Part shown: in pieces, positions 1 to 64,000 of the stretch
How the letters are laid out: every line of letters starts with the position of its first letter
How positions within the stretch are numbered: the first letter of the stretch is position 1
IMG/VR virus record: IMGVR_UViG_3300020049_006862
Coordinates: 1 to 64,000 of that record
Direction: 5' to 3' (one strand)
Origin: a virus
Lineage: Duplodnaviria > Caudoviricetes
Length of the DNA stretch: 64,000 nucleotides
Translations under genes and position numbers: made by a program
Notes under the pieces: model-generated
Databases searched by the model: none
Seen by the model: the letters and a program-made list of their open reading frames with translations, nothing else
Told to the model about the DNA's origin: nothing

Positions 1-101
1 GTTTTAATTGTGAATAAATGATGAGATGTAATGCAGCTTTAAACATTTTTGTGTAATTTAGGCACACATTATTTGTTTAAAGGTATTCAAACAGTTTTAA
101 A

Positions 102-485
102 TTGCGGGAAAATTCGGGGATCAATTTCCCCGACAATCGTTATCCGTCGCAAGTTGACGGTGAACCAATTACCTACGATTGCGTACTGAAATCGTCAAAA
201 GTGACGGTGGCAGACTTTCAAGGCGAAAAATCCTTGCGCGTTATTATGGAAATTACATTGCCTGCCGTCGGTGAACTTGAAAAACAGGTCATTGAACAGC
301 GCGTGAAAGTCAAAAAATGGCTTTACGATTCAATGTGTGCCGGCAAAGTCAAAGAAGGCGATTTGTTTCAGGTTGACGCCAAATTCGTGACCATCAAAGA
401 TCGTACAACGAATGAAAGCGTTGAACGCAAATTCGTTGAACTTCGCCCGCTTGCAGTCGGTGCAAATGCAACAGCCAATCCTTAG
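102..485 (+). CDS. hypothetical protein (early)
   Basis: 127-aa ORF, TTG start after A/T-rich leader, followed by hairpin at 502-520. Confidence 0.7.
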   Translation: MRENSGINFPDNRYPSQVDGEPITYDCVLKSSKVTVADFQGEKSLRVIMEITLPAVGELEKQVIEQRVKVKKWLYDSMCAGKVKEGDLFQVDAKFVTIKDRTTNESVERKFVELRPLAVGANATANP

Positions 486-501
486 CAACCAAATTAGATT
501 T

Positions 502-535
502 GTGGGGTGAAATTCCCCACAACTTTCTATCTTTC
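502..535 (+). terminator. probable intrinsic terminator / hairpin
   Basis: GTGGGG-tgaaatt-CCCCAC followed by a pyrimidine-rich tract. Confidence 0.5.
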
Positions 536-554
536 CACACTTTAAACCTTTACC

Positions 555-677
555 ATGAAACAGTTTTTAAAAGAAAATGCGTTGTTAATAGCAATATTAG
601 CAGCTATTATAGGGGGAACTATTTTTGTGGCCGTTATGGCCTACAAAGATGCTCAAAACCTATTTTCAACTTTTTAA
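555..677 (+). CDS. small single-TM protein (40 aa, not in ORF track)
   Basis: MKQFLKENALLIAILAAIIGGTIFVAVMAYKDAQNLFSTF, ATG after A/T-rich leader, TAA stop. Confidence 0.65.
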   Translation: MKQFLKENALLIAILAAIIGGTIFVAVMAYKDAQNLFSTF

Positions 678-699
678 TCACCTTATCAATTCATTTACA

Positions 700-903
700 A
701 TGCCTTTATTAAATGCACCTTCTTTGGAAATGTTTAATGATGTTTCCACACCTGAGCTTTATCAAGTTCGCAACCAGTTAGAAACGTTGACACTCTTCAG
801 TTTTTCGGCTGAAATATGCGGACACGAAAATAAAGCAGCGATTGCTTTGTTAAGACTGGTTCAAAGAGAAATTGCTAATCGTTTAGAACGATATGGCGCA
901 TAA
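700..903 (+). CDS. hypothetical protein
   Basis: ATG at 700 downstream of TCACCTTA motif; terminator-like hairpin at 909-932. Confidence 0.6.
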   Translation: MPLLNAPSLEMFNDVSTPELYQVRNQLETLTLFSFSAEICGHENKAAIALLRLVQREIANRLERYGA

Positions 904-1006
904 TATTTGGAGGCTTACGCCTCCTCTTTTTTATAGCTCAGTCCTTCCAGGGTCGATACTAATCTAATTCATTGTAGATATTTTTTTCACCTTATTCTTT
1001 ACTATT

Positions 1007-1189
1007 ATGGAACAATTATTGATTCTATCTGAATGTTTGGATGCGCTCGGGCCAGCACGAGAAGGAAAAGAGCTCACTTGGATGGCTTGTCTCCAAGTAG
1101 CCTACAAAGAAAGAGCGAGTGTATCGGACGAAGAGGCAGTAGCATACGTGTCTACGTTTGTTAAGATTGCCGCCAAAATGGTTAATTAA
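1007..1189 (+). CDS. hypothetical protein
   Basis: 60-aa ORF with TCACCTTA leader. Confidence 0.6.
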   Translation: MEQLLILSECLDALGPAREGKELTWMACLQVAYKERASVSDEEAVAYVSTFVKIAAKMVN

Positions 1190-1210
1190 TCACCTTTAAA
1201 ACACACAACC

Positions 1211-1435
1211 GTGAAAAAGATCTTTACCTTCTTATTCTTGTTCTTCACTATTATTTTCCTATTCCACTTCTTGCTTTATCACGCAGTTGGATGGATAAAT
1301 AATATTAGTGCCCAAGCCGCTGCTTACGACGCGTGGAATTCCAAGTTTACAGTGCTCATGATTATCTACACTGTTGTTACAACAATAGTGGCTGTAATTA
1401 CTGCCGGAACCCATGTTGAGAAAATGAGCAATTAA
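1211..1435 (+). CDS. two-TM membrane protein
   Basis: two hydrophobic segments; TCACCTT leader. Confidence 0.65.
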   Translation: MKKIFTFLFLFFTIIFLFHFLLYHAVGWINNISAQAAAYDAWNSKFTVLMIIYTVVTTIVAVITAGTHVEKMSN

Positions 1436-1526
1436 GAACAGTATATCCCATGAACGAGCGGGTGCCAACACTGTTGGTGCTCGCTTTTTTCCAAGCTTTT
1501 TATCACCTTATCAATATAACAAAATC

Positions 1527-1811
1527 ATGGACAACGTTCGGATTCCTATTATCAGATTCGCAAATGTGTGCTTAATAAGCATTACCACTTCTACCAATAC
1601 TTACAACATCGAAGTAGGTGGTGAGGTCGTGCGCACTATTCCCTACGTATGGGTACACTTCGAAGACAGCTTCGGAGATGACGAGGACAGTGCTGGCATC
1701 AAAGTTTACCTAATCGAATGTACGACATTTACCATGACTGGTAATGCTTGCGCTATAAAAAATGCGAGCATTTTTTCAGTCAATTCCAGGTATACTGAAA
1801 TTGCGCATTAG
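1527..1811 (+). CDS. hypothetical protein
   Basis: 94-aa ORF, TCACCTTA leader. Confidence 0.6.
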   Translation: MDNVRIPIIRFANVCLISITTSTNTYNIEVGGEVVRTIPYVWVHFEDSFGDDEDSAGIKVYLIECTTFTMTGNACAIKNASIFSVNSRYTEIAH

Positions 1812-1955
1812 GCTTAAGAACCACGAAAACTATCACTACCGGAGTTTTAGATCCTCTACTAGCTTGAGGAGTTTTAGATGGTAGTACTCATTTCATTAAT
1901 CACCTTAAATCATCCATTTAAACTCTAAGACTGGGGTTCACCAAAACTAAAATAC

Positions 1956-2087
1956 ATGAGTTACTGTACAATTGACGACAAGCTTAGAGATCGTATCACA
2001 CAGCTCTTCGAAGTACATCTCCGCACTTTAGGAGAGACCAGTGAGTCGCTCGATACACTATTTCAAGGATTCGTAAAACAAAACTGA
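1956..2087 (+). CDS. hypothetical 43-aa protein (not in ORF track)
   Basis: MSYCTIDDKLRDRITQLF..., ends TGA 2 nt before next ATG. Confidence 0.5.
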   Translation: MSYCTIDDKLRDRITQLFEVHLRTLGETSESLDTLFQGFVKQN

Positions 2088-2089
2088 CC

Positions 2090-2434
2090 ATGGAAGAACT
2101 AATCACCGTATTTGGCAAGTATTGGTACTTCATCTTAGGTGGAATACTCGTATTTGTAGGGCCACAAGCAGCACTGCTTGCTGTTAAGAAAGCTCTTTGG
2201 AGCAAATACAAGCAGGCAAGTACCCATACTCCAGGAAAATTGACGATTACCCAAACTGACACTGAATCGGCGAGGGTACAACTGTATAAAGAGACCGCAT
2301 ATGAAACTGCACGTACACAAGGCTTAGGCCAGGTATTTGCGCACACTGAACGAGGAGCTAGACCATTAAGCAAAGCAGAAAAAAGGGAAAGAAAGGAAGC
2401 TAAAGCTAAACGCAATAAAAACAAACAACAATGA
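2090..2434 (+). CDS. membrane-anchored protein with basic C-terminus
   Basis: N-terminal TM; TGA stop overlaps next ATG (ATGA). Confidence 0.65.
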   Translation: MEELITVFGKYWYFILGGILVFVGPQAALLAVKKALWSKYKQASTHTPGKLTITQTDTESARVQLYKETAYETARTQGLGQVFAHTERGARPLSKAEKRERKEAKAKRNKNKQQ

Positions 2435-2628
2435 ATTGGCAACTTTACTTATTCATCTCCTACGCAGTCGGATTAATTCTTTTATTTATTGCGGCAACTG
2501 ATCGCAAGGAAGAAAGGAGAAAGGCCGTAGCAACGCTACTTACTGTGTGGGCATTATCACCTATTACTGCGCCACTACTAACGGTATTTATACTGTTACG
2601 TATATGCGCAGAAATAAAAAAGAAATGA
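2431..2628 (+). CDS. two-TM membrane protein
   Basis: two hydrophobic helices; coupled start. Confidence 0.6.
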   Translation: MNWQLYLFISYAVGLILLFIAATDRKEERRKAVATLLTVWALSPITAPLLTVFILLRICAEIKKK

Positions 2629-2727
2629 TTGTAAGCGCAGTGTAGATCTCCTCGGTCGAAATCAGGAAGGCATCTCTTAAGGAGGGAGCTGCGCTTACGT
2701 TTTTTATCATCTACTTAAAAATATATC

Positions 2728-3129
2728 ATGAATACTCTGTTTAAGATCCTCTTAGGATGTGCTTATGCCTCCATCCCGTTTATCATTGACTGGATATTCG
2801 GAGGTACTACCGGCTACGTTGGATATCTCGCAGCTGTTCTCTTATTCTTTCTTGGCTATGCTAGCATAAAGGTAGAAAAGGTTAAAAAACCAACGGATGA
2901 AGAACTCATTCTCTCCTTTGGTTGGACAAAATCAAAACATTCCTCGGAAAATTGGCCCCGTTACGAAAAAGGCAACTTTGTTCTGTACACAGGATCTGAA
3001 CGACCTTCGTGGGTGTTTGATTTGAAGGAAGGAAAAGAAGCTCCAGGCATAATCGCTCGATTCGATAAGCCAATTCTCGATGCCGACCTTCAATACTGTG
3101 ACGCATACATCAAACGAGTAACCACGTAA
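2728..3129 (+). CDS. membrane protein
   Basis: two N-terminal TMs plus soluble domain. Confidence 0.65.
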   Translation: MNTLFKILLGCAYASIPFIIDWIFGGTTGYVGYLAAVLLFFLGYASIKVEKVKKPTDEELILSFGWTKSKHSSENWPRYEKGNFVLYTGSERPSWVFDLKEGKEAPGIIARFDKPILDADLQYCDAYIKRVTT

Positions 3130-3290
3130 TAAGATCTGAGTGCCCGCACATAAACTGTGCCGACATCTTCGCCCTATAGCACCGGGTATTGGTTAAGTCC
3201 GATCAATGGTTAGTCTATAGTTTAAATGCGAAGTACCAACCGCCGCAGTAGCGGGCACTCTTACTTTGTAACAACTAAACTGACAATATC

Positions 3291-3809
3291 ATGACTAAAT
3301 TACTTCACTACGTATTCTTGAATGTCTTTCCTAGCTCTTGGTTAATCATGCTAACATTGGCGTCTGTTATTATTTATCCTACTTTCCCCGATTGGTTTAA
3401 GCTCGTGTGGGGCATGGTAGTAATAGTTCAGATCGTCATGATTATGCGTGTATGGGATCATATCGTACGCATGTGCTATGAAACCTTCAGAGGAGACTAT
3501 GAAGATAAAGAACTGAGAAACTATCATGAAAAACTTCCCAGAGTTAAAGACATGAAGTCTCAAGAATCTGGATACATATTTGCTTCGACAATATGGAAAG
3601 AAGAAGATTCATACTTCGTAAACCTGAATAGTAAAGTGTTTCAGAACAGTGCGGTGCGTGAAGCAGATTCAGTATTGATAGAAAAAATGCCGGACGGTTC
3701 TTACAAGATATGGCCTTCTTCTGACAAAGGAATGCATACCTCAGATACCAAAACTAGTTTCTTACAAGACCGCAGCATCTTTGTCAAGGTGACTGCAGCT
3801 CAAAAATAA
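3291..3809 (+). CDS. membrane protein
   Basis: two N-terminal TMs plus soluble domain. Confidence 0.65.
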   Translation: MTKLLHYVFLNVFPSSWLIMLTLASVIIYPTFPDWFKLVWGMVVIVQIVMIMRVWDHIVRMCYETFRGDYEDKELRNYHEKLPRVKDMKSQESGYIFASTIWKEEDSYFVNLNSKVFQNSAVREADSVLIEKMPDGSYKIWPSSDKGMHTSDTKTSFLQDRSIFVKVTAAQK

Positions 3810-4005
3810 AAGGTGATTTTTCAGAAGCATCGGTGTTTGACCCGTGACAACAAGCGGTTAGCCGATGCTTCATCTTTTCAAACTCTTAAATTGATCACCG
3901 AATCAGAGCATCACTGATTGAAAAAGCTGAAATTACTACATTTGGACTGATGCAGGACACTTCGTATGTATCAGAGGTTAAACTGATTAAATGAGTGTTT
4001 CTTTT

Positions 4006-4057
4006 TGTCTCCAAAGCCGTAAGGGGCTATAAGGTTCGAATCCTTGGGAGACATCCA
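4006..4057 (+). ncRNA. minimal tRNA-like RNA (acceptor stem + T arm + CCA, no D or anticodon arm)
   Basis: TGTCTCC/GGAGACA 7-bp stem, TAAGG-TTCGAAT-CCTTG T arm, T-CCA end. Confidence 0.7.
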
Positions 4058-4190
4058 ACCCTATCATTAGTCTTTATTGAGAGCCGGGAGGATACTTGTT
4101 TGTATCCTCTCAGGTTCTTTTTCTATTTACAAAAAGAAATTATACAAATAGTAAATTCATTTTATCATTATCAAAATAGTTCACGGCTAT

Positions 4191-4988
4191 ATGGTATATT
4201 TTCTTAACACAGAACTGGCTTCTGCTGCTATCGTAATAGAGAAAGCAGTAGCTGAAGGCCGGTCCATGGCCCTTCTTTTAGAAGGTGTGCCTGGATCAGG
4301 CAAGACTGCATTCGCTAAGTACCTGAGCCACCACTATGGTTGGCCATTGTTCAGGTACGATTGCAACGCAGAGAGTAACAGTGGACTCGTATACGCGTAT
4401 GATGTGGAGGGGATTATTCAGCAGAAGTCTGCCTTCTTAAAAGGCCCACTGTGGAATTGCTTTGAATCTGAAGGACCAGCAGTGATGTTGATTGATGAGG
4501 TAGATAAGAGTCCAAGGGATTTCGAAGCGTGGCTCTTGAGAACAGTAGACGAGCAGACATTCAGATCTCCTAATAACGACGAGATTGCGGCAAAAGCTCC
4601 GGTCGTGTTCATCCTATCATCTAATGCGCGCAGGAAATTGTCTCCTGAAATGGAACGACGATGCTTCAGATTTACCATCCCGTATCCTTCGAAGGAACTG
4701 TTACCTCAGATTGTGAAAGCTGAGCTCCCTTGGGGTGAGCCCAACCACGCTCTGATTGGATTGCTTTGTCGAATTGCTCTAAAGATGCAACCAAAGGTCG
4801 AGCCCGACCAGATGCCATCGCCTAAAGAAATCGCCTATGCGGCGGCTTCTTTCCCACTACTTAAGTCTCACAAGCAAATACAGGCTATATTCGTAGCTCA
4901 AATGCTCAAGGGAATGACCATGCAGGATTGCCACCAGATCATCCGAATGAGCGCTGTAAAGGCGATAGCGAAGGAGGCGTGGAAATAA
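4191..4988 (+). CDS. MoxR-like AAA+ ATPase
   Basis: Walker A GVPGSGKT, Walker B LIDEVDK, sensor SSN, Arg finger ERRC. Confidence 0.85.
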   Translation: MVYFLNTELASAAIVIEKAVAEGRSMALLLEGVPGSGKTAFAKYLSHHYGWPLFRYDCNAESNSGLVYAYDVEGIIQQKSAFLKGPLWNCFESEGPAVMLIDEVDKSPRDFEAWLLRTVDEQTFRSPNNDEIAAKAPVVFILSSNARRKLSPEMERRCFRFTIPYPSKELLPQIVKAELPWGEPNHALIGLLCRIALKMQPKVEPDQMPSPKEIAYAAASFPLLKSHKQIQAIFVAQMLKGMTMQDCHQIIRMSAVKAIAKEAWK

Positions 4989-5893
4989 TGGCAGAAAGAA
5001 AGCGAAGAAGTTCTAACCCTTTCTACGATTCATTTGGTAGCAAGAAAGATCTTATATTTACCTTGCAAAAAAAAGGTACATATAAAAGGGTTCTTGTAGA
5101 GGATGTACCACTGGATTATATGGGGAAACTGGTTGAGGGTATACCAAAGCCTATACGTGATTTAATGGCGCAGAACTGGAAATATATTGGATTAAGGAAA
5201 AAAGGCCCAGCCCCTTCTTCTAAATCTCAGCAAGCACCGGGAAAGAAAAGAGCTAAAGAGAATAAAGTACAGGACACTAAAACTATTGCCAAGTGGCAAG
5301 AAGAAGTATCTCAATGTGTAGAAATCCTGGAAAGTATCTTACAAGGTACGGGCAAACTTACCCGTATCATTGACAAGTATAATATTGACCCAGTAGGACT
5401 GGCTAAGTCCTATGTGCTAGGACAGAATCCTTTGGATTATTTATCCAGATGTATTGAACCGGTAAGAAGACCTACAATCATGATTTCTCCCGATACTTCG
5501 GGCTCATGTTCACAATTCTCTGAATTTACTCTTGGATTTGCTGAAACTCTAAAGAAGAAGTTCGATATCGAGTATGTCGAAAACTTCAACGGACTTATCA
5601 GACATGAGCTGATGCCTAAAACGCAGTTTGATCTTCTCGTCTACTTAGGTGACAAGGACATCTTGGTTGGGAAATGGATGAGACAGCAGGAAAAAGAAAT
5701 ATATACTTCTATGTATAATATGAAAGAGCACTTAATTGTGCTCGACAATGAAGGTGCTCGACATACTTCAAAACCTTTACATTCACGTAAACATTCCACA
5801 ACACGTCGTTGTTGGATTGAATTCGTGGATTTTAAAAAAGCAAAATCGTACGTCAAAGCTCTCGAGCTTGTACGGAAAAATATGTCCTCCTAG
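4988..5893 (+). CDS. vWA-domain partner of MoxR ATPase
   Basis: MIDAS-like DTSGS; TAATG-coupled to the ATPase. Confidence 0.65.
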   Translation: MAERKRRSSNPFYDSFGSKKDLIFTLQKKGTYKRVLVEDVPLDYMGKLVEGIPKPIRDLMAQNWKYIGLRKKGPAPSSKSQQAPGKKRAKENKVQDTKTIAKWQEEVSQCVEILESILQGTGKLTRIIDKYNIDPVGLAKSYVLGQNPLDYLSRCIEPVRRPTIMISPDTSGSCSQFSEFTLGFAETLKKKFDIEYVENFNGLIRHELMPKTQFDLLVYLGDKDILVGKWMRQQEKEIYTSMYNMKEHLIVLDNEGARHTSKPLHSRKHSTTRRCWIEFVDFKKAKSYVKALELVRKNMSS

Positions 5894-6360
5894 GTTTTCA
5901 GGCGCCGAAAGAGGACTTTTGACTTGCCCACCACCGAAAACTGCTCCAAGTACTGGGGTACGCTGATTAGGTTAGAGGGGAGATGAGCACTGTGCCTGAT
6001 TCAGAACTCGGGGGGAATCGCCTTTCCTTGTGGCCCCTTCGTTTTAAAGTGGAAAACGGGACCCGGCAGGGTAGGTTTATCCCGTTGCGTGAGAAAGGAG
6101 AGAGCGCAACAGCTGCCCAGTCTTTCAGGGATTTTCCTGGGGGTAAATACGGAATTAATCTCAGATTCACGACCCAACCATGCTACGCTCAAAGTACGGA
6201 GAGAGTAGCACCCTTTCGTTTGTATGAAAGGACAGTTGGGTAGGCAAAAGGACTAACGCTGCTATATGCAGGCGCGTCCAAGTTCGCAGGCCAAGCCCTA
6301 AGGTGAATTGGTACTGTTAGGATGGGAGATGGCCGTGAACGTCTCCCATTCTTTTTTTAT
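5894..6360 (+). ncRNA. large structured intergenic RNA candidate with terminator
   Basis: GC-rich, several nested stems; ends ATGGGAGA..TCTCCCAT + T run. Confidence 0.5.
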
Positions 6361-6387
6361 TTGATTTATTCACAAAAAGACAATATC

Positions 6388-6570
6388 ATGCCTGATCACT
6401 TTTCCCTTGCTCTACTTGCAATCCTAGCGATGCTTGCGTTATTAACTACTATCATAGTTTGGTGGGTTCGTTACAACATAAAGAAGCAGAACGAGAAAAA
6501 TAAGGAAAGCGAAAAAAAAGAACGTGGATTTAAATCTCACCTTGGAGCTAACGATTCCGACATGGGCTAA
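6388..6570 (+). CDS. small single-TM protein
   Basis: ATG 6388, TM helix followed by charged tail. Confidence 0.6.
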   Translation: MPDHFSLALLAILAMLALLTTIIVWWVRYNIKKQNEKNKESEKKERGFKSHLGANDSDMG

Positions 6571-6899
6571 CAAGCCCGACTGTCCACTCTCTTTAAGAGA
6601 GGAGGACGTATACCGACCATAGGGCGCTTTACCAAAAGTGTAAGGCTATGGTATGTATGGCAGCAGTATTTATACTGCCTTTGTTATCAACGTCTCTTCC
6701 AGGCCTCCCATGCGCGGGGCCATATTTGGCAGATAAGATAACAGAGTAGCTCCTAGGCATAGGAGCAGTGTGCGACATCAGCTATTGGTACGCTGATGAG
6801 ACTAAATATTCAAACAAGTGCATAAGGAAATGCGGAGGGCCTTTACAAAGGTAGGGAGCCCTCCAATGTTTTTTCTTCATCTACAAAAAAAGAACAATC

Positions 6900-7022
6900 A
6901 TGAAACGTAAAGGATTACTAAAATGTCCGCACTGTCAATGCGAAGTAAAAAGACCGTGCTCAACAATTAGCTTTGTATTTTGCGCACGATACGTCTTTAA
7001 AATTTTGACCTCATGGAGCTAA
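6900..7022 (+). CDS. small Cys4 Zn-binding peptide (40 aa, not in ORF track)
   Basis: KCPHCQCEVKRPCSTISFVFCAR; paralog immediately downstream. Confidence 0.6.
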   Translation: MKRKGLLKCPHCQCEVKRPCSTISFVFCARYVFKILTSWS

Positions 7023-7129
7023 AGAAATGCCCACACTGCAAAGAAATGGTTGAGAAGCCGTGTCACGTCATTTGGTTTTTGAAATGTGAGAGGTTCCTTG
7101 ACTATGTTTTGGAAAATGTTTTTCGTTAA
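7013..7129 (+). CDS. small Cys4 Zn-binding peptide (38 aa, not in ORF track)
   Basis: KCPHCKEMVEKPCHVIWFLKCER. Confidence 0.6.
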   Translation: MELKKCPHCKEMVEKPCHVIWFLKCERFLDYVLENVFR

Positions 7130-7149
7130 CAAAAAAAAAATTTAAACGA

Positions 7150-7533
7150 ATGAAAAAATTAATCTTTTTAGTATTATCTTTGGGATTCATCATGACCTTT
7201 GCGGTCCAATGTTCTGAATCTGTACCTGTTACCAGTCACTACGTACCCGTAGTTGAAAAGCAAAACCTGAATCTCTGGGTGGATAGTAGCAGCCCATTTA
7301 CTTACTGCATACCGAAAGATTCAGTACTGACATCGGCAGTTTACGCACTTGCTTTACGGTGTGGGGACAGCATTGAGTTATACACGTATGATGACACGAA
7401 CTTCAACATTCAGCAGAAGGATGATAAAGGGGTCGCTTTTTATGTGGCTCTTGTATCCAGCAATAGGATGGCATACGACACTGAAATGGATGATCTGTGG
7501 TTGGAAAACAAGAGCGTGGGTATATGCAAGTAG
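7150..7533 (+). CDS. putative exported protein / lipoprotein
   Basis: signal peptide ending FAVQC. Confidence 0.6.
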   Translation: MKKLIFLVLSLGFIMTFAVQCSESVPVTSHYVPVVEKQNLNLWVDSSSPFTYCIPKDSVLTSAVYALALRCGDSIELYTYDDTNFNIQQKDDKGVAFYVALVSSNRMAYDTEMDDLWLENKSVGICK

Positions 7534-7718
7534 TGCACAAGCAAAAGCCCTTGCCCAAGATTCGACTAATATCTCAAATTATTGGGACATTATTCATATT
7601 TGCCGGCCTATTCAAGATACTGGAAGTCACATATGAATTCGGTGGTCCAATAGCTGCGGTGTCTGTTGTATTGTCGGGAATAGCCATATTCAAATGCTTG
7701 CAACGCATATGGCACTAG
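7524..7718 (+). CDS. two-TM membrane protein
   Basis: hydrophobic segments, overlaps neighbours. Confidence 0.55.
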   Translation: MQVVHKQKPLPKIRLISQIIGTLFIFAGLFKILEVTYEFGGPIAAVSVVLSGIAIFKCLQRIWH

Positions 7719-8056
7719 GGTACATTGTGTCGGCAGTCTTCTTATTTGTAATAGTAATATTACTCTTAAGCGCATCACCGCCGAGGAAGAAAAGAAAGAC
7801 ACCCTTTGATTGGGCGGCTTTTCATAGAGGTATGCAATCCTTTGAGAAACCGCCCTTTCTTGGGGTTACAGGTCAGTATCATTCCTATAAAATAGGGAAG
7901 GTATGGACAGGGTATGACGGATTAAGGTACATCTTTATTGCATCAAGCAATAAGAAGTATCTCGCTACTGCACTGGTGACTTACCGAGACGTAGAAATCG
8001 AGGAAATAATTAAGGAATGTGTTCCATTAACTTACACACCAATCTATCAGTTATGA
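7709..8056 (+). CDS. membrane-anchored hypothetical protein
   Basis: N-terminal TM; ATGA overlap with next gene. Confidence 0.6.
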   Translation: MALGYIVSAVFLFVIVILLLSASPPRKKRKTPFDWAAFHRGMQSFEKPPFLGVTGQYHSYKIGKVWTGYDGLRYIFIASSNKKYLATALVTYRDVEIEEIIKECVPLTYTPIYQL

Positions 8057-8232
8057 TCTGGTATTTATTAATTACTTACATCTTGGGAGGAATTTGTATG
8101 TTTCTGTTTGGTCCAAGAATGGTCAAAGAAGGGGGATTTGTTGCGCAAGTACTAGTCATACTGATGTTCCTTGCCAGCCCTGTTATGATTCCTGTCTATA
8201 TCTTTCACGTTGTATTTGTAAAATTGAAATGA
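8053..8232 (+). CDS. two-TM membrane protein
   Basis: similar layout to 2431-2628 (..YL.I.Y..G.I..F; LASP/LSP). Confidence 0.6.
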   Translation: MIWYLLITYILGGICMFLFGPRMVKEGGFVAQVLVILMFLASPVMIPVYIFHVVFVKLK

Positions 8233-8233
8233 C

Positions 8234-8407
8234 ATGGAAAGAAAACTAACAATTGGATTTGCATCCTTGCTCGTTGCCTCTTCTACACTTCTCACCGGAG
8301 TATTGGCAGGGCAAGGATTTATGTTCGCAGCCCTGTACGCCAGTAGTCTGTTACTGCTGACCGTACCAATTTTAATAGGGCTAGTCCGTGGGTGGATACC
8401 CGCGTGA
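8234..8407 (+). CDS. two-TM membrane protein (57 aa, not in ORF track)
   Basis: MERKLTIGFASLLVAS..., TGA stop. Confidence 0.55.
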   Translation: MERKLTIGFASLLVASSTLLTGVLAGQGFMFAALYASSLLLLTVPILIGLVRGWIPA

Positions 8408-8415
8408 TTATTTCG

Positions 8416-8489
8416 TGTTTCGTAGCTCAATTGGTAGAGCGCCCGCTTACAATGGGGGGAGGTTGCAGGTTCGATGCCTGTCGGAACAC
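8416..8489 (+). tRNA. tRNA-Val(UAC)-like with irregular anticodon stem (possible pseudo-tRNA)
   Basis: TGTTTCG/CGGAACA acceptor, GCTC-AATTGGTA-GAGC D arm, CTTACAA loop, GCAGG-TTCGATG-CCTGT T arm. Confidence 0.7.
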
Positions 8490-8507
8490 CTAAAATTTTT
8501 ATGAATT

Positions 8508-8693
8508 ATGGGGAAAGATAACAAAAATAACACGCCTACTCCTAAGAAGAAGACGTATTACGTTGTAAATCGTGACAAGTCTATCACAATAGTGAATGGA
8601 TGGGCAAAGCCTGCAGGATTTAAAGTGTATACTTCGCTTTCAGCAGCAAATGAACAAGTAGACAAAATGTACAATGCGCAAGGAAAGAATTAA
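8508..8693 (+). CDS. hypothetical protein, weakly RNase H1 N-terminal/viroplasmin-like
   Basis: KTYYVV...IVNGW...FKVYTSLSAA pattern; family call tentative. Confidence 0.5.
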   Translation: MGKDNKNNTPTPKKKTYYVVNRDKSITIVNGWAKPAGFKVYTSLSAANEQVDKMYNAQGKN

Positions 8694-8889
8694 AATCGAA
8701 GCTGTTACCCAAGAGATTCTGCACCAGGGAACTAACGGGTATGTGGCAATCATTGAAGACACTCAGGTTTTTATTAACCAGACTCGTCGACAACTACAAA
8801 TGGAAGACAGTCCAGCATTTGTTTACGTAGATGCTGAAACGGACGAACAAGTTGAACTACTGAAGATTAAATCAATCACCGAAGAATAA
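8674..8889 (+). CDS. hypothetical protein
   Basis: 71-aa ORF in operon. Confidence 0.6.
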   Translation: MRKERIKIEAVTQEILHQGTNGYVAIIEDTQVFINQTRRQLQMEDSPAFVYVDAETDEQVELLKIKSITEE

Positions 8890-8991
8890 GCAGGAGGGGG
8901 TCGATCAAAGGATTGGCTCGGAAAAGCTAATGGAGTAAAGAAATGCAATCCCTTTGCCTCCTGTTTTTTTAACAAAAAGAAAAAAGTGCTT

Positions 8992-9303
8992 ATGAATCAA
9001 AAGAAGAGACTCCTGCTTGTTAAGCAGCCAGCATTTGTGCGCACCCTTCAAGGGTGGGAAGTAAATGTTTATCTACTGAATAAGTTGGTAGCGAAAATCA
9101 TTACCCTACGACTGGTAGAGGAGAAAGAAAAGATTCGGATTGAAGAGTTCACCTTTATGGTTCTTCGCGACGAAGAATTAAGGGTAGTAGGATTAACTCC
9201 TGTACCTTATGTTGGAACCCCGACTGAACTGGAAACGGCTGTATTAGAATTCGCCAGGCAGGATGCCGATGGTATTCTCACTTACGCCACAAACATTTAT
9301 TAA
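8992..9303 (+). CDS. hypothetical protein
   Basis: ORF with A-rich leader. Confidence 0.6.
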   Translation: MNQKKRLLLVKQPAFVRTLQGWEVNVYLLNKLVAKIITLRLVEEKEKIRIEEFTFMVLRDEELRVVGLTPVPYVGTPTELETAVLEFARQDADGILTYATNIY

Positions 9304-9428
9304 CACACTATTGAGCAAACCCACCGTCCTTGGTGAAGGTACGAACTTATCCCCCACTCTTCGGGGATTGGCAGTCGAGGCTGCCCCCAAGGTCCTATTT
9401 CATCACACTAACAAAAAAACTGATTACC

Positions 9429-9647
9429 ATGATTATCGACACGAACAATCCGATTGTCGTTACTCGCGCTATTGAAGACGCAAGAAACGCGATTAAGAAT
9501 GAGTACGAAACTGCATTGTATTCTTTGATGACCTCATTAAAATGTACACGCAAAGAGCTGCTTGAATTCATGCAATCTACTGATGGAAAACAAACATTAG
9601 TTGACTGGGTAGCTGAAGAACAAGATGTTACTGCGAATGCTTTGTAA
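9429..9647 (+). CDS. hypothetical protein
   Basis: ATG 9429 after A-rich leader. Confidence 0.6.
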   Translation: MIIDTNNPIVVTRAIEDARNAIKNEYETALYSLMTSLKCTRKELLEFMQSTDGKQTLVDWVAEEQDVTANAL

Positions 9648-9838
9648 CCTGCTGTTTGCAGGATATGTGCTTACGATGGATGGATTGGGTTTAGTGATCT
9701 TAATGAGGATCGTAAACAAAATCTACAACTTACCGGACCTTATTGACGTTTTATTATTCTTCATGCCATTTCTTTACTGCATTTATGCAGTGGTGGATGT
9801 GGTATTTACCCCTATTCGACAAACAAGACTAAAATAAG

Positions 9839-10351
9839 ATGTTACGAAGACTCAGTCGATGGTTTGCGAACCATGCGCTGGCTATGGACTTTGTTATGTA
9901 CCATACCAGCAACAGATTTTTCAATCACGAAACTCTTCAGAAATTCTTAAACGATTTTCAGGAGGCTTATCGTGATTTACCAGGGGGCAGTATTATGGAC
10001 TACAACTGCGAGGAAACTCACGGTTATACAGCCTTTTTCCTCCGTAGATACTTTGAGAAGGTCTATATGACCGCTACTGCATTCGATTGGATTGAAAAAA
10101 CTTACGGTAATGATGGTAAATACGGTCGGATAAAACTTGATGTCAAGATAGACATTATTGTATTTCGTTTTGGTACTATCAGAACTAAGTTCCCATTTAG
10201 CATGGGGCAAGTGTTGTACTTAAACGAACAACAAAAGTCTGAAATTGAAAAGTTGAACATTTTTCTCAAACCTATAAAAGCAAACTTTTATGAAATTACG
10301 TGCGATGGCCACAGCGGTGGCGCTGTTGATCTCGTTGATTCAGGCATTTAG
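9839..10351 (+). CDS. hypothetical protein
   Basis: 170-aa ORF. Confidence 0.65.
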   Translation: MLRRLSRWFANHALAMDFVMYHTSNRFFNHETLQKFLNDFQEAYRDLPGGSIMDYNCEETHGYTAFFLRRYFEKVYMTATAFDWIEKTYGNDGKYGRIKLDVKIDIIVFRFGTIRTKFPFSMGQVLYLNEQQKSEIEKLNIFLKPIKANFYEITCDGHSGGAVDLVDSGI

Positions 10352-11006
10352 CCAGCCCTCTATGGAGGATATTTGCGGTAACCGCTTTATGACCCGAACC
10401 TACTGGGACGTGATGACGGTTCGCAACCGAATGGACCCAGAAGGCAACATCCAGGATCGGGACACAAATTATACGGTGACTTACGAAATTTATTCCCTGG
10501 ATTCCAATGCCTTGTTAATGGAAAACTCCATCGAACTTGAGTACAACATTGGTGAAACCGTGGAAATCCTTGCCGAAATTGACCTCTCCCCTTCCCGCAG
10601 CCAATTTATTCGTATACCTGGTGACGAAACTGCTCATCCAGAACAGGTATCTATCGTCAATCCAAAAGACGTAAAGCTGCTTATCATTGACGGCTACGTT
10701 CTCTATCAACAGGGCTCCCAGCCTTATGAGCGAATTAATATCGTTGCACCCTATTACGAATACGACAATGGAGGTGTTATTGGAAGTCAACCAATCCGGT
10801 CTCTTATTATTCAAAGTCATCCATATATTGACAATGACGGCGCCCTTTCGATTATTCGAATATCGCTTATGGAAGCGCATGACGGATTTAAATCCGGAAG
10901 CATTTCAAGATGGTATGTTGGTAGCGACGAATTTACCAGCACCAACCACCAGGTAACTTTCATTTCGTTGACCGGGCAACAGTTTGTCCGCGTCAATAAA
11001 ACATAG
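10290..11006 (+). CDS. secreted protein
   Basis: Sec signal peptide ending QAFSQ; beta-rich body. Confidence 0.7.
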   Translation: MKLRAMATAVALLISLIQAFSQPSMEDICGNRFMTRTYWDVMTVRNRMDPEGNIQDRDTNYTVTYEIYSLDSNALLMENSIELEYNIGETVEILAEIDLSPSRSQFIRIPGDETAHPEQVSIVNPKDVKLLIIDGYVLYQQGSQPYERINIVAPYYEYDNGGVIGSQPIRSLIIQSHPYIDNDGALSIIRISLMEAHDGFKSGSISRWYVGSDEFTSTNHQVTFISLTGQQFVRVNKT

Positions 11007-11257
11007 GTTCGCATCAACGCGGATTCTATCATTGGCGTCAAAGATAGGGGCCATTATCAGTTGGTCATACTCATTACGTCTGCCGGGGAACGGGCAGTTT
11101 GCCAAGCGTAGTGAGTAAAGTAGCGTATGGCATAACTCTCAGAGAGTCGTCCTACGCTTATGATCCGTAATTCTTACTCTTGGGGTTATCCACTTTAGTG
11201 GGTAGTCTGACTAGGTAGAACTAGGTAGTGTTTGAGTTCGATTTTGGTCCCTTCTTT

Positions 11258-11305
11258 AGCTTTTTCTGGTCGGCAGAATAAGTGGTTCAATTCCGCTAAA
11301 AGCAC
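11258..11305 (+). ncRNA. minimal tRNA-like RNA (second example of the architecture)
   Basis: GCTTTT/AAAAGC stem, TCTG-gtcgg-CAGA hairpin, AGTGG-TTCAATT-CCGCT T arm. Confidence 0.55.
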
Positions 11306-11338
11306 GAATTCATTATTTAACTAACAAAACGTAAGTTT

Positions 11339-12238
11339 ATGACTGAAGTAACGTTTAAATTGCAGAAGATCGTAGATCTCCACGAACTGATTGGAAAACC
11401 TTTAGTAGCCGTTCCAATGGCTCAGCGCGCTCGCGGCAAAGAGGGCGAAGAAGGCTCTGTTTCCGCTTTTCACAGCAAAATGCTGGCGCATGGCCTCTAC
11501 CAGGAATTCGAAAAGGAAGAAAACGGAATCAAGTCCCTGGGTCGCCGGGCCATCGTGATTGATGGTCGGGGTGTTGCCTTTGAAGATGTAGAAGGATTCG
11601 TCGGCGGTGGAATATTCATTGTCCGGGAAGTCGCATTGAGCCGGAAGAAACTGCCGAAGTTGATCGTTGGAACGATGAAATCGCCAAGAATGCTGGCGTG
11701 CCCCCCTTCTCACGTTTCGATGGAGATCGGCGAAGCCGGCATCTTGATCACCAGGAAATGGAACATCACCGATGTTGCCGAGTCGGTGTACACCATTCCA
11801 ACTCCGGAAGAGCAATTTGAGGTTGCCCTGAAGAAGATCTTTGAAGATCTGGAAATGATGCGGGATGCATTTTATTCCATTGACCTCGACGAAGTCGCTG
11901 CTCAGGAAGGCGAAGCTCATTTTTGCGACAAATATTTGGGACACGCCAAAGGCATTCTGAAAACTGACTTCCCGGAACTGACGCAAATGTTCGGCCCGAT
12001 GCCGGCATTTTCCATTGTCAATGGGTTGATGAAGCGCCTGGAATCAGAAACTACCCGCGTCGTTGCCGGCGAAGTATTCACTGAAAATCACCGGGCTATC
12101 GCTCAGCGCGTTGTGGAGGCCAGCCGCCCGCAGAGCACTCAACTGGTAACAGAAGAACAGATGGCGAAGTGGGCTTCGGAGTACGGGGTAGATTTCGAAA
12201 TCACCGAAACGAAGAAGACGGAGGTGAAAGCGGCGTAA
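11339..12238 (+). CDS. hypothetical protein
   Basis: 299 aa, higher GC than neighbours, own terminator at 12268-12295. Confidence 0.8.
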   Translation: MTEVTFKLQKIVDLHELIGKPLVAVPMAQRARGKEGEEGSVSAFHSKMLAHGLYQEFEKEENGIKSLGRRAIVIDGRGVAFEDVEGFVGGGIFIVREVALSRKKLPKLIVGTMKSPRMLACPPSHVSMEIGEAGILITRKWNITDVAESVYTIPTPEEQFEVALKKIFEDLEMMRDAFYSIDLDEVAAQEGEAHFCDKYLGHAKGILKTDFPELTQMFGPMPAFSIVNGLMKRLESETTRVVAGEVFTENHRAIAQRVVEASRPQSTQLVTEEQMAKWASEYGVDFEITETKKTEVKAA

Positions 12239-12337
12239 TGACTTAATGTTAAAAAATTTTCATATGTTGGAGGGGCCGTTTGCCCCTCCTTCTTTAGCTA
12301 TTCAATATTTTATTCTATTAACTTTAAATTTACAATA

Positions 12338-13132
12338 ATGGAAATCACGTCAACGAAAATCAAGATACTGAACTGTACCAAAACTCTCTATGGAATAATT
12401 GCCAAAGATGAGCAGGAAGACAATGTCCGAGTTGTGGTTTCCAAGAAGTCGGGGATCAAAACGGACATTAAAATTACTATGCGGAACCAAGAAGTCGTAG
12501 AGACCGAATTTGCGTATGCGCAGTGGAGGAACCCAGGATTCTACCATTTCTATATTCGTAACCCAAAAGGGATTCGAGGAATAGAAAGAGAATTTACGGA
12601 GCGATTTATGAATAAATTGTCTGTTGACTGTGAAGACGCTTTTAAAGATTTGAGTTTGGAAATGGTCCCAGCTCTCGATTCCGCGAAAATGTACTTTGTC
12701 ACGTCAAATAATTTGACTGTACAGTATACTGTACGGATGAAATTTGAAACGAAAGGTGAAATAGAAGGGACAGCTCGGGAAAAGAAGGCACAAATAGCTA
12801 AATTGGCGGAGCCTATTCTTCTGAAGCTACGTAGTCAAGTTTTCAATCTTGGAAAAGGGATTCACTCTGAGAGATTATTTGTTAAAGGGAATGAAATTGA
12901 AACCTTTTTAGCAGAGACAGTCAAAAGAATGAATCCGGAGATTACTGAACTGACATTTCAATTGAAACCAATAAAGTACACACTGAAAGTAACGACCTCA
13001 TTTGCCGAATTTTGTTCAGATGATGATTTACAGTATTATCTGCTTTTGCTTAACCAGGTAGGGGCTGAATTATTTAACAACAAAAACTCAAGACATTTCT
13101 ATGAACAATTTACGATTTCGAAGATTCCGTAG
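12338..13132 (+). CDS. hypothetical protein
   Basis: 264-aa ORF. Confidence 0.75.
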   Translation: MEITSTKIKILNCTKTLYGIIAKDEQEDNVRVVVSKKSGIKTDIKITMRNQEVVETEFAYAQWRNPGFYHFYIRNPKGIRGIEREFTERFMNKLSVDCEDAFKDLSLEMVPALDSAKMYFVTSNNLTVQYTVRMKFETKGEIEGTAREKKAQIAKLAEPILLKLRSQVFNLGKGIHSERLFVKGNEIETFLAETVKRMNPEITELTFQLKPIKYTLKVTTSFAEFCSDDDLQYYLLLLNQVGAELFNNKNSRHFYEQFTISKIP

Positions 13133-14084
13133 AACTCTCACGAAAATACGCAACATATATGGGATTGGCATTGGAGTTTTCATACCGATGTGGTGCGTAT
13201 TAAGTTTGAGCCTCCCTTCAAAGGAGGTAATCGCAATTAACGAACAACAGGAAAGATTACAGCAGTCCGTGTCTAACACGATTGTTGATACGCAGGAGAA
13301 GGTAGCTCTCGTTGAGCTACTGCCTCCGAAGAAATTGAACGATCTGATACCGATACTGGACTCCATATATCATCCGAAAAACAAAGACGGTCGCAAAGTT
13401 TTCAATGATTTCAAATATTTGGAATTTTGGAAACCTTCTGCTTGGTCTTTTGATGAACTATACGGCATTCCTTGGTCAGTAATTGTCACTGTGCCTCGGC
13501 TAGAGACACATGGGTATACTGAAGGTACTGGAAGAAAGGGAGGGGGAGCTGGTATAAAAGCTTACCCAGAACTATGGAGAACTGTAACCTTCAAAGGACA
13601 GCGCTATGTTTATAACGAAAGAGGTATCAAGGCTGTCGGTGTGAACCGAGGCCATGATATGAAAGAAGTATGGAGCACTGCTGTAGCATATAATAAATAC
13701 GATGCTACTTGGCATAGTATCTCAGACTTCTGCCGTTTCTTGCGTGGTATCTACTGGAATGGCGAATTAGATAAGAACGGGAATCCTATCCTTAAGGATA
13801 GGGAATCCATGTACGAAGGACGAGTCAAACGATGGATGGCTAAAGGTTGTTCTTACGAACAATCTTGGATCAATGCTATGGCTGCTGATGTTTTTCCATC
13901 AAAAAAGCAAAGGGCGTACCACACATCTGGTTGCTTATGCGTAGGAGACATGATTAGTAAATGCCGCCAAATACGGTTGGAATCCGCCAAGAAGAGATAC
14001 GACTGGCTATTAAAAAATGCTCTTGAAGGCGACGAAAGTTGCCTGACATACGAGTATCGTGAAGTTAAATTAGGTTCTCTATGA
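13101..14084 (+). CDS. membrane-anchored GH73/FlgJ-like glucosaminidase (divergent)
   Basis: N-terminal TM; YGIPWSV..LETHG, GIKA, KY..SISDFCRFL resemble GH73 motifs. Confidence 0.6.
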   Translation: MNNLRFRRFRRTLTKIRNIYGIGIGVFIPMWCVLSLSLPSKEVIAINEQQERLQQSVSNTIVDTQEKVALVELLPPKKLNDLIPILDSIYHPKNKDGRKVFNDFKYLEFWKPSAWSFDELYGIPWSVIVTVPRLETHGYTEGTGRKGGGAGIKAYPELWRTVTFKGQRYVYNERGIKAVGVNRGHDMKEVWSTAVAYNKYDATWHSISDFCRFLRGIYWNGELDKNGNPILKDRESMYEGRVKRWMAKGCSYEQSWINAMAADVFPSKKQRAYHTSGCLCVGDMISKCRQIRLESAKKRYDWLLKNALEGDESCLTYEYREVKLGSL

Positions 14085-14184
14085 GAGCGCAAAATAAATC
14101 CTTTCATGCCCGTCTTCGAACCACCATCGGTGGTAAGTTGCCCTACGTAGCGGGGTAGACCGCAAGGCGTGGAAGCGATCTAAA

Positions 14185-14250
14185 GGAAAGGGTACTTGTG
14201 AATGGTCTAAAAAACCTTCTCGGAGTAGGGGTCGAATCCCGCCCTTTCCC
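14185..14250 (+). ncRNA. degenerate tRNA-like element
   Basis: GGAAAGG/CCTTTCC acceptor stem and GGG-GTCGAAT-CCC T-like arm; no anticodon stem. Confidence 0.4.
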
Positions 14251-14265
14251 TAAAAATTAAATACC

Positions 14266-14421
14266 ATGGCAAAAGAAATTTTAAATGAATGCTTAGAATG
14301 CTTAGAGAATTGCGCAGAATGCCCAGGAAACGTGAAAAACTGGGAAAAAACATTTGCTCAATTTGCCGCGGAAAAAGAAGACGAGGAAGAAGATCTTCCT
14401 TTACCCTTCTATGCAGAATAA
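14266..14421 (+). CDS. small Cys-rich acidic peptide (51 aa, not in ORF track)
   Basis: ECLECLENCAECP...EKEDEEEDLPLPFYAE. Confidence 0.55.
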   Translation: MAKEILNECLECLENCAECPGNVKNWEKTFAQFAAEKEDEEEDLPLPFYAE

Positions 14422-14561
14422 GCAGAGGTGGGGCCGAAAAGTTACCTACTAAGTAAAAATCTCTCTTTTGGTTTGAGTCGTTTGAAGGCTTACTTTAAAG
14501 GGATAAAGGTTTTTATCTGAACGGTGATCAGTAGCCCCCACCTTTTTTACTAATTTATACC

Positions 14562-14960
14562 ATGAAAAAAAATATCATACTGCTAATATACGCGCTGCTA
14601 TTAGCAGCTACTTTCTTCTTCTTAATGAATCAGAAAGAAAGCGCCCCTAAGGCCTTCTATGGCCTTTACGCTACAATTGTGGTCTGCCATGATTTTGCAA
14701 GGGTAGCTACGCTACCCGATTCTACTGTAAATGCTCATGCCCATTTGTGGTTTTTTAGACTCTTTAAGCACTCTTTCGGGTATTACATCGTCAAAGCTAT
14801 GCGAGACGAGATCCGAGAGAATGTACTGAAAGAGTCTGTTTCCTTTGACCTAGATCAAGAATATAAGGAGATAGAAAGGTGGACCTTCAAGTGGGAAAAA
14901 GTAGTCACCAAATACACTGAGAAGATATATGCAAAACTCAATCAAAGGAGGACTGCCTAG
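14562..14960 (+). CDS. membrane protein
   Basis: N-terminal hydrophobic segments. Confidence 0.6.
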   Translation: MKKNIILLIYALLLAATFFFLMNQKESAPKAFYGLYATIVVCHDFARVATLPDSTVNAHAHLWFFRLFKHSFGYYIVKAMRDEIRENVLKESVSFDLDQEYKEIERWTFKWEKVVTKYTEKIYAKLNQRRTA

Positions 14961-15348
14961 CAGACTCCACCGAATGCGTGGAAATAACAGACATTTCAGA
15001 AGATTGGCTGCAGTTAAGAGGCAAACGGACGAAATTCGTGATCTTCATAATAAACTTTTAAGAATTCGCGATGCTCTACATGTTCTCCAAGATGAGTGGC
15101 TGACCCAAAGTGAAATAAATACTTTTCTCTTGATTTTAAATCAGGAAGAACATGACGCGTCAGCTGCTTTAGTAAATTTTAACACTTTGAAAGGCATGGA
15201 CATTATACCTGAGTTTAGCCGATATATTGTGGGAGTTTCAAGTTCTGTAAGACTACTTGCTCAGATTGCGCACTTCCAGGAAAACAATGCTTCGTTAACA
15301 AACGCTCTCACGAGCATAAAACTTAATAAGCTGAATGGTAATTTATAG
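14929..15348 (+). CDS. hypothetical helical protein
   Basis: overlapping operon ORF. Confidence 0.6.
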   Translation: MQNSIKGGLPSRLHRMRGNNRHFRRLAAVKRQTDEIRDLHNKLLRIRDALHVLQDEWLTQSEINTFLLILNQEEHDASAALVNFNTLKGMDIIPEFSRYIVGVSSSVRLLAQIAHFQENNASLTNALTSIKLNKLNGNL

Positions 15349-15697
15349 GCACTTGCCTGATGGAACCTTCTTAGCTTCCGACGGCATAAAAAGAAACAAA
15401 GTCTTTTCTGGCGATTACTCCTTAGGGATGATCGTTGACGATGAAGGCGTAGTCGACCAAAATATGGTCTGCGAGCTAATGCTTGGTCCGAAACGCACCA
15501 ATGTGCGAGTAGTTTCGGGCCTTGAAGCTGTTAAGCTCTGGAATACCTGTTTCGGTCAATTAGAGACGGAATTAGAGGAATACAAAACGGAAGAAGGAAA
15601 GTTGATTACTTTCCAAGCATACTTGGAGCGGATGTACGGGGAATCCTATGTGTTCATAGAATGGAGCGATTCGTTCTTAATCTTGAGTAGACAATGA
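15335..15697 (+). CDS. hypothetical protein
   Basis: ATGA overlap with next gene. Confidence 0.6.
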   Translation: MVIYRHLPDGTFLASDGIKRNKVFSGDYSLGMIVDDEGVVDQNMVCELMLGPKRTNVRVVSGLEAVKLWNTCFGQLETELEEYKTEEGKLITFQAYLERMYGESYVFIEWSDSFLILSRQ

Positions 15698-16254
15698 CGA
15701 GAAGTACCTGGATTACACGCGAACCTCCTATGATATGGAGAGCGTTCGGAGCAATAATCACCATAGTTTTTTGGTGCGCTGTTACGGGACTATCCTCTTT
15801 TTTGGCTACTCGAGAATTTAATATAGCTGTTGAAAAAGCTCTTCCTATTAAGGGGGAACTTATCATGGCTAAAGATGCAACTGAGGAAGATCTTTGGAAT
15901 TTGCTGGAACTTTATGAGATTCGTCACGCTGATTGGGTATTCACTCAAATGCAGCACGAAACGGACAAGTTTACGTCTAATGTGTTCCTGGATTGCAATA
16001 ATCCGTTCGGCATGAAATTGTCTAAACGAAGGAATGCGTCAACATGGTGCAGAAGACATGCGTACTTTACTTCTTTGAACATTGCGTTCAAGGACTTCAA
16101 AGAATATCAGGACTTATACATGGTACCGTATGAAGCTAGGAATGGAGCTTTCCAGACCATAGAAGACTACTTGGATTTTCTAGAACGAGCACATTATGCC
16201 GAAGATTCGGCATACAAAAAAAACGTGTCAAATCTTCATTATCAATCAAAATAA
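15694..16254 (+). CDS. GH73-family glucosaminidase with N-terminal TM
   Basis: QMQHET, NNPFGMK, YAEDSAY motifs. Confidence 0.8.
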   Translation: MTRSTWITREPPMIWRAFGAIITIVFWCAVTGLSSFLATREFNIAVEKALPIKGELIMAKDATEEDLWNLLELYEIRHADWVFTQMQHETDKFTSNVFLDCNNPFGMKLSKRRNASTWCRRHAYFTSLNIAFKDFKEYQDLYMVPYEARNGAFQTIEDYLDFLERAHYAEDSAYKKNVSNLHYQSK

Positions 16255-16262
16255 CTAACTTT

Positions 16263-17834
16263 ATGGGTATCGATTCGATTTTGACTTTGCTCTTTTTCTT
16301 GATTATTTGCGGCGTCGCGGTGTATTTCACCGCGCTGGTCCTCACCAAGAAAGGAGTAATTTCGCGGTCCGTTAAGGACATTGCGCAGGAAGTTGTTACA
16401 GCAAGCCAAGGAGTTGCTAACATTCAAATAGCTGCTTCTGGTAATTATCACGGGGAAAATCTCGATCTCTGGACGGCAGCTATAGCCAGAATGCTCCAGG
16501 GAAAAACGTTCGACATGAGGAACCCAGCATCCCCTCACCCGGACGAAGAGGTGGATATTGACGGAAAAAAACAGATTATCCGCTTTCAGAGCTACATCGC
16601 GTTTAATGTATTCCTGGATAAGCTGAAGGCCGCCGGTTTTATGTATGAAGAAGAGTGCCGCCAAGGCACAGTTGACGGAAAGGACGCAGTCGGTCTGAAA
16701 GTTTGGAAACCAAACTTACCAAATCAACCAATTTTTGTGAAGTTTGAAAGAATTTCAAGCATAAAATTGAAAAGTACTGCCGCCAAAATCATCTACGTCT
16801 TTAACGAGGCGTCTTATGTTTCTGGAGACGGTGAAATTGAAGCGGCTACATTCTTTGTATCCATGTACGATGCCAAACTCGCTAAAAACGGCGAACATCC
16901 AATCAAGTTTCATGACATTGAAGAGTGCGCAAAAGCATCGGAATTTTATATCGGCGAGGCTCACTCTCAGAATTCTGCGCTCATGCACCGATTGGTGTAC
17001 AATGAATCTCGCGGATCGTACCTTGATCCGGTCAGCCTGGACATGCATTGGAGTATCAAGCAGGAAGACGCGAATTATGCCGCCAATTTTATTCCTGAAG
17101 TTATCTTCCAGGAAGGCGACGTAAAGTCAACAAATTCCGGGCTGCATGCATGGCGAGTATTTCAGGCAATGATGTCCGCAACAAAGACTGATCCTGCGAC
17201 CGGGATGTTGCGTCCAGATGTTCGCAGCGTAATTATCACTGGCGCTGCAGGCACCGGAAAATCTCAACTCGTAAGGGCCTGGATTAGCTGGGCTGCAAAG
17301 CATTTGAACCTGCATTTCGTATTGGCCAGCAGCGATATCCTTCGCCTGCTTAGCTCTTCGGAATCATCTGCCAACATCAGAAACGCTTTCGAAAGCGACA
17401 AGAATTACGTCCTCGTCTTTGATGACGTGGACACGGACAAAGGATTAGACCTGAAGGCTCTGATCCCCTATATTGACTCCTCCCTGGCCGCGGCTATGCC
17501 ATGGTTACGTGGCGTAATCGTTGCGACGAATACTCCATTGAAGGAAATCAGTGACGTTCTGTATCGGACTGGTCGTTGCATTACGGCAGAATACAAAAAA
17601 TTCGATGCTCCCGGGGCAGTAAAATTGGTTAATCACCTGACTGATTCCAACCCGGATTTGAAGTGCGACCTTGCTACCTTGACTAATGCTGCCAGAAATG
17701 GGATCACGTTAGCTCAAATCTTGAGTCACGTGATTGGCAAAGGTTCTACAAATTCCCTTCGTAAGATTAAATCCGAAGTGCAGAAGGAATTTGCTGCCGG
17801 TACAACGGTCGAGTTGGAAGTAGAGAAAACTTAA
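16263..17834 (+). CDS. membrane-anchored AAA+ ATPase
   Basis: N-terminal TM, GAAGTGKS, VFDDVD, ATN, RTGR; terminator at 17844-17874. Confidence 0.8.
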   Translation: MGIDSILTLLFFLIICGVAVYFTALVLTKKGVISRSVKDIAQEVVTASQGVANIQIAASGNYHGENLDLWTAAIARMLQGKTFDMRNPASPHPDEEVDIDGKKQIIRFQSYIAFNVFLDKLKAAGFMYEEECRQGTVDGKDAVGLKVWKPNLPNQPIFVKFERISSIKLKSTAAKIIYVFNEASYVSGDGEIEAATFFVSMYDAKLAKNGEHPIKFHDIEECAKASEFYIGEAHSQNSALMHRLVYNESRGSYLDPVSLDMHWSIKQEDANYAANFIPEVIFQEGDVKSTNSGLHAWRVFQAMMSATKTDPATGMLRPDVRSVIITGAAGTGKSQLVRAWISWAAKHLNLHFVLASSDILRLLSSSESSANIRNAFESDKNYVLVFDDVDTDKGLDLKALIPYIDSSLAAAMPWLRGVIVATNTPLKEISDVLYRTGRCITAEYKKFDAPGAVKLVNHLTDSNPDLKCDLATLTNAARNGITLAQILSHVIGKGSTNSLRKIKSEVQKEFAAGTTVELEVEKT

Positions 17835-17883
17835 ACAAAAAATTAGGGAAGGGGTAAATTGATACCCCTTCCCTCTAAAGAAT

Positions 17884-18005
17884 TTGCAGTTTCACTTGGA
17901 AGTGGGGGTTCGAGCCCCTCCCGGACAGAAGAGCCGGTGGTGCAATGGTAGACGCCTGGCTAGCCAACATGCCAGTCCTAGAAAAAGTGAACTTGGTAAC
18001 TGCAA
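17884..18005 (+). ncRNA. circularly permuted tRNA-like RNA inside a long closing stem (Y RNA-like topology)
   Basis: T arm precedes closed acceptor-like hairpin and D-loop; closed by TTGCAGTT/AACTGCAA. Confidence 0.55.
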
Positions 18006-18130
18006 GGGGGCTCTGGTCGGGAGTAACCCACAGACGAAAGTGGGGGTGGTAGCGCCTGATAAGGAGTCCAATCCCTTGTCTTAAACAGTTTCTCGGCTAT
18101 CTCCCTTTTAACTTATTCAATATAAAAGTC

Positions 18131-18559
18131 ATGATAAAAGAAAATACTAAATTAGTTTTCTATGATGCTTATGTGACTATATTGGATTATTATCCTGAGA
18201 ACCACTTGTTTGAGATAGGAATATTAGATAATGATCGAATGGACGACGAAAATGTACATCCTGACCATTACGCATACAGCGAAATTCATAAATATCCGTC
18301 GTTTTTTATAGGAACTGTAGCTTCTCACTCTTGGGGAGCAAAATGGGGAGATGGTCTCAGAACTGCTAATGATCTAATAGGAACGCACATTGAAACGTCA
18401 CAACTTGAAGCATACTTTATAGGATGTTATAATAAAGATTTTCCAGACGCTATTCACTACGAATACTCCCCTGAATGGGGAAACAATTTCAACTTTTTTG
18501 TTCAAATAAATTCTCTTATATGCATCGTTTCCAGATCTTATTTTATATTCTCTGCTTAG
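18131..18559 (+). CDS. hypothetical protein
   Basis: 142-aa ORF. Confidence 0.6.
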   Translation: MIKENTKLVFYDAYVTILDYYPENHLFEIGILDNDRMDDENVHPDHYAYSEIHKYPSFFIGTVASHSWGAKWGDGLRTANDLIGTHIETSQLEAYFIGCYNKDFPDAIHYEYSPEWGNNFNFFVQINSLICIVSRSYFIFSA

Positions 18560-19122
18560 CAACCCTCACTGGATGCGAGGGATGCGGAGCGCAGAATCCA
18601 GATGATTTAGTACGTGAAAGGGAACTGGAACAAAACAAAGTTCCTATTTCTCCCTACGCTAAATTGCAGTCACCTGCGGACACTTCACCGATTCAACAGA
18701 TCGTTGAACAAGCCCCAGCAAATCCAGAGAAAGCTGTTCAATCGGGTCAGGACGTGAAAATGACTTCTGTGAGCGGCGCAAACTTCATTGTAACATTGAC
18801 GGAGCAAATCGCACTACCTAAATCGGTATCATTTACGCACTACTCGAAACAAAAGACAATAATCAAAGGATCTACTAATTTCGCATTTGGAGAAAGCTCA
18901 ATTACTATCTTTTATGGAAATGCCGTAGGCATAGAATCAAGCGTAGTGTTGAATTTTGTTAGCGACTTTAACAGGGAATTCACTTGTAATGCTACGATTA
19001 TTCGAGCAACTGTTTCTGACAATAAAACCAGATACGCACTTGCGATTCATTTTGACCGTGAGAAGAGCAAAATTGATAAAATCTTCGTAGGCCAAACGAC
19101 CTACTACAAAGAAGGAGGCTAA
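18520..19122 (+). CDS. lipoprotein
   Basis: signal peptide with lipobox LTGC from ATG 18520. Confidence 0.7.
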   Translation: MHRFQILFYILCLATLTGCEGCGAQNPDDLVRERELEQNKVPISPYAKLQSPADTSPIQQIVEQAPANPEKAVQSGQDVKMTSVSGANFIVTLTEQIALPKSVSFTHYSKQKTIIKGSTNFAFGESSITIFYGNAVGIESSVVLNFVSDFNREFTCNATIIRATVSDNKTRYALAIHFDREKSKIDKIFVGQTTYYKEGG

Positions 19123-19123
19123 C

Positions 19124-19831
19124 ATGGGTAACACGGAAACAGAAATTCTCGAAAAAGATTTTGATTGGTCGGATGTTAGGATAGGGGTATTGATTACCCC
19201 ATTCAACAGCGAATCCGCTTTTCAAACATTGGAAATGCTTCGACCATTAAAACCAGATGGAATTCCAATAGTTTATGACCAAATTGTACCTTCTTTGGAC
19301 TGCGTCATTATCCCTTCGGTAAGTGATATATATCTTCCTGGGCAGCAACTAGGATACACTTTTCAGCAAAAAATTGATCCTTTTGTTACCGCCTTCTTTG
19401 ATGTACAACTCGAATATTATCAAAGAAATTGCTCGGTACTTGCTCTAGGGACTTCTTTTCTGTCTCTCCTATTGTATTACAGTCATCAACTGAGATACAT
19501 AGAAGGGCACGGCGACAACAAAATACATAAAGTAAAGGGATTTTGGCCTGAAGAAGCAATGTTAAACGTATCGTCAAATCATCGTCATGGAATTTTAAAG
19601 TCTGAATTATCCACTGAATTTAAGTGTTTGGCCGAACATTTTTTAACTGTAGAGGCTGCGATGCATAATGTTGATCTGGTCGCTGGTGTACTTTGGAACC
19701 CAGAACGTACAGAACAACCCATGGATTCTCCGTTCTTTGCTGAATATAAATGCTCTCATGGAGATTCGTTGACTTTTGGGCTATTGAAACATCTTATTCA
19801 ACTCAAAAAAACAACAAAAAATGGTGGATGA
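19124..19831 (+). CDS. class I glutamine amidotransferase / peptidase C26-like, catalytic residues substituted
   Basis: VSSNHRHGI, VEA, GVLWNPE (vs GVQWHPE), LALGTS (vs GICRG). Confidence 0.6.
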   Translation: MGNTETEILEKDFDWSDVRIGVLITPFNSESAFQTLEMLRPLKPDGIPIVYDQIVPSLDCVIIPSVSDIYLPGQQLGYTFQQKIDPFVTAFFDVQLEYYQRNCSVLALGTSFLSLLLYYSHQLRYIEGHGDNKIHKVKGFWPEEAMLNVSSNHRHGILKSELSTEFKCLAEHFLTVEAAMHNVDLVAGVLWNPERTEQPMDSPFFAEYKCSHGDSLTFGLLKHLIQLKKTTKNGG

Positions 19832-20888
19832 TTTGTATCAATACATGATTAACCCTATGCGAGTCTCGGACCCAGAAAAGCTCCCAAACCCGCAGTACTT
19901 CCGAAATACACCTCTATTCTATTCGAAAGATAGGCTGGAATACGTAGACTGTAATGAAATGAAACATCGGATAGGTAAAGAATTTCTTTACGTATCTGAT
20001 GTACCGTATGATACTGGTGAAAAAACGGGAATGGAATATGAAATTCCTTGGAACCCAACAGCAATTCAAAAAGATATGGCCCGAAAACTCCTACTTGCTA
20101 AGAATGAGGATTGGAATGCTCAGTACTATGTTCGTAGACAAATTTTTGGGTTATCGCAGTTCGTTTATGCGATGCCTCACTCAGACGGCGGTGGTACCGA
20201 ATTCTTATTTGTACCAATGACCCTCGAATCTTTCAAGGTCATTTATCCTTGGTTTGAGGAATTCTTCTCCTACTTAGAAAGCATGGGATTTACTTCCCGT
20301 GTCGACGGCGCTGGAATTCATTTGAACTTCGATTACGGTTGGTTTGGGGGAACTAACGAAGAGAGAGTTAAAACTCTTCAAGAACTTCTGATTTTTATGT
20401 TTGAAAACCGGGAATTCTATTTCGGCTTCTCCGGACGACAAGGTACCATGTCTTCATGGTCTGATCCGTATGAAATGTTAAGTAAAGATATTGCTACACG
20501 GCTGAACCCACTAGAAATGAGGAGAATATTCCAGCAGCAGAAGATTGCTACATTGGAAGAATTCAAAAACATACTCGACCCTGCGATAGGAATTAAAAAT
20601 ACGAAGGTGTATGATACCTTCAAGATCAGACTTGGAATCAAGGAAAAACCTCGGGTGGAACTACGCCACTTCGGATCTACTTTGAATCCAAGAGTACTCA
20701 GAATCTATTGGGAAGGATCGGCGGCCATTATCAAAATGTGTCGCAATCAACCTGGAACTAATTCCTTACAAGATTTAGTAGATTATGTTCGATTTAACAT
20801 AAAAGAATTTCCTTTTTTCTTTCAATATCTTTGCGAAAACAAAATGACTCGCTATATGATAAATAGTACTGCGATAAAAACTGCGTAA
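19821..20888 (+). CDS. putative COOH-NH2 amidoligase
   Basis: GMEYE, DGGGTEF, AGIHLN, VELRHF motifs. Confidence 0.7.
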   Translation: MVDDLYQYMINPMRVSDPEKLPNPQYFRNTPLFYSKDRLEYVDCNEMKHRIGKEFLYVSDVPYDTGEKTGMEYEIPWNPTAIQKDMARKLLLAKNEDWNAQYYVRRQIFGLSQFVYAMPHSDGGGTEFLFVPMTLESFKVIYPWFEEFFSYLESMGFTSRVDGAGIHLNFDYGWFGGTNEERVKTLQELLIFMFENREFYFGFSGRQGTMSSWSDPYEMLSKDIATRLNPLEMRRIFQQQKIATLEEFKNILDPAIGIKNTKVYDTFKIRLGIKEKPRVELRHFGSTLNPRVLRIYWEGSAAIIKMCRNQPGTNSLQDLVDYVRFNIKEFPFFFQYLCENKMTRYMINSTAIKTA

Positions 20889-20961
20889 ATAAGCGACGAT
20901 ATTCTTGGAATAAGACTCTGAAAGACGTATCTTGTGGATTATTTCACTTTAAAATAACAAA

Positions 20962-21318
20962 ATGAAGCGGAGAATTATAGAACCGTGAATTAAGAAATTG
21001 GTCGAGACATTTCCCTTCGTTGTAATGAGAGACCGCTGGGGCAAGCCCCTAGGGGTCTCTTATACCGAAGACGGACTTAAATTAGTTTGTAATTCAGACG
21101 GCAGAATGCCGTATTATTCAAAAGCTATACTACGAGCCAATAAAGGGGAAACTCCGGGTTACACTATTACCGGAGACTTGCGTAAAAACCCCAATATAAT
21201 AGTGGAAAAATTTGTCCCTCGGGACCACAAAAATCCTCGTATAATGCAAGCAGAGATACAGTTCGTAGACAAAGCTCTACGAATGTTGTATGTCCAAAAG
21301 CGGTACGAGCCCAGTTAG
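20962..21318 (+). CDS. hypothetical protein, TGA=Trp at codon 9
   Basis: ATG 20962 with A-rich leader, in frame with track ORF 20998; TGA at 20986. Confidence 0.6.
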
Positions 21319-21333
21319 TGCCAATGGGTATCT

Positions 21334-21408
21334 TTTAGATTTCATAGTCTGGTCAGTACATTACCCTTGAAAAGGTAAGTGTAAAGGGTTCGAATCCCTG
21401 AGCTAAAG
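21334..21408 (+). tRNA. degenerate tRNA with 8-nt anticodon loop (CTTGAAAA)
   Basis: TTACC/GGTAA anticodon stem, AGGG-TTCGAAT-CCCT T arm, imperfect acceptor. Confidence 0.5.
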
Positions 21409-21413
21409 ACTAC

Positions 21414-21588
21414 AAGTAATAGGTGCGAGAGTTCTTTCTTAGGCCGAAGAGAAACGCCAAAGTGGTTTTTCGGTAGAGCAAATTGTCAGGTCTGGCCTGT
21501 TAAGCCAGGTGCCATAAGATTTGTTGGTTCAAGTCCCAGGTGGTCTGAAAACTACTAAAGAGTAGAGCTGTACCCTCGGGTATTACTT
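21414..21588 (+). ncRNA. structured RNA containing a tRNA-Asn(GUU)-type anticodon arm and T loop
   Basis: CTGGC-CTGTTAA-GCCAG, GG-TTCAAGT-CC, outer AAGTAATA/TATTACTT. Confidence 0.5.
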
Positions 21589-21603
21589 TTATGAAATCAA
21601 AAG

Positions 21604-21668
21604 TACATCTATGGGAAAGTATTCGCCCTGCCTGTCACGCAGGTGCGTAACGCTAGTAGATGTCGCCA
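21604..21668 (+). ncRNA. tRNA-Asp(GUC)-like RNA lacking a T arm
   Basis: ACATCTA/TAGATGT stem, CCTGC-CTGTCAC-GCAGG arm, GCCA end. Confidence 0.6.
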
Positions 21669-21704
21669 AAGGAACTGGTTTTTTATAATCAAATTATTAA
21701 CAAC

Positions 21705-22364
21705 ATGAAAGCATGAGCGTTTATAGGTCTGTTCTCTTTGTTCGGCTTAACTAGTCCGGATAATTCGGCACAGTACCGCGAAAGTCTTAATGAAATGGCC
21801 AATAAGATCACACTTTTAGAGTCAAAAGTAGACTCTTTAAATGAATCTAATGGTCGTTTGTGGAAACTCCACCCTTATCTCAACCCAAAATCGGCAGAGG
21901 CTTTGCGTAAGTTCGCCAAAAAAGAAGGCATACTTCCTAACACAAAGTTTAAACTGCTATATAGTTCTGTTAACCCAAAGGTTGACATGGAGCTGTATAA
22001 TGTCTTGACAGCCTACACAGGCCCAGTAGTTGGAGTTACATCCATCTATCGCGAAGGCAGCGGTAAGTCGCAGCACAATCACGGGTGTGCCATCGACATC
22101 AAATGGGATGCTGTTCCTAAATCAGGAGCAATGTCAGGTCGTTCTTTTGCCCGCTGGCTCATCACCGATGAAGGCCAAGCTTGGGAAAAGGAGAACAACC
22201 TGTGAATCCGATTTGAAAACATTCGGGATAAGGAGTTTAGAACCGGAGAATATGCAGAATATTATTGGCATAATAAAGAGGCTACCGGACCACATGTACA
22301 CATTGGACTAAGAAAAGATAAACCAAAACAAGCTTTAGTGGACAAGCTGCTCGCAAGCAGTTAA
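21705..22364 (+). CDS. M15-family Zn peptidase (candidate endolysin), 2 TGA=Trp
   Basis: TSIYR..SQHNHGCAIDI and GPHVHIG; TGA at 21714 and 22203; N-terminal signal-like segment. Confidence 0.8.
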
Positions 22365-22380
22365 AAAGCTTAAAAGGAAA

Positions 22381-24336
22381 ATGAAAAAATTGATTGCACC
22401 GTATTCCGTTGAAGGAATTGAGAATTGTACCATCGATGAGGCAATTGCCTACCTATCGACAAAGCAGTTACTAGGGTTCGATACTGAGACACGACAAGTG
22501 GTTTCAGCAAAAGCTTCGGGTCCAGGGTTGCACCAGGTTATCATGGCACAAATCGGGGATCAAGAACGACAATATATTTTTGACGTGCGTACCCACCTTG
22601 GTGATCTTGCGCCGCTATGAGCAATCTTGGCGTCACCTAATATCATCAAGGTGGGTACTAACTTAAAATATGATTATCTACAGATGTATGGTACCTTTGG
22701 TATCTACATGAACGGGCTTTGCGACATAATGTTGAACGAAATGGTTTTGAATTGTGGACGAGCAGTAAAGAAGAAATTTTATTCGTTGGAAGGAATGTCC
22801 TCTCGATACTTAGGATACAAATTCAATAACCCGAAGCAAGGATCTTTATTTCCTGAAGATAATTTTTCGAAGGACACAAGGTTAGAGTTCATTAACTTAA
22901 AGGATGAACCTTTCAATAACTCACACGTAGAGTATGGAGCTAATGATGTTATCTTGCCTCTGATGATTCTTGAGAAGCAGAAAGTGAAATTGAAGGAAGA
23001 TGAATTAGAGAAATGCGCCGATTTTGAAAACAAGTTTTTACCTGCTTTAGGATATATAGAAACTTGTGGATTCTACATTAATCAGCAGAAGTGGTTAGAT
23101 AATATTGCTAAACATGAGGACAAAGTAATAGAAACTATAGATATACTTGATGAGTATGTAGCTAAGAAGTATCCTAAATTCAAAGGAATAAATTGGGCAT
23201 CTTCTAAGCAAGTTTCTGTCCTATTTAAGAAAGCAGGATACGATTTATCTGTGGTAGACGAACGTAAGAGTACGGAAATGAATACTGTGTACAGAGATTC
23301 AGTTGAGAAGAAGGTAATTGAGAAGTATGCTGAAAGCAAATTGATTTCGAAGTATATAGAATACAAGAAGGCAGCCAAACTATGTTCTACTTATGGAGCT
23401 AAATTCTTAGAATTTGTGAATCCTACTACTAACAGGATGCATTCATCTTATTGGCAAATTGTAGACACTGGCAGACTTTCCTCTTCTAAGGTGAATATGC
23501 AGAATATTCCTAGAGACCCTATGTTCAGAGAACCTTTTCAAGCTGAACCTGGAAATATGATTGTAAAGGCTGATTACTCTCAACAAGAGGTAAGAATGTT
23601 TGCTTCTTATTGTAATGATAAGAACCTTAAGAGCGTATTTGAAGGCAGTAATAGTGATATACACGCCACGTTTGCGGCAAAGCTTTTCAAGAAAGATATA
23701 AAAGATGTAACCTATGAACTCAGACAGCTAGGTAAAATTGCAAACTTTACTCTTATATATGGCGGCGGGGCAGGTAAATTATCCCAAACAATGGGTATTC
23801 CTCTAGAAGAGGCCAAACAAATTGTCAATTCATATTTTTCTTCTTTTCCAGACGCAAGAAAATATTTCGCAAAAACTTACGCCTTAGCCTTGCAAAGAGG
23901 TTATATCCAAATAGATAATGTTATAGGGCGTAAAACTTATATTAGTAAATTCCACGAATACGATCAGCTTAACAAAATACTAGCTGATTCATATAATGTA
24001 AATCTTGTAGGTACAGAGAAAGTAAAAAGAACTGTTGGAACAATTGCTTCTATAATTAAACGGATGTCGTACAACTATCCAGTGCAAGGCGGTTCTGCTA
24101 GCATGACAAAACTTGCACTTATTTATATGTATGAGTGAATTAAATCAAAGAAGCTATTAGGAATAGTAAAGATTGTTACTACAGTACATGATGAGATTGT
24201 GCTTGAATGTCCTGAAGAAATGGTAGATAGAATAATGGATGTATTGGAAACTTCGATGAAAAAAGCATTCAAAACATTTGTCCCGAATGTACCTTCGGGT
24301 TTAACCATTGAAAAGAGCTACATATGGCCGAAATAA
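22381..24336 (+). CDS. polA: family A DNA polymerase with 3'-5' exonuclease, 2 TGA=Trp (651 aa)
   Basis: ExoI FDTET, TGRLSS, motif A DYSQQE, motif B KIANFTLIYG, motif C VHDE after TGA 24136; other TGA at 22618. Confidence 0.95.
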
Positions 24337-25424
24337 CTTACCCCTTACTGCTCCAATATCAGCCAGTAAATCAAACCACAATTACGTGGTTTGCAGCGGT
24401 AACGCTGATTGTACTGATACTCGGATTTGTAGTTACGAAAGTAACTCATCCGAAGGAGCAGATAGGTTTGGTGTTGATGCGAGTCTCATTTGAGGCGCGC
24501 ACAACCGTGTTCTTACTTTTAACGAGCTTCTTTGGAATAGCAGAAGCCCTGACTGCTACAAGTATTGTACCAGTTGGGGAGCCGGAGTTTGCAATTGCTT
24601 CAAGGTTCTTGAATCACATCCTCATTGCTATCGGCTCTGTCGTTAGTATGATGTGTGCCTCATTCCTAACTAAAGAGGCTTTGGAAGAGCGATTGAAAAA
24701 CAAATTGAAGATTGCAGCGAAATCTACGGAACCAATTAGACGTTTGAAAAGTCATCCAATGGCATGGGCTACAATAGGATTGATGGTGATTGTTTCATTA
24801 TTCTGCGCATTTACCAATATCTATTTGATTGCTTTTGCGGCAGGCGATGCACCACTGTTAATCAACTTCCTACTTCTAGGTGGCGGACTCACTCGGATGA
24901 ACACGATTACTTTGGTGTCAACTTTTGTCGGATTCCTACACTTATTCTTTACACTCGTTGAGGCCGCTATGGTCTATAATGAGCAAAGAATCAAAGACTT
25001 CGAAGATAGTCTAGACAAGAAGAAGAAAAGGGATGAGGAAATAGCGGACAAGAACAAGGCGGAGGCCAGTAGGACTCCTCCAGCAGGGGAACATAACTTT
25101 GAAAACGTACTCGAGTGGACGTTTAACCGTTTAGGCGGGAACAAGGAAGATGAAAAATACAAAAAAGCTAAGAATGCAATTTTAAAGAAAATGCAAGAAC
25201 TTGAGGGAGATAAAACAGATGATTCCCGCAAGAAAATTGCAGGCAGCACTACGAACTTATTTAAGCTGTACACCTCTTTACTTCAAGGAGACAAAAGTCG
25301 AACAACTGCTGAGACTGATAACGAAAAACTTGCACGACAAGCAAAAGAAAACAAAGAGATTAGGGATTTATTTGCTAAATCCGTCTCTCAGGGCGGCTTT
25401 GGTTATACCCTCCCAAACTTCTAG
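24324..25424 (+). CDS. multi-TM membrane protein with charged C-terminal domain
   Basis: about 5 hydrophobic segments; ends in slippery site C CCA AAC. Confidence 0.8.
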   Translation: MAEITYPLLLQYQPVNQTTITWFAAVTLIVLILGFVVTKVTHPKEQIGLVLMRVSFEARTTVFLLLTSFFGIAEALTATSIVPVGEPEFAIASRFLNHILIAIGSVVSMMCASFLTKEALEERLKNKLKIAAKSTEPIRRLKSHPMAWATIGLMVIVSLFCAFTNIYLIAFAAGDAPLLINFLLLGGGLTRMNTITLVSTFVGFLHLFFTLVEAAMVYNEQRIKDFEDSLDKKKKRDEEIADKNKAEASRTPPAGEHNFENVLEWTFNRLGGNKEDEKYKKAKNAILKKMQELEGDKTDDSRKKIAGSTTNLFKLYTSLLQGDKSRTTAETDNEKLARQAKENKEIRDLFAKSVSQGGFGYTLPNF

Positions 25425-25438
25425 GCCCTGACGGGCCT
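25412..25438 (+). other. -1 programmed ribosomal frameshift signal
   Basis: X XXY YYZ heptamer CCCAAAC in correct phase, then AGGCCC-tgac-GGGCCT stem. Confidence 0.65.
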
Positions 25439-25948
25439 CGCTGTAACGATGATTTCTGTTTGTGCCGGGAAGTCCGCAATAGGTACGGTAAAATATCTCA
25501 TAGATGCGAAAAGGACGATTGTTCTAAGAATAGATGTCCCAATTGCGAATACAACTTGACTGATGAGAAATATACAGCTTGTCAAGACTGTACACCAGTT
25601 ATGTGCAGAACCTGTTTCGAGCATAAGAAGCACTTTGTTAAATCACCTTGGACTGGGCAACCTATATGCTTTGATTGTTTACCTCAACACACGATCAATT
25701 TAGAAAGAGGAAGTAAAGAGAAGATGTATAATGTTATGAGGGATTATAACCGCCGACAGGAGAAAGGCATGAAAATTTGTACACAGTGTAAAGAAGAATT
25801 TTACGATTTTAATGGTAAACAAAACTTATGCTTTGATTGTAGAAAATTTAAATGCGAGGAATGTGGTAATGTAGTATTCGAGTTAGATCACCAAGGATTA
25901 TGTAATTATTGTTCATCGAAAAACTATAAATTAGACGGAAATATATGA
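25418..25948 (+). CDS. multi-CxxC Zn-finger domain, probably the -1 frame extension of the 24324 gene
   Basis: about 8 CxxC pairs, no ATG start at its 5' end, frame open from 25379. Confidence 0.65.
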   Translation, partial: LLGPDGPRCNDDFCLCREVRNRYGKISHRCEKDDCSKNRCPNCEYNLTDEKYTACQDCTPVMCRTCFEHKKHFVKSPWTGQPICFDCLPQHTINLERGSKEKMYNVMRDYNRRQEKGMKICTQCKEEFYDFNGKQNLCFDCRKFKCEECGNVVFELDHQGLCNYCSSKNYKLDGNI

Positions 25949-27195
25949 GTAACGCAAAAAACGAGCTCCACGACCGCGCCTTCAAAGCCTGAATGGCATC
26001 CGACCGCAAGGGTAGCTTAGTCCTTGCAACAGGGTCTGGAAAAACCCGTTTGGGAGTACTCGCGCTTTTGGAATGCTTAGAGGAAGATCCAAACGCTAAG
26101 GCGTTGATCGTTGTACCTCAAGTGAACCTTAAAGACAACGAATGGCCGAACGAAATTCAAAAATGGGGTGCTGCTCATCTATCGAACCGCATTAGAATTG
26201 ACTGCGTCCAAACGTTATACAAGATACCTGAATCGGAGGTCCAAACTCCGATAGAAGAATATGACCCATGTACGGCTGCCGCAGGTCCAAACTGCGAACC
26301 GTATACTTTAGTGGTTGTGGATGAGATTCACACCACACTTTCGGAGGAATATAGGAAAGTACACGATATACCTCATGTATATAAGTTAGGACTTACAGCT
26401 ACTGTACCTCAGAACGTGGACTATGCTAAGATCCTAGAGGACGTATGCCCTGTCTTATTTACTTATTCAATTGACGAGAGTGTGGCTGATGGAGTAAATG
26501 CTCCATACGAAGTAATCAATGTATCTGTACCATTCACAAAGGACGAGCAAAAGAAATATTTCATTTATAACAACGGATTTAACGAAGCGAGAAGAAATAT
26601 CATGATGAATAAGGGTCTCGAATTTGGAGATTCCTTTACGCTTGCTCGAAGATATAAGGCAGATAGATCACATCCGCTTCAGCCCTACTGTGCATCCTTT
26701 TGGGCGATGATGTCATTGAGAAAATGGCAATGTTATGGCGCTGAAACGAAGAAGGCGGAAACGATGAAACTGCTTATGAAGTATCCAGATTACAAATGAA
26801 TCGTGTTCTCTAAGACCACAAAGACTATTGAGGAAATACACGAATTATGCAAAGCAGCTGGAATAAATAGTGTGGTTTACCATTCTAAGTTAAAGAAAAA
26901 GGAGAAACAAGCGGCCCTTGAAGCAGCCTCCACTCCTGAGTGCAGAGTAATACTTAGCGCTCAAGCTTTGACTACTGGGTACAATCTGCCCGAAATTGAC
27001 GCCGGAATTTGTATATCCGGAGACTCGTCAAGTATCGTTAATACACAGTCGTTAGGCAGGTGTCTCAGATTTGTTCCGGGAAAACGAGCGAAATTTTTCA
27101 ATCTTTATGTCGGAGACACACAAGAAGAAGTGTGGATTCGCAAAAAGACTTCCTCACTCAGTAATGTTACTTGGGTGAAAAATACCGAATTATAA
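25945..27195 (+). CDS. SF2 DExH helicase, 2 TGA=Trp
   Basis: ATGSGKT, DEIH, LTAT, QSLGRCLR; TGA at 25990 (FKA-W) and 26797 (YK-W-IVFS). Confidence 0.9.
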
Positions 27196-28292
27196 TGGCC
27201 ATGAAAAGCGTTCTACAAGAATACTTGTCACAGGGCATTACCTCTCTATCGTCATCGCAGATGGCGCTTGCCAAGAAAAAAGGCTCATGCTTTTTTTGCG
27301 GTGACGATAGAGTTTACCATAATGCCCCATTTTCAAAGGATCTAGGGATGTGTACCGGTTGTTGGACTACTATGAGGGAGTACATATATGATAGAGTAAT
27401 AATGTTACACAGAAATATTGATTCTAATTACGTTAGTTATATAGTGGATTTCATAATGTACGGAACAATTCCTGAACATTGGGATGAATCTTTTCAGGAC
27501 GTAGTAGCACCTCATACGAGTTATAAGCATATACTTAATCCTTCTATTTCTGGACCAATATTTAAAAAAATATGTACTTTTTGTTTGAAACTTTCTCCAG
27601 AGCCTATTAGAGTAATTCATGGAGAAGTTATTGATATCCATGATGGAAGATTAGATAAAGTAAAACCATACATTAATGTACCAGTAGGCGCTGTCGGAAA
27701 GGGTAAGCACACTGTAGGAGCAAAAGTATATACTTGTCAGGCATGTCTGTATCAGATTAAAAGAAATATAAAATTCTACGGAATTCTCCCAGAAGGATCT
27801 TACGAAATATGTTCTAGATGTGAAGGCAAGTACACAATAACTTCTGAGGAAGCAAATAAAAGAGGTGAAAAATTTCGTAATGGAGAAAGAAAGCCGTATA
27901 TTTGTACTACGTGTTTTAATCAGGTACATGGACTTTATACAGACCCTAAATACAACATATACGGAAGAGAAGAACACTATCACTGCTCTTGTGGTAGACC
28001 TGTACTTATTGACTTAATGAATATTACACACAGGGCAGCATTAGAAAATCTTTACTGCCTTTCCTGTAGCACTATCAATACAGGAGTGAGTTTTACTTTT
28101 GAAGGAGATAGGAATGAGACAGTCTCTATACACGTTACAGGAGAACTTTTTGGTGATGTCATCAAATATACGTTTTTAACTATGGTAAAGAATGGACAAG
28201 ACGACAGAACAGAAGTGTTTGAAGTAAGTAACGAAAAATACGATCTCGAATTTGATGCGTTTTGGGCTGGTGTGATATCTTATTTCACATGA
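27195..28292 (+). CDS. Cys-rich Zn-finger protein
   Basis: multiple CxxC; ATGA overlap at 3' end. Confidence 0.75.
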   Translation: MAMKSVLQEYLSQGITSLSSSQMALAKKKGSCFFCGDDRVYHNAPFSKDLGMCTGCWTTMREYIYDRVIMLHRNIDSNYVSYIVDFIMYGTIPEHWDESFQDVVAPHTSYKHILNPSISGPIFKKICTFCLKLSPEPIRVIHGEVIDIHDGRLDKVKPYINVPVGAVGKGKHTVGAKVYTCQACLYQIKRNIKFYGILPEGSYEICSRCEGKYTITSEEANKRGEKFRNGERKPYICTTCFNQVHGLYTDPKYNIYGREEHYHCSCGRPVLIDLMNITHRAALENLYCLSCSTINTGVSFTFEGDRNETVSIHVTGELFGDVIKYTFLTMVKNGQDDRTEVFEVSNEKYDLEFDAFWAGVISYFT

Positions 28293-28555
28293 ATAATTTA
28301 CTTATGGAGAGCTCAAACAGTTTTGTCGTGTTCCCTACAAGTGACGGCAACGACCAGTATCATGTGACGATTATGACATTTGGAGATTTTCCATTTGCTG
28401 ATAACTACGTAAGTGTTCAAATACTCAGACCAAATATTACACAAAGAAATGCTATCTGGGAAGAAGTAGAGACATACAATGGAAGTTACGGTAGTTATGC
28501 AGATATTGTAATAGACGCTTGCCAAAGAATTTATAAACATGCACAATCACACTGA
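28289..28555 (+). CDS. small protein, member of tandem paralog array
   Basis: C-terminal YADIVIDAC motif. Confidence 0.6.
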   Translation: MNNLLMESSNSFVVFPTSDGNDQYHVTIMTFGDFPFADNYVSVQILRPNITQRNAIWEEVETYNGSYGSYADIVIDACQRIYKHAQSH

Positions 28556-28790
28556 TTTTTCAACCGATAATTACACTGATACTTTTGTAACAATTGGAGA
28601 GGTTGTATATATTACAAGATATTTTTACAGCCCAGACAATAAATATTGTTACCAAGTGTGGCAAGAGGAAGTAAAAGCAGAAAACGAACTACGGCGCAGA
28701 ACACATATTTTCGATTTTTTTCCTGATGCCGTCATTAACTCACTAAATTATATACGACATGTACACAGAAGTTCAAGTCATCTTTCGTAG
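28539..28790 (+). CDS. small protein, member of tandem paralog array
   Basis: FPDAVINSL motif. Confidence 0.6.
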   Translation: MHNHTDFSTDNYTDTFVTIGEVVYITRYFYSPDNKYCYQVWQEEVKAENELRRRTHIFDFFPDAVINSLNYIRHVHRSSSHLS

Positions 28791-28989
28791 TGTATTAGGT
28801 ATCGAGAAGAAGTTTGCAATAGATCTAAAATTAATTGAAAACGAAGGATATTGGTACGAAATATACGTACATCCTGATTACGGGGCTTTTCGTGAATTTG
28901 TAGGAGTTAGTACTAATTTTACTGAGACTGTAGCTGACTGTACGATCGCCGCTTGTTATCATATTATCGAATACTTAGACCCTACTTAA
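28759..28989 (+). CDS. small protein, member of tandem paralog array
   Basis: VADCTIAAC motif. Confidence 0.6.
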   Translation: MYTEVQVIFRSVLGIEKKFAIDLKLIENEGYWYEIYVHPDYGAFREFVGVSTNFTETVADCTIAACYHIIEYLDPT

Positions 28990-28990
28990 T

Positions 28991-29245
28991 ATGTACGAAC
29001 AAATGTTATTATGAGACGATGTTCACGAGGGCGAAGTAGACGTAGAATGGGGGTATAACGATGATATTATAAATATAGAATGGTGATTTAGCTCGGAGCA
29101 TAGATACTCATACAGACTTTACGTTTACACATTGACTACGGACAGACCAAAAAATAAACATTATTTAGCCGAAGGACACTATTTCCCTAATTTTCCGGAT
29201 TTGGTTATAGAATGTCTTCGAGTGTACATCGCAAAAACAGAATAA
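28991..29245 (+). CDS. small protein, paralog array member, 2 TGA=Trp (not in ORF track)
   Basis: fills the gap exactly; TGA at 29012 and 29084; FPDLVIECL motif. Confidence 0.65.
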
Positions 29246-29246
29246 T

Positions 29247-29771
29247 ATGGATTTAAAAAGAATAAAAGAAGTAAGTAAAGAGTATCAAATCCCTATAGGA
29301 GCTGTAATTGATATGATACTTTCGCTGGATGACCCTAATATTGAATCAGATTTCGCACTCTCACTGTATGGAAATGGGTATACTTCAACCTTTTCTAAGA
29401 AAGGATTAGAACTTACAGAATCAGGAGAAACCATAGTTACGCAAGCAATTATGAAGTTCCAGGACGGACAATATTTATCGCCAGAATGAAAAGAGAAATT
29501 TGATGCTTGGTACGAATTATTTCCAATAAAAGTAGGGGACAGGAGAGTGCGGACAGGTAAAGTAAAAGCTAGAGAAGAATATTTGAAAATTTTGAACACG
29601 GTAGATCCCGACATACTTTACGCCGCTTTGAAAAAAGATATAAGTTCTAGATCTTACAAAGAACTTTACTATATGCCAGGACCACTTTCTTGGTTAAGAA
29701 ACGAAGAGTACAAAAACCACATTGAAGAAGTATCAGAAGACGCATATTCATATGGAAAAGATTTCGCGTAG
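29247..29771 (+). CDS. putative replication initiator / helicase loader, 1 TGA=Trp
   Basis: FDAWYELFPIKV motif after TGA 29487; directly upstream of DnaB. Confidence 0.65.
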
Positions 29772-30768
29772 CCTCCATTATATATCTTCGGAGCAAGCAG
29801 CTAAAAATGCTGTTAAACTGATCAAAGATAGAAAATCAGGGAAGCTTTCGAGCTTAAAGAGCTGCTGACCTAAATTTGATAAAACATTCCTTAAAGGGAT
29901 TGACTGGAATAGGATGCTGACTATAGCCGGAATTTCAGGAAGTGGTAAGTCGACAGTGTGCCAACAATTAAAGATGTCTTTCTTGGAAAATAACCCAGAT
30001 GAGTCATTTGACATTCTTTCGTTTGAATTTGAAATGTTAACAACAGATCAAATGAGCAGAGCTTTCTCTGCTCGCCTTCAGAAGACAACTCAAGAGTTGT
30101 ACAGTGGTTCGGAAGAGCCGCTTACAGACGAAGATATAGATCAGATTGAGGAGGCTGCGAAAGAAGCGGCCTCCTTACCCATTTTTTACGTAGACACTGT
30201 AGGAAATGTTGACGAGGTAATCAAGACTGTTTGGGAGTTTACTCGTGACAGAGGGCTTATTGAAAATAATAGAGGTTTAGTTATTTCTATTGACCACGCT
30301 CTTTTAGTAGAAGGTAAAGGATATTCTGAATCACAAGAGAAAGCAGTGATTGATCAACTTTGTAAAGCTTTGATTAAGCTAAAGATTAACTATGCCGCTG
30401 TTGGAGGAAGGATAATCATCATACTTGTATCGCAGTTAAATAGAGATATCGAATCTTCTGAAAGAAAAAGCAATAAGAATTTGCATTATCCTACAAAAAA
30501 TGATATCTTTGGGGCATCATCGATTTACCATGCCTCAGACTACTTAATGGTAACTCATAAACCAGCTAATTTAGATGGTATAGGAGAATACTATGGACCA
30601 GAACAGAAGAAATGGGGATTTCCTAAAGGATTCCCTATAAAGAATCCACACGATCCAGAGCAAGCCATGATCTATTGGCACGTAATTAAGAACCGATTCG
30701 GTCCCCTGCGCATACTTGCAATGGGGGACAATTTCAAATTTTCACAAGTTACCGAAGTAAAACTTTAA
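29752..30768 (+). CDS. dnaB: DnaB-like replicative helicase, 1 TGA=Trp
   Basis: AGISGSGKS, FEM, IDH, VSQLNR, KNRFG; LKSC-W-PKFD at TGA 29866. Confidence 0.9.
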
Positions 30769-30851
30769 CATCATGCCACTACTTGGATATTTTGTCATCG
30801 TTGTATTTCTCATCGGTGGCTTCACACTAATTTATAATCAACAAAAATGAT

Positions 30852-31517
30852 ATGTCGAATTTAATCGGAATTTGCGGAGCATCAGGAACAGGTAAATCTA
30901 CCTCTCTTAGAAATCTGAATCCAGAAGAAACATTTATAATTAATGTCCTAGGAAAGGATCTTCCATGAAAAGGTGCGAAAGCTGCCTTTAACAAAGAGAA
31001 TAAAAACCAAGCGAACAGAAGTAATTGGTCTGAAATCATAGGACTCTTAAACTGAATCAAAGAAAATAGATCAGATATAAAGAACATAATTATTGACGAT
31101 GCTGGTTTTGTAATGTCTTTGGAATACTTCAACAGAGCTATGGAGTCAGGTTACGGTAAGTACACACAACTTGCGCACCACTTTACGGAGATGTTGACTG
31201 TCGCTAAGAGCTTACCAGATGATGTAAACGTTATTGTAACACTGCACGATAGACTTGAAAATACTGATGGAATGTCACCAGTTAGGAAGATCAAAACTGT
31301 AGGACAAATGGTAGACCAGCACTTTGAACCTGCCGCACTGTTTACCGTACTACTATTTACTAAAGTATTGACCTCGAAAGAAGGAAGGAGTTACAAATTC
31401 GTAACTAATTCAGTAAATGAAGATTCTGCTAAATCGCCAATGGGCATGTTTGAGGAACTATACATCGACAACGATATGCAGAAAGTTTTAGAAGCAATAA
31501 AAGAATATAACAATTAA
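30852..31517 (+). CDS. AAA_24/Sak4-like ATPase, 2 TGA=Trp
   Basis: GASGTGKSTSLRNL, KDLP-W-KG, IIIDD, AKSPMGMF; TGA at 30966 and 31053. Confidence 0.85.
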
Positions 31518-31522
31518 TTATT

Positions 31523-32101
31523 ATGGAATACAATCAAACTATCTTGACTTTTGGTGACTTTCTGGAACCAAATAAACTCCAAGGACCGGGCATCTATGAA
31601 GGTGTCACGCTTCAGCCAATTACATTCGGCGAGGGGTTTTTCGAAATTCCGTACGTAACTGCGGATAATCAAATTGTATCGAACCGAGTATGAACTCCGG
31701 ATCTAGAAAAATTGAAAGACAAAGAATTTAAGGAAGCAACTGTAGCGGAAGCATATTCTGCTCGTTGGGGATGGGCTATGCGACATCTGACACATCATGC
31801 ACGGATCTTGTGTCCAAAGGAAGAATGCGAAGCAATTACTGCTACGAATCACATGCAGATGGCTAAGAACATTGTAGCAATGATCAATAAGTATCATGAA
31901 GCTGCTAAGTTGAATATTAAGGTCGGTCTCCGCGATGATGGAATCAATCTTCAATTCGCTTTCAGCCCGGATCAATATGTGGAACTACACGAGGAAGGAA
32001 AACCAACATCTCTTCGCTTCTCAAAGAAGGAGCTTGAGTTGCTGCATCCAGCACCCTCTGATGCGCTGATGGGAAATATCGATTACACAACATTTATGTA
32101 A
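31523..32101 (+). CDS. hypothetical protein, possibly ssDNA-binding, 1 TGA=Trp
   Basis: TGA at 31691; function inferred only from position between Sak4-like ATPase and primase. Confidence 0.6.
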
Positions 32102-32106
32102 CAGCA

Positions 32107-32142
32107 GAAAAGGGAAGGGGGCTAGTCTCTCTTCCCTTTTCT
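32107..32142 (+). terminator. intrinsic terminator
   Basis: AAAAGGGAAGGGGG-ctag-TCTCTCTTCCCTTTT. Confidence 0.7.
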
Positions 32143-32155
32143 AATTTCTACTCCT

Positions 32156-33130
32156 ATGACTTTCACAGACTTTTATACACCATCAAAACAAGAGATCCTT
32201 AACAAAGTAACCGAAGAATCTATCTTCGAACATTTCTTAAACATAGCAGTAGTTCCTGGGCTTATTAATAGCCCATTCAGGCCGGATTCAAATCCATCCT
32301 GTTCCTTCTTACGACTTAGAAATGGTGTACTTTGCTTAGTTGATTGAACTAACTATAATTTCATAGACTGCTTCAAAGCAGTGGCTATGAAAAGGAATTG
32401 CCATTACAATGAGGCAATAAGAGCTGTCTATGAAGCTATGGATCAGCTACGCCCGACTAAGATTGAATTCACAAATAACTCCGACAATTATTCACTTAAG
32501 ATTAAGCTCAAGGAATGGGACGAGGAATCTAAAGCATATTGGCGCAGGTACTATATTAGTGATAATACTCTTACTAAATTTTCGGTATATCCTGTAAGAG
32601 GAGCTTCTATGTCTAGACCAGAATATACTAAGTCTTGGAAATGGTCTAAAGAAGAGCCTATGTTTGCCTATCTTAGAATGAATGGCATCAAACTATATCG
32701 TCCTCATTCTGATAAAAAAAGTAAGTGGCGTTCGTCTAATTGGGGAGACGCGCTATTTAATTATCACAATCTTCCGCCCAAAGGTGATGTTCTTATTATT
32801 ACTTCTTCCGCTAAAGATGCTATGGTTCTAACCGAATGCGGTTTCCATGCTGTAGCCCCTCCTTCTGAGACAGTTAACATTCCAGAAGATATTGTTGCCG
32901 AGCTTAAGTCTCGCTTCTCTCATATCTTTATCTTTATGGATACAGATGAAGCTGGCACTAAAGCCAATATTAAGTTATCCAATATTTTTAATTGTTCCTA
33001 TATTATCATACCTAGTAAATACCACAAAAAAGATATTTCTGATTTTATTTATAAACACGGCCCAGTCAAAACCTTTAGATGCCTAAAGCAATGGATGGTC
33101 CGATCAACCACGAAAAATTATGTCTATTAA
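32156..33130 (+). CDS. DNA primase (Toprim), 1 TGA=Trp
   Basis: SPFRPDSNPSC N-domain, ITSSAKDAM, FMDTDEAG, KDISD; TGA at 32345. Confidence 0.85.
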
Positions 33131-33277
33131 CGAGGAAAGACTTGCTCAGGTTAAGTCTATGATGGAGACTATCCAAAGAGTCATTACAGATCCGGAAATG
33201 CCTGAATTTCTAAGAGAAGATTTGGAACGCCGGGTTGAAAATGCGCGAGATCTTTTAAATGATATAAAACTTTAATT

Positions 33278-33928
33278 ATGCCTACTAATTGGTCTTTAAT
33301 CGAAGGTCTTAAACCTGCTTGGGATTGTTTTATAACGAAAATATATCCTGAATTCATACAAATGGATGCTCAGAAAATGTGCCCACCACCTCAGAAAGTA
33401 CTTAGAGCATTGCAGGAAACTGATATGGAGCAGATAAAAGTGGTAGTTTTGGGAATGGACCCTTATCATAACGGAGCTGCAACCGGGCTCTGCTTTCATG
33501 TAGAGGAAGGTGCTAAAATTCCTGGATCATTAAGAAATATTCAGAGTAAAATATACGAAGAGACTGGGCAAAAAGGAGATTTAGCTTCGTGGCCAGGGCA
33601 AAATGTGTTAATGTTAAATACGGCCCTTACTACTCAAAGAGGTGTGGCAGGAGCAAACATGAAATTATGGGAACCTTTTACTGAAGAAGTACTGAGGTAT
33701 TTGGATACACAAGACGATATCGTATGGCTTCTTTGGGGAGCTAACGCAAGAGACATAGTGAAGAGGATTATCAAGAATCCGACTCACCGATTTATCATTT
33801 CATCACATCCTTCTCCACTGAGTTATCATAAGCCTCTTGGGAAATATCCTGCTTTTAAGGATAGCGTTCCCTTTGGAAAGGCGAATAAGATCTTGGCGGA
33901 AAAAGGTAAAACACCTATACAGTGGTAG
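33278..33928 (+). CDS. ung: uracil-DNA glycosylase
   Basis: GMDPYH, GLCF, SLRNI, LNTALT, LWG, HPSPLS. Confidence 0.95.
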   Translation: MPTNWSLIEGLKPAWDCFITKIYPEFIQMDAQKMCPPPQKVLRALQETDMEQIKVVVLGMDPYHNGAATGLCFHVEEGAKIPGSLRNIQSKIYEETGQKGDLASWPGQNVLMLNTALTTQRGVAGANMKLWEPFTEEVLRYLDTQDDIVWLLWGANARDIVKRIIKNPTHRFIISSHPSPLSYHKPLGKYPAFKDSVPFGKANKILAEKGKTPIQW

Positions 33929-34419
33929 CACTAGAACTTTCCCAACTTGCTAAACCGCTATTGTTTGACTATGAAAATATCAAGTCAACGGTTTGCGTGT
34001 TTGCGAACACTATCCTATTACACGGAGAAATGAAGAAAGGTGGAAGCCTTTACGAAGAGCTGTCCATTGGATATTTCTGTGACATTAACCAGAACATTGT
34101 TGTGGAGGGCTTGAAAACATCGAAAGATGGATTAAGCGCTTTTTACAACCCTGAGTCGGGGGCTTACGGAATTTGCCAGATTGCGCAGCGTAAGACTGAA
34201 GATCTCTACACTTGGATCGAGTTTCATGCCAAATTAGTAGAAAAATTCAAAGACAAAAACGTTGTTTTGTTTCCGATTAAAATTGACGATGAAACACATT
34301 TCGCAACTACTTTTGTTAACATCGTGGATAATTTTGAAGATTCTTTAATAATCCAAGAACTCGCAAAAGACTTCCCTGATAAGGAAACTATAACTAATCT
34401 CTTCACACTAAAATACTAA
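33922..34419 (+). CDS. hypothetical protein
   Basis: 165-aa ORF heading the ligase cluster. Confidence 0.65.
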   Translation: MVALELSQLAKPLLFDYENIKSTVCVFANTILLHGEMKKGGSLYEELSIGYFCDINQNIVVEGLKTSKDGLSAFYNPESGAYGICQIAQRKTEDLYTWIEFHAKLVEKFKDKNVVLFPIKIDDETHFATTFVNIVDNFEDSLIIQELAKDFPDKETITNLFTLKY

Positions 34420-34421
34420 TT

Positions 34422-35228
34422 ATGCTTCTCGCACGAACTTCAGAGCACCAGCGGCATTTTGCCAAAAGATTGAATTCCGGAAAAATTACTGTGAATTTTG
34501 GCTCACCAAAAGTGATCAAAGGACCAGTATTGAATAAGACAGAAAACGTAGTGGCCGCCTTTGATCGGAACAAAGCGAACTTTCTTTTGAATTCCTATGG
34601 AATCAATGTTCCTAAAAGCATTAGGGCACAAGATTTGTTTAACAATGATCAATTGGATTTAAGCCGCTTACAAGTCCGCGGCTTTACATACCCAATCATT
34701 GCCAAAAGAAATGGGCTTTGTACTCACAGAGTCTCGATTCTGAGTAGCATAGACGAATTGATGCGAATTTGCCTTAGTGACAACGTTAAGGAAATCAGCT
34801 TGGAGCAGTACATTCGAAATTGCCAAAGTTATCGGATTTACACGATACCCGCTTTGAGCGGTAAGAGTGTGGATTATACTATCAACGGCCACCCATATCA
34901 AGATTCTTTGGGAATCCCGTTCGCTGTGAAACGTAATTTGGAATTGGCGGAAAACAGCAACATGTATAAAACTAAGAGTTATGAAGTGAACGATGCTCTA
35001 AGCATTGAAAGTATGCCGATAAGCTGGTTGTTGATGCTGCGGAGCGCGGTGAAGGCTACGAGAGTGCTGGGTTTGGATTTTGCTTCAGTTGACATGTTGT
35101 ACAATCCGTATTCTACGGAATACTTTGTAGTTGGAGTTGATCCAGATTGTCCATTTACCTCAAGCAAGGAGATCAACGATCAAATCGCTGAAGCCCTTGT
35201 TCAGGGAATCAAACTCATCCTGCCATGA
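34422..35228 (+). CDS. ATP-grasp (RimK/YheC-like) protein, divergent
   Basis: YPIIAK, EQYI..YRI, LGLDFASVDM; lacks ExN. Confidence 0.65.
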   Translation: MLLARTSEHQRHFAKRLNSGKITVNFGSPKVIKGPVLNKTENVVAAFDRNKANFLLNSYGINVPKSIRAQDLFNNDQLDLSRLQVRGFTYPIIAKRNGLCTHRVSILSSIDELMRICLSDNVKEISLEQYIRNCQSYRIYTIPALSGKSVDYTINGHPYQDSLGIPFAVKRNLELAENSNMYKTKSYEVNDALSIESMPISWLLMLRSAVKATRVLGLDFASVDMLYNPYSTEYFVVGVDPDCPFTSSKEINDQIAEALVQGIKLILP

Positions 35229-36532
35229 TTACCGTATCGAAACATCAGAGTTCTCTAAAGGAGTCGAAGCTGTTTGAAAGGCTTGATCATTATATGCGAA
35301 AATTGGAAAATGATCCTTCTAATTTTTTAGAAAGAAGTCTGGCCAGTAAAAGAGCTGGAGGGAATCTGAAAATTATAAGAGAAAAAGCTTTTGAAACTCT
35401 TTTAGGCATTTTCGAAAGGGATGATATTTTCAAGCAGGTTACATGGGCAACTGAAGATGAGGCTAACTTAATCATTAGGACCAATATTCACAGAACATTA
35501 GGAGCCAGTATGGATGATAACATGCAGCCTTTTGAAGATTCAGGAATACTGTTTTATCAAGATGGTGTTGTAACGAACTACGCTGAACTCGCTAAGACTT
35601 ACGACATTCCGTATATACCAGGAAGACACTCAGATGCTTATGTTGTGTCTCAACTTTTCTTTAAGTTCGGTGAAGAAATTTTCCAATACTTAGAAGGAGA
35701 GTATGCTTTTGTTTGGACAGTTGAAGATGAGATCTTTACTTACAGTAACATCCCATTCTATATCTACCGGAACAATGAAGAATTCCACCTGACAACTTCT
35801 GTCGTAGTTAGTAATTTTCTACGGACTCTGATTCAATCCTTTCCTGAAGAAGAGCAGCTGAATTATGAAGTAATTGATGAGAAAGAACCGCTTATATGGA
35901 TACATACCGAACATAATGCTCAACCGGAATTAAGTCGCACCTACCCTAACACTTTTAATTTTCATTACTCAGGAATAGGAAATAGATTGTTAGACATTGA
36001 TTTCAAGGAGAACTTGACAATGAATGAACAAGGAGCTATAGTACCTGCGGTAGATAGCTTACCTGTTGTGTTGGAGAAAGGAAAGCTCATGTTTTGGAAT
36101 AAAGATAGATGGGTAGATTTATACACGTACATTACAGTATGTACGGACGAACCTGTCATTTATCCCCTTTATTCCGGGGCGAAATACGAAGTGAGTATTA
36201 CTAGGACTACGTTGAAAAAAATAGAAGCTTCCAACAATTGGGAACGAGCTTTATTTAATAAACTAAGCTTTGATCAATACCGGAAGTATTTTAAAGTGCC
36301 AGAAGTATTGCCTACCTATGTACATCCAGCAGAAGATGAAAAAGAATCATTGTTTGTACTTCTCATAAGAGCGCTTGCTAACTGTCCTCGTTACGAGGAT
36401 TCGTTTCAGCAAGGTATAGCTATCTTAGGAGTCGTGTTCAAAACGATGATGGAAAATCATGAAGATAAATCTGCTCGCCGAATCTACAAGGTACTAAAGA
36501 GATTACATGACTACATAAAAGACAAGCAGTGA
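35225..36532 (+). CDS. class II (Ntn) glutamine amidotransferase-like, divergent
   Basis: MQPF, QDGVVTNYAEL, SD, EGEYAFVW; no N-terminal Cys. Confidence 0.55.
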   Translation: MITVSKHQSSLKESKLFERLDHYMRKLENDPSNFLERSLASKRAGGNLKIIREKAFETLLGIFERDDIFKQVTWATEDEANLIIRTNIHRTLGASMDDNMQPFEDSGILFYQDGVVTNYAELAKTYDIPYIPGRHSDAYVVSQLFFKFGEEIFQYLEGEYAFVWTVEDEIFTYSNIPFYIYRNNEEFHLTTSVVVSNFLRTLIQSFPEEEQLNYEVIDEKEPLIWIHTEHNAQPELSRTYPNTFNFHYSGIGNRLLDIDFKENLTMNEQGAIVPAVDSLPVVLEKGKLMFWNKDRWVDLYTYITVCTDEPVIYPLYSGAKYEVSITRTTLKKIEASNNWERALFNKLSFDQYRKYFKVPEVLPTYVHPAEDEKESLFVLLIRALANCPRYEDSFQQGIAILGVVFKTMMENHEDKSARRIYKVLKRLHDYIKDKQ

Positions 36533-37635
36533 TGGAAACCTACAGAGACATAACTTGCAAACTCAGATCAACAACACCGTTTACCGTTAGCGGTAAAACC
36601 ATTACAGGCAGAGAGGGGAAGTTTGAATTCGACCCTTTGAAAGATGCAATGGTGAATGGTGTCTACGTAAAAGGTGTTACTCTCGAGCTACTTGAGGATA
36701 AGCCTTGGAACCACAATGTATATATGTATGCTGATCCAAAACTACATTTAAATATTGATCAGGATACAATTGACCGAAATAAGATGTTCTACTCCAGCCA
36801 GATTACTGGAAATCCTAAGTTTGTATACGATAAGCCTTACGTAACTTTGAAAAAAGAGTACGAAGGATTAAAGTATTTGACTGAAAAGATAACAACAATT
36901 TGGAGTAGTGGAGTGAATCAATTGTATCCGAACGAAATTCTGTACCGGTTAGGGGGACACTTAAACATAGACATTACTGGCTATTGCGTGAAAACAAAAG
37001 ATTATTATGATCCTACCATTTTTCAAGCGGTTCATCAGTTGTCTGAATTTATCCAGTCAAAAGGATCTTACCGGAGAAACTTCGTCAAAGTTCAAGGACT
37101 TACTGCCCACGAATTAGTCGCAGTTTACACAACATTTTGGAAAGTGCAGGACGCAATAAGAGAGTTTATTCCTCCTTCACTTTGCGCAAAACGGCAACCT
37201 TTCTTAGGAAACGGTCATGATGATTTAATCTTGAAAAGATGGCGTAAGCTGTCCGCTCTCGATTCTCAGTTTCCGCTCACCATCGACTCAGATGGTGCAG
37301 TGACATTTAGCTCCCACCCCGCAACGCCCTGTTGCTTTAGGACAATCGCCTGGCTAACTATCTGTTTAGCCATTGTCCAATACGCTAAATATCATTCTGA
37401 CGAAATCATCATATCCGTAGCTATGGGGTACAAAACTTCCCTTACTCGCGACATACTGAAGTGGGCCGAACAACAATGCACTACTACTGAAGCTACTGAA
37501 TTGCTTCAGAAGATAACTCGGTATGTTCATAACGAAAGTGACGAGCATATCCGAATATTGACCGAAGTACCTCTTCCACAAAGAATGAGATACTACGAAG
37601 ATAATTATTTTGATAAACCCTATAATGAAATATAA
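36529..37635 (+). CDS. amidoligase-like protein, divergent
   Basis: GGHLNI, TVEFR-like AVTFSSHPAT, AWLTICLAIV. Confidence 0.5.
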   Translation: MMETYRDITCKLRSTTPFTVSGKTITGREGKFEFDPLKDAMVNGVYVKGVTLELLEDKPWNHNVYMYADPKLHLNIDQDTIDRNKMFYSSQITGNPKFVYDKPYVTLKKEYEGLKYLTEKITTIWSSGVNQLYPNEILYRLGGHLNIDITGYCVKTKDYYDPTIFQAVHQLSEFIQSKGSYRRNFVKVQGLTAHELVAVYTTFWKVQDAIREFIPPSLCAKRQPFLGNGHDDLILKRWRKLSALDSQFPLTIDSDGAVTFSSHPATPCCFRTIAWLTICLAIVQYAKYHSDEIIISVAMGYKTSLTRDILKWAEQQCTTTEATELLQKITRYVHNESDEHIRILTEVPLPQRMRYYEDNYFDKPYNEI

Positions 37636-38014
37636 GAATAAAATCAGTGGAGGCTTCAGATCCGGACTTGAAGAATGATGCTCGGAACACCTACACAAAA
37701 ACGATATCAAATTCTGGTATGAGGGTAAAAAGTTTACTCTTGTACCAGGATTTGAATCGACTAGTCCCTCATTTGAAGTAGTCGGAAAAACTAAGAAATA
37801 TAAATCAGTTACTACTAAGATCCGTCCAATAACATATACGCCCGATTTTGTCGGGGATTCTTGAGTAATAGAGACTAAGGGATTTTTAACCCCTGACGCC
37901 AAACTCAAATGGAAGTTATTTAAAAAGTATCTAACTGATAATAAGATATTTTGTCTGTTATTCATGCCTAGAAATAGGAAGCAGATAGAAGATACAATTA
38001 ATACTATATTATGA
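37625..38014 (+). CDS. T7 endonuclease I-like Holliday junction resolvase, 2 internal TGA=Trp (not in ORF track)
   Basis: FRSGLEE-W, YTPDFVGDS-W-VIETKG; ends at TGA 38014, or TAA 38068 if read through. Confidence 0.85.
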
Positions 38015-39036
38015 AACACTGAGAAGATCCCAAAAGGTCAGAAATCTATTATCAAACTCCTGGAATAAGCAACTCGCTTCTAAAGCTGGTTAGCACTCCT
38101 CTACTTCTTCAACAGAAATTAAAAGGCGAGCATGTACAAGCTGACAAAGAACATTTTAGAGTAGGAAAGGCTATCGACTGTTTACTTACATCACCAGAAC
38201 TCTGAGAAGCAGAGTTTGATGTAGTATCAGCTGAACGTCCTTCCGGTCTCTTAGGCCTCTTTGCAGATAACTTGCCAGAAGGTCTAACACCTCTCTCCTC
38301 GCTCGAGCTATACGAAGAAGCATACAATGCTTCGGGCTTCAAGCTTCCACTAGAAAGAGTAGTTAACATCTTCTGATCTAAAGGTGATAATGTATTTTAC
38401 TATGAGAAAAAATACGAAAAATCAAACAAAACCATCTTATCACGAGGTGAGATGGAGAAGGTCGAACTTGCAGTAGATCAGCTAAAGAAGGCTGATTATA
38501 CACACAAGTATTTTTGGCCTGCTGATAACACACGATTGATTACTCAAGTACCCATATACTTTAAGTACAAAGATTTAGATTGTAAAGGCCTTCTTGATGG
38601 CATCGTTATTGATGACGAAAAGAAAACTATACTTCCGTATGATTTGAAATCGTCTTCTTGGGGAATTAGAAACTTCCCTCTCGTTTATAAAAGATTTAAA
38701 TACTATAGACAAGCAGCGTTTTATCAACACGCTGTTCTTAATCATTTTATTCCAGAAGAAAATTTACAAGGTTACGAACTATTACCATTCACTTTTATAG
38801 TGACTTCCTCGAAACGAGGAATACCGGAAATGCCTATTATCTATAAAGTAGAATCTCAGGACTTCAGATTTGGTATGCAGGAAATAGATGACGCAATAGA
38901 ACAATATAAGTGGCACGTAGAGAACAACTACTTTGACATGTCTAAGGAGCAGTTTGAAAACAGCTCCGAATATTGGGTTAGTTATTTTTCACCCTCGAAA
39001 GAGGATCAAATCTTTGAAGATGAAACAATCAGTTAA
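38011..39036 (+). CDS. PD-(D/E)xK exonuclease (RecE/ExoVIII-like), 3 TGA=Trp
   Basis: ISNSLLK, GKAIDCLLT, KGLLD..DLKS, YYRQAAFY; TGA at 38020, 38203, 38374. Confidence 0.85.
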
Positions 39037-39259
39037 TGACAAGATTCTTGAACCAATAGTAACATCTGCTTACTTTGGATTTTTTGCTTTCTGGATCGTG
39101 CGATGCTTTCCAACTAGATGGGATTTCGCCGCAAATCGATATAACGAACATATTGTATGGGGAAGATTTGGAATGGAAGCTTGCGGAATCGCATTCTTAT
39201 GCGTATTTATTTACGTAATAATTACTGTTTTTGAAGAAGCACACAAAAAATACAACTAA
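39020..39259 (+). CDS. two-TM membrane protein
   Basis: hydrophobic segments. Confidence 0.55.
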   Translation: MKQSVNDKILEPIVTSAYFGFFAFWIVRCFPTRWDFAANRYNEHIVWGRFGMEACGIAFLCVFIYVIITVFEEAHKKYN

Positions 39260-39261
39260 CG

Positions 39262-39495
39262 ATGAATGGCTTTAGAACAACCCAGAAAAATTTGTCTCGC
39301 TTCATTAAAGAGCAAGGAGAGTTAATTCTTTGGTCTATGTACTCTTTAGTACCTATAGGCGTCAGTATGGCTATCTGCGACATGCGTGAATTGCATTTTG
39401 GGTGGAGGCTTGCTTTGTGTGCAGGTACATTTTGCTTGGCGATGCGCTTTGGGGCTGGAATTAGATGGATCGTTGTTAACAGAGAACGCGATTAA
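39262..39495 (+). CDS. two-TM membrane protein
   Basis: hydrophobic segments; terminator-like hairpin at 39518-39558. Confidence 0.55.
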   Translation: MNGFRTTQKNLSRFIKEQGELILWSMYSLVPIGVSMAICDMRELHFGWRLALCAGTFCLAMRFGAGIRWIVVNRERD

Positions 39496-39604
39496 AAATA
39501 TAGTGTAGGTGATGAGAGGAGGGGTAGCATCGAAAGGTGTTGCCCCTTTTTTATTTTAGTTAACTTATTCCACTAAAGCTTTTTACTATTAAAAAAGAAT
39601 TATT

Positions 39605-40105
39605 ATGGAAAAAAAGAAATTGAATAAGAGTGCAGCCTTCGTGTTGCCTCGGACTGGTTTGGATTATACCAAGTTGGTAGGGTTGGGAATCGATAATACT
39701 TATTTGTTCTCGACAAATTCAACAGAACCAGAGATGCACGTAGTGGTCAGTTCTACACTGACTCCTGAACAAGATCAATGAATGAAAACTGCTGGAAAGA
39801 ACTATAAAGAAACACGCACTCATCAGGAGAAGCCTGTGTACGTATACTCTTTCACGGAGGAGGACCAAAAGAATATTGTGACTCCGTTTCTCAAAGGAAA
39901 GTATTCAGAAATTGATCGTGACTATGTAAAAACATTTGACCGTTGGCAAGTTGTTGACGGTTTCTACGAACCCTCTAAGACATACATGATCTTTACTAAA
40001 GATACTCGTCTGAAAGAAGATTGGGAACAAAAGATTGGAGTGGAATTCACAGATGAACAAGAGGTATGGTCTCGACCTTTAATCGAGAATGAAACCTTAG
40101 CCTAG
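39605..40105 (+). CDS. hypothetical protein, 1 TGA=Trp
   Basis: ATG 39605 in frame with track ORF 39782; TGA at 39779. Confidence 0.7.
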
Positions 40106-40237
40106 TTTGGAGCCGCCTCATTAGCGGTGATTTCTCTACGGAGGAATCTAAGGAGTATAAAAACAGAAGGGGTAGTACCGATTGTATGGTACTACCCCTT
40201 TTTTATTCTAGTAAATTCACTTATAAATAAATCTATT

Positions 40238-41122
40238 ATGACAAAAACACAGCAAACTTGGAGAATTGTTTCATTGATTTGTGCTTCTAATCGAGAGAAG
40301 AAGCGTCCAGCATTGTTTTGCGAAGCGATATCTTTTTTGGAAGAAGAAGGATATGTGTGGGATCCAAAAAGATCGAAATGGTATACTGAACAGGATCTTT
40401 GCAAAGAAATTGTACGGCTAGTAATGCTTGGACAGGATGATTCAAGGAATAAGATCATTATGGATACCATTGTAAAAGCTTTGGATGAAGCCGAACAAGA
40501 AAGTAAAAATCTGGCGGACGCTATTCGGAGAAATGGTATTCACGTACTGCGACAAGAGCCGTATGCTGATCACGAAATCAACAGAGAACCTGTTGTTGAA
40601 AATCCGCCATACGCTGGGAACGTACTTACTACTGAAAATGTTTGGCCTTCTCTTTATCCGAATGCTCCTGAAGAACCTTACGTAGAGCCAGTTGTGGAAG
40701 AATCACCGGTAGAATACTACGAAGCAGCACAGATAAGTGAAGAACCGTTACAAATTTCGTACAAACCCGAAGAAATTATTGAAGTGGATGCTCGATTATT
40801 TGTTCGCACCAATAATATGTTGGGCGAGTTTTCAAAATGGATTATGTCTGCAGAACGTAACGTTCTTATCAGTAATCACGCATTCCTTCAGTCACAAGGA
40901 TTTCACTACGGAGACTGCGGATGGGAAAAAGTAGAAAAAGGGCCAGACAAAGAAGTCGAATCCCCGGCAGAAGCCTACTACGAGGTAGCAGATTCTGACA
41001 AAGAAATTAAATGGACGTTTGAAAACCGATATTTGAACTCTCAGTACTTGGGCGAACTCGACGGTAAAAGAATTTCACCGGAAGACGAGCTTGATCTGAC
41101 TCAAGAAACATTCACACTTTAA
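40238..41122 (+). CDS. acidic low-complexity protein
   Basis: ATG after terminator at 40167-40205; E/P/Y-rich repeats. Confidence 0.75.
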   Translation: MTKTQQTWRIVSLICASNREKKRPALFCEAISFLEEEGYVWDPKRSKWYTEQDLCKEIVRLVMLGQDDSRNKIIMDTIVKALDEAEQESKNLADAIRRNGIHVLRQEPYADHEINREPVVENPPYAGNVLTTENVWPSLYPNAPEEPYVEPVVEESPVEYYEAAQISEEPLQISYKPEEIIEVDARLFVRTNNMLGEFSKWIMSAERNVLISNHAFLQSQGFHYGDCGWEKVEKGPDKEVESPAEAYYEVADSDKEIKWTFENRYLNSQYLGELDGKRISPEDELDLTQETFTL

Positions 41123-41132
41123 AATAAACACA

Positions 41133-41474
41133 ATGGCAATCGAACTTAAAGATTACGACAAACCATTCATCATTGTTCTTCCAGACCCGTTCTCAGAATA
41201 CGGATATTTGGTAGCATCAATCTTATTTCCCGTTGCTTGGGAAGATCCAGACCTGAAACCTGAAGGAGACAAAATTGCTCCTTTGGAAGAATGCGGGCAG
41301 ATTGAATACATGGGAAGAACGGACGAAGAGAACTTTGTACTTTATGCTCTCACTACACTTGATGAAGATCGAATTCCTCAAACCAACACATACGAAACCA
41401 GAGAAGAGGCTTTGGAAGCCGCTACGAACGTTATTCGTAACCTCGGTTACACTGGCGAAATCCTGGAGAAGTAA
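41133..41474 (+). CDS. acidic hypothetical protein
   Basis: 113-aa ORF. Confidence 0.7.
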   Translation: MAIELKDYDKPFIIVLPDPFSEYGYLVASILFPVAWEDPDLKPEGDKIAPLEECGQIEYMGRTDEENFVLYALTTLDEDRIPQTNTYETREEALEAATNVIRNLGYTGEILEK

Positions 41475-41824
41475 TGGACTTGGAAACAGCGTTAGCATCA
41501 ATTAACGATGAGAGTCTCTGGGACCTCGTGGATTACCTCGAATGCCAGACAAAGATAACTACTCCTCCAGCACTACATGCTTTAGTGGAATTAACCTACG
41601 GATGCGAAGAAATGAGCAATGCTTGGGACATTGCTCAGGAAGTTTTTGGAGAGCCGGTAGAAAATTGTAAATTTTGTCCTATTGTCCACCCAATGATAGA
41701 AAGATTAAAACCTGTAGTCATTGAATGGATAAAAACTGTAGACTGGGGATCTGAAAAAGAAGCATTTGAGCAAGAAGACGACGAAGAACGCGAACGAAAC
41801 GCATCGGAGGGCGGAACACAATGA
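41474..41824 (+). CDS. acidic hypothetical protein
   Basis: TAATG coupled. Confidence 0.7.
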   Translation: MDLETALASINDESLWDLVDYLECQTKITTPPALHALVELTYGCEEMSNAWDIAQEVFGEPVENCKFCPIVHPMIERLKPVVIEWIKTVDWGSEKEAFEQEDDEERERNASEGGTQ

Positions 41825-41941
41825 AATATGGTCGAATTCCAATTTCACGAGAGCTAATTAGAAATAATCAGCTCTTTTTCGGGTTGATCTGGAATTACCA
41901 ATGGAATGACCTTCGAGAAGTTCAATTCTATTTAACCCAAT

Positions 41942-41987
41942 AAAAAAGGGGTACCCTGGCGAAAGCCGGAGTACCCCTTATTTTTTT
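41942..41987. terminator. bidirectional terminator at the convergence of the two transcription arms
   Basis: A6-GGGGTAC-CCTGGC-gaaa-GCCGGA-GTACCCC-TTA-T7. Confidence 0.85.
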
Positions 41988-41994
41988 GACCTAG

Positions 41995-44900
41995 TTAGGG
42001 TCGTATCTGAATATCCTGTTCTGTTGCATTCTCGATAAACTTATTGATATCGTAAGCAGCAGATAAAAGAACTATGTGTCTTTGTAACTGATTGATTCCT
42101 CGGAAATCTCCATCCTTAGTAAATGCTCGTTCATCTCCAGCTACGTAATAAGCAGAGCCTATAAACATATCTGAAAGAGCAGTAGATAATCCCCATGCTT
42201 GCCTTGCTGTTGCTGGCCAAGCATTGTTCGAAAGAGTATCCTTCATTACTGCGTACACGTTCCAACTCTGAGAGTAATTCTCCATAATTCTACGGTAATA
42301 TTTTCTCCAAGAGTTATCGTCGTCTGCGCCAGCAAAGAGTAGTAAGTACCCGCCCATAATTAATCCTATGGTGGCCATTGTAACTATAAAGTCTACAACT
42401 ACTTCTCGCTGATATTCGGAAAGCTCATCCCACTTGTATGCCTCGTTAGAATACTTATTAAGTCCAAGTCTAGAAAGAAGTTTAAAAGCTTTTGAGTCAG
42501 TAGGAACATCCCATCTAAGTGGGAGCAATGAACCTAATAATCCAGTAAGTACTCTCCATCGTCCTTCCATAACTCTGGCGTGCCAAGTATAAACATCCTC
42601 TGTTCCCTCGAGCTTTTTGTAGTAGCCCCAAGTCTCAATGGTACCTTTAGTTGCGAACATATTCTTAAGTAAGTTCGGAATGAACTTCTTAAACTGTAAG
42701 AACAGTTCACCTAAAAGATAGTACTCAAGATGTGTGCGTTCATCTGGACGATATCCACCATTGATATATTCGTATACATAATACATGCGACGTATTTCAT
42801 TAGTATCAAGTTCGCCAAGTTCTCTAAGAGAGCCGTCAGGATTTTGAATCTTACCTCTTATATGGCCATCTCAACGTACATCTTTGTAGGTAACGCCTGA
42901 AGCATCGACTACATCTTCTACGTTGTATCTATCCCATAAAGACTTACCAGCAGTTTTCATTCGTCTCATCTGTGCTGCCATAGTTATCAGAGCAATTCCT
43001 TCTTCTGGAATTCTGTGAAACATGTACATAGTAGAAGAGGAGAACATATGATTACGAGTAGTCTTATACTGAGTAGAGTCAAGCGACCAATCATAAGCAT
43101 TAGGCATGTAGTTAAACTTCTTAGCAAGAAGGAACATCTTGTTCTCTCTAAGTTTACCCATCATAGCATCTTTCTGCATGTTAAAGTATTCTTTACTGGC
43201 CCAAGCAACGTCTCTTACTGTAAAAGAAACTTGATCACCGTCTACACCAAACATTGGAGCACCAGTGCTAAGACTGCCTTTTAGCCCTTCTTTAAGAAGA
43301 ACCATGTAAGTAAAGACACCATTAGCCGTGCCAGCAAGAGGTTTTAGCCACATGATAGGGGCAGCCGCAGCTGACTTCAGGGATCGAATAGTCTTAATCC
43401 AGTTAATTCTATTCATACCCCCAAACTCGTTTCTGAGACCACTTTCTTGCCTATGTTGTAAAGGTTTAGTAAGTTGCCATTTACGTCCTCGAACTTGCAT
43501 TTCTATCGCTGTTTCTAAGTACTTAATAGTATTAGAGTAATCTACTCCAGTACGATTATCACCTTTAAGTTGTAGATAGAACTGCATAGCTTTACCAATT
43601 GTATAGATATTATCTAACTCATCTTTATAGATTAAGTTACGCATCATCTTATCAAATTGAGCTTCAGCATTGAGCGAATAGTTCTCAGAAGAATCTATAT
43701 ACTTGTTACCGAGATACTTGATAGGAATCGCTTCTACTTCATTGAAAGTTTCTTCGTACGTATCTTCTACATGAAGAGTGAAATTCTGTTTAATGAATTC
43801 CTCGCGATAAGACTTATTAAGTATAGTCCCATGTTCTTCAAGCATTTTATACGTTTTAGGAAACCACCCGTCGTAGTGCTCGTACTTTTCGTATCCTTTA
43901 AATAAACGCTGTTTGTTCGTCAGATCTAAGTTACTTAAGATAACATTAGAAACATCTCCTCTATCAATAGCTATACCAACAGTAGCAGCTTTCCCACCTA
44001 CTTTTGTAAGTTCAGCTTTATAGTGCTTGTTCATGTAGTCTACTAATTTGCGTCGAGTTTCCCACTCACCAAGTTCCGGGTAAGCTATTTTAGCTTGTGC
44101 CCATTCCTGCTCAGTAGTGCGCATCTTCTTACCTAAGTTCTCACCTGTTGATGCATCTATTCTATCAGTATACATCCATTCCCAAATCCGAGTAGAAGAA
44201 TATAAGTTCAGCTTCCCTTTTAATCCCGGAATATATTCAGTAATAGATTTACCGTGCGCTTTCTCGTAATCTGAGACAATGACATCACGCATTTCCATAA
44301 ATGGTCTCCATATCGCATTATATCTATCGTTAGCTTTCTGCTTTGCTTCCTTCAAGTTCTTATCAAAGTATTGGAGATAAGCTGATTTCATGTTAGCATT
44401 AGAGCCTAACCATAAAGACATAGTACTGATATCTTGAACACCTACTAAGCCGCCTTCAATCTTATCCTGATATTTAAGTATCTTGTCGAATAACTCGGCA
44501 GCTTTATTTACGTTAAGCGTTTTCTGTTCAGAGAATTGTTTCTCGTGATCATACAACACCAAAGCACGAAGTTGCTCCATATCAGTTTCAAGCTGAGCTT
44601 TGATAGCTCTATCTTGAAGAACACTCTTAGCGGCAGTAGTAGAGGAAGCATCGTATTCTTTAGGATCAAAAAGTTTTCTGAAGTTTTCTTTACTCATCTT
44701 AGATTGAAGGTAGTCGTACATCGACTTATCTCCTTTCTTCATTTCGTACTTCATTACCTTTTCAATCATCTCTAAGAACGGTTTAACTTCTACCTTAGCT
44801 CTATGGTCATACAACAGGGCATTCTCTTTAGAAGGAACCCAAGCTATCTTAAGATCTCTAAATCGTACATCTGGCTTTTCAGTCTTAAGTAAGAAAGCAT

Positions 44901-47900
44901 AAAGCATAACCTGCAACTTTGCCATATTACGAGGAGACTGGCTAATTAGCATATCTTCAGAAGAGCCCCAACGAAGGATCATATTGTTAGTTTCCTTGTT
45001 GAATCCCCAACCTGATTTCATCTCAATTAAAGAAAGAAGATTGTCTGGGTGATACACCATGATATCCACAGTACCAGCCATATCAAGTAGAGAAGAGTGC
45101 ACCGTGAATTCAGGCACAATTCTATCCTTGTCTTCTTCCGGCACCGCATCAAAAGTATTGACTCCCATCTTTCGATAGATGTCCTTGTAAAAGTCATTCT
45201 CCGTCACCCACTTGTAAGTGCCTTCAGGAAGATTTCCTTTAATCTCAAGATCAGATATCCTTTGTCGAATCTTAGCTTGTTCCTCTTCACTTTGAGTAAC
45301 TGCTAGCTGCATGTATGCGTGCATCAAAGAACCCTTAGATTGAAGTTCATTTTGCTGTCCGCGAAGGATTGCTTCATATTCTTCTTCTGTAAGATTAGTT
45401 CCCCGATCAGTATTTCTGCGTGTACCTTTCTCAGCTCCCTCAAACCATTTCGCCGCTTGAGTAGAGGCCCAGTCATAGGCATCATCAGTAAAAGGTCTTG
45501 GTCTAAAGAAGTTAAGAGCACCACTTACAGCTTCATTTATGCGAGTAAGTTGTTCACCGCCTTTGATATAAAACTTAGAGTCTTCTGAAGGAAGAGAAGC
45601 AGTATTCGAGTATTCTTTCAAATCCTGTAATCCAGGAGGGTCGTTAGGATTTCTCTCTACTGCGAAGTATACATCCTTAGTTTCAGAATCAGCTGTTTCT
45701 ACTTTATGTACGTATTCTTTGTAAGAGTTTCCTTTTGCGTCTACAGAATCTTTCTCTTCAACTTCAAGAACTCTTACAATACGAGCTTGAGTTCTAAAAA
45801 CATCTAAAGCATTATATATGTAGAATTTTTCTCCGACATCAATTTTTACTCTTAAACTAACATCATTAAGAGCGGGGTTACGTACCTGATGAGTCATGTA
45901 CTCAAAGCCGTAGCGTTCTTTCAGAGGTCTAACCTTGATTGCGAATTCAAAGTCCTCTATTCTAAGATCAGGAACCATAACATGAGTTTCTCTAGCAGCA
46001 ATTCGTTTGTACAAAGCGCGAGCTATTGGAATTCCTTCTTTTGTAACTCCGGCTACTGTACCCATTAGTACGTATAAAGTATTGTCTACTCTGCGCTCCT
46101 CACGATCTCTAAACTCGGTTCTGAACCATTTCATAGGTTCCGGCATCTCACCTTTTTCGTTGAGCTTAAGCTCAATTTCACGGTCAAAATAACCCACACC
46201 TTCTTCAAACCCAGCGTAAGGGGAATTAAACTTCTTGGTATTCTGAGGTCTTTCTACAAACTGAACTCTGTTTCTAGCTCTTATTGAAGTATCCGCTACC
46301 TGAACTTTCTTTATGTTAGTTATCATTAAGTTAAGTTCGAAGTTGTCAGCTATTTGGTCAATACGCTCGGTTCCTTTTACTACTAATAAGTTATATTGAG
46401 AATCTTGGTCAGTAATCTTATCGTAAGGGATCTTAGAAGAAAGAGAAGAACTCTTAAATTTCAAACCCTCAAAGATCATTGCAAAATCTACAATAGCATC
46501 TTGAATAGTAGTATCGTTTCCTTCAGGATCAAAAGTAAATTTCTTCGTCTCCTTATTCCAAACAAACTTCGATAGTTCATAGAAGTTTTCACGGAGCTCT
46601 TGGAGATCATCAAACAGCACTTTGCCTAAGCCTGTAAGCCTAGCTTGAGTTAAGTCTCCAAAAGAAGCTATCTCAGTAGATTCTACAAGTCTATTCAACT
46701 CTTTCAAACCAAGTCTAGAAGCTCTTACGTCTTCAGTCCTTGCAGCCGTAATATACTCTTTTAAGAGTTTAGCATAATACATAGGCCCATATTCGTAGCT
46801 CCGTGCAGCAGGATCATAGATCTTAGGGTCGTGGAGTTTCTCATACATAACAGCAGAAGCAAAGTACTTACTCAACTCTTCGAGTAAGGTCGCCTTGTCC
46901 ATTTTGTTTTCCCCCCAACTATCAAAGTGCGGCAGTAATCTGGTAACCATAGACATATACTTAGGCCCGTAGATCTGTACATTAGTAGAAATAGTATACA
47001 TCAAATTATTGTGTATATCTATAGAAGCCCCGATGTGAGGATTCTCTTGTACGAAAAGAGGAGCATCAAAAGCAAATGAATCACGGAGAACTGCTTTACT
47101 AGTGTTACCTTCAAAAGGAGATCTAGTATCAGAAGTAGGTAATTTCTGCTGCTGGATACCTGTAAATATTCCTCCAAGTTTGGTATCTAATTTTACGATG
47201 TCCGTAACAGTAGAAGGAAAGCTTCTAAGAATTTTTAAGGATGTAGCAAGTTCACCTATATCTTCACCAATCAAGTGCGCTTTCTGGTAAATCTCAAGAG
47301 CAGCTATTCGTTCAGCTATACTACCTTCGCCTTTAACTACTGCGGCAAGTCCAGTATCACTTAGTAAAGGAATCTCTTCCCCTTCTTTAAGTTGTTTTCT
47401 CAAAGCAGCAATCTGATCTTTAATTTCTTTCTGCTGATTATAAACATTAAACTTGTTAATGTCCTTAATCTCAGGAAGTTGTAAGATCTTAACTGCTTCG
47501 TATAACGGCATACCTAAAGCAAGCATAGCTACAAGAACATTACCTGTCTTAATATTGATACCCAGAGGATATAAACCTTTCTCTTTCAAGTTGTCAATAG
47601 CAAGGTTTACAAGTCCGTCTAAGTATTGCCAAGAAGAGTGGCCAGATTGTAGGTCTTCATTCTGAAGCTGGTTAAAGTCGAGTACTTTACCTCCTACTTC
47701 CATTTGCCAGGCAAGTTCTGGTTTAACGAAAGGTCTTCCTTTATCAGGAGAACCTGTTGCCAAATAACCTAGAGCTTTCATAGCATTAGCAAAAATACCT
47801 GTAAGTCTAGCACCATCTTGCATAGAAGCGAAGGCTGTGTACCTGTTATTAACAAGAGACAAGTCAGTATCAATTCCTAAACTAGAATCAATTCCATCTT

Positions 47901-50900
47901 GACGAAGTTTATATAAAGCAGATTCTGGATTCTCGGGATTATTAAAGACTGACATAGTAATAGGAACGAGAACTCGATCCCTATTCTTAGGATCAGTAAT
48001 AATTGAAAGAACATTCTCGATGATGATTGCCTTAGCAAACTTCTGTTGAATTTCTTTCCAAGCCTTTTCTACCAGTGCCCTTTCTTTCGTATTCCGTTCG
48101 TCAATACCAGCAAGTTTCAGATCGAAGTACATCTGATACTCACTGTATAGTTCTTTCTTAAAGACATATTTACCACCTTTCTTTTCGTAGCCTACATAGT
48201 CAGTAGCAATGTCCCCAAGTAATAATTTCTCACCTTTGGTGAATTTCTCACGAACTACTACAGTAAGAGTATCAACGTCAAAATCAGATCCGTGTAAGTA
48301 TACTACCTGAAACGGAACAATAATTACATTAGTGTCTTGAGAATCATAAATACCTACTACCTTAAGTGGAATAGCTGAGTGAAGTTCAGTCGAAGGGAGG
48401 CGGAAACCAAACATGTCAGCAGTAAGGAATATTTCTTCGCCGCGTCTAACAGCAGCTTCAAGTTCTGGATCAAGCATTCCTTTAGGAACAAAAGATTCAG
48501 CATAATAGCTGTTAGCTGTTTTGACGTATCTAAGTGGTTTATCTCTCTTAGGAAAATTAGGATTATTATACTTTCCAGTATACTCCTCTGCCTGAAGCAC
48601 AAGTTTAGCGCCTTTGAATTTCACAGCGACGGTAAACTTCTCCATGATAGCGGAGAGCTGTGAAATTACCTTAGGAGCTACAAGAGGATTCATAAATGAA
48701 ATACCAGCCTTAAGCAAGTCTTGTACTACTTCAGAACCTGGAGAAGTAAGGGAACTAGTCAACTTACGACGCAAGTCAGTTTCGTTAAACTCATCCAATC
48801 CTTCTCTGAATAAGAAGTTCAAAGCTCTGTATACTTCAGTAGCAGCTTCAGTGTTAGTTTCTAAGATGTTTAGGAAGTAGGTTAACTGGGTAAAGAGTGA
48901 CACCTTCTTATCCACCTTAGCTTTAGCATTGAACTGTAATTTGTAGTCAGCATTGTTCAAACTAAGAACAGAAAGAGGATTAGCCTCTACATTACCTAAA
49001 CCATCTACTGTATTCATAGCTCCTGCAGGAGGATTACCTACCTTCAAAGCACTATTAAATACCAGCTCATCCAGCTCATTCTTAGTCATGTACTCATTTA
49101 CCTTCTGGAATTCAGGGAAATTATCTATAAGTTCTTTTGAAAGGACTACAGAAGAATACTTAACATAAGCTGGTCGAGGTTCCATTACATTCTCTGAATC
49201 TTCACCGGCAGTTGTTTCTTGAATAGAGTTACCGAAATAAACTGGTTTGTTTACCTTACCAAGTCCGTAAGCAGCACCGTAACCATTGTGTAAATCAGCC
49301 CATCTTTGAGCAGACATAAATCCTTGAGCATCGGTAGATTTGAAATCTTCGAAGAATCCTAACATCTCTTCTAATCTCTCAGGAGTAATATCTGGAATCA
49401 GATCTTTTAAGAAAGCTTCAATAACAGCCTTACCCCTCTTACGGTCATTGATTACGCCCATTCTAAACTTCTCTTTCATCCCTCCAACAGACTCGCCCAC
49501 TAAAGGAGATTTACCTGGAGCAAGAATACCGGCCATACGCTTGACGATATCATCTTCACTTTTGTAAAGATTATAAGGTCCAGTGAATAACTGATTAAGG
49601 TGGTAAGAATTGACATACTCATTCATTACGAAAAGAGTGACCAATGGTTGATAGTACTTAGCTATTTCCTCTTCGTTATACTTAGGATTAGACTTCCTAA
49701 CAGCTATGGATTTAGGTAAAGTATCTGGAACTTTTAATTCCTGTCTGAGCTGCGCCCCGACAGATTTAATTCCAAATATAGAACCATATAATGCTTCAAT
49801 ATTAGGAGCAAATTCAGCATTGTTATCGAGAAGCTGATTCATGTATTCAACTGCCTTAAGCTCTAATTGAGACATAATGTTGTCTACCAAAGCGTCTTCG
49901 GTAGCATTTTCTCCTAGCTGTTCAACAGCTTTATCGTACAAAGAGAACATTAAGTTCTTCTTCTTAGTTACACCAAGAATAGAAGAAAGATTTAACGGAG
50001 TTTTAACCTGTCTTACAGCTGCTTTTAAACCTTCTTTTACTTGAGCCTTGGTTAACACGTTAACTTCTACACCTGGAATACGCGGCTTATCTGACGGCTG
50101 GTATAAGAAGTTTATATACTTACCATTCGAATTACTACGTAACATATCTAAAAAAGCAAAAGAGAACGCGCGCGATTCGAAGTGCGCAGAATTCTCATTA
50201 GTAAATGTCTTTACAGTGCCGGTAGATTTATTATTAGAAGAATCGTGCTCAGCGTGTCCGTGTATCTTGTTAATACCTTTAACAAAGATGTTGTTCGAGA
50301 AGAAATCAGTCTCTAAATGTTCAGGCCTATTTTCAGCCATAAACTCTAAACGACCAGTTGAACCTAAAACTTCTGAGTCTTTAGATTTAGTAAAGTATTC
50401 TACAATCTTATAAAAATAAGACGAAGCAGAAAACTTATACATAGAGTTCTTGTCACCATTAAGAATTGAAGTCGGTCGAAGAGAGAGGCTTTGTTCTTTA
50501 GCAAGCTTAGATAAAGCAGCCATGAGAGAGAAGGAATCATTCAAAAATTCATCTAAATCTTCAGCTGGTTTAAGCTGCATCGCTCTCTTAGTAAAGAAAC
50601 CAAACTCAGTAATAACATTAAGAACTGTAGAGTTCCTATTCATATTAGGTTTGATTGGTTCAAATACATCAGTAAGCTTAAACGCTTTGATATAAAGGTT
50701 AGCAGCTCTAGCTGGATCAACAGCTTTCAGTCTTTCGGCTTCTTTCACATCTTCAGAAAGAGCAACCGAAGCAAACCCTTGTTTAAGATGTATAGCTTCA
50801 AGATTAGCTCTAACATAAGAAAGATAAGATTTTTCTATACCATATCCAGATGCTTCTACATAGCTGAACTTCATTCCTGTCTCAGGATCTTTCTTACTCG

Positions 50901-53900
50901 GTACAGGTACGAAGCGCTTAACAGCAATCATATATCTCTTCTCAACAAGTGATCCAATACTATTCTTAAGTTCGCGCAAAGTGTTACGAGCATTAGCCGC
51001 AGCCATTTGTTCGTTAAACTCCTTAATATTAGTTACTATACCATCAGCAAGAAGCTTCTTATACAAAGACCGATAAGATCCGATGTGATTGTAGATGTAC
51101 TCAGCATTTTGAAGTTTAGGAGAAGCGTAGCTTTCGTTCACTAAGTTAGCATCTTTTACTACACGAATTCTAGAACCATTAAACTTAGACTCTATAATGT
51201 GAAATCTTACAGAAGGATTCTTTTGTGCTCCTTGAGCATCATGTACCAATTGATCTAACTTAGCCATAATAACCTTATCAAGACTTGCAAACTGTCCATC
51301 ATTTGCTCTCTTTTGCTTCTGCCAATTGTCTAAATTATTAAGATCAAAGTTTTCGAGAATAAGTTGAGTTGCTACTACAAAAGTATGCGATGGGTGAATG
51401 TACTTATCTTTTGAAGCAAGGTTAGAAGGCTTGAATGGATTAGGTAAGAAGCTTAGAAACTCTTTGATCGAATCACTAAGTCTAGCCTCTTCATCCACCA
51501 AAGATGAATCTTCAGTCTCATTCTTAAGTCCTTCAGAGTCTGAAGCAGTATCATTAAGAACAAAGCTTTCGAGTTCGGAGAAGAACTCAATTTCTTCTTT
51601 ACCTATTACTGATGCATTAGGATAAACAAGTTCTAAGAGAGTAAAGAACAGTTCTTTTCCTTCTTTATCTTGTTTAAGTAGCGCATCCAGTGCGGACAAA
51701 CTCTTATGCTCTATTTCAGTTTTACCCTCTTTACGCGCTAAAGTTCTTCTCTGATTCTTCAAACTATCTAAGGCAGAAGTAATCATCTCTTCTTTGGAAA
51801 GCATAAGCTTTGTTTCAGAGAGGAAGTTACCTTCTACGTGATTATTCAAGAAAGCATGAAGAGCATCGTACATCAAGTTCCGAGCAATGCGGAAGTTAAT
51901 TACGCTACCAAAGTTAGCTTGCATAAATGCGGCAGTCTTAACATTCATGTTAGGAGCACTGAACTTATAGTCTTCATTCTTTGGCATTTCGTTCAAGTTA
52001 TCTACAAAGCCTTTCCAATTAGCGTTTACAAAAGTAGTCAAGGCCTCAATACGATTACGAAGTAAGTCAACCATGATAGGAAGATCCTTTTCGTACGTAA
52101 TAAGTTCAGCTAACACCTTCTGCATTTCTATTGCACCTGCGTTACGGCCAATCATTCCTTTGTTAGCAAGCTGTACGAACAATTGATTCTTCTCTTCTAT
52201 GGTAAGAACCTTGTTCCACATAGAATTGATTACCTCAAGAAGTACTCCTTCATAGTATAAAGGAAGTCTGTTAATAGCAGCCTTGGCTAATGCTTGAAAA
52301 GGTTTCATAATCGATCTAAACTTAGAAGGGTCTGGTCCTTTGGGAAACTCTTGAGCATACTTGAATACATCTTTAGTAACTGATTCAGATGTAGTGGCTT
52401 CAGGGAATAGAGCCTGAAGTACAGTCTTACCTCCTTCAGGAGTATATTCACGTATCTCTTGAATAATATCTATTGCTGATTTCTCAAGTGCCCAGAATTC
52501 ATCGCCAGTTTGATCTTGAATCATTTCTTGTTGAAACTTCGCTAATTCAGCAATCTTTGTTGATTTTTCTGAATCGCTAAGATCGGTAGATGCTATTATC
52601 TCTTTAGCCTGTTCAAGTAAAATAGGATCTGTAAAGGTTGCTACTAAATCAAACGAAAGAGTAACTGGAGCAGTAGTTGTTGAAGGATCTAAGTATAATT
52701 TCAGAGCAGCTAAAGTCATGTCATAAACATTACTCTCACTTAAACCTAAGAATTCAAAAATAGCTTGTAATACTCTAGAAAGTAAATTACTATTCTTAAC
52801 AGGAATAGCTGATGCTACTTCAGCAAACTTAGGATTAGAAAGGTTAGCTACAAACTCTGCAATCGGAAATATAGCTTCATTATCCTTAGCTCCTTTAGGA
52901 ATCTCAGTACCTTGCATGATTGTCTCCAAATCAAGATTGTTAGTTTTTACGTACTGTAAAAATATGTCTCTCAATTCAGTTAAACGCTCTTTCAATTCTT
53001 GCTCTTTTTGAGTAGGTTTAGGATTCTGAAGAGCCTTTATAGTTGCTGCATGTGTTAATTCGTGAGCATAGATTTCTCCAAATTTTAAGAAAGACTTTGC
53101 CGGGTTATAAACAATTATAACATTCTTACCGTCCACAAATGTTACAGCCGAGAAATCCTCAGGCATGGAATTGACATCAAGAACAGGTGTCATGAATACA
53201 TTTGTAAAATCAGCCACAGCTAATGTTTTAGCTAATTCCTGCCCAGATTCAAGTTGAGAGGCATTACCTTCTGCCTTTACTTCTGCGTCGAATTGTAAGT
53301 TAATTAAAGTTTTTCCTCACTGAGACAGATTTGATTCTAGAAATCTTGCACCTCCTCCGATAGTCGTAATAATTGGCAACTCTCAGTTCTGAAAGTTAGA
53401 CCAGCCTTTGAGTTTTATTTCGATACGAATATCGCCTTTCCCTGTTTGAATATTTCCTAACTCTACATTAGGAATATTTCTCTCAAATCATTCAGTCAGA
53501 ATAGTCTTTAAACTTTTACCTTCGATTGGCACATAATCGAAGGTTACTTTTTTAGTATCATTGTCATATCCTATTTCAAAGAAGTCTTGTATTTCTTCTG
53601 GTATAAGCTCGTTCCCAACTTTGCTAAGTTCTTCCTGTCTTCTCCTTTCTATGTCATCTATTTTAGCATTATCTACTATTGGTTTAGCTATTGAGATAGA
53701 TCCTGAATAAAGAGTAGGATCAACCTGAGTTAAATTATTCTTATCGTAATTCTTACGTATAGGAGTAACAACTTTAGGTTTAGCTGGTTCAGAAGGAATA
53801 GTACTAAGACCTACAGTAGTAGGAGTAACTTTCTGAAGCCTTGAATGCATCAAAGAAGAAAGACGATCAATACCTTTAATGTTAGTTCCTTTTGCTACGT

Positions 53901-56900
53901 GACTCATATTAGAACCGGAGAAGTTAACTTCGTCTCTGTGAAGAGGAGTACGTAGCTTAGTACTTGTAGCAAGATTGACTAACGTTTCCGTATTGATCTT
54001 AGGAGTAGCTTCAGATTTAAATAAAGATTCTTCTAACTGCTTAATCTTCTGGTCAATGTCAACGTAATCTTCTTCCGCCACTTGCTTGCCTTTTACTTCA
54101 CTACTTAATCTTTCCATCATGCGTTTGATGATAAGGTTAGTAGGAAGCTTAACAGGTCTGCCAGCAGCTTTAGTTTTAGCAAGATCAAGATAAAGATCTT
54201 CAGCTTCTACTGGAGTTCTAACTCTATTAAGAATAGCTAATACTTCAGGAACAATATCTGAAATCAAAGCTTCACGAAGAGCGCTCCAATAATGGCCATC
54301 TGCCGCATTATCAGCGAAGAGAGATATACCAGTAATGACTTTGTTACGTCTAGTCCTAATAGCTATGTTCGGAACATTATCGTTAGCTCTAGCAACAGCA
54401 TTAATAGCAACTTGAAGAGGTGACTTAGAATAAGAGACTTTGAAGTCCTCGTAGATGTTGCCATCTTTATCAACAATAACATAATGCTTAGCGCCACCTT
54501 CTCCACGGTGATCCATCTCCTCAGCAAAACCTTTGTTGTGCGCATAAATAGACTGCTTACCACCGCCTTCGAATCTTGGATTATCCTTTATAAATTCATC
54601 AGCTTCTTTAGCAGTGAATCTTACAGGACCAGGTTCTACATGGTAGATAACATTGAGCATCTCTTTAGGAATGATGCTTGCCAGCATAAAGGCTTGTCGT
54701 TCATCTAAATTAATACCAGCTTTTTTAGCGGCTTCTATTACTAAACCTACAGCAGGTGCTTGAGTAACGTTGCGCTTATCCCCTTCTTTTTCAATACCTA
54801 ATACCTTAGAATACTCTTTCATGAAGTCATTAAAGATAACAGTACCAAGCTTGATCGGAGTTTCTGGCTGAATAACATTCGTAAAGAAGTTTTCCAGCTT
54901 CAGAAAGATATCAGTAGCTTTAGATATGGTCTCGATATAAGGATGATCAGGGGTCATAACATCTGGTTCAAGCTGTACAAATACAGATCCAGAGCCTTTA
55001 CCACTACTAACAACCATATAAGGAATACCTACTCTAGGTTCGAAAGGTCTCTTACCCGAAGTGTTCATTACCCTGTCCACAGTACGCATATAATCTTTCT
55101 TACTCTTATTAGAGTATATGATCACACGAGAATACTTAGCCATATCAGCTTCTATATTATCTGAAAGCGGAAGGTCTAAGGATTTAGCAATACCTAAGAA
55201 AGTATCGTGTAAGCTGCGATTAACACCAGGTTCTAAGTAACTCTGATACTTAACACCAATGTTATTAGATTGAGACAACTGTAATTTCTTAACGACTTTA
55301 CTTTCAACCAAATGGTTCATTGCGAATCCGTTGTCAGTATCGTTGATAATAATATTTCGCGTATCAGTTACTGCATCTGGATTTGGTGATAGCTTTGAAA
55401 GTGTAGGAGAGTTAGCAATATCTTCTTCTCCAAGAATACCTACTGTTATCCACTTACGATTCTCTCCATCATATACAGGTCTTTGCTCGAATTCAGTATC
55501 GCTAAGCCAAACTGTTTCGTACATAGGAGCAATAACATAGTATTCGTGAGAGAATCCTTTATTATTTCTTGGAGATTTTACAGGTACTATCCAAGCTTCT
55601 GAACCAGGTTTTACTTGACCATTAAGATTAATTTTAAAAGAAGGATGGCGTAATTGAATACTTTCTTCTCCTTCTGGAGTATCTATCTTAGTAGGTTCCT
55701 GTATTTCTGGCTCTGTATTAGGCGATGGTGGTTCAACTATTTCTACAACCTCATCCTCCGTTTCATCTTCAGCCGTAGCTGTAGGAGTTGGGGGAGGAAC
55801 AATGACTTCACCTTGTGCATTAGCTGTAGGAACAGGGGTAGGAGCTGCTGCCGCAACAGTAATGCCAGCAAGTTCTTTCAAAGCAAATTTTAAAGACTCG
55901 CGCTCATCATTCCATATCCTTAAGTTATTAGCTGTGTCTTCTGTTAAATTTTCTTTAGCATTTGCTCCAACATCAGTGATAGATGTCTCTACTCTAAAGT
56001 CAGGATTAAATAAAACTACAGCTTCTTGTGCTCTGCCAATAGCAGTGTACATAGTAGAGTTGTAATCCATCTGTTCAGGAAATACTTTTCCGAAAGCGTT
56101 ACCTTTATCTTTTCTAAGAAGAATATAAACCTCTTGTGCTTGAGGAGCTTGTGCCTCATAGTGGGTTAAGATCTTCAAATTAGGATCAGAATACCTTGCT
56201 CTAAGAGCTGCAACTTCTTGCGGAGTATTTACTATTACCATCCTAGTTCTTGAACTAGGTTTAGAAAGAATAGTATCCAAAGCATTCAGGGGAGCAGAGA
56301 CAACGCCGAAAAATCCATCTGTAGTCGGCATTGCTACAAGTTCTTCAGCAGCATGGGAGGCTACAGTATTGATCCCAGGAACAACAGATTGCTTATCCTT
56401 AAATGATAAGGCAGCATTAGCAACAGAATTAACTGAAGTCCTATAAATAACTGATACAGACGAGGTATCTTTTGTTTCAGGATTGGAAAAGGAACCTAGC
56501 AAAAGAGTAATTTTAGCCTCGGCTGTTTGCTGTGAAGGATCACCAATAGCAAGAATTTTAATAGAAAGCTTTTTGGCTTTATTAATTTTATCGATTTTAT
56601 TCATAGCACCCAGCAATTCTTGGTTAGTGGGGGCCATAGCTTCATCGATAACAATTAAAGAATACCCGGCGACCTTATCATCATCCATAGCAAGGAACTC
56701 AGCAAGAGTCTTACCGTCTTCTTTAGATGTGTGCCTAGCTGCTCCTTCTGATCCTTCTTTATTATAAGCAACAGCAAGGACTTTCATATCTTTATTAAGC
56801 TTTGACATAGCTTGAACTACTAAAGAAGCCACTAAAGAAGTTTTACCTGATCCAAGTACTCCTTTAATAATAGTAGTTGCCTGAACAATATCTTCTTGAG

Positions 56901-59900
56901 AGGCGCTAGTTAAACTAATAAGAGCTTCAGTAATAGCAACTAATTGTTGAGCAGAGGGAATGATTTGAGCTTTTGCAATGTAAGCATCAATTACTTCAGT
57001 AAGAGCTGCAAAGCTTTCAGCTGTAATATTGGAAGCTCCAATCCTAGCAATATCATCAGCTGCTTGCAAAGTAACAAGATGATTAGCTACTTCTTTAAGA
57101 CGCTCTAATAGTTCTGGCGGAAAATTATCTGGATTTTGTTCTAAGTTGAAAATGAGTTTAGATAAACTTTTGTCTCTTTCGTACTCGAACAAGATGTTAC
57201 CATCGTTTGCAAAGTAATGTTCAGAACCGACAACAGATGCCCTTAGAATATAAGGTCCGTACTTCCTAGGATTGTTAAACACTTTAGCGGGTGGGGGGAA
57301 GTTGATCGGTTTTGCTTGAATAAGTTTAACAGTAGAATTCCTAGTATTAGCAACTAGAGTTGGAATATCGAATGCCCCCTTCTTAATAAGATGAATAAGT
57401 GTAAACAAATTCCCCATAAAAGAATACGGAAACTTGAGACGCAGTTCAGCTATAACACGTGATACCTCTTCGTTAGGACTGTTCTTAAGCATCTGGGTTA
57501 CTACACTCTCAAGCATCTGAGATTCCATAGTATGAGCTGTAATCTGAATAGCTCCTCTTTTGTTGAGGTTATTTTCAATATCAGCAAGGGCATTAGCCAT
57601 CCGTTCGCTATAATTCTCTACGAGATCGGAAATAATTTCTTTATCCCGATCATTCATGTCAGTCCTATTAGCTGTTACTCTTCCTACTCTATAAATACGA
57701 GCGGCAAGCATTTGAGCTTCTTCTTGGCGAATAGAAGTGTTAGGATCATGGTTTTCAAGAAACAACTGAACAGGAGCTAGATACTGTGTAGCAAAAAGTA
57801 GAGGAAGTTTGTCCGCATCAATAGCACCCGCAGCATCAGTAACAGTGGCATCATTCTTTACTCCTCGGCTAATAAGATCTTTAATAGTAGATTCTCTTTG
57901 AGACATCTCAAGAATCATTGCGTTAGTCTCATCAATAGCTTCTTGAATTCTATCTAAGTCAAAAACGACATTTTCTGGGTCAGCGGCGTCAAAGAAATTA
58001 TCTAGACCTAAACCTTCTGCCTCTTCAGCTAATCCGAACTCTGCAATATTTTCAACAGTAACTTGCGGATTAACAGTTAAGTTCGATCTGAATATGTTAA
58101 GGTCACTAATTTGACTTTTAAGTCGGTCAACTTCTTTTAAAGTATTCTTAGCTTCTTCAGCTAACCTTACTCTAATATTAGAATCAGCTTCAAAAGCTGG
58201 ATTTAAGTTTTGAAGCTCTTCATTAGATAGTTCCCCAAGCATAATATTACCATTAGTAGGATCTAGTGCTTGTTCTAACAAAGCGTTGTCTAATGCTGCT
58301 TGACCAACTATTCTACCAGTTTCTTTCAGAATGGATTTAGTAGATCTAACAACAGCAGATTCTCTCGCTTCATACGAAGGAAAGGAATTTGAGATAGCAC
58401 TTATACCTATTCCTAAGTCTGGAGGATAATTAATTTCAGACGTACCTTTAGTGGCGGCCTCTTCGAGTAAGAGATAATCTATATCTTTACGTCTAGACTC
58501 TTCCTCTATGGTTTTATCTGTTTTAGCATCTAACTTCAAACCTTCGTTTAGCAAAGAAAACGTAGGCATCATCTCTTTCTCAAAAGCTTTTTTGAAGGCC
58601 TCGTAATTCTTACCATCATCTATGCTACTTAAAAGTTCAGTAGCTTCTTGGCGAAGAAGATCAGCTTGCTCTCCTTGAACTCCTTCTAATGAAGCAAGTT
58701 TAGCTTTGGTATAGAATCTGTTTCTACGCAAGAAGGGAACAAATTTTTTAGACACTGCGTCATCGCTGATTTGATCTCTAGTCATACGAGAAGAGTCATC
58801 GTAGTAGTCTTCAATAAATTGATTTGCCAAATCCGGATTCTCTTTGATAAACCCTTCAATACCTAACTGCTTAGCAGTTTCGCCGTTAATAACCCCATCA
58901 TACTGTATCAAATCTTGAAGATCTTCTTTCGAAAGTCCTCTTGAGGCAAGTCTATGAATATGAGCCGCAAGCATCATTTTTTTGCTGAAGTCCGCGTGAA
59001 CAACGTCGCCTTTAGACATAGCAAGATAAAACTCGTTAACTAACTTATTATTAGTTAGTGTAGCAATAACTGCCTCATTTACTTTAGCTGGATCTCTTTC
59101 TAATTCGCCATTAGTATTTAAAAATTGAGGAGTTTTAGTACCGTCTGGTAAATCAGTAACACCAAAAGTTTTAAAGTCGTGGCCGAAGTCCTCAGTCATA
59201 AGATTCTTAGAAACTTCGTTCTGACCTTTAAGAGTATTCCACTGTTTTTCAAATTGATTGACATTAGTCTTGAGTTTCTCGTTATCCCAACGAGTTTTCA
59301 TCAGACCCATACCACCACCAATCATACCGCCAAGCATAATAGCAGAAGCCGCTTCATCTTCAGCGCTTCCAGCAGGTGCAGCATAGCCTCCTAAAGTGGT
59401 CATAGCTTTTACAAAGTTGGCTGCATTTTTTCCAGCCTGGACTAAAGGTCCACTTACTGAGCCGTATTCTTTAGCATTACCTGAAGCAACTCTTTTCTCC
59501 CAGCTTTGAACTGCGCTTTGAATATTTTCTTCCCAAAGACCTTCTGAAGCAATGCCCATCCCAAAATTCTTAAGATAGCTTTCTGCGTTTGCTTTGTAAA
59601 GTTCTGAAGCAGACTTACCTTCTCTACGTGTTTGATCCCTTAGGGTCTTAACTTGATCTTTAGAGGCCCCATGAAAAATCTTCGATTGAAGAAAGTTTGG
59701 AGCAGTAAGAGCAATTAAGTTCCAGTTGTAAACACGAGCTGCGCCTTCTCCAGCTTTCATCTTCAATTGTTCCTGAACCTCAGGCGGAGCAGAAGCAAAA
59801 GAATTAAATCCTGCTGTTTTAGCGTATTCTTCTTTTAAAGTGTCAAAAGCTTCTTTGCCTTCAGCGCCAGCTTCACTCATTGTGTTATAGACCGTAGTCA

Positions 59901-60528
59901 AAGCTGTCTGAGTATTTAGACCTGTAGCTGTATTTACTTTAGTAAGAACATCGGCTAACTTTTTACCTTGTCCCATACCGTTAAGTAACTTGGTAGCAGA
60001 CCCTACTTTAGCAGTCAATGTGGAAGGAACATAAGCAGAAGCTAAGAAAGCTAAGGCATCATACCCATCTCTAGCCCAAAACTCTGCAGTTCCTGCACGC
60101 TCTAAGAAGTTACCTTCAGCATATTGCCTAGAAATATGTACTGGAGCTGAATCTTTAATTCCTTGTTCTAAAGAATTAAAAGCATTCACTATCCCATTAT
60201 CTCAAATATCATTTACTTTTCCTGGACCCATTGCCCATAGAGCGCCGCCTACATAACCTAGACCGGCACCTACTTTTGGCAGTATAGAAAGGCCTGCAGA
60301 AAACAAGCCATTCACATGTTTCTTAAGAGCTGACTGTTGCTGTCCTCGATAGTACATTTGTTCTATCTCAGGACTTAACAATGAACCTTCGTAGACTGCG
60401 GAAGAGATTCCCTTATCATACTTTCCCAATTGTCTAAGCGGAGAGAATCCTGTGCGTTGGGCAGCTACATTAGTTGTGGGTCTAAGGCCAGATAAACCCT
60501 GGCCCGGACCTCCATTATTTTGTGTCAT
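41995..60528 (-). CDS. giant virion cargo protein (~6177 aa) containing crAss-type RNA polymerase, 5 TGA=Trp
   Basis: four track ORFs share one frame joined by TGA at 60202, 53488, 53383, 53317, 42871; GSDFDVD (48271-48291), HELTH, SF1-like P-loop and PD-(D/E)xK motifs. Confidence 0.85.
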
Positions 60529-60537
60529 ATTTTTTTA

Positions 60538-62430
60538 TTAGTTTGGTGTATACGGCGTGTAGTCATCGTACTCATCCGCATTTACATCTATTACTTTCTT
60601 ACCTGGCTGAGAAGCTCTGATGACTTCCGCAGCTCTTTCTCTCATTAATGTGTTCAATTGAGTATTAGCATTTACTCCTTCATGCGCTTCCAGTAAAACA
60701 GATTCGCCGTAAGGTAGTGGCTCCCTCTTCTCTATTTTCAATCCTGGATTTCTCGGATCTTCATTCATTAAAGATCTAATGATAAAAGGCTTTCCTTGAG
60801 CATCATACATTAACACTTCAGCAGGTTCTCCTGTTGTTAATGGAGAATGCAGTGTTTGAATGTCTTTCATCTGATCAGTCATTCTATCAGAAGTACCGAC
60901 ACTGACGTATTTCTTACCCCCAACTTCAAAGCTGTATCCAAGTTGTGGTCCTTGAGCAACGAGTCTTGATGGTCTGATTTCAGTAGCCGATTCTTGTACT
61001 GCTTTTTTCACTTTTGAAGAGGCAGAACCAACTAGTTGTCCTTTATCATTTACTTCAAAAATCTGAGTACCGCCACCTGCAAGTATTTGTCTCCAGTTAC
61101 CATTATTAGATTCAATAAATTGAGTTGGAAGATTTATATCAGTAGTATTCTGAGTTTCCATTTTCGAGCTCAGCTGTGTCCATTTATCGTACAAAGCTTT
61201 CTTACGTTCGCTATCTGTCTTATACTTATCAGAATTTTTAACTTCTCGGTTAAGTTGATCGTAATAATTTTTAAGAGCTGGATTCGTTGGCGCGTTGTTA
61301 GCAGAGTATTGGTCAAAATTAGAATCTCGTGCGTTCTTAGCATTAGCTCCAGTACCAATCATAAGTGGGCCCAATAAACCTGTAATAGGTCCACTAGCAG
61401 TCGAAAGCATACCAGCTGCTGTCATTGCATTAGCTCCTTTAGCTTCTGGATCTGGAAGCTTATGTTGTCCAAAGATAGTATTTTTAGAAAGGCCGGGTGA
61501 AGTATCCGGAATGAAATTAGACAAAGCGTTATCTTCTTCCTTAGCTTTCTTTCTGTAAGATTCTCTAAGATGAAGTAAGTACTCTGAATCATTCTTCATA
61601 TCATACTTAGTGGATACACTCTTGCGAGCAAAAGCATTGCCTAAAGTATTCCCATATTCATCTGCTATCGATTTTAGATCGTTGTCAGTCAAGTCTATAC
61701 CAATATGTTTATATTTCTGAAACATCATGTTTTGCCATTTGTCATCTTGCATAAGTTTGTCAGACACTACGCTTTTGACCAATGAATGAGGAATTTCTTC
61801 TGTCTTACTTCCACGAGTAACAAAGTATCTGCCATTAGTAGTTGTGATTTCTCCTTCACCAACAAAGGGTTTCAATTCTTTAGCGATATCTTCACCTGAC
61901 TTATAGGCATCTACATATTGAGCTACATCTTCCGGTACAAAGTTGTTATAAGAACCAGTTAGAGGATCTTTTGTACCAACTCCCTGATAATTTCCTAAGG
62001 TATACCCAGCTCAGTTTTGAAGCTGTGCTTGCTGTATCTCACCTTTTCTTAATCGCTCACGTTCGCGCCCAAGAGAATCGTCCCAGACCTTCTTATGTAA
62101 AGAAATTTGATATCCTTCTCCTCCAGGAGATAGATCTCTTTTGATTGTTCTTTTTAGATTGTTTAACTCTGGTAATATTTGAGAGTAGTCGCCATCATAC
62201 TTTGCGACTAAATCGTCTACTTTTGTTCTTCATCCTCCTACTTTTTCATCTGCTAATTTTCTATCTGCCTGTAAGGAGTCAATAGAAGTATCGTATATCT
62301 CGTCTGATGTTTCTCTTGAAACATCGAATCTTTTTTGACGAGATTGTAAAGCCATCATCAGCGGTTGTAAAGGAGTCTCTTCAAACTTAAACTCTACTGG
62401 TGCTGATTTATAAAACCTATTCCAACTCAT
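60538..62430 (-). CDS. probable virion cargo/ejection protein (630 aa), 2 TGA=Trp
   Basis: single frame across TGA at 62230 and 62011; Gly/Ala-rich hydrophobic patch; upstream of RNAP gene. Confidence 0.75.
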
Positions 62431-63016
62431 TTTCTACGTATCTAAATTTATAACCAGCGCAACTACGTGAATTATGACAAAGATGATTCCCCATTGCCCC
62501 TACGCTAACTCCAAACTCTTTGGCTACATGCATAGCAGGTACTTCTCAAATTTTTATCAAATTATTATCCATATCAAATTGAGCTAGAGGTCTGTAAAGT
62601 GGATGATTCTTTCCTCTATTTCTGTAATTAGGTTTTCTAAGCTTTTGTTTATATTCTTCAGTCTTTCGTATTCCTTTGGTAGCCGACGTTATAGCTTCCC
62701 CGCGCGGAGTTCAAATAACTTTGTCTCTAAGATTATATCCATTTGTAATCATGTCGTGCACATCTAAATAATCTTGCTCGTATTCAAGAGCTTCTCCTGA
62801 AGATGAACACTCTTTTATAGTAATAAATTCAAAAGCTTCCGGATCTTTATTATAAGCATTTTGTAGATAATTATTACAATGACGATTTCTACTTAAACGA
62901 TTAAAATGCTCCAAATATCTTCTAAATAAATTTGAAGTTGAGCCCACATACTCCTTTCCATTAGTATTATTCCTTAATACATATACTCCAGGAACTCTAT
63001 TAATATTACTGACCAT
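62417..63016 (-). mobile_element. free-standing GIY-YIG homing endonuclease with NUMOD-like C-terminus (199 aa), 2 TGA=Trp
   Basis: GVY..YVGS..R..H; QFDMDNNLIKI-W and AGYKFRY after TGA at 62711 and 62546. Confidence 0.85.
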
Positions 63017-64000
63017 TTCTCATGTATTTTGCTATATCTGGAAAGGCAGAAAGAATTAACTCTACGGCTTTCTTATTCTCATTTTGTGCTACTTTACCTC
63101 TTCCAACATTACCAAAACTAGTCAAAATATCCTGTATAGAATTATGATATGAGGCTTCATCCTGTTGACGAATCTGATCTGTTCCAAGCCTAGTAGCAAT
63201 GTTCTGTTGAGACCTTTGTCCTAACCTTTGCTCATAATTTACTTGAGCCTGTTGGTTCATATTAGCATACTGCGATAAGATATTAGAATTATTCTGATAG
63301 TTATTAGCAGCAGCTCCTTGCATATTGCCTAAGTAAGAACCTAAACCGGAAGCAGCTCCTTGAATGTCTGATCGAGCTTTGTTATATCCTAAAGCAGATT
63401 GTTGTAACTGATTAGAAGGATCATATCCTCTAAGAGTTACTGGTGCTGAGTTCTGATAAAGTTCTTGTTTGTCATACCCTCTCGCTAACAAACCAATTTT
63501 AGCAGCTAGCTCTCCATACTGGAGAAGTTCAGCTGCACCTACTTTTTGACCTAGTTGATTAGCACCAGGAGCATTAGGTTTCATTGCGGCATCAAGCGCA
63601 GGCACTTGTCCTCTAATGTTTTGAGGAGTTGTGCTTGTAACTGGTGGAATACCGGATCTACCTAAAGATCTAGGGTCCATACCTTGTGCTCTACGCTCAG
63701 CTCCACTAGGAATTGGTAAAGGCTCTGGATTAGCGTTAGTGTTTGTGTTCAACCATTCTCCCGGAACATACTTACCGTCACTAGAAGTTCCCATAAATTG
63801 TTCAGTAGCGTAATCGTTTCCGTATTTCTCCCAAGCCTTATGAGTTTCAGGACCATAGACATTATCCCACTGCTTACCCTTGAATCCAGCAAACTTCTGA
63901 AAATTTGCAACATTGAATCCATCCCAAGGGGCAGAGTATCCTTTGGCGTATGTACCGGAAGCTGGCGGTCTAGGATTGCTAGGGTTACTAAGATTTAGTA
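63006..64000 (-). CDS. probable virion cargo protein, 5'-truncated by window edge
   Basis: frame stays open upstream of track ATG 63794 toward the window edge; Q/N/G/A-rich C-terminus. Confidence 0.75.
   Translation of the reverse strand, partial: LNLSNPSNPRPPASGTYAKGYSAPWDGFNVANFQKFAGFKGKQWDNVYGPETHKAWEKYGNDYATEQFMGTSSDGKYVPGEWLNTNTNANPEPLPIPSGAERRAQGMDPRSLGRSGIPPVTSTTPQNIRGQVPALDAAMKPNAPGANQLGQKVGAAELLQYGELAAKIGLLARGYDKQELYQNSAPVTLRGYDPSNQLQQSALGYNKARSDIQGAASGLGSYLGNMQGAAANNYQNNSNILSQYANMNQQAQVNYEQRLGQRSQQNIATRLGTDQIRQQDEASYHNSIQDILTSFGNVGRGKVAQNENKKAVELILSAFPDIAKYMRNGQ

Follow-up and report, generated by a model that had tools for sequence, protein, structure and literature searches.

The closest published analogue of the element described here is the t-element of plant mitochondria, with which it shares a non-canonical tRNA-like fold, a T-arm motif, an acceptor-like stem and a position adjacent to genes. 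T-elements are tRNA-like remnants carrying the motif GGTTCRANYCC; they direct the cuts that RNase P and RNase Z make at the ends of mRNAs, and once excised they may themselves be stable small RNAs (Forner et al. 2007, PMC1920247). They are organellar, show no sequence homology to the phage element, generally keep fuller cloverleaf remnants and have non-encoded C residues added, whereas in the phage element (element 1) the CCA is encoded and an intrinsic-terminator-like hairpin comes next; cleavage has been shown for t-elements and is predicted here. The tRNA-like domain of tmRNA also combines an acceptor stem, a T arm and a CCA end with the lack of an anticodon arm; it has a D-loop analogue and is processed by RNase P, and its acceptor strands lie about 300 nt apart, with pseudoknots and the tag reading frame between them, whereas element 1 is closed by 17 nt located between acceptor strand and T arm. 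In the 3′ modules of the mascRNA/MALAT1 type a tRNA-like fold brings RNase P and RNase Z to a longer transcript, which they cut, but these modules are eukaryotic and the cloverleaf is kept, while the model acceptor/T-stem-loop substrates of RNase P are synthetic. The acceptor/T stack alone is sufficient for bacterial RNase P in vitro. The enzyme follows a ruler principle, by which it clamps the tRNA elbow and measures the stack of T-stem-loop and acceptor (PMC4919913), and it also uses the 3′ RCCA (PMC12710915). A large-scale survey of structured phage RNAs considers tRNA-like candidates in general terms only (PMC10690425), and no published anticodon-less tRNA mimic located between phage genes was found in the literature. 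We tentatively favour, at a probability somewhat short of even, that element 1 is a tRNA-derived top-half processing signal cut by host RNase P upstream of an ATPase cassette.

The window, that is, the whole stretch of DNA analysed (64,000 nt), covers the first 64 kb of an IMG/VR virus record that is 110,204 bp long and has an estimated completeness of 66%, and the genes in the first 42 kb of this record lie on the + strand. Element 1 is a 52-nt intergenic, sense-strand sequence (4006-4057, +) within the gap 3810-4190, which separates two + strand genes. It begins with the 5′ strand of an acceptor stem, TGTCTCC (4006-4012), followed by the linker AA, a 4-bp hairpin AGCC-GTAAGG-GGCT (4015-4028), a single A, the T arm TAAGG-TTCGAAT-CCTTG (4030-4046), the acceptor 3′ strand GGAGACA (4047-4053), the discriminator U73 (4054) and an encoded CCA (4055-4057). 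All 7 of the 7 acceptor pairs are Watson-Crick; of the five pairs in the T stem, one is U-G and G53-C61 is the closing pair. The loop, UUCGAAU, is the commonest T loop in bacteria. Since the 7-bp acceptor is stacked directly on the 5-bp T stem and the T loop is canonical, element 1 has the build of a mimic of the top half of tRNA. The three-way structure was the lowest-energy fold of the 52-mer alone (-18.7 kcal/mol, z -2.4), in agreement with the acceptor stem, hairpin, T arm and encoded CCA that the earlier note had read in these positions, and it was retained when the whole 383-nt gap was folded.

Element 1 is thus a structure that lacks the anticodon arm and also one further arm, D or variable: the hairpin 4015-4028 can be taken as D-arm-like, considering the GG at the end of its loop, or as variable-arm-like. 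When the 91 nt around element 1 were searched against Rfam, the only alignment was with tRNA-Sec (11.8 bits, E = 5), and it set the hairpin at the variable arm. This weak placement agrees with the possibility that element 1 is a non-functional relic of a phage tRNA, perhaps one with a long variable arm, from which a single deletion removed the D and anticodon arms (about positions 10-44). One such internal deletion does yield the observed order of acceptor, two linker bases, hairpin, one base and T arm. The integrity of the remainder speaks against decay, as none of the 12 stem pairs is broken and both T loop and CCA are undamaged, and we regard the relic as a serious rival, though on the doubtful side.

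The end of the acceptor also bears on whether element 1 could be a mini-tRNA that is aminoacylated on the strength of its acceptor-stem identity alone and serves a non-ribosomal use. It has the U73 discriminator and an intact NCCA, and U73 is the key acceptor determinant for E. coli CysRS acting on helix substrates. The pairs of the stem itself are less favourable: they are U1-A72, G2-C71 and U3-A70, with no G3:U70 and no G73 or A73 beside an extra arm, and we know of no anticodon-independent identity set that they match. No Fem-like or transferase gene lies nearby, and charging seems to us very improbable.

Other known classes were considered for the same 52 nt. As to a canonical tRNA (RF00005), neither ARAGORN nor Rfam made a tRNA call at element 1, and no cloverleaf or anticodon stem-loop was seen; no Rfam family was matched. 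A tmRNA was rejected, as there was no ARAGORN call and the element closes within 52 nt, with neither pseudoknots nor a tag ORF between its halves. Excision of element 1 as a tRNA mini-intron, with all combinations of start (3998-4012) and end (4046-4062), gave no ARAGORN tRNA. A copy of the 3′ end of a cellular tRNA, as in att sites, was also discarded: the 21-mer formed by the T arm and the acceptor 3′ strand was absent from 185,579 species genomes, and its 105 looser matches were all non-tRNA. As to the twister-sister ribozyme (RF02681), Rfam gave no match at E up to 10, and the cores GCAAGG, GUGCAAGCC-like and CGCUCAU were absent from element 1; these cores were also absent from the whole genome of this phage.

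That the stretch is coding, or that its fold is due to chance and there is no RNA element at all, we find hardly credible. An 85-codon ORF (3950-4207) does span element 1 if TGA is read as Trp (table 4), but under table 4 spurious overlapping ORFs of such length are common here (12 kb contain 68 with 60 aa or more), and this one runs through the 17-bp hairpin that follows the element and overlaps the start of the ATPase gene, in a gap that the JGI gene calls leave empty. The ORF is probably spurious and element 1 probably non-coding. With respect to chance, both strands of the full record were scanned for canonical T loops on a T stem paired 5/5 that had, within 30 nt, an acceptor partner pairing 7/7. 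The only match was the T arm of element 1, against an expectation of 0.1 per Markov-shuffled genome, a figure which ignores the all-Watson-Crick stem, the hairpin and the NCCA. A relaxed scan, in which G53-C61 was required and 6/7 acceptor pairs were allowed, gave 4 matches against 0.125 expected: element 1, a second element at 11258 (element 2), an uncalled UCA tRNA at 101330-101427 (-) and a module at 100546-100643 (-). Six canonical T arms were found in the genome, against 0.25 in the shuffles. The structure of element 1 is not due to chance, and because the counts of the scans exceed what is expected in shuffled genomes, elements 1 and 2 can both be taken as real tRNA-derived modules.

Element 2 (11258-11305, +) is a weaker top-half mimic that ends 34 nt 5′ of the start of ORF 11339, a gene for which no homologue was found among 5.8 billion proteins. 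It has the T arm AGTGG-TTCAATT-CCGCT (loop UUCAAUU) and the hairpin TCTG-GTCGG-CAGA, with GG in the loop. The recurrence of the architecture with unrelated sequence, which the earlier note had pointed out at these positions, is therefore statistically real, but the copy is imperfect, as only 6/7 acceptor pairs can form, the CCA is missing and the fold is lost in a 236-nt context. The looser copy proposed at 14185-14250 (+), element 3, did not hold up. It has an 8-bp closing stem, a GGTCGAATCC motif one base short of a T loop and a T stem of 3 pairs only; the covariance model built from elements 1 and 2 did not match it, and ARAGORN called it under relaxed or mitochondrial settings only. We treated element 3 as a different, degenerate tRNA-like stretch, outside the architecture of elements 1 and 2. 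The mini-intron reading was also applied to elements 2 and 3, and excision with varied end points gave no ARAGORN tRNA.

The notion that the architecture is maintained rather than decayed is plausible on the strength of the two copies, which are unrelated in sequence and share an unusual shape. For the relic this is a difficulty, since selection for the shape is a likelier cause than two independent deletions of one kind in elements 1 and 2, whose sequences differ; on the other side, the phage has both a tRNA with a long variable arm (101330-101427) and the degenerate element 3.

The phage is unusually rich in tRNA-like modules. The sole canonical tRNA called in the window lies at 8416-8490 (ARAGORN and Rfam); its anticodon is ACA, there is a G-G mismatch in the anticodon stem, position 73 is C and no CCA is encoded. 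This tRNA and element 1 have the pairs U1-A72, G2-C71 and U3-A70 in common. The tRNA at 101330-101427 (-) of the full record, outside the window, has a long extra arm, ends in G-CCA and carries the anticodon loop CUUCAAA (UCA, reading UGA); default ARAGORN missed it. Three canonical T arms lie outside the called tRNAs, at 17897-17913 of the window and at 100474-100505 (-) and 100546-100576 (-) of the full record.

This abundance of modules also counts in favour of the idea that element 1 may act in trans as a stable mini-tRNA, be it a decoy or sponge for host tRNA-targeting toxins or end-modifying defences, or a competitor for the CCA-adding enzyme or for enzymes that modify the T loop. The encoded CCA together with a dedicated terminator-like hairpin is the layout of a stand-alone tRNA gene, which is in its favour. 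However, an element without an anticodon arm cannot be a decoy for anticodon nucleases, the best-known of the tRNA-directed defences, and there is no evident partner protein. In the 110-kb record, searches for a CCA-adding enzyme, RtcB and an RNA ligase were all negative. We consider a role in trans improbable.

The flanks of element 1 are highly structured. From ORF 3291-3809 to the ATPase gene, the 383-nt gap has a fold z of -6.3 overall. A long terminator-like hairpin, read from the sequence (3822-3872, +), lies directly 3′ of the stop codon of ORF 3291-3809; it has a 10-bp closing stem, GAAGCATCGG/CCGATGCTTC, followed by ATCTTTTC, and is kept in the fold of 3810-4192. On the other side there is an intrinsic-terminator-like element (4081-4125, +), made up of a 17-bp hairpin (4081-4118), which starts 24 nt past the CCA, and a T run, with a terminator call at 4086-4111; this hairpin is also present in the fold of the gap. 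That element 1 has a terminator-like hairpin of its own is not what would be expected of a relic. Because such hairpins flank it on both sides, element 1 resembles its own small transcription unit more than a tag in a long mRNA, and it may lie outside any mRNA. The search for a promoter of element 1, by a sigma-70-type scan, by the Bacteroidetes-type TTTG/TAnnTTTG motif and by shared upstream words, gave no usable signal; a TAnnTTTG is present at 3937, and the motif is not enriched in the window.

Downstream, 134 nt after the end of element 1, starts the gene of a MoxR-like AAA ATPase (4191-4988, +), the first of a two-gene cassette (4191-5893) whose second member is a conserved partner gene (4928-5893, +). 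Just 5′ of start codons we noted an A-rich motif, T[AT]ACAAAAAGAAA (21 matches against 12.9 expected), which is found on the + strand at 4127, 6370, 7127, 8519, 8970, 11322, 20955 and 21698; with no evident Shine-Dalgarno, it corresponds to the Bacteroidota style of translation initiation region. A long gene-free gap also follows the partner gene, both in this phage (window 5894-6360) and in relatives (L004:1893-2621; L013:2007-2467), and it may hold a conserved structured RNA.

Homologues of element 1 were sought in IMG/VR and in the JGI metagenomes by pattern scans, in some of which the stems were left free for compensatory changes, and none was found. Two metagenome matches to the pattern turned out to be one full tRNA and one fragment, and a looser pattern had ordinary tRNAs among the matches listed. 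Megablast against phage records gave no close relative, and scans of IMG/VR by way of the ATPase and PolA returned nothing or distant loci only. The sole other copy of the locus is the near-identical JGI contig L011, with 17 differences in 11 kb and 0 in element 1; 12 of the 17 fall within 74 nt (window 5038-5111), at the start of the ATPase partner gene. With no homologue found, there was neither compensatory conservation of element 1 in relatives nor evidence of covariation, and this lack of conservation outside the phage agrees with a relic. The search by covariance model that the earlier note had proposed, carried out with the model from elements 1 and 2, was unproductive: it gave nothing further in this genome, and what it matched in other phage loci (0.85 Mb) was mostly inside annotated tRNAs.

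The model also found two anticodon-less acceptor/T-arm stubs in an unrelated 141-kb phage with terminal repeats (L055). One lies at 4130-4176, with the acceptor GCCGTAG/CTACGGC and then G-CCA, and the other at 7972-8021, also with a G-CCA end. With these two comparable stubs, the top-half type is not unique to the phage studied here. Both are located in a cluster of 14 tRNAs, a place where relics are expected, which again would suit that explanation. Separately, L243:1201-1290 (-) carries a tRNA-like gene that has GCA in the anticodon loop and whose long variable arm, GCC-GUAA-GGC, is unusual.

The PolA of the phage, which has no close relatives, is about 30% identical to those of crAss-like and other phages, and no PHROG family was matched by the ORFs near element 1. 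The ATPase cassette was used as an anchor for locating the equivalent slot in relatives. Homologues of the MoxR-like ATPase (45-63% identity) were found on short metagenome contigs, where the partner gene (37% identity) is always 3′ of the ATPase homologue. The slot upstream of the ATPase in these relatives, where the earlier note had considered that full tRNAs might lie, holds neither full tRNAs nor the mimic. Instead, a twister-sister-like ribozyme occupies it in L004/L005, L238, L006/L007, L008/L009 and L239, those with an ATPase 58-63% identical. The copies are located at L004:46-113, L238:73-140, L006:5673-5743, L008:388-454 and, in tandem, at L239:201-272 and 405-472. In the first four of these groups the Rfam twister-sister scores were 27-30.6 bits (E 0.004-0.04), below the gathering score of 34, and the two copies of L239 were identified by eye only. 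The cores GCAAGG, GUG[AC]AA and CGCUCAU are conserved, and the stems show compensatory changes, for example UCGG/CCGA, GCAG/CUGC and GCGG/CCGC. When the ribozymes were aligned by MAFFT and folded jointly with RNAalifold, the Rfam structure did not emerge (P1 was mis-registered), and the changes were cleanly compensatory in the inner hairpin only. The ribozymes end 110-137 nt 5′ of the ATPase start, and a strong hairpin comes next, in some cases with T runs.

Several of these ribozymes are directly 3′ of a Bacteroidetes-type promoter-like sequence, CTTG-N20-TAtaTTTG. A second conserved long hairpin was seen between ribozyme and ATPase start at L004:148-205 (also L008:~487-545 and L006:~5780-5845); it contains the motifs GCCGAAAGG ... 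AGAAGG ... TTAAA, has a z of -3.5 and belongs to no known family.

Not every relative has such a device. The slot of L010 and L240 holds a hairpin only and L013 has no gap, so a cleavage device at this place is not obligatory. In L014 there are 766 nt of unexplained non-coding sequence at the slot (L014:1-766), upstream of the ATPase homologue; this stretch is gene-free and GC-rich and gave no Rfam match, and its part at about 585-660 (TGTCGC ... GTGGAAAGCCCGA) resembles part of the twister-sister core.

Element 1 and the ribozymes of the relatives are alike in position, strand, spacing to the ATPase and the strong hairpin that comes next, and each would give a site-specific cut in RNA; in fold and chemistry they are unrelated, and the conserved cores of the ribozyme are lacking in element 1. 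Homology between them was considered and rejected, as the shared strings TTGTC.CC, AGCCG.AA.GG and GGTTCG are not significant (z about 2). Element 2 scores higher against the ribozymes, with 0.5% of genomic windows reaching its score, and we treated this likeness as chance after multiple tests. Judging by sequence, then, unrelated RNA devices, a tRNA mimic and a twister-sister-like ribozyme, appear to alternate at one locus, an observation that is new here. Twister-sister is described as cleaving itself at C^A in CGCUC^AU, with a 2′,3′-cyclic phosphate and a 5′-OH as the resulting ends (PMC5660989; PMC8782182).

The presence of a self-cleaving ribozyme in the slot of the relatives favours a processing role for element 1, because what two unrelated devices would have in common as output is a site-specific cut; it also argues against a relic, considering that the ribozyme looks functional. 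A second point in favour is that the canonical tRNA (8416-8490) and elements 2 and 3 each lie directly 5′ of a start codon, as in tRNA punctuation, and element 2, of the same build and unrelated sequence, is found just upstream of another early gene. The proposal of the earlier note, tags processed by host RNases that cut early transcripts, thus gains from the relatives as far as processing is concerned, while the terminator-like flanks are unlike those of a tag in a long early transcript.

The processing signal that we favour would work as follows. Element 1 would be transcribed from the + strand within a short unit whose end is set by the hairpin and T run 4081-4125. It would have retained the 12-bp coaxial helix of acceptor and T arm, the T loop and the encoded UCCA end, and its small hairpin could provide an elbow contact. 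Host RNase P would dock on the T-loop elbow and on the acceptor/T stack and cut between 4005 (U-1) and 4006; this cut is expected because element 1 has the features that RNase P reads, namely, U-1, a 7+5-bp stack, a canonical T loop and NCCA. The trailer would then be trimmed back to the encoded CCA, as in tRNA genes that encode it, and what is selected at this place 5′ of the MoxR-like ATPase cassette may be either the making of defined ends in the RNA or that of a small, stable RNA. In relatives, the same job would be done by the self-cleaving twister-sister ribozyme, whose functional equivalence we infer. It is conceivable, and we hold it rather unlikely, that the tRNA mimic and the twister-sister ribozyme are interchangeable cassettes, with selection acting on a cut RNA upstream of the ATPase and not on either RNA as such.

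If element 1 were merely the relic of a tRNA, the finding would be an ordinary one. If the two devices replace each other at one locus, mimic and ribozyme would inform each other as fixed-point cutters of transcripts, one self-contained and the other borrowing the RNase P of the host. We know of no established natural role for twister-sister ribozymes; were the two devices interchangeable, these ribozymes and the top-half mimics of phages would gain a shared role that can be tested. RNA processing signals would then be a layer that the annotation of phage genomes has missed.

Follow-up and report, generated by a model that had tools for sequence, protein, structure and literature searches.

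Three coding regimes are found in the genome of this candidate crAss-like phage (Crassvirales): early genes have no internal TGA, replication genes carry TGA codons, read as Trp, nearly all within their first ~80 codons, and late genes contain sparse TGAs with no preferred position. In the window (that is, the whole 64,000-nucleotide stretch of DNA that was analysed), TGA is the first Trp codon of every recoded gene of the replication module, and an early excess of TGA recurs in the same gene families of related phages. The affinity of the phage is suggested by its DNA polymerase A (PolA), which has IAS virus and uncultured crAss phages among its closest full-length matches (29-33% identity), and by DnaB relatives in IMG/VR genomes of 90-105 kb that likewise have two gene blocks; an ORF of 6177 codons is also present.

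TGA codons of the replication module

Open reading frames were called under code 4 and their starts and ends were curated for the + strand between 20962 and 40105. The features considered are the following, with the Trp codons of each gene given in gene order (A, TGA; g, TGG).

1-19600, + strand: early block genes; no internal TGA, about 72 TGG
20962-21318, + strand: g20962; A g; first TGA at nt 20986 (residue 9)
21660-22364, + strand: g21660, hydrophobic N-terminus; AggggAg; first TGA at nt 21714 (residue 19)
22381-24336, + strand: PolA with 3′-5′ exonuclease domain; AgggAg; TGA at nt 22618 (residue 80, within the exo domain) and nt 24136 (residue 586, upstream of VHDE)
25945-27195, + strand: SF2 helicase; AggggAgg; TGA at nt 25990 (residue 16) and nt 26797
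28991-29245, + strand: g28991, start abutting the preceding stop; AggA; first TGA at nt 29012 (residue 8)
29247-29771, + strand: g29247; Agg; TGA at nt 29487 (residue 81)
29722-30768, + strand: DnaB-like helicase; Agggg; TGA at nt 29866 (residue 49, KSC-W-PKF)
30852-31517, + strand: Sak4-like AAA_24 ATPase; AgA; TGA at nt 30966 (residue 39, LP-W-KG) and nt 31053
31523-32101, + strand: SSB-like gene, no Pfam match; Agg; TGA at nt 31691 (residue 57)
32156-33130, + strand: Toprim primase; Aggggggg; TGA at nt 32345 (residue 64)
33278-33928, + strand: uracil-DNA glycosylase (UDG); seven TGG, no TGA
33922-37635, + strand: four-gene amidoligase/GATase module; no internal TGA
37625-38068, + strand: endonuclease I-like gene including GDS-W-VIETKG, probable start ATG 37625; AgAgA; first TGA at nt 37676
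38011-39036, + strand: PD-(D/E)XK exonuclease (DUF3799); AAAgggg; TGA at nt 38020, 38203 and 38374
39605-40105, + strand: g39605, no Pfam match; Aggg; TGA at nt 39779 (residue 59)
41995-60528, - strand: giant late-strand ORF of 6177 codons; 5 TGA among 57 Trp codons

The 13 genes with in-frame TGA hold 22 TGA and 43 TGG in total, one TGA more than the 21 and 43 counted by hand in the original prediction, and the first Trp codon is TGA in 13/13 (exact within-gene shuffle P = 7.1e-7, where ~1e-6 had been calculated by hand). When the longest ORFs are taken without curation, the same is true of 13/15 genes (P = 3e-5), the two exceptions (27171-28412 and 34422-35258) having TGA only at an apparent true stop. 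The TGA at codon 15 of the GATase-like ORF was excluded from the count because it lies upstream of the likely start, ATG 35225. In alignment cores from which ragged N-termini had been trimmed, TGA comes first in 10/10 genes of the window phage (P = 5.5e-6). None of the 13 genes can be translated beyond codon 4-81 unless UGA is decoded, and it follows from the sequence that the replication genes depend on a suppressor tRNA.

The predicted motifs KSC-W-PKF, LP-W-KG and GDS-W-VIETKG are all present, and VHDE lies downstream of W586 in PolA. As for gene names, the endonuclease I-like gene is the former 'resolvase', g29247 is probably the former 'initiator', and g39605 is probably the gene formerly called 'M15 peptidase', a name that was not confirmed. 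No homologue of g28991 was found in the search.

That TGA means Trp, as had been proposed, is borne out by the exchange of TGA and TGG at ~15 homologous sites, at which non-recoded relatives have W, F or Y; judged by these alignments, the phage is shown to use a code of the code 4 type. For instance, relative R1 has TGA and R2 has TGG for the Trp of the g20962 motif IEP-W-IKK, the residue-81 column of g29247 is TGA in R1 and TGG in the non-recoded R3, and at residue 16 of the SF2 helicase, where Trp is conserved, four relatives also have TGA. In DnaB, residue 49 is TGG in R1, and the next conserved Trp, TGG here, is TGA in nine relatives. Other sites are W or F (Sak4-like residue 39) or F, Y or W (SSB-like residue 57) in relatives, while residue 64 of the primase is TGG in R1 and F in most of them. 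All three exonuclease TGAs are also TGA in R1, and more distant relatives have TGA, W or F at 38203 and 38374. In PolA, most homologues have W at residue 586, relatives have K at residue 80, and R1 encodes the conserved C-terminal W by TGA.

These TGAs lie inside coding sequence, since the protein sequence N-terminal to them is conserved in relatives and Pfam domains run across them (PolA exo domain, 18-198, over residue 80; Sak4, 5-141, over residue 39). Additionally, contigs of other sequencing runs retain TGA at 22203, 22618 and 38374, which rules out assembly error, one of the ways in which the claim could have failed.

Not all genes of the module are recoded: UDG, g24324, g36529 and the amidoligase module have no TGA. 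UDG is also free of TGA in the six recoded relatives in which an ortholog was found, the exception being a gene-end TGA in L035. In the amidoligase/GATase module, TGA appears to be a true stop that overlaps the next start (ATGA 35225-35228 and GTGA 36529-36532). TGA in the early block is confined to probable gene ends or doubtful ORFs, and the lack of internal TGA makes this block compatible with the standard code. Indirectly, this block and the genes that still end in TGA would fit a host with the standard code and a phage that switches code during infection.

The 5′ zone in related phages

The bias is not limited to the window phage. Over 11 replication gene families in 11 recoded relatives, TGA accounts for ~50% of the Trp codons up to codon 80 and ~15% after it; per 10-codon bin, its share is 0.40-0.70 up to codon 80 and mostly 0.08-0.26 later, with one 20-codon bin at 0.36. 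The boundary of 80 codons was set after viewing the window genome, and the finer bins in the relatives give the same step. When every alignment column is counted once, TGA is found in 48/71 early and 32/108 later columns (OR 5, P = 7e-7), and the effect is present both at conserved Trp columns (TGA:TGG 37:36 early and 25:155 late) and at variable ones (48:41 and 25:87). In ten recoded relatives, the first Trp codon is TGA in 43/65 genes, where 24.3 are expected (P = 6.5e-7); as these phages share ancestry, P values pooled over genomes overstate independence. The strict rule that TGA is always the first Trp codon thus holds in the window phage, but in the relatives a zone of ~80 codons fits better.

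Composition does not account for this zone. In the test in which TGA/TGG gives OR 5.8 (P = 3.5e-16), the A-ending codon of the pairs AAA/AAG, GAA/GAG, CAA/CAG, TTA/TTG and AGA/AGG is not enriched towards the 5′ end (OR 0.6-1.15). Late-gene families have a TGA share of 0.15 early and 0.08 late, a non-significant difference, and the early part of the replication genes exceeds that of the late genes with OR 6.3 (P = 1e-7). In the genome of the window phage the bias is likewise restricted to the replication module, with TGA first in 3 of 16-17 late-strand genes against ~5 expected; the TGAs of the giant ORF, which served as a late-gene contrast, are scattered along the gene with no 5′ bias. In whole-genome calls made without the aligned families, five complete relatives give weak shifts (OR 1.6-2.4), each of them non-significant. 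The 5′ placement is real, specific to the module and recurrent in relatives, and it does not originate from composition or miscalled starts.

A phage tRNA for UGA

The original prediction advised a scan of the full genome for a suppressor, and a tRNA(UCA) gene is in fact present outside the window, at genome positions 101332-101425 on the minus strand, with a tmRNA gene next to it and a phage GroEL gene downstream. It was missed by ARAGORN, and its score with the Rfam tRNA-Sec model (26 bits) is below the gathering score. It has an anticodon loop CUUCAAA, a 7-bp acceptor stem, A1-U72, G73, an encoded CCA and a long variable arm, and it is the one tRNA(UCA) found in 110 kb of phage genome. The acceptor elements A1-U72 and G73 fit TrpRS, while the long variable arm is a SerRS-type feature; the alignments suggest that this tRNA is charged with Trp and not with Ser. 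Two relatives (G001 and G002) have canonical, Trp-like tRNA(UCA) genes, and a third (G004) has a UCA tRNA with a long arm. Neither a release factor gene nor a TrpRS gene was found, which leaves without support the idea that inhibition of RF2 opens a gate.

Explanations for the position of TGA

We regard as the probable explanation that TGA is tolerated near the 5′ end and purged further in, via conditional decoding by the phage tRNA(UCA). In the 5′ part of replication genes, TGA would be no less acceptable than TGG, and deeper in the ORF it would be removed. Decoding of UGA would compete with release-factor termination, so that an early failure would cost only a short peptide; a late failure, on this cost argument, would waste synthesis and free truncated fragments of helicase, primase, polymerase or nuclease. 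All 13 genes would pay a 5′ toll, each giving protein in proportion to suppressor activity, with one toll in most genes and three in the two nucleases, and the timing of tRNA(UCA) expression would presumably form part of the mechanism. The early TGA share (0.5-0.67) equals the share of A-ending codons in the other A/G codon pairs (0.55-0.72), as simple 5′ tolerance of TGA predicts. Pure cost minimisation, however, leaves unexplained why late genes lack this tolerance of early TGA, and a further selection for maximal yield in late genes would be needed.

The original prediction went further and held that selection keeps an early TGA as a translational gate, a reading that we consider possible but doubtful. 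Selection would demand that every replication gene has, close to its start, one or more TGAs that depend on the suppressor, replication would be licensed once phage tRNA(UCA) accumulates, and the number of TGA copies would set the relative output of each gene. This idea is favoured by an excess of early Trp codons, which make up 2.18% of the first 80 codons in recoded genomes and 1.36% in non-recoded relatives (P = 7e-4), with no later excess. Genes without an early TGA are also fewer than in label shuffles (20 vs 28.2, P = 0.0005; without UDG, 14 vs 23.6), but this deficit is non-significant in every single genome and is inflated by shared ancestry. In PolA, the early TGA lies at a different, non-homologous position in each of three phages, never at a Trp site and once in a 3-codon insertion, yet PolA of relatives often has TGG first; in DnaB and Sak4, TGA shifts among neighbouring Trp sites with one kept per gene. 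The 13/13 of the window phage exceeds what a zone model with p ~0.6 predicts, but this genome may be the extreme case that drew attention in the first place. Gating by a tRNA with 5′-biased codons is known to exist in the bldA/UUA system (PMC10732093). On the other hand, the early TGA share does not exceed the neutral A/G expectation, and the genes of the module without any TGA, UDG among them, escape the supposed demand. Stated for the group, a tentative proposal would be that crAss-like phages of one freshwater and sludge clade retain one or more early UGAs in every replication gene, with a replacement nearby if one is lost, and that the level of tRNA(UCA) licenses replication and sets relative protein dose. 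If true, the gate would be a virus-encoded counterpart of bldA control acting on a reassigned stop codon, with its tRNA, in this phage, coming from a cassette with tmRNA.

A slow-codon ramp, in which TGA, served by one scarce tRNA, is the slowest codon and 5′ pausing spaces ribosomes, limits initiation and avoids collisions downstream, overlaps with the tolerance explanation and is inseparable from it by sequence alone. The plateau and drop of the TGA share are ramp-like, the tmRNA gene adjoins tRNA(UCA) and the effect is seen regardless of Trp-site conservation. We nevertheless judge a ramp improbable: the 5′ shift is absent from all the other A/G codon pairs, published slow-codon ramps extend over ~30-50 codons and not 80, and no TGA ramp is seen in late genes, presumably the most heavily translated. 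Least credible of all, and largely refuted, is the reading without biology, in which chance, ancestry, a composition gradient or upstream over-extension of code-4 ORFs produces the pattern. Longest ORFs under code 4 do over-extend (doubtful upstream TGAs were seen in the GATase-like ORF, g19668 and 41019-41474), and both region and test were picked after the data had been seen. Against this, the sequence N-terminal to the TGAs is conserved, the effect survives in trimmed cores and at conserved Trp columns, late genes called identically are unbiased, the composition controls are flat and the pattern is repeated in ten relatives from other samples.

Phages that encode a suppressor tRNA have been described as recoded in late and lysis genes and 'variably' in replication genes, and recoding was proposed to time gene expression (bioRxiv 10.1101/2021.08.26.457843; PMC7886860). 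Like those of Borges et al. and Yutin et al., the present phage has TGA as Trp, a phage tRNA(UCA) and one block compatible with the standard code, but here the replication genes are marked and the signal is positional, within the first ~80 codons; its suppressor tRNA is also unusual in having a long variable arm. No within-gene positional bias is mentioned in the text of the Borges preprint or in the titles and abstracts of the other recoding papers found, and at that level we found no earlier report of such a bias of a recoded stop in phage genes. Earlier evidence for recoding as a timer lay in which genes carry recoded stops, and position within genes adds evidence of another sort. A sharp, replicated bias indicates that selection sees where in the ORF a recoded stop lies, which is sensible only if, for part of the infection, the codon is read incompletely or conditionally, and attention turns to the replication machinery instead of lysis and structural genes. 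In practice, gene callers that switch code by genome block would mis-start or split these 13 genes.

The closest analogue is the bldA tRNA-Leu(UAA) of Streptomyces, in which one dedicated tRNA reads a rare codon, UUA, in a subset of genes. Here too a single tRNA(UCA) was found, TGA is absent from early genes, UDG and the amidoligase module, and there is a 5′ bias. By contrast, UUA is a sense codon that serves a developmental programme of cells, whereas UGA is a reassigned stop in a virus that supplies the tRNA, so that failure means termination by a release factor and not stalling. Amber and opal mutants of T4 and lambda also make the expression of essential phage genes conditional on a suppressor tRNA, but these are laboratory mutations at arbitrary positions read by a host suppressor; in the present case the codons are natural, position-biased and spread over many genes, and the tRNA is encoded by the phage.

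In prfB, which codes for RF2, a +1 frameshift occurs at CUU UGA with an upstream SD-like element, and an early in-frame UGA ties output to termination versus alternative decoding, as here. Unlike in prfB, the zero frame continues over TGA with conserved protein sequence, and a frameshift of this type was rejected because this is so at every TGA and CTT is not preferred before it. In fact, the codons just 5′ of TGA are diverse, CTT not being among the commonest, and a purine comes next after 82% of in-frame TGAs but after 66% of TGGs (P = 0.008).

Replication module and first Trp codons

The replication genes of this probably crAss-like phage lie on the + strand (20962-40105). ORFs were called with genetic code 4 and ranked by a hexamer model trained on code-11 ORFs only. 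Before curation, 15 genes between 20.9 and 40.2 kb contained both Trp codons, and TGA came first in 13 of them (5.4 expected, P = 3e-5). In the two exceptions (27171-28412 and 34422-35258), TGA is found only at the apparent true stop: in the former, the sequence beyond the first TGA is of low complexity and, in the latter, TGA shares bases with the next ATG (ATGA). Additionally, an endonuclease I-like gene (37625-38068) that was absent from the initial calls provided one extra TGA-first case. The curated set contains 13 genes, with 22 TGA and 43 TGG codons, and TGA is first in 13/13 (exact P = 7.1e-7), so the original observation of a TGA-first rule in 13 genes is reproduced with essentially the same codon count; curation altered the gene set, but not the outcome.

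Five other pairs of A/G-ending codons show no enrichment of the A form at the 5′ end (odds ratio 0.6-1.15, compared with 5.8 for TGA/TGG) and, consequently, a compositional gradient can be excluded as the cause. The bias does not extend to the late genes on the minus strand: with the same calling, TGA is first in 3 of 16-17 of them, and the odds ratio between early and late positions within genes (before and after about codon 80) is 0.7. Across the genome of this phage, the bias is confined to the replication module. In 14 late-gene families from six complete genomes, the TGA share was 0.15 early and 0.08 late, a difference that is not significant and has low power. When only the early part of genes is compared, TGA is far commoner in replication than in late genes (odds ratio 6.3, P = 1e-7). 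The genes of the early block (+ strand, 1-19600) contain no internal TGA.

Some genes inside the module are also free of internal TGA. For instance, UDG (33278-33928) has TGG at all 7 of its Trp codons and, in the six recoded relatives with an orthologue, that gene likewise lacks internal TGA; this suggests a member of the replication module whose synthesis must proceed without the suppressor. For the GATase-like gene, the most likely start is ATG 35225, downstream of the TGA in the initial call, which is therefore not counted, and the likely end is a TGA that shares bases with the GTG of the following gene. In the amidoligase and GATase genes, TGA seems to be a true stop overlapping the next start (ATGA 35225-35228 and GTGA 36529-36532). 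If so, TGA would both terminate and encode within one genome, and these proteins would be 7-10 residues longer under an active suppressor.

Two other regions deserve mention. Between g24324, a TGA-free neighbour, and the SF2 helicase there are 520 nt without a called gene (25424-25945), with overlapping ORFs in alternative frames at 25449-25703 and 25460-26020. At the convergent junction of the gene blocks (41894-41997), the same weak Rfam match is found on both strands, pointing to a symmetric hairpin that probably serves as a bidirectional terminator.

Relatives and the 5′ zone

The full virus record is a single sequence of 110,204 bp, whose first 64 kb form the window, described as linear by IMG/VR and as 66% complete by CheckV. 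The + strand genes occupy 1-41.9 kb, and the rest contains minus strand genes, including an ORF of 6177 codons. The best full-length matches of PolA in the phage collection include IAS virus and uncultured crAss phages, all with 29-33% identity. The PolA query returned only two distant fragments from IMG/VR, no phage genome matched the module by megablast, and g24324 had no homologue other than itself among 5.8 billion proteins. Near-identical sequence is present in freshwater, sludge and wastewater metagenomes. Relatives were obtained from Logan assemblies through PolA, namely the recoded R1 and R2 (48% and 39% identity) and the non-recoded R3 (32%), and a DnaB alignment added 26 further loci, 8 of them TGA-recoded. 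In the PolA gene of R2 (L006:1334-4180), the polymerase domain is interrupted by a large insertion (about 300 codons) whose position resembles that of an intein; even so, the first of the 16 Trp codons of this gene is TGA.

In whole-genome gene calls from five complete relatives, the shifts were weak, as they were diluted by TGA-free early genes, and the analysis was therefore turned to aligned gene families. Eleven replication gene families from 24 genomes were aligned and their ragged N-termini trimmed. In the trimmed cores, TGA is first in 10/10 genes of the window phage (P = 5.5e-6) and in 43/65 of the pooled genes of ten recoded relatives, where 24.3 would be expected (P = 6.5e-7). The early/late odds ratio is above 1 in 10 of the 11 recoded genomes, the remaining one (L025) having a value of 1.0. 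TGA accounts for 0.40-0.70 of Trp codons in each 10-codon bin up to codon 80 and mostly for 0.08-0.26 beyond it, apart from a 20-codon bin at 0.36. When every alignment column contributes a single count, which takes out most of the pseudo-replication due to common ancestry, TGA is found in 48/71 early columns versus 32/108 later ones (P = 7e-7), and the effect is seen at conserved and variable Trp columns alike. The pattern is, consequently, a zone that spans about 80 codons at the 5′ end. The excess of early TGA recurs in relatives, but the first-Trp rule is not strict in them; the window phage is the extreme case, in which the zone appears as such a rule.

Meaning of TGA and its decoder

Ahead of each early TGA, the window phage shares conserved protein sequence with R1 or R2, so these codons are not located 5′ of the real starts, and several of them are spanned by Pfam domains. 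TGA and TGG replace each other between phages at about 15 homologous sites, where non-recoded relatives have W, F or Y; this supports the expected reading as Trp and rules out Gly (code 25), Cys or Ser. Most PolA homologues have W at residue 586, and R1 uses TGA for a conserved C-terminal W of this protein. As for a possible assembly error, contigs from other runs retain TGA at the three sites that their thin cover allowed to be checked (22203, 22618 and 38374). Throughout the genome, the base after an in-frame TGA is A or G in 82% of cases and rarely T or C, and the commonest base after true TAA or TAG stops is T.

A permissive Rfam scan outside the window provided the tRNA(UCA) that had been sought over the full genome (101332-101425, minus strand), a 26-bit tRNA-Sec-like match with the anticodon loop CUUCAAA. 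The extended tRNA has an acceptor stem of 7 bp, with A1-U72 and G73, and a long variable arm, and its CCA is encoded. It adjoins a tmRNA gene (genome 100470-100928, minus strand; L010:16670-17128, L010 being a stretch of the phage genome outside the window; RF00023, 49.2 bits, above the gathering score) with a G3.U70 acceptor, both being located just upstream of the phage Cpn60/GroEL gene. Two relatives, G001 and G002, have ordinary Trp-like tRNA(UCA) genes and a third, G004, has the long-arm type, in all three cases close to where the late-strand block begins. A search for a release factor or TrpRS gene found neither in the 110-kb record, which CheckV puts at 66% complete. ARAGORN called no suppressor tRNA, and its sole call was an aberrant gene:

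8416-8490, + strand: tRNA-like gene 'Cys(ACA)' (Rfam tRNA, 44.8 bits; ARAGORN call)

In this tRNA, the anticodon stem contains a G.G mismatch, the discriminator base is C and position -1 is occupied by G. Its homologue in the relative G005 (2433-2510, 'Gly(ACC)') has the same D and T arms and a different anticodon arm, and is also aberrant. The idea that the ACA tRNA could read UGA through inosine 34 was dropped, since the genome has a proper tRNA(UCA); the alignments, which indicate Trp and not Cys, and the G.G mismatch also argue against it.

The late block contains as many as five matches to group I introns, at about 88170-91190 of the genome (minus strand; L010:4369-7392); one exceeds the Rfam gathering score, with 61.8 bits, and the others have 24-42 bits. 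A further ORF of this block (genome 97178-98746, minus strand; L010:13378-14946) contains Hint and LAGLIDADG homing-endonuclease domains and is, therefore, an intein-containing gene.

Active keeping or tolerance of early TGA

Without UGA decoding, translation of the 13 genes cannot proceed beyond codon 4-81 and, thus, their output is tied to the suppressor regardless of whether early TGA is actively kept, as a gate, or accepted near the 5′ end without active keeping. The sequence data contain signals in favour of each explanation. Mere tolerance would agree with the early TGA share (0.5-0.67), which is the same as that of the A form in comparable codon pairs (0.55-0.72), and with a count in which the window phage and R1 coincide at shared early Trp sites no more commonly than independent draws. 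Active keeping, in turn, is favoured by the extra Trp codons that recoded genomes have in the first 80 codons only (2.18% vs 1.36%, P = 7e-4), by the early TGAs of PolA, which occupy three non-homologous, non-Trp positions across three phages, and by the movement of TGA from one site to a neighbouring one in DnaB and Sak4. Genes without early TGA are also rarer than in shuffles (20 vs 28.2), although this deficit is not significant in any single genome. The original observation is confirmed and extended, while its interpretation as an evolved 5′ lock is partly supported: the dependence on UGA decoding stands, and selection for a gate is a possible reading.

The Borges et al. preprint sets out recoding by gene class, replication genes being 'variably' recoded; in the text covered by a term search, it contains no statement on the position of recoded stops within genes, and no such positional bias was found in the other literature searched. 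By analogy, the closest known system is bldA/UUA in Streptomyces, the early UGA of prfB being a looser analogue; a prfB-like frameshift at the early TGAs is excluded, as the zero frame stays conserved. In Streptomyces, UUA codons have an extreme bias to the start of the coding sequence, which has been explained by minimal waste (PMC10732093).

Follow-up and report, generated by a model that had tools for sequence, protein, structure and literature searches.

The locus lies in the replication module of a ~110 kb phage genome, a contig of 110,204 bp, of which the window is a continuous stretch of 64,000 nucleotides. Two ORFs in different frames are situated between genes for a DNA polymerase and a helicase, as follows:

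22381–24336, plus strand: the upstream neighbor PolA, a 651-aa DNA polymerase of family A in which two TGA codons lie in frame and are read as sense.
24324–25424, plus strand: membrane-protein ORF (frame 0), 366 aa, with an ATG start and a TAG stop at 25422–25424.
25418–25948, plus strand: the −1 frame as it would be read after a shift, 176 codons to TGA 25946.
25945–27195, plus strand: the downstream neighbor, an SF2 helicase of 416 aa that contains two in-frame TGA codons.

In this genome TGA is read as tryptophan. Translated with code 4, the whole genome contains 116 in-frame TGA codons and has a coding density of 91%. When PolA is aligned to Taq polymerase, homology crosses the TGA at 24136 and reaches the VHDE motif, and the helicase carries its TGA codons at 25990 and 26797. 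The phage also encodes a tRNA(UCA) (anticodon loop CUUCAAA, genome position ~101,332–101,425, minus strand), which was missed by ARAGORN and has a weak, tRNA-Sec-like match of 26 bits in Rfam. Reading TGA as glycine (code 25) is unsupported, as the helicase N-terminus ...AFKA-TGA reads better as ...A-W, an ending of this segment that we take to be common in ResIII-type helicases. With in-frame TGA codons in conserved genes and a UCA tRNA of its own, this is a TGA-to-Trp recoded phage. It resembles the known gut and crAss-like phages that reassign TGA to tryptophan and carry their own suppressor tRNA (bioRxiv 10.1101/2021.08.26.457843; PMC7886860) in that many genes, PolA and the helicase among them, contain such codons and that a tRNA(UCA) is encoded by the phage. 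Standard-code annotation of this genome is badly wrong, splitting PolA, the helicase and a 6,177-aa ORF, and the locus has to be annotated with TGA as tryptophan. A preliminary description of this DNA had overlooked the recoding, which changes the neighboring genes and maybe the 3′ end of the −1 ORF; under the standard code PolA would be an ORF of 503 aa. The recoding is the genomic background of the site considered here and not the finding itself. Gene starts in this genome are nearly always ATG, preceded by A-rich leaders (A 44%, GC 27%) with no Shine-Dalgarno sequence, and the host probably initiates translation without one.

The ATG of the membrane ORF overlaps the end of PolA by 13 nt. 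Its product has five to six predicted hydrophobic transmembrane (TM) helices between residues ~20 and 217, followed by a 149-aa tail rich in Lys and Glu that topologies of five and of six helices place on opposite sides; it matched no Pfam or PHROG family. The −1 frame is closed upstream by TAA 25376–25378 and is open from 25379 to TGA 25946–25948, where it overlaps the helicase ATG at 25945 as ATGA. Since the genome reads TGA as sense, the −1 ORF may extend as far as TAG 26018–26020, which would bring it to 200 codons. The membrane ORF (with zero in-frame TGA codons) and the zinc ORF both avoid in-frame TGA. Eight CxxC pairs and two Cx4C knuckles are found in the −1 frame, and the regularity of the CxxC array argues that it is coding. 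They are arranged in three parts:

25442–25522, plus strand: N-terminal Cys/His segment with the Cx4C knuckles CNDDFC and CEKDDC, a putative assignment from the pattern.
25535–25678, plus strand: 8-Cys module A, Cx2C-x11-Cx2C-x4-Cx2C-x17-Cx2C, with a weak RING-like zf-UDP match (E 0.034).
25778–25912, plus strand: 8-Cys module B, Cx2C-x13-Cx2C-x4-Cx2C-x12-Cx2C, with a sub-threshold FYVE_2 match.

The spacing Cx2C-x11-13-Cx2C-x4-Cx2C-x12-17-Cx2C, which occurs twice here, is like that of the FYVE/RING cross-brace zinc fingers (PF02318; zf-UDP, PF14569). Unlike in those fingers, the FYVE basic motif is absent and scores fall under the Pfam gathering thresholds: for FYVE_2 (PF02318) we obtained 23.1 bits with module B alone and 19.2 bits with the whole ORF, both below the threshold of 27.2 bits, which leaves the ORF outside that family. 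An AF2 model of the −1 ORF had a pLDDT of 39 with no confident fold, a PDB sequence search with this ORF returned nothing significant, and codon-usage frame scoring did not locate the position of a frame switch. The preliminary description was right about both genes, having reported a 366-aa multi-TM ORF beside PolA in frame 0 (24324–25424) and a Cys-rich −1 frame with about eight CxxC pairs, open over 25379–25948 and with no ATG start. The first canonical start in that frame is TTG 25460, and the first ATG, at 25601, splits module A.

The two frames are open together over 25379–25424, a zone of 45 nt or 14 codons. At the end of this zone the membrane ORF finishes with CTC CCA AAC TTC TAG, and here the following elements succeed one another:

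25412–25418, plus strand: C CCA AAC, a slippery heptamer of the X XXY YYZ type that lies in phase (P-site CCA to CCC, A-site AAC to AAA).
25419–25422, plus strand: 4-nt spacer TTCT, which puts the stem base at +11 from the first P-site nucleotide.
25423–25438, plus strand: hairpin AGGCCC-tgac-GGGCCT, a perfect 6-bp GC-rich stem with a 4-nt loop that begins inside the TAG stop.

Both the in-phase heptamer and the GC-rich hairpin are thus present as first described, with the distance of 4–5 nt given for the hairpin now fixed at 4 nt. The hairpin has an energy of −9.9 kcal/mol (centroid), and the 35 nt downstream fold with −11.2 kcal/mol. Of the codons in this genome's genes, 0.36% carry an in-phase heptamer, corresponding to P ~0.05 for a 14-codon overlap. 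A fold as stable as this one lies downstream of only 3% of all heptamers and of 1.7% of positions taken at random. The two would therefore coincide by chance with a probability of ~0.05 × 0.03, or ~0.0015 per junction, and ~0.05 such sites are expected genome-wide over the 35 "−1" gene junctions. A heptamer together with a hairpin at this junction is unlikely to be due to chance. Across 110 kb there are about 9 perfect hairpins with a GC-rich 6-bp stem (12 overlapping calls versus 1.6 expected), and the 96-nt region around the site is no more structured than shuffled sequence (z = 0.01). True terminators in this genome, at 909 and 12270, carry a T-tail, which this hairpin lacks, so that it is not terminator-like; its 4-nt loop is too short for a pseudoknot, and Rfam found no family over 24000–26200. 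Read-through of the TAG was also rejected, as frame 0 beyond it is not Cys-rich and ends at 25703.

Programmed −1 ribosomal frameshifting is in our judgment the best single explanation of this junction, and one to which we give about even credence. Under this explanation most ribosomes would stop at TAG 25422 and release the 366-aa membrane protein. A fraction would be made to pause by the 6-bp GC hairpin, which would stand 4 nt downstream at the mRNA entrance while CCA occupies the P site and AAC the A site. The two tRNAs would then each slip back by one base, onto CCC and AAA, and reading would go on in the −1 frame to give a fusion of 541 aa, or 565 aa should TGA 25946 be decoded as Trp. 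The predicted fusion would consist of the membrane domain and a charged linker followed by a C-terminal zinc array in which a pair of Cx4C knuckles precedes two cross-brace-like units of eight Cys each. With the A-site tRNA-Asn retained, the computed trans-frame junction is ...TLPN|LLGPDGPR, and the tryptic junction peptide predicted under frameshifting is ...GYTLPNLLGPDGPR. The isoforms of 366 and ~541 aa and a junction peptide ending in LLGPDGPR had been computed correctly in the preliminary description. Its frameshift layout is likewise real and statistically unusual; slippage at the heptamer itself is something we infer from the signal, its rarity, the poor start in the −1 frame and the identity of the site in two contigs. 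In E. coli and other bacteria AAC is a poor A-site slippery codon, so the efficiency of slippage would probably be low. The fusion might bind nucleic acids or proteins while tethered to the membrane, as a factor that is expressed together with the replication genes; the earlier idea that it anchors replication is speculation from the position of the gene between PolA and the helicase.

Known −1 sites of bacteria and phages at which tandem slippage occurs include A AAA AAG in dnaX, G GGA AAG in lambda G/GT, C CCA AAG in T3 gene 10 and A AAA AAC in IS1. The present site is like these in having an in-phase heptamer with a stem-loop a few nucleotides downstream, and like them it is predicted to give two products with a common N-terminus, a short one from frame 0 and a longer trans-frame one. 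It differs from the dnaX, lambda and T3 sites in its A-site codon, which is AAC rather than AAG, and from known bacterial −1 sites in that no upstream Shine-Dalgarno-like stimulator is evident. Compared with classical −1 stimulators the stem is short, at only 6 bp, and the spacer of only 4 nt lies at the short end of the known range; both count against frameshifting. The gene is also no tail-chaperone, capsid, transposase or dnaX gene, since its product is an orphan membrane protein and it belongs to a replication module.

A second contig (JGI 3300020047, 109,924 bp) differs from this one at 153 of 7,101 positions, none of them between 23368 and 26345. This contig has diverged elsewhere but matches exactly over the site, which makes a one-off assembly error improbable; the preliminary description had named an indel error in the reads as a possible refutation. 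Both ORFs are orphans in public data, with no homologue in protein representatives, IMG/VR or metagenome contigs. For the two ORFs, no homologue was found by IMG/VR peptide scans, by a word-indexed search of 5.8 billion proteins or in the ESM Atlas, and a cluster look-up returned only the two known contigs. An exhaustive phmmer search of the zinc ORF against 1.84 billion representatives found no homologue beyond the phage's own 70-aa gene call; matches to three repeat proteins (bacterial Ig/cadherin-like repeats, polyubiquitin and a PH-domain protein) were spurious. No useful match was obtained by blastn against phage records. PolA-based searches of IMG/VR and metagenome contigs yielded relatives of 28–37% identity, none with a TM or Cys-rich neighbor, and a DNA pattern scan for the heptamer plus stem gave one match, an unrelated terminator.

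The zinc ORF might instead be a separate gene with its own start, for which a single codon is available:

25460–25462, plus strand: TTG, the only canonical alternative start; the 22 nt upstream are 18% A and 41% GC.

Translation from this codon, either de novo or by reinitiation after TAG 25422 (36 nt upstream), is possible but in our view rather unlikely. It would produce a protein of 162 aa, or 186 aa with TGA read-through, and would make the heptamer and hairpin coincidental or assign the hairpin another role, for example in RNA stability or processing. The TTG is in frame, and a start there keeps a tidy ligand set (C, H, C, C) before module A, yet it leaves untranslated the first Cx4C knuckle, which is mirrored by the second Cx4C 17 residues on. 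Upstream of the TTG the −1 frame is open for just 27 codons, an unremarkable length with only TAA and TAG as stops (chance roughly 0.4). In-phase heptamers are present at 4 of the 35 "−1" junctions and can thus arise by chance; at the other three the downstream genes carry their own ATG. The low joint probability of heptamer and hairpin argues against coincidence, as does the rarity in this genome of a GC-rich stem without a T-tail straight after a stop. The preliminary description had set initiation at TTG 25460 against its own reading, and we find it disfavored by a poor start context, far from the A-rich, GC-poor leaders of this genome. With a PWM score of −4.4, this TTG ranks under 95% of 63 real starts and also under 71% of random TTGs. 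Initiation at GTG or TTG does appear to occur in a few genes of this phage, but the other probable non-ATG starts score well (+2.6 and +6.0). Reinitiation would also face competition from ATG 25449, which sits out of frame between the TAG stop and the TTG and is nearer to the stop.

We think it improbable that a former TM-plus-zinc-finger ORF was broken by a real frameshift mutation, leaving a split gene or pseudogene, or by a sequencing artefact common to both contigs, with an accidental signal. The frames overlap by only 45 nt, as they would around a single indel, there are no relatives to show an intact version, and a recent mutation could be common to two contigs that are identical over 3 kb here. 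Against this, two independent assemblies agree, the site is without a long homopolymer, both halves are still open and intact, and a random indel would not make an in-phase heptamer with a correctly spaced stem. Moreover, just one other reading frame in this genome is broken, that of TerL, which is essential and so cannot be a pseudogene in a viable phage. Its C-terminal part is the only other start-less ORF abutting a stop, and homology demands recoding at a TAG, in the region of genome positions 97,175–97,195, so recoding has a precedent in this phage.

A bypass of the T4 gene 60 type, in which peptidyl-tRNA-Phe would leave TTC 25419–25421 and land 35 nt on at TTC 25454–25456 to give ...TLPNF|CLCR in the zinc-finger frame, is very improbable: as in T4 gene 60 a stop directly follows the potential take-off codon, a compact tetraloop stem starts within that stop and an identical codon lies downstream in the new frame, and TerL of this phage apparently requires a hop of 5 nt (GGC-TAG-GT) to restore the P-loop GSRGFGKS; but long translational bypasses are extremely rare, the distance differs from the 50 nt of T4 gene 60, the stem excludes the take-off codon, the match between the two codons carries no statistical weight (in about half of cases a Phe codon in the right frame would turn up within 15 codons), a competing TTT at 25453, one base before the landing codon, lands out of frame, and the first Cx4C knuckle would be skipped.

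If programmed −1 frameshifting does operate at this junction, it would do so outside the usual phage contexts of tail chaperones, capsid proteins and transposases. An orphan gene would then yield a membrane-anchored zinc-finger isoform in a phage that reassigns TGA and apparently hops the TerL stop. To our knowledge frameshift signals are essentially unstudied in host lineages that initiate without Shine-Dalgarno sequences, and the locus would be a compact test case for such signals, as well as for the layering of translational controls in recoded phages. If the zinc ORF is merely a TTG-initiated gene, the locus is ordinary. A broader and doubtful proposal is that the phage stacks recoding devices (TGA as Trp via tRNA(UCA), the TerL stop-hop, and a TAG-adjacent −1 shift or 35-nt bypass) in a host lineage initiating without Shine-Dalgarno sequences, with the TM/zinc-finger site acting as a regulated switch that sets the ratio of plain to membrane-tethered multi-zinc-finger protein in the replication module. 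Apart from the zinc ORF, to which no paralogy was detectable, the genome contains a second Cys-rich ORF, at 27171–28412.

The membrane-protein ORF (frame 0) ends in CTC CCA AAC TTC TAG, and its 3' end overlaps a -1 frame that is closed upstream by TAA 25376-78 and then stays open to TGA 25946-48 (the zinc ORF). The locus comprises:

24324..25424, plus strand: frame-0 membrane-protein ORF, 366 aa
25412-25418, plus strand: slippery heptamer C CCA AAC, in phase as X XXY YYZ
25423-25438, plus strand: hairpin AGGCCC-tgac-GGGCCT, perfect 6-bp stem, 4-nt loop
25442-59, plus strand: Cx4C knuckle CNDDFC, -1 frame
25535-25678, plus strand: 8-Cys module A of the zinc ORF
25778-25912, plus strand: 8-Cys module B of the zinc ORF

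In the frame-0 protein, 5–6 hydrophobic helices fall within residues ~20-217, and a tail of 149 aa is rich in Lys and Glu. The -1 frame reads ...PKLLGPDGPR and is Cys-rich thereafter, with a second Cx4C knuckle (CEKDDC) 17 residues beyond CNDDFC and nearly identical Cys spacing in modules A and B. The in-phase heptamer, the hairpin after a 4-nt spacer and the Cys-rich open -1 frame of the preliminary description are all confirmed by the sequence. The -1 frame was also correctly said to lack an ATG start, as its first canonical start is TTG 25460 and its first ATG, at 25601, lies within module A.

Within the genes of this genome 0.36% of codons carry an in-phase heptamer, which amounts to 5% for the 14-codon overlap zone, and genome-wide 4 of the 35 junctions whose downstream gene is in the -1 frame have one. 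A downstream 35-nt window with an equally good fold is found for only 3% of all heptamers, and for 1.7% of positions chosen at random. Perfect GC-rich 6-bp hairpins are scarce, with ~9 distinct ones in 110 kb (12 overlapping calls versus 1.6 expected), and the hairpin at 25423-25438 has no T-rich tail, in contrast to two clear intrinsic terminators in this set:

909-924, plus strand: GC stem then T-rich tail, directly 3' of a plus-strand gene
12270-12288, plus strand: GC stem then T-rich tail, directly 3' of a plus-strand gene

The joint chance of heptamer and fold is ~0.0015 per junction and ~0.05 per genome, and their coincidence is thus unlikely but not negligible, given that many windows are scanned. 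Another in-phase heptamer, G GGA AAC at 18478-18484 (plus strand), lies just 3' of the downstream ATG in the 85-nt overlap between ORFs 18131..18559 and 18475..19122, and is probably a chance occurrence.

The sequence-level features of a -1 frameshift site are present, and we consider tandem slippage at C CCA AAC to have about an even chance of being correct. Both tRNAs would slip by -1 with stimulation by the hairpin; counted from the first nucleotide of the P site, the base of its stem is at +11. Slippage would yield a product of 365 + 176 = 541 aa, joined as ...TLPN|LLGPDGPRC, in agreement with the isoform lengths of 366 and ~541 aa proposed earlier. In E. coli AAC performs weakly as an A-site codon; efficiency is probably low for this reason, which would leave the 366-aa protein as the main product. 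Judged from its sequence, the site would act like classical bacterial and phage -1 sites (dnaX, lambda G/GT, T3 gene 10, IS1). The mechanism itself is known; the novelty lies in the setting, where an orphan membrane protein would be joined to an array of zinc fingers in a phage that recodes TGA. By inference the long isoform would be a membrane-tethered multi-zinc module, with both ORFs expressed alongside the genes for replication. A cytoplasmic location of the tail hinges on the number of transmembrane helices, five or six, as the two counts give opposite topologies.

The zinc ORF could instead be translated by initiation or reinitiation at TTG 25460, which we regard as possible but rather unlikely. 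A position weight matrix (PWM) trained on 63 ATG starts of this genome gave this TTG a poor score of -4.4 (18% A and 41% GC in the 22 nt upstream) versus a mean of +1.25 for the real starts (44% A, 27% GC); only 3 of the 63 real starts fall below it, and random TTGs do better in 71% of cases. Where genes apparently depend on GTG or TTG, which is so for a few, the start contexts are good (PWM +2.6 and +6.0). Additionally, ATG 25449, in another frame, sits between the TAG stop and the TTG and would thus compete for reinitiating ribosomes. The CNDDFC knuckle upstream of the TTG mirrors the next knuckle, which softly suggests that coding starts before the TTG; two Cys codons among 12 random codons have an estimated probability of roughly 0.05. 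Gene starts genome-wide have A-rich leaders and no Shine-Dalgarno motif, which suggests a Bacteroidota-type host.

A real indel or a split gene appears improbable, as a shared indel would leave the heptamer and stem without explanation. The 366-aa protein is also encoded on a contig from JGI 3300020047 (109,924 bp); of the 7,101 positions that align with the window, 153 differ, none of them between 23368 and 26345. An assembly artefact at the site is unlikely, because a contig with 153 differences elsewhere is identical across it. Being identical there, the second contig carries no evolutionary information on the site. Around 130 of the 153 differences are packed in 21.6-22.7 kb (21600-22700), with another cluster at 26.3-27.1 kb, and these dense blocks around an identical 3 kb resemble a recombination-like mosaic.

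No homologous locus was found by IMG/VR peptide-pattern scans, word-indexed protein searches, an exhaustive phmmer search or the ESM Atlas. Blastn against phage records returned no useful match and a DNA pattern scan no comparable locus, and PolA-anchored synteny searches recovered only distant PolA relatives whose neighbours are not comparable. Module B of the zinc ORF scored 23.1 bits against FYVE_2, below the cut-off of 27.2, and module A had a sub-threshold match to zf-UDP (E 0.034); the predicted structure was too poor for use.

A gene 60-like hop from TTC 25419 over the TAG and stem to TTC 25454 is very improbable, as the agreement between the two TTC codons lacks significance and a competing TTT sits one base before the landing site. 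A small share of the probability falls to none of the four readings. In a crude ORF list of the genome, the only other start-less ORF abutting an upstream stop is the C-terminal part of TerL (584 codons). TerL contains an intein (CHPIG...TGN), and five codons past it GGC TAG GT A breaks the P-loop (genome 97,179-97,189, minus strand), with GSRGFGKS restored by a 5-nt skip. This break is a candidate stop-hop and would show that recoding adjacent to TAG is tolerated, or used, by the phage.

The window covers the initial 64 kb of one 110,204-bp contig, in which TGA is a sense codon (Trp) genome-wide. The preliminary description overlooked this, and standard-code annotation cuts PolA and the helicase each into pieces. 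Code 4 gives a coding density of 91% and 116 in-frame TGA codons, against 395 TGG. The relevant features are:

22381..24336, plus strand: family A polymerase PolA, 651 aa, TGA 24136 in frame
25945..27195, plus strand: SF2 helicase, 416 aa, in-frame TGA 25990 and 26797
41995-60528, minus strand: giant ORF of 6,177 aa, two ORFs joined with TGA as sense
genome 100,470-100,928, minus strand: tmRNA (Rfam, 49 bits)
genome ~101,332-101,425, minus strand: tRNA with anticodon UCA (loop CUUCAAA) and long variable arm (Rfam, tRNA-Sec-like, 26 bits)
8416-8490, plus strand: odd tRNA(ACA), the sole tRNA from ARAGORN

Homology of PolA to Taq Pol I spans TGA 24136 and continues into the VHDE motif. The tRNA(UCA), missed by ARAGORN, is the probable decoder of opal codons. 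The tRNA(ACA), nominally Cys, has T-A as its first pair and a mismatched G.G in its anticodon stem; with A34 deaminated to inosine, it could decode UGU, UGC and UGA. Directly 3' of the helicase lies a second Cys-rich ORF (27171-28412, plus strand; 413 aa under code 4) with seven CxxC pairs and three in-frame TGA, for which no similarity to the zinc ORF was detected.

Neither the frame-0 ORF nor the zinc ORF contains an in-frame TGA. At four ATGA or GTGA junctions (15694-15697, 25945-25948, 35225-35228 and 36529-36532) the upstream TGA lies exactly on the next start codon, and under strict code 4 the same gene pairs would overlap by 25-76 nt. This hints that TGA is still a stop for some plus-strand genes, e.g. 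until suppressor tRNA builds up. The second of these junctions joins the zinc ORF to the helicase start, and the zinc ORF either stops at TGA 25946-48 or, with TGA suppressed, gains 24 codons (Trp + 23) up to TAG 26018-20.
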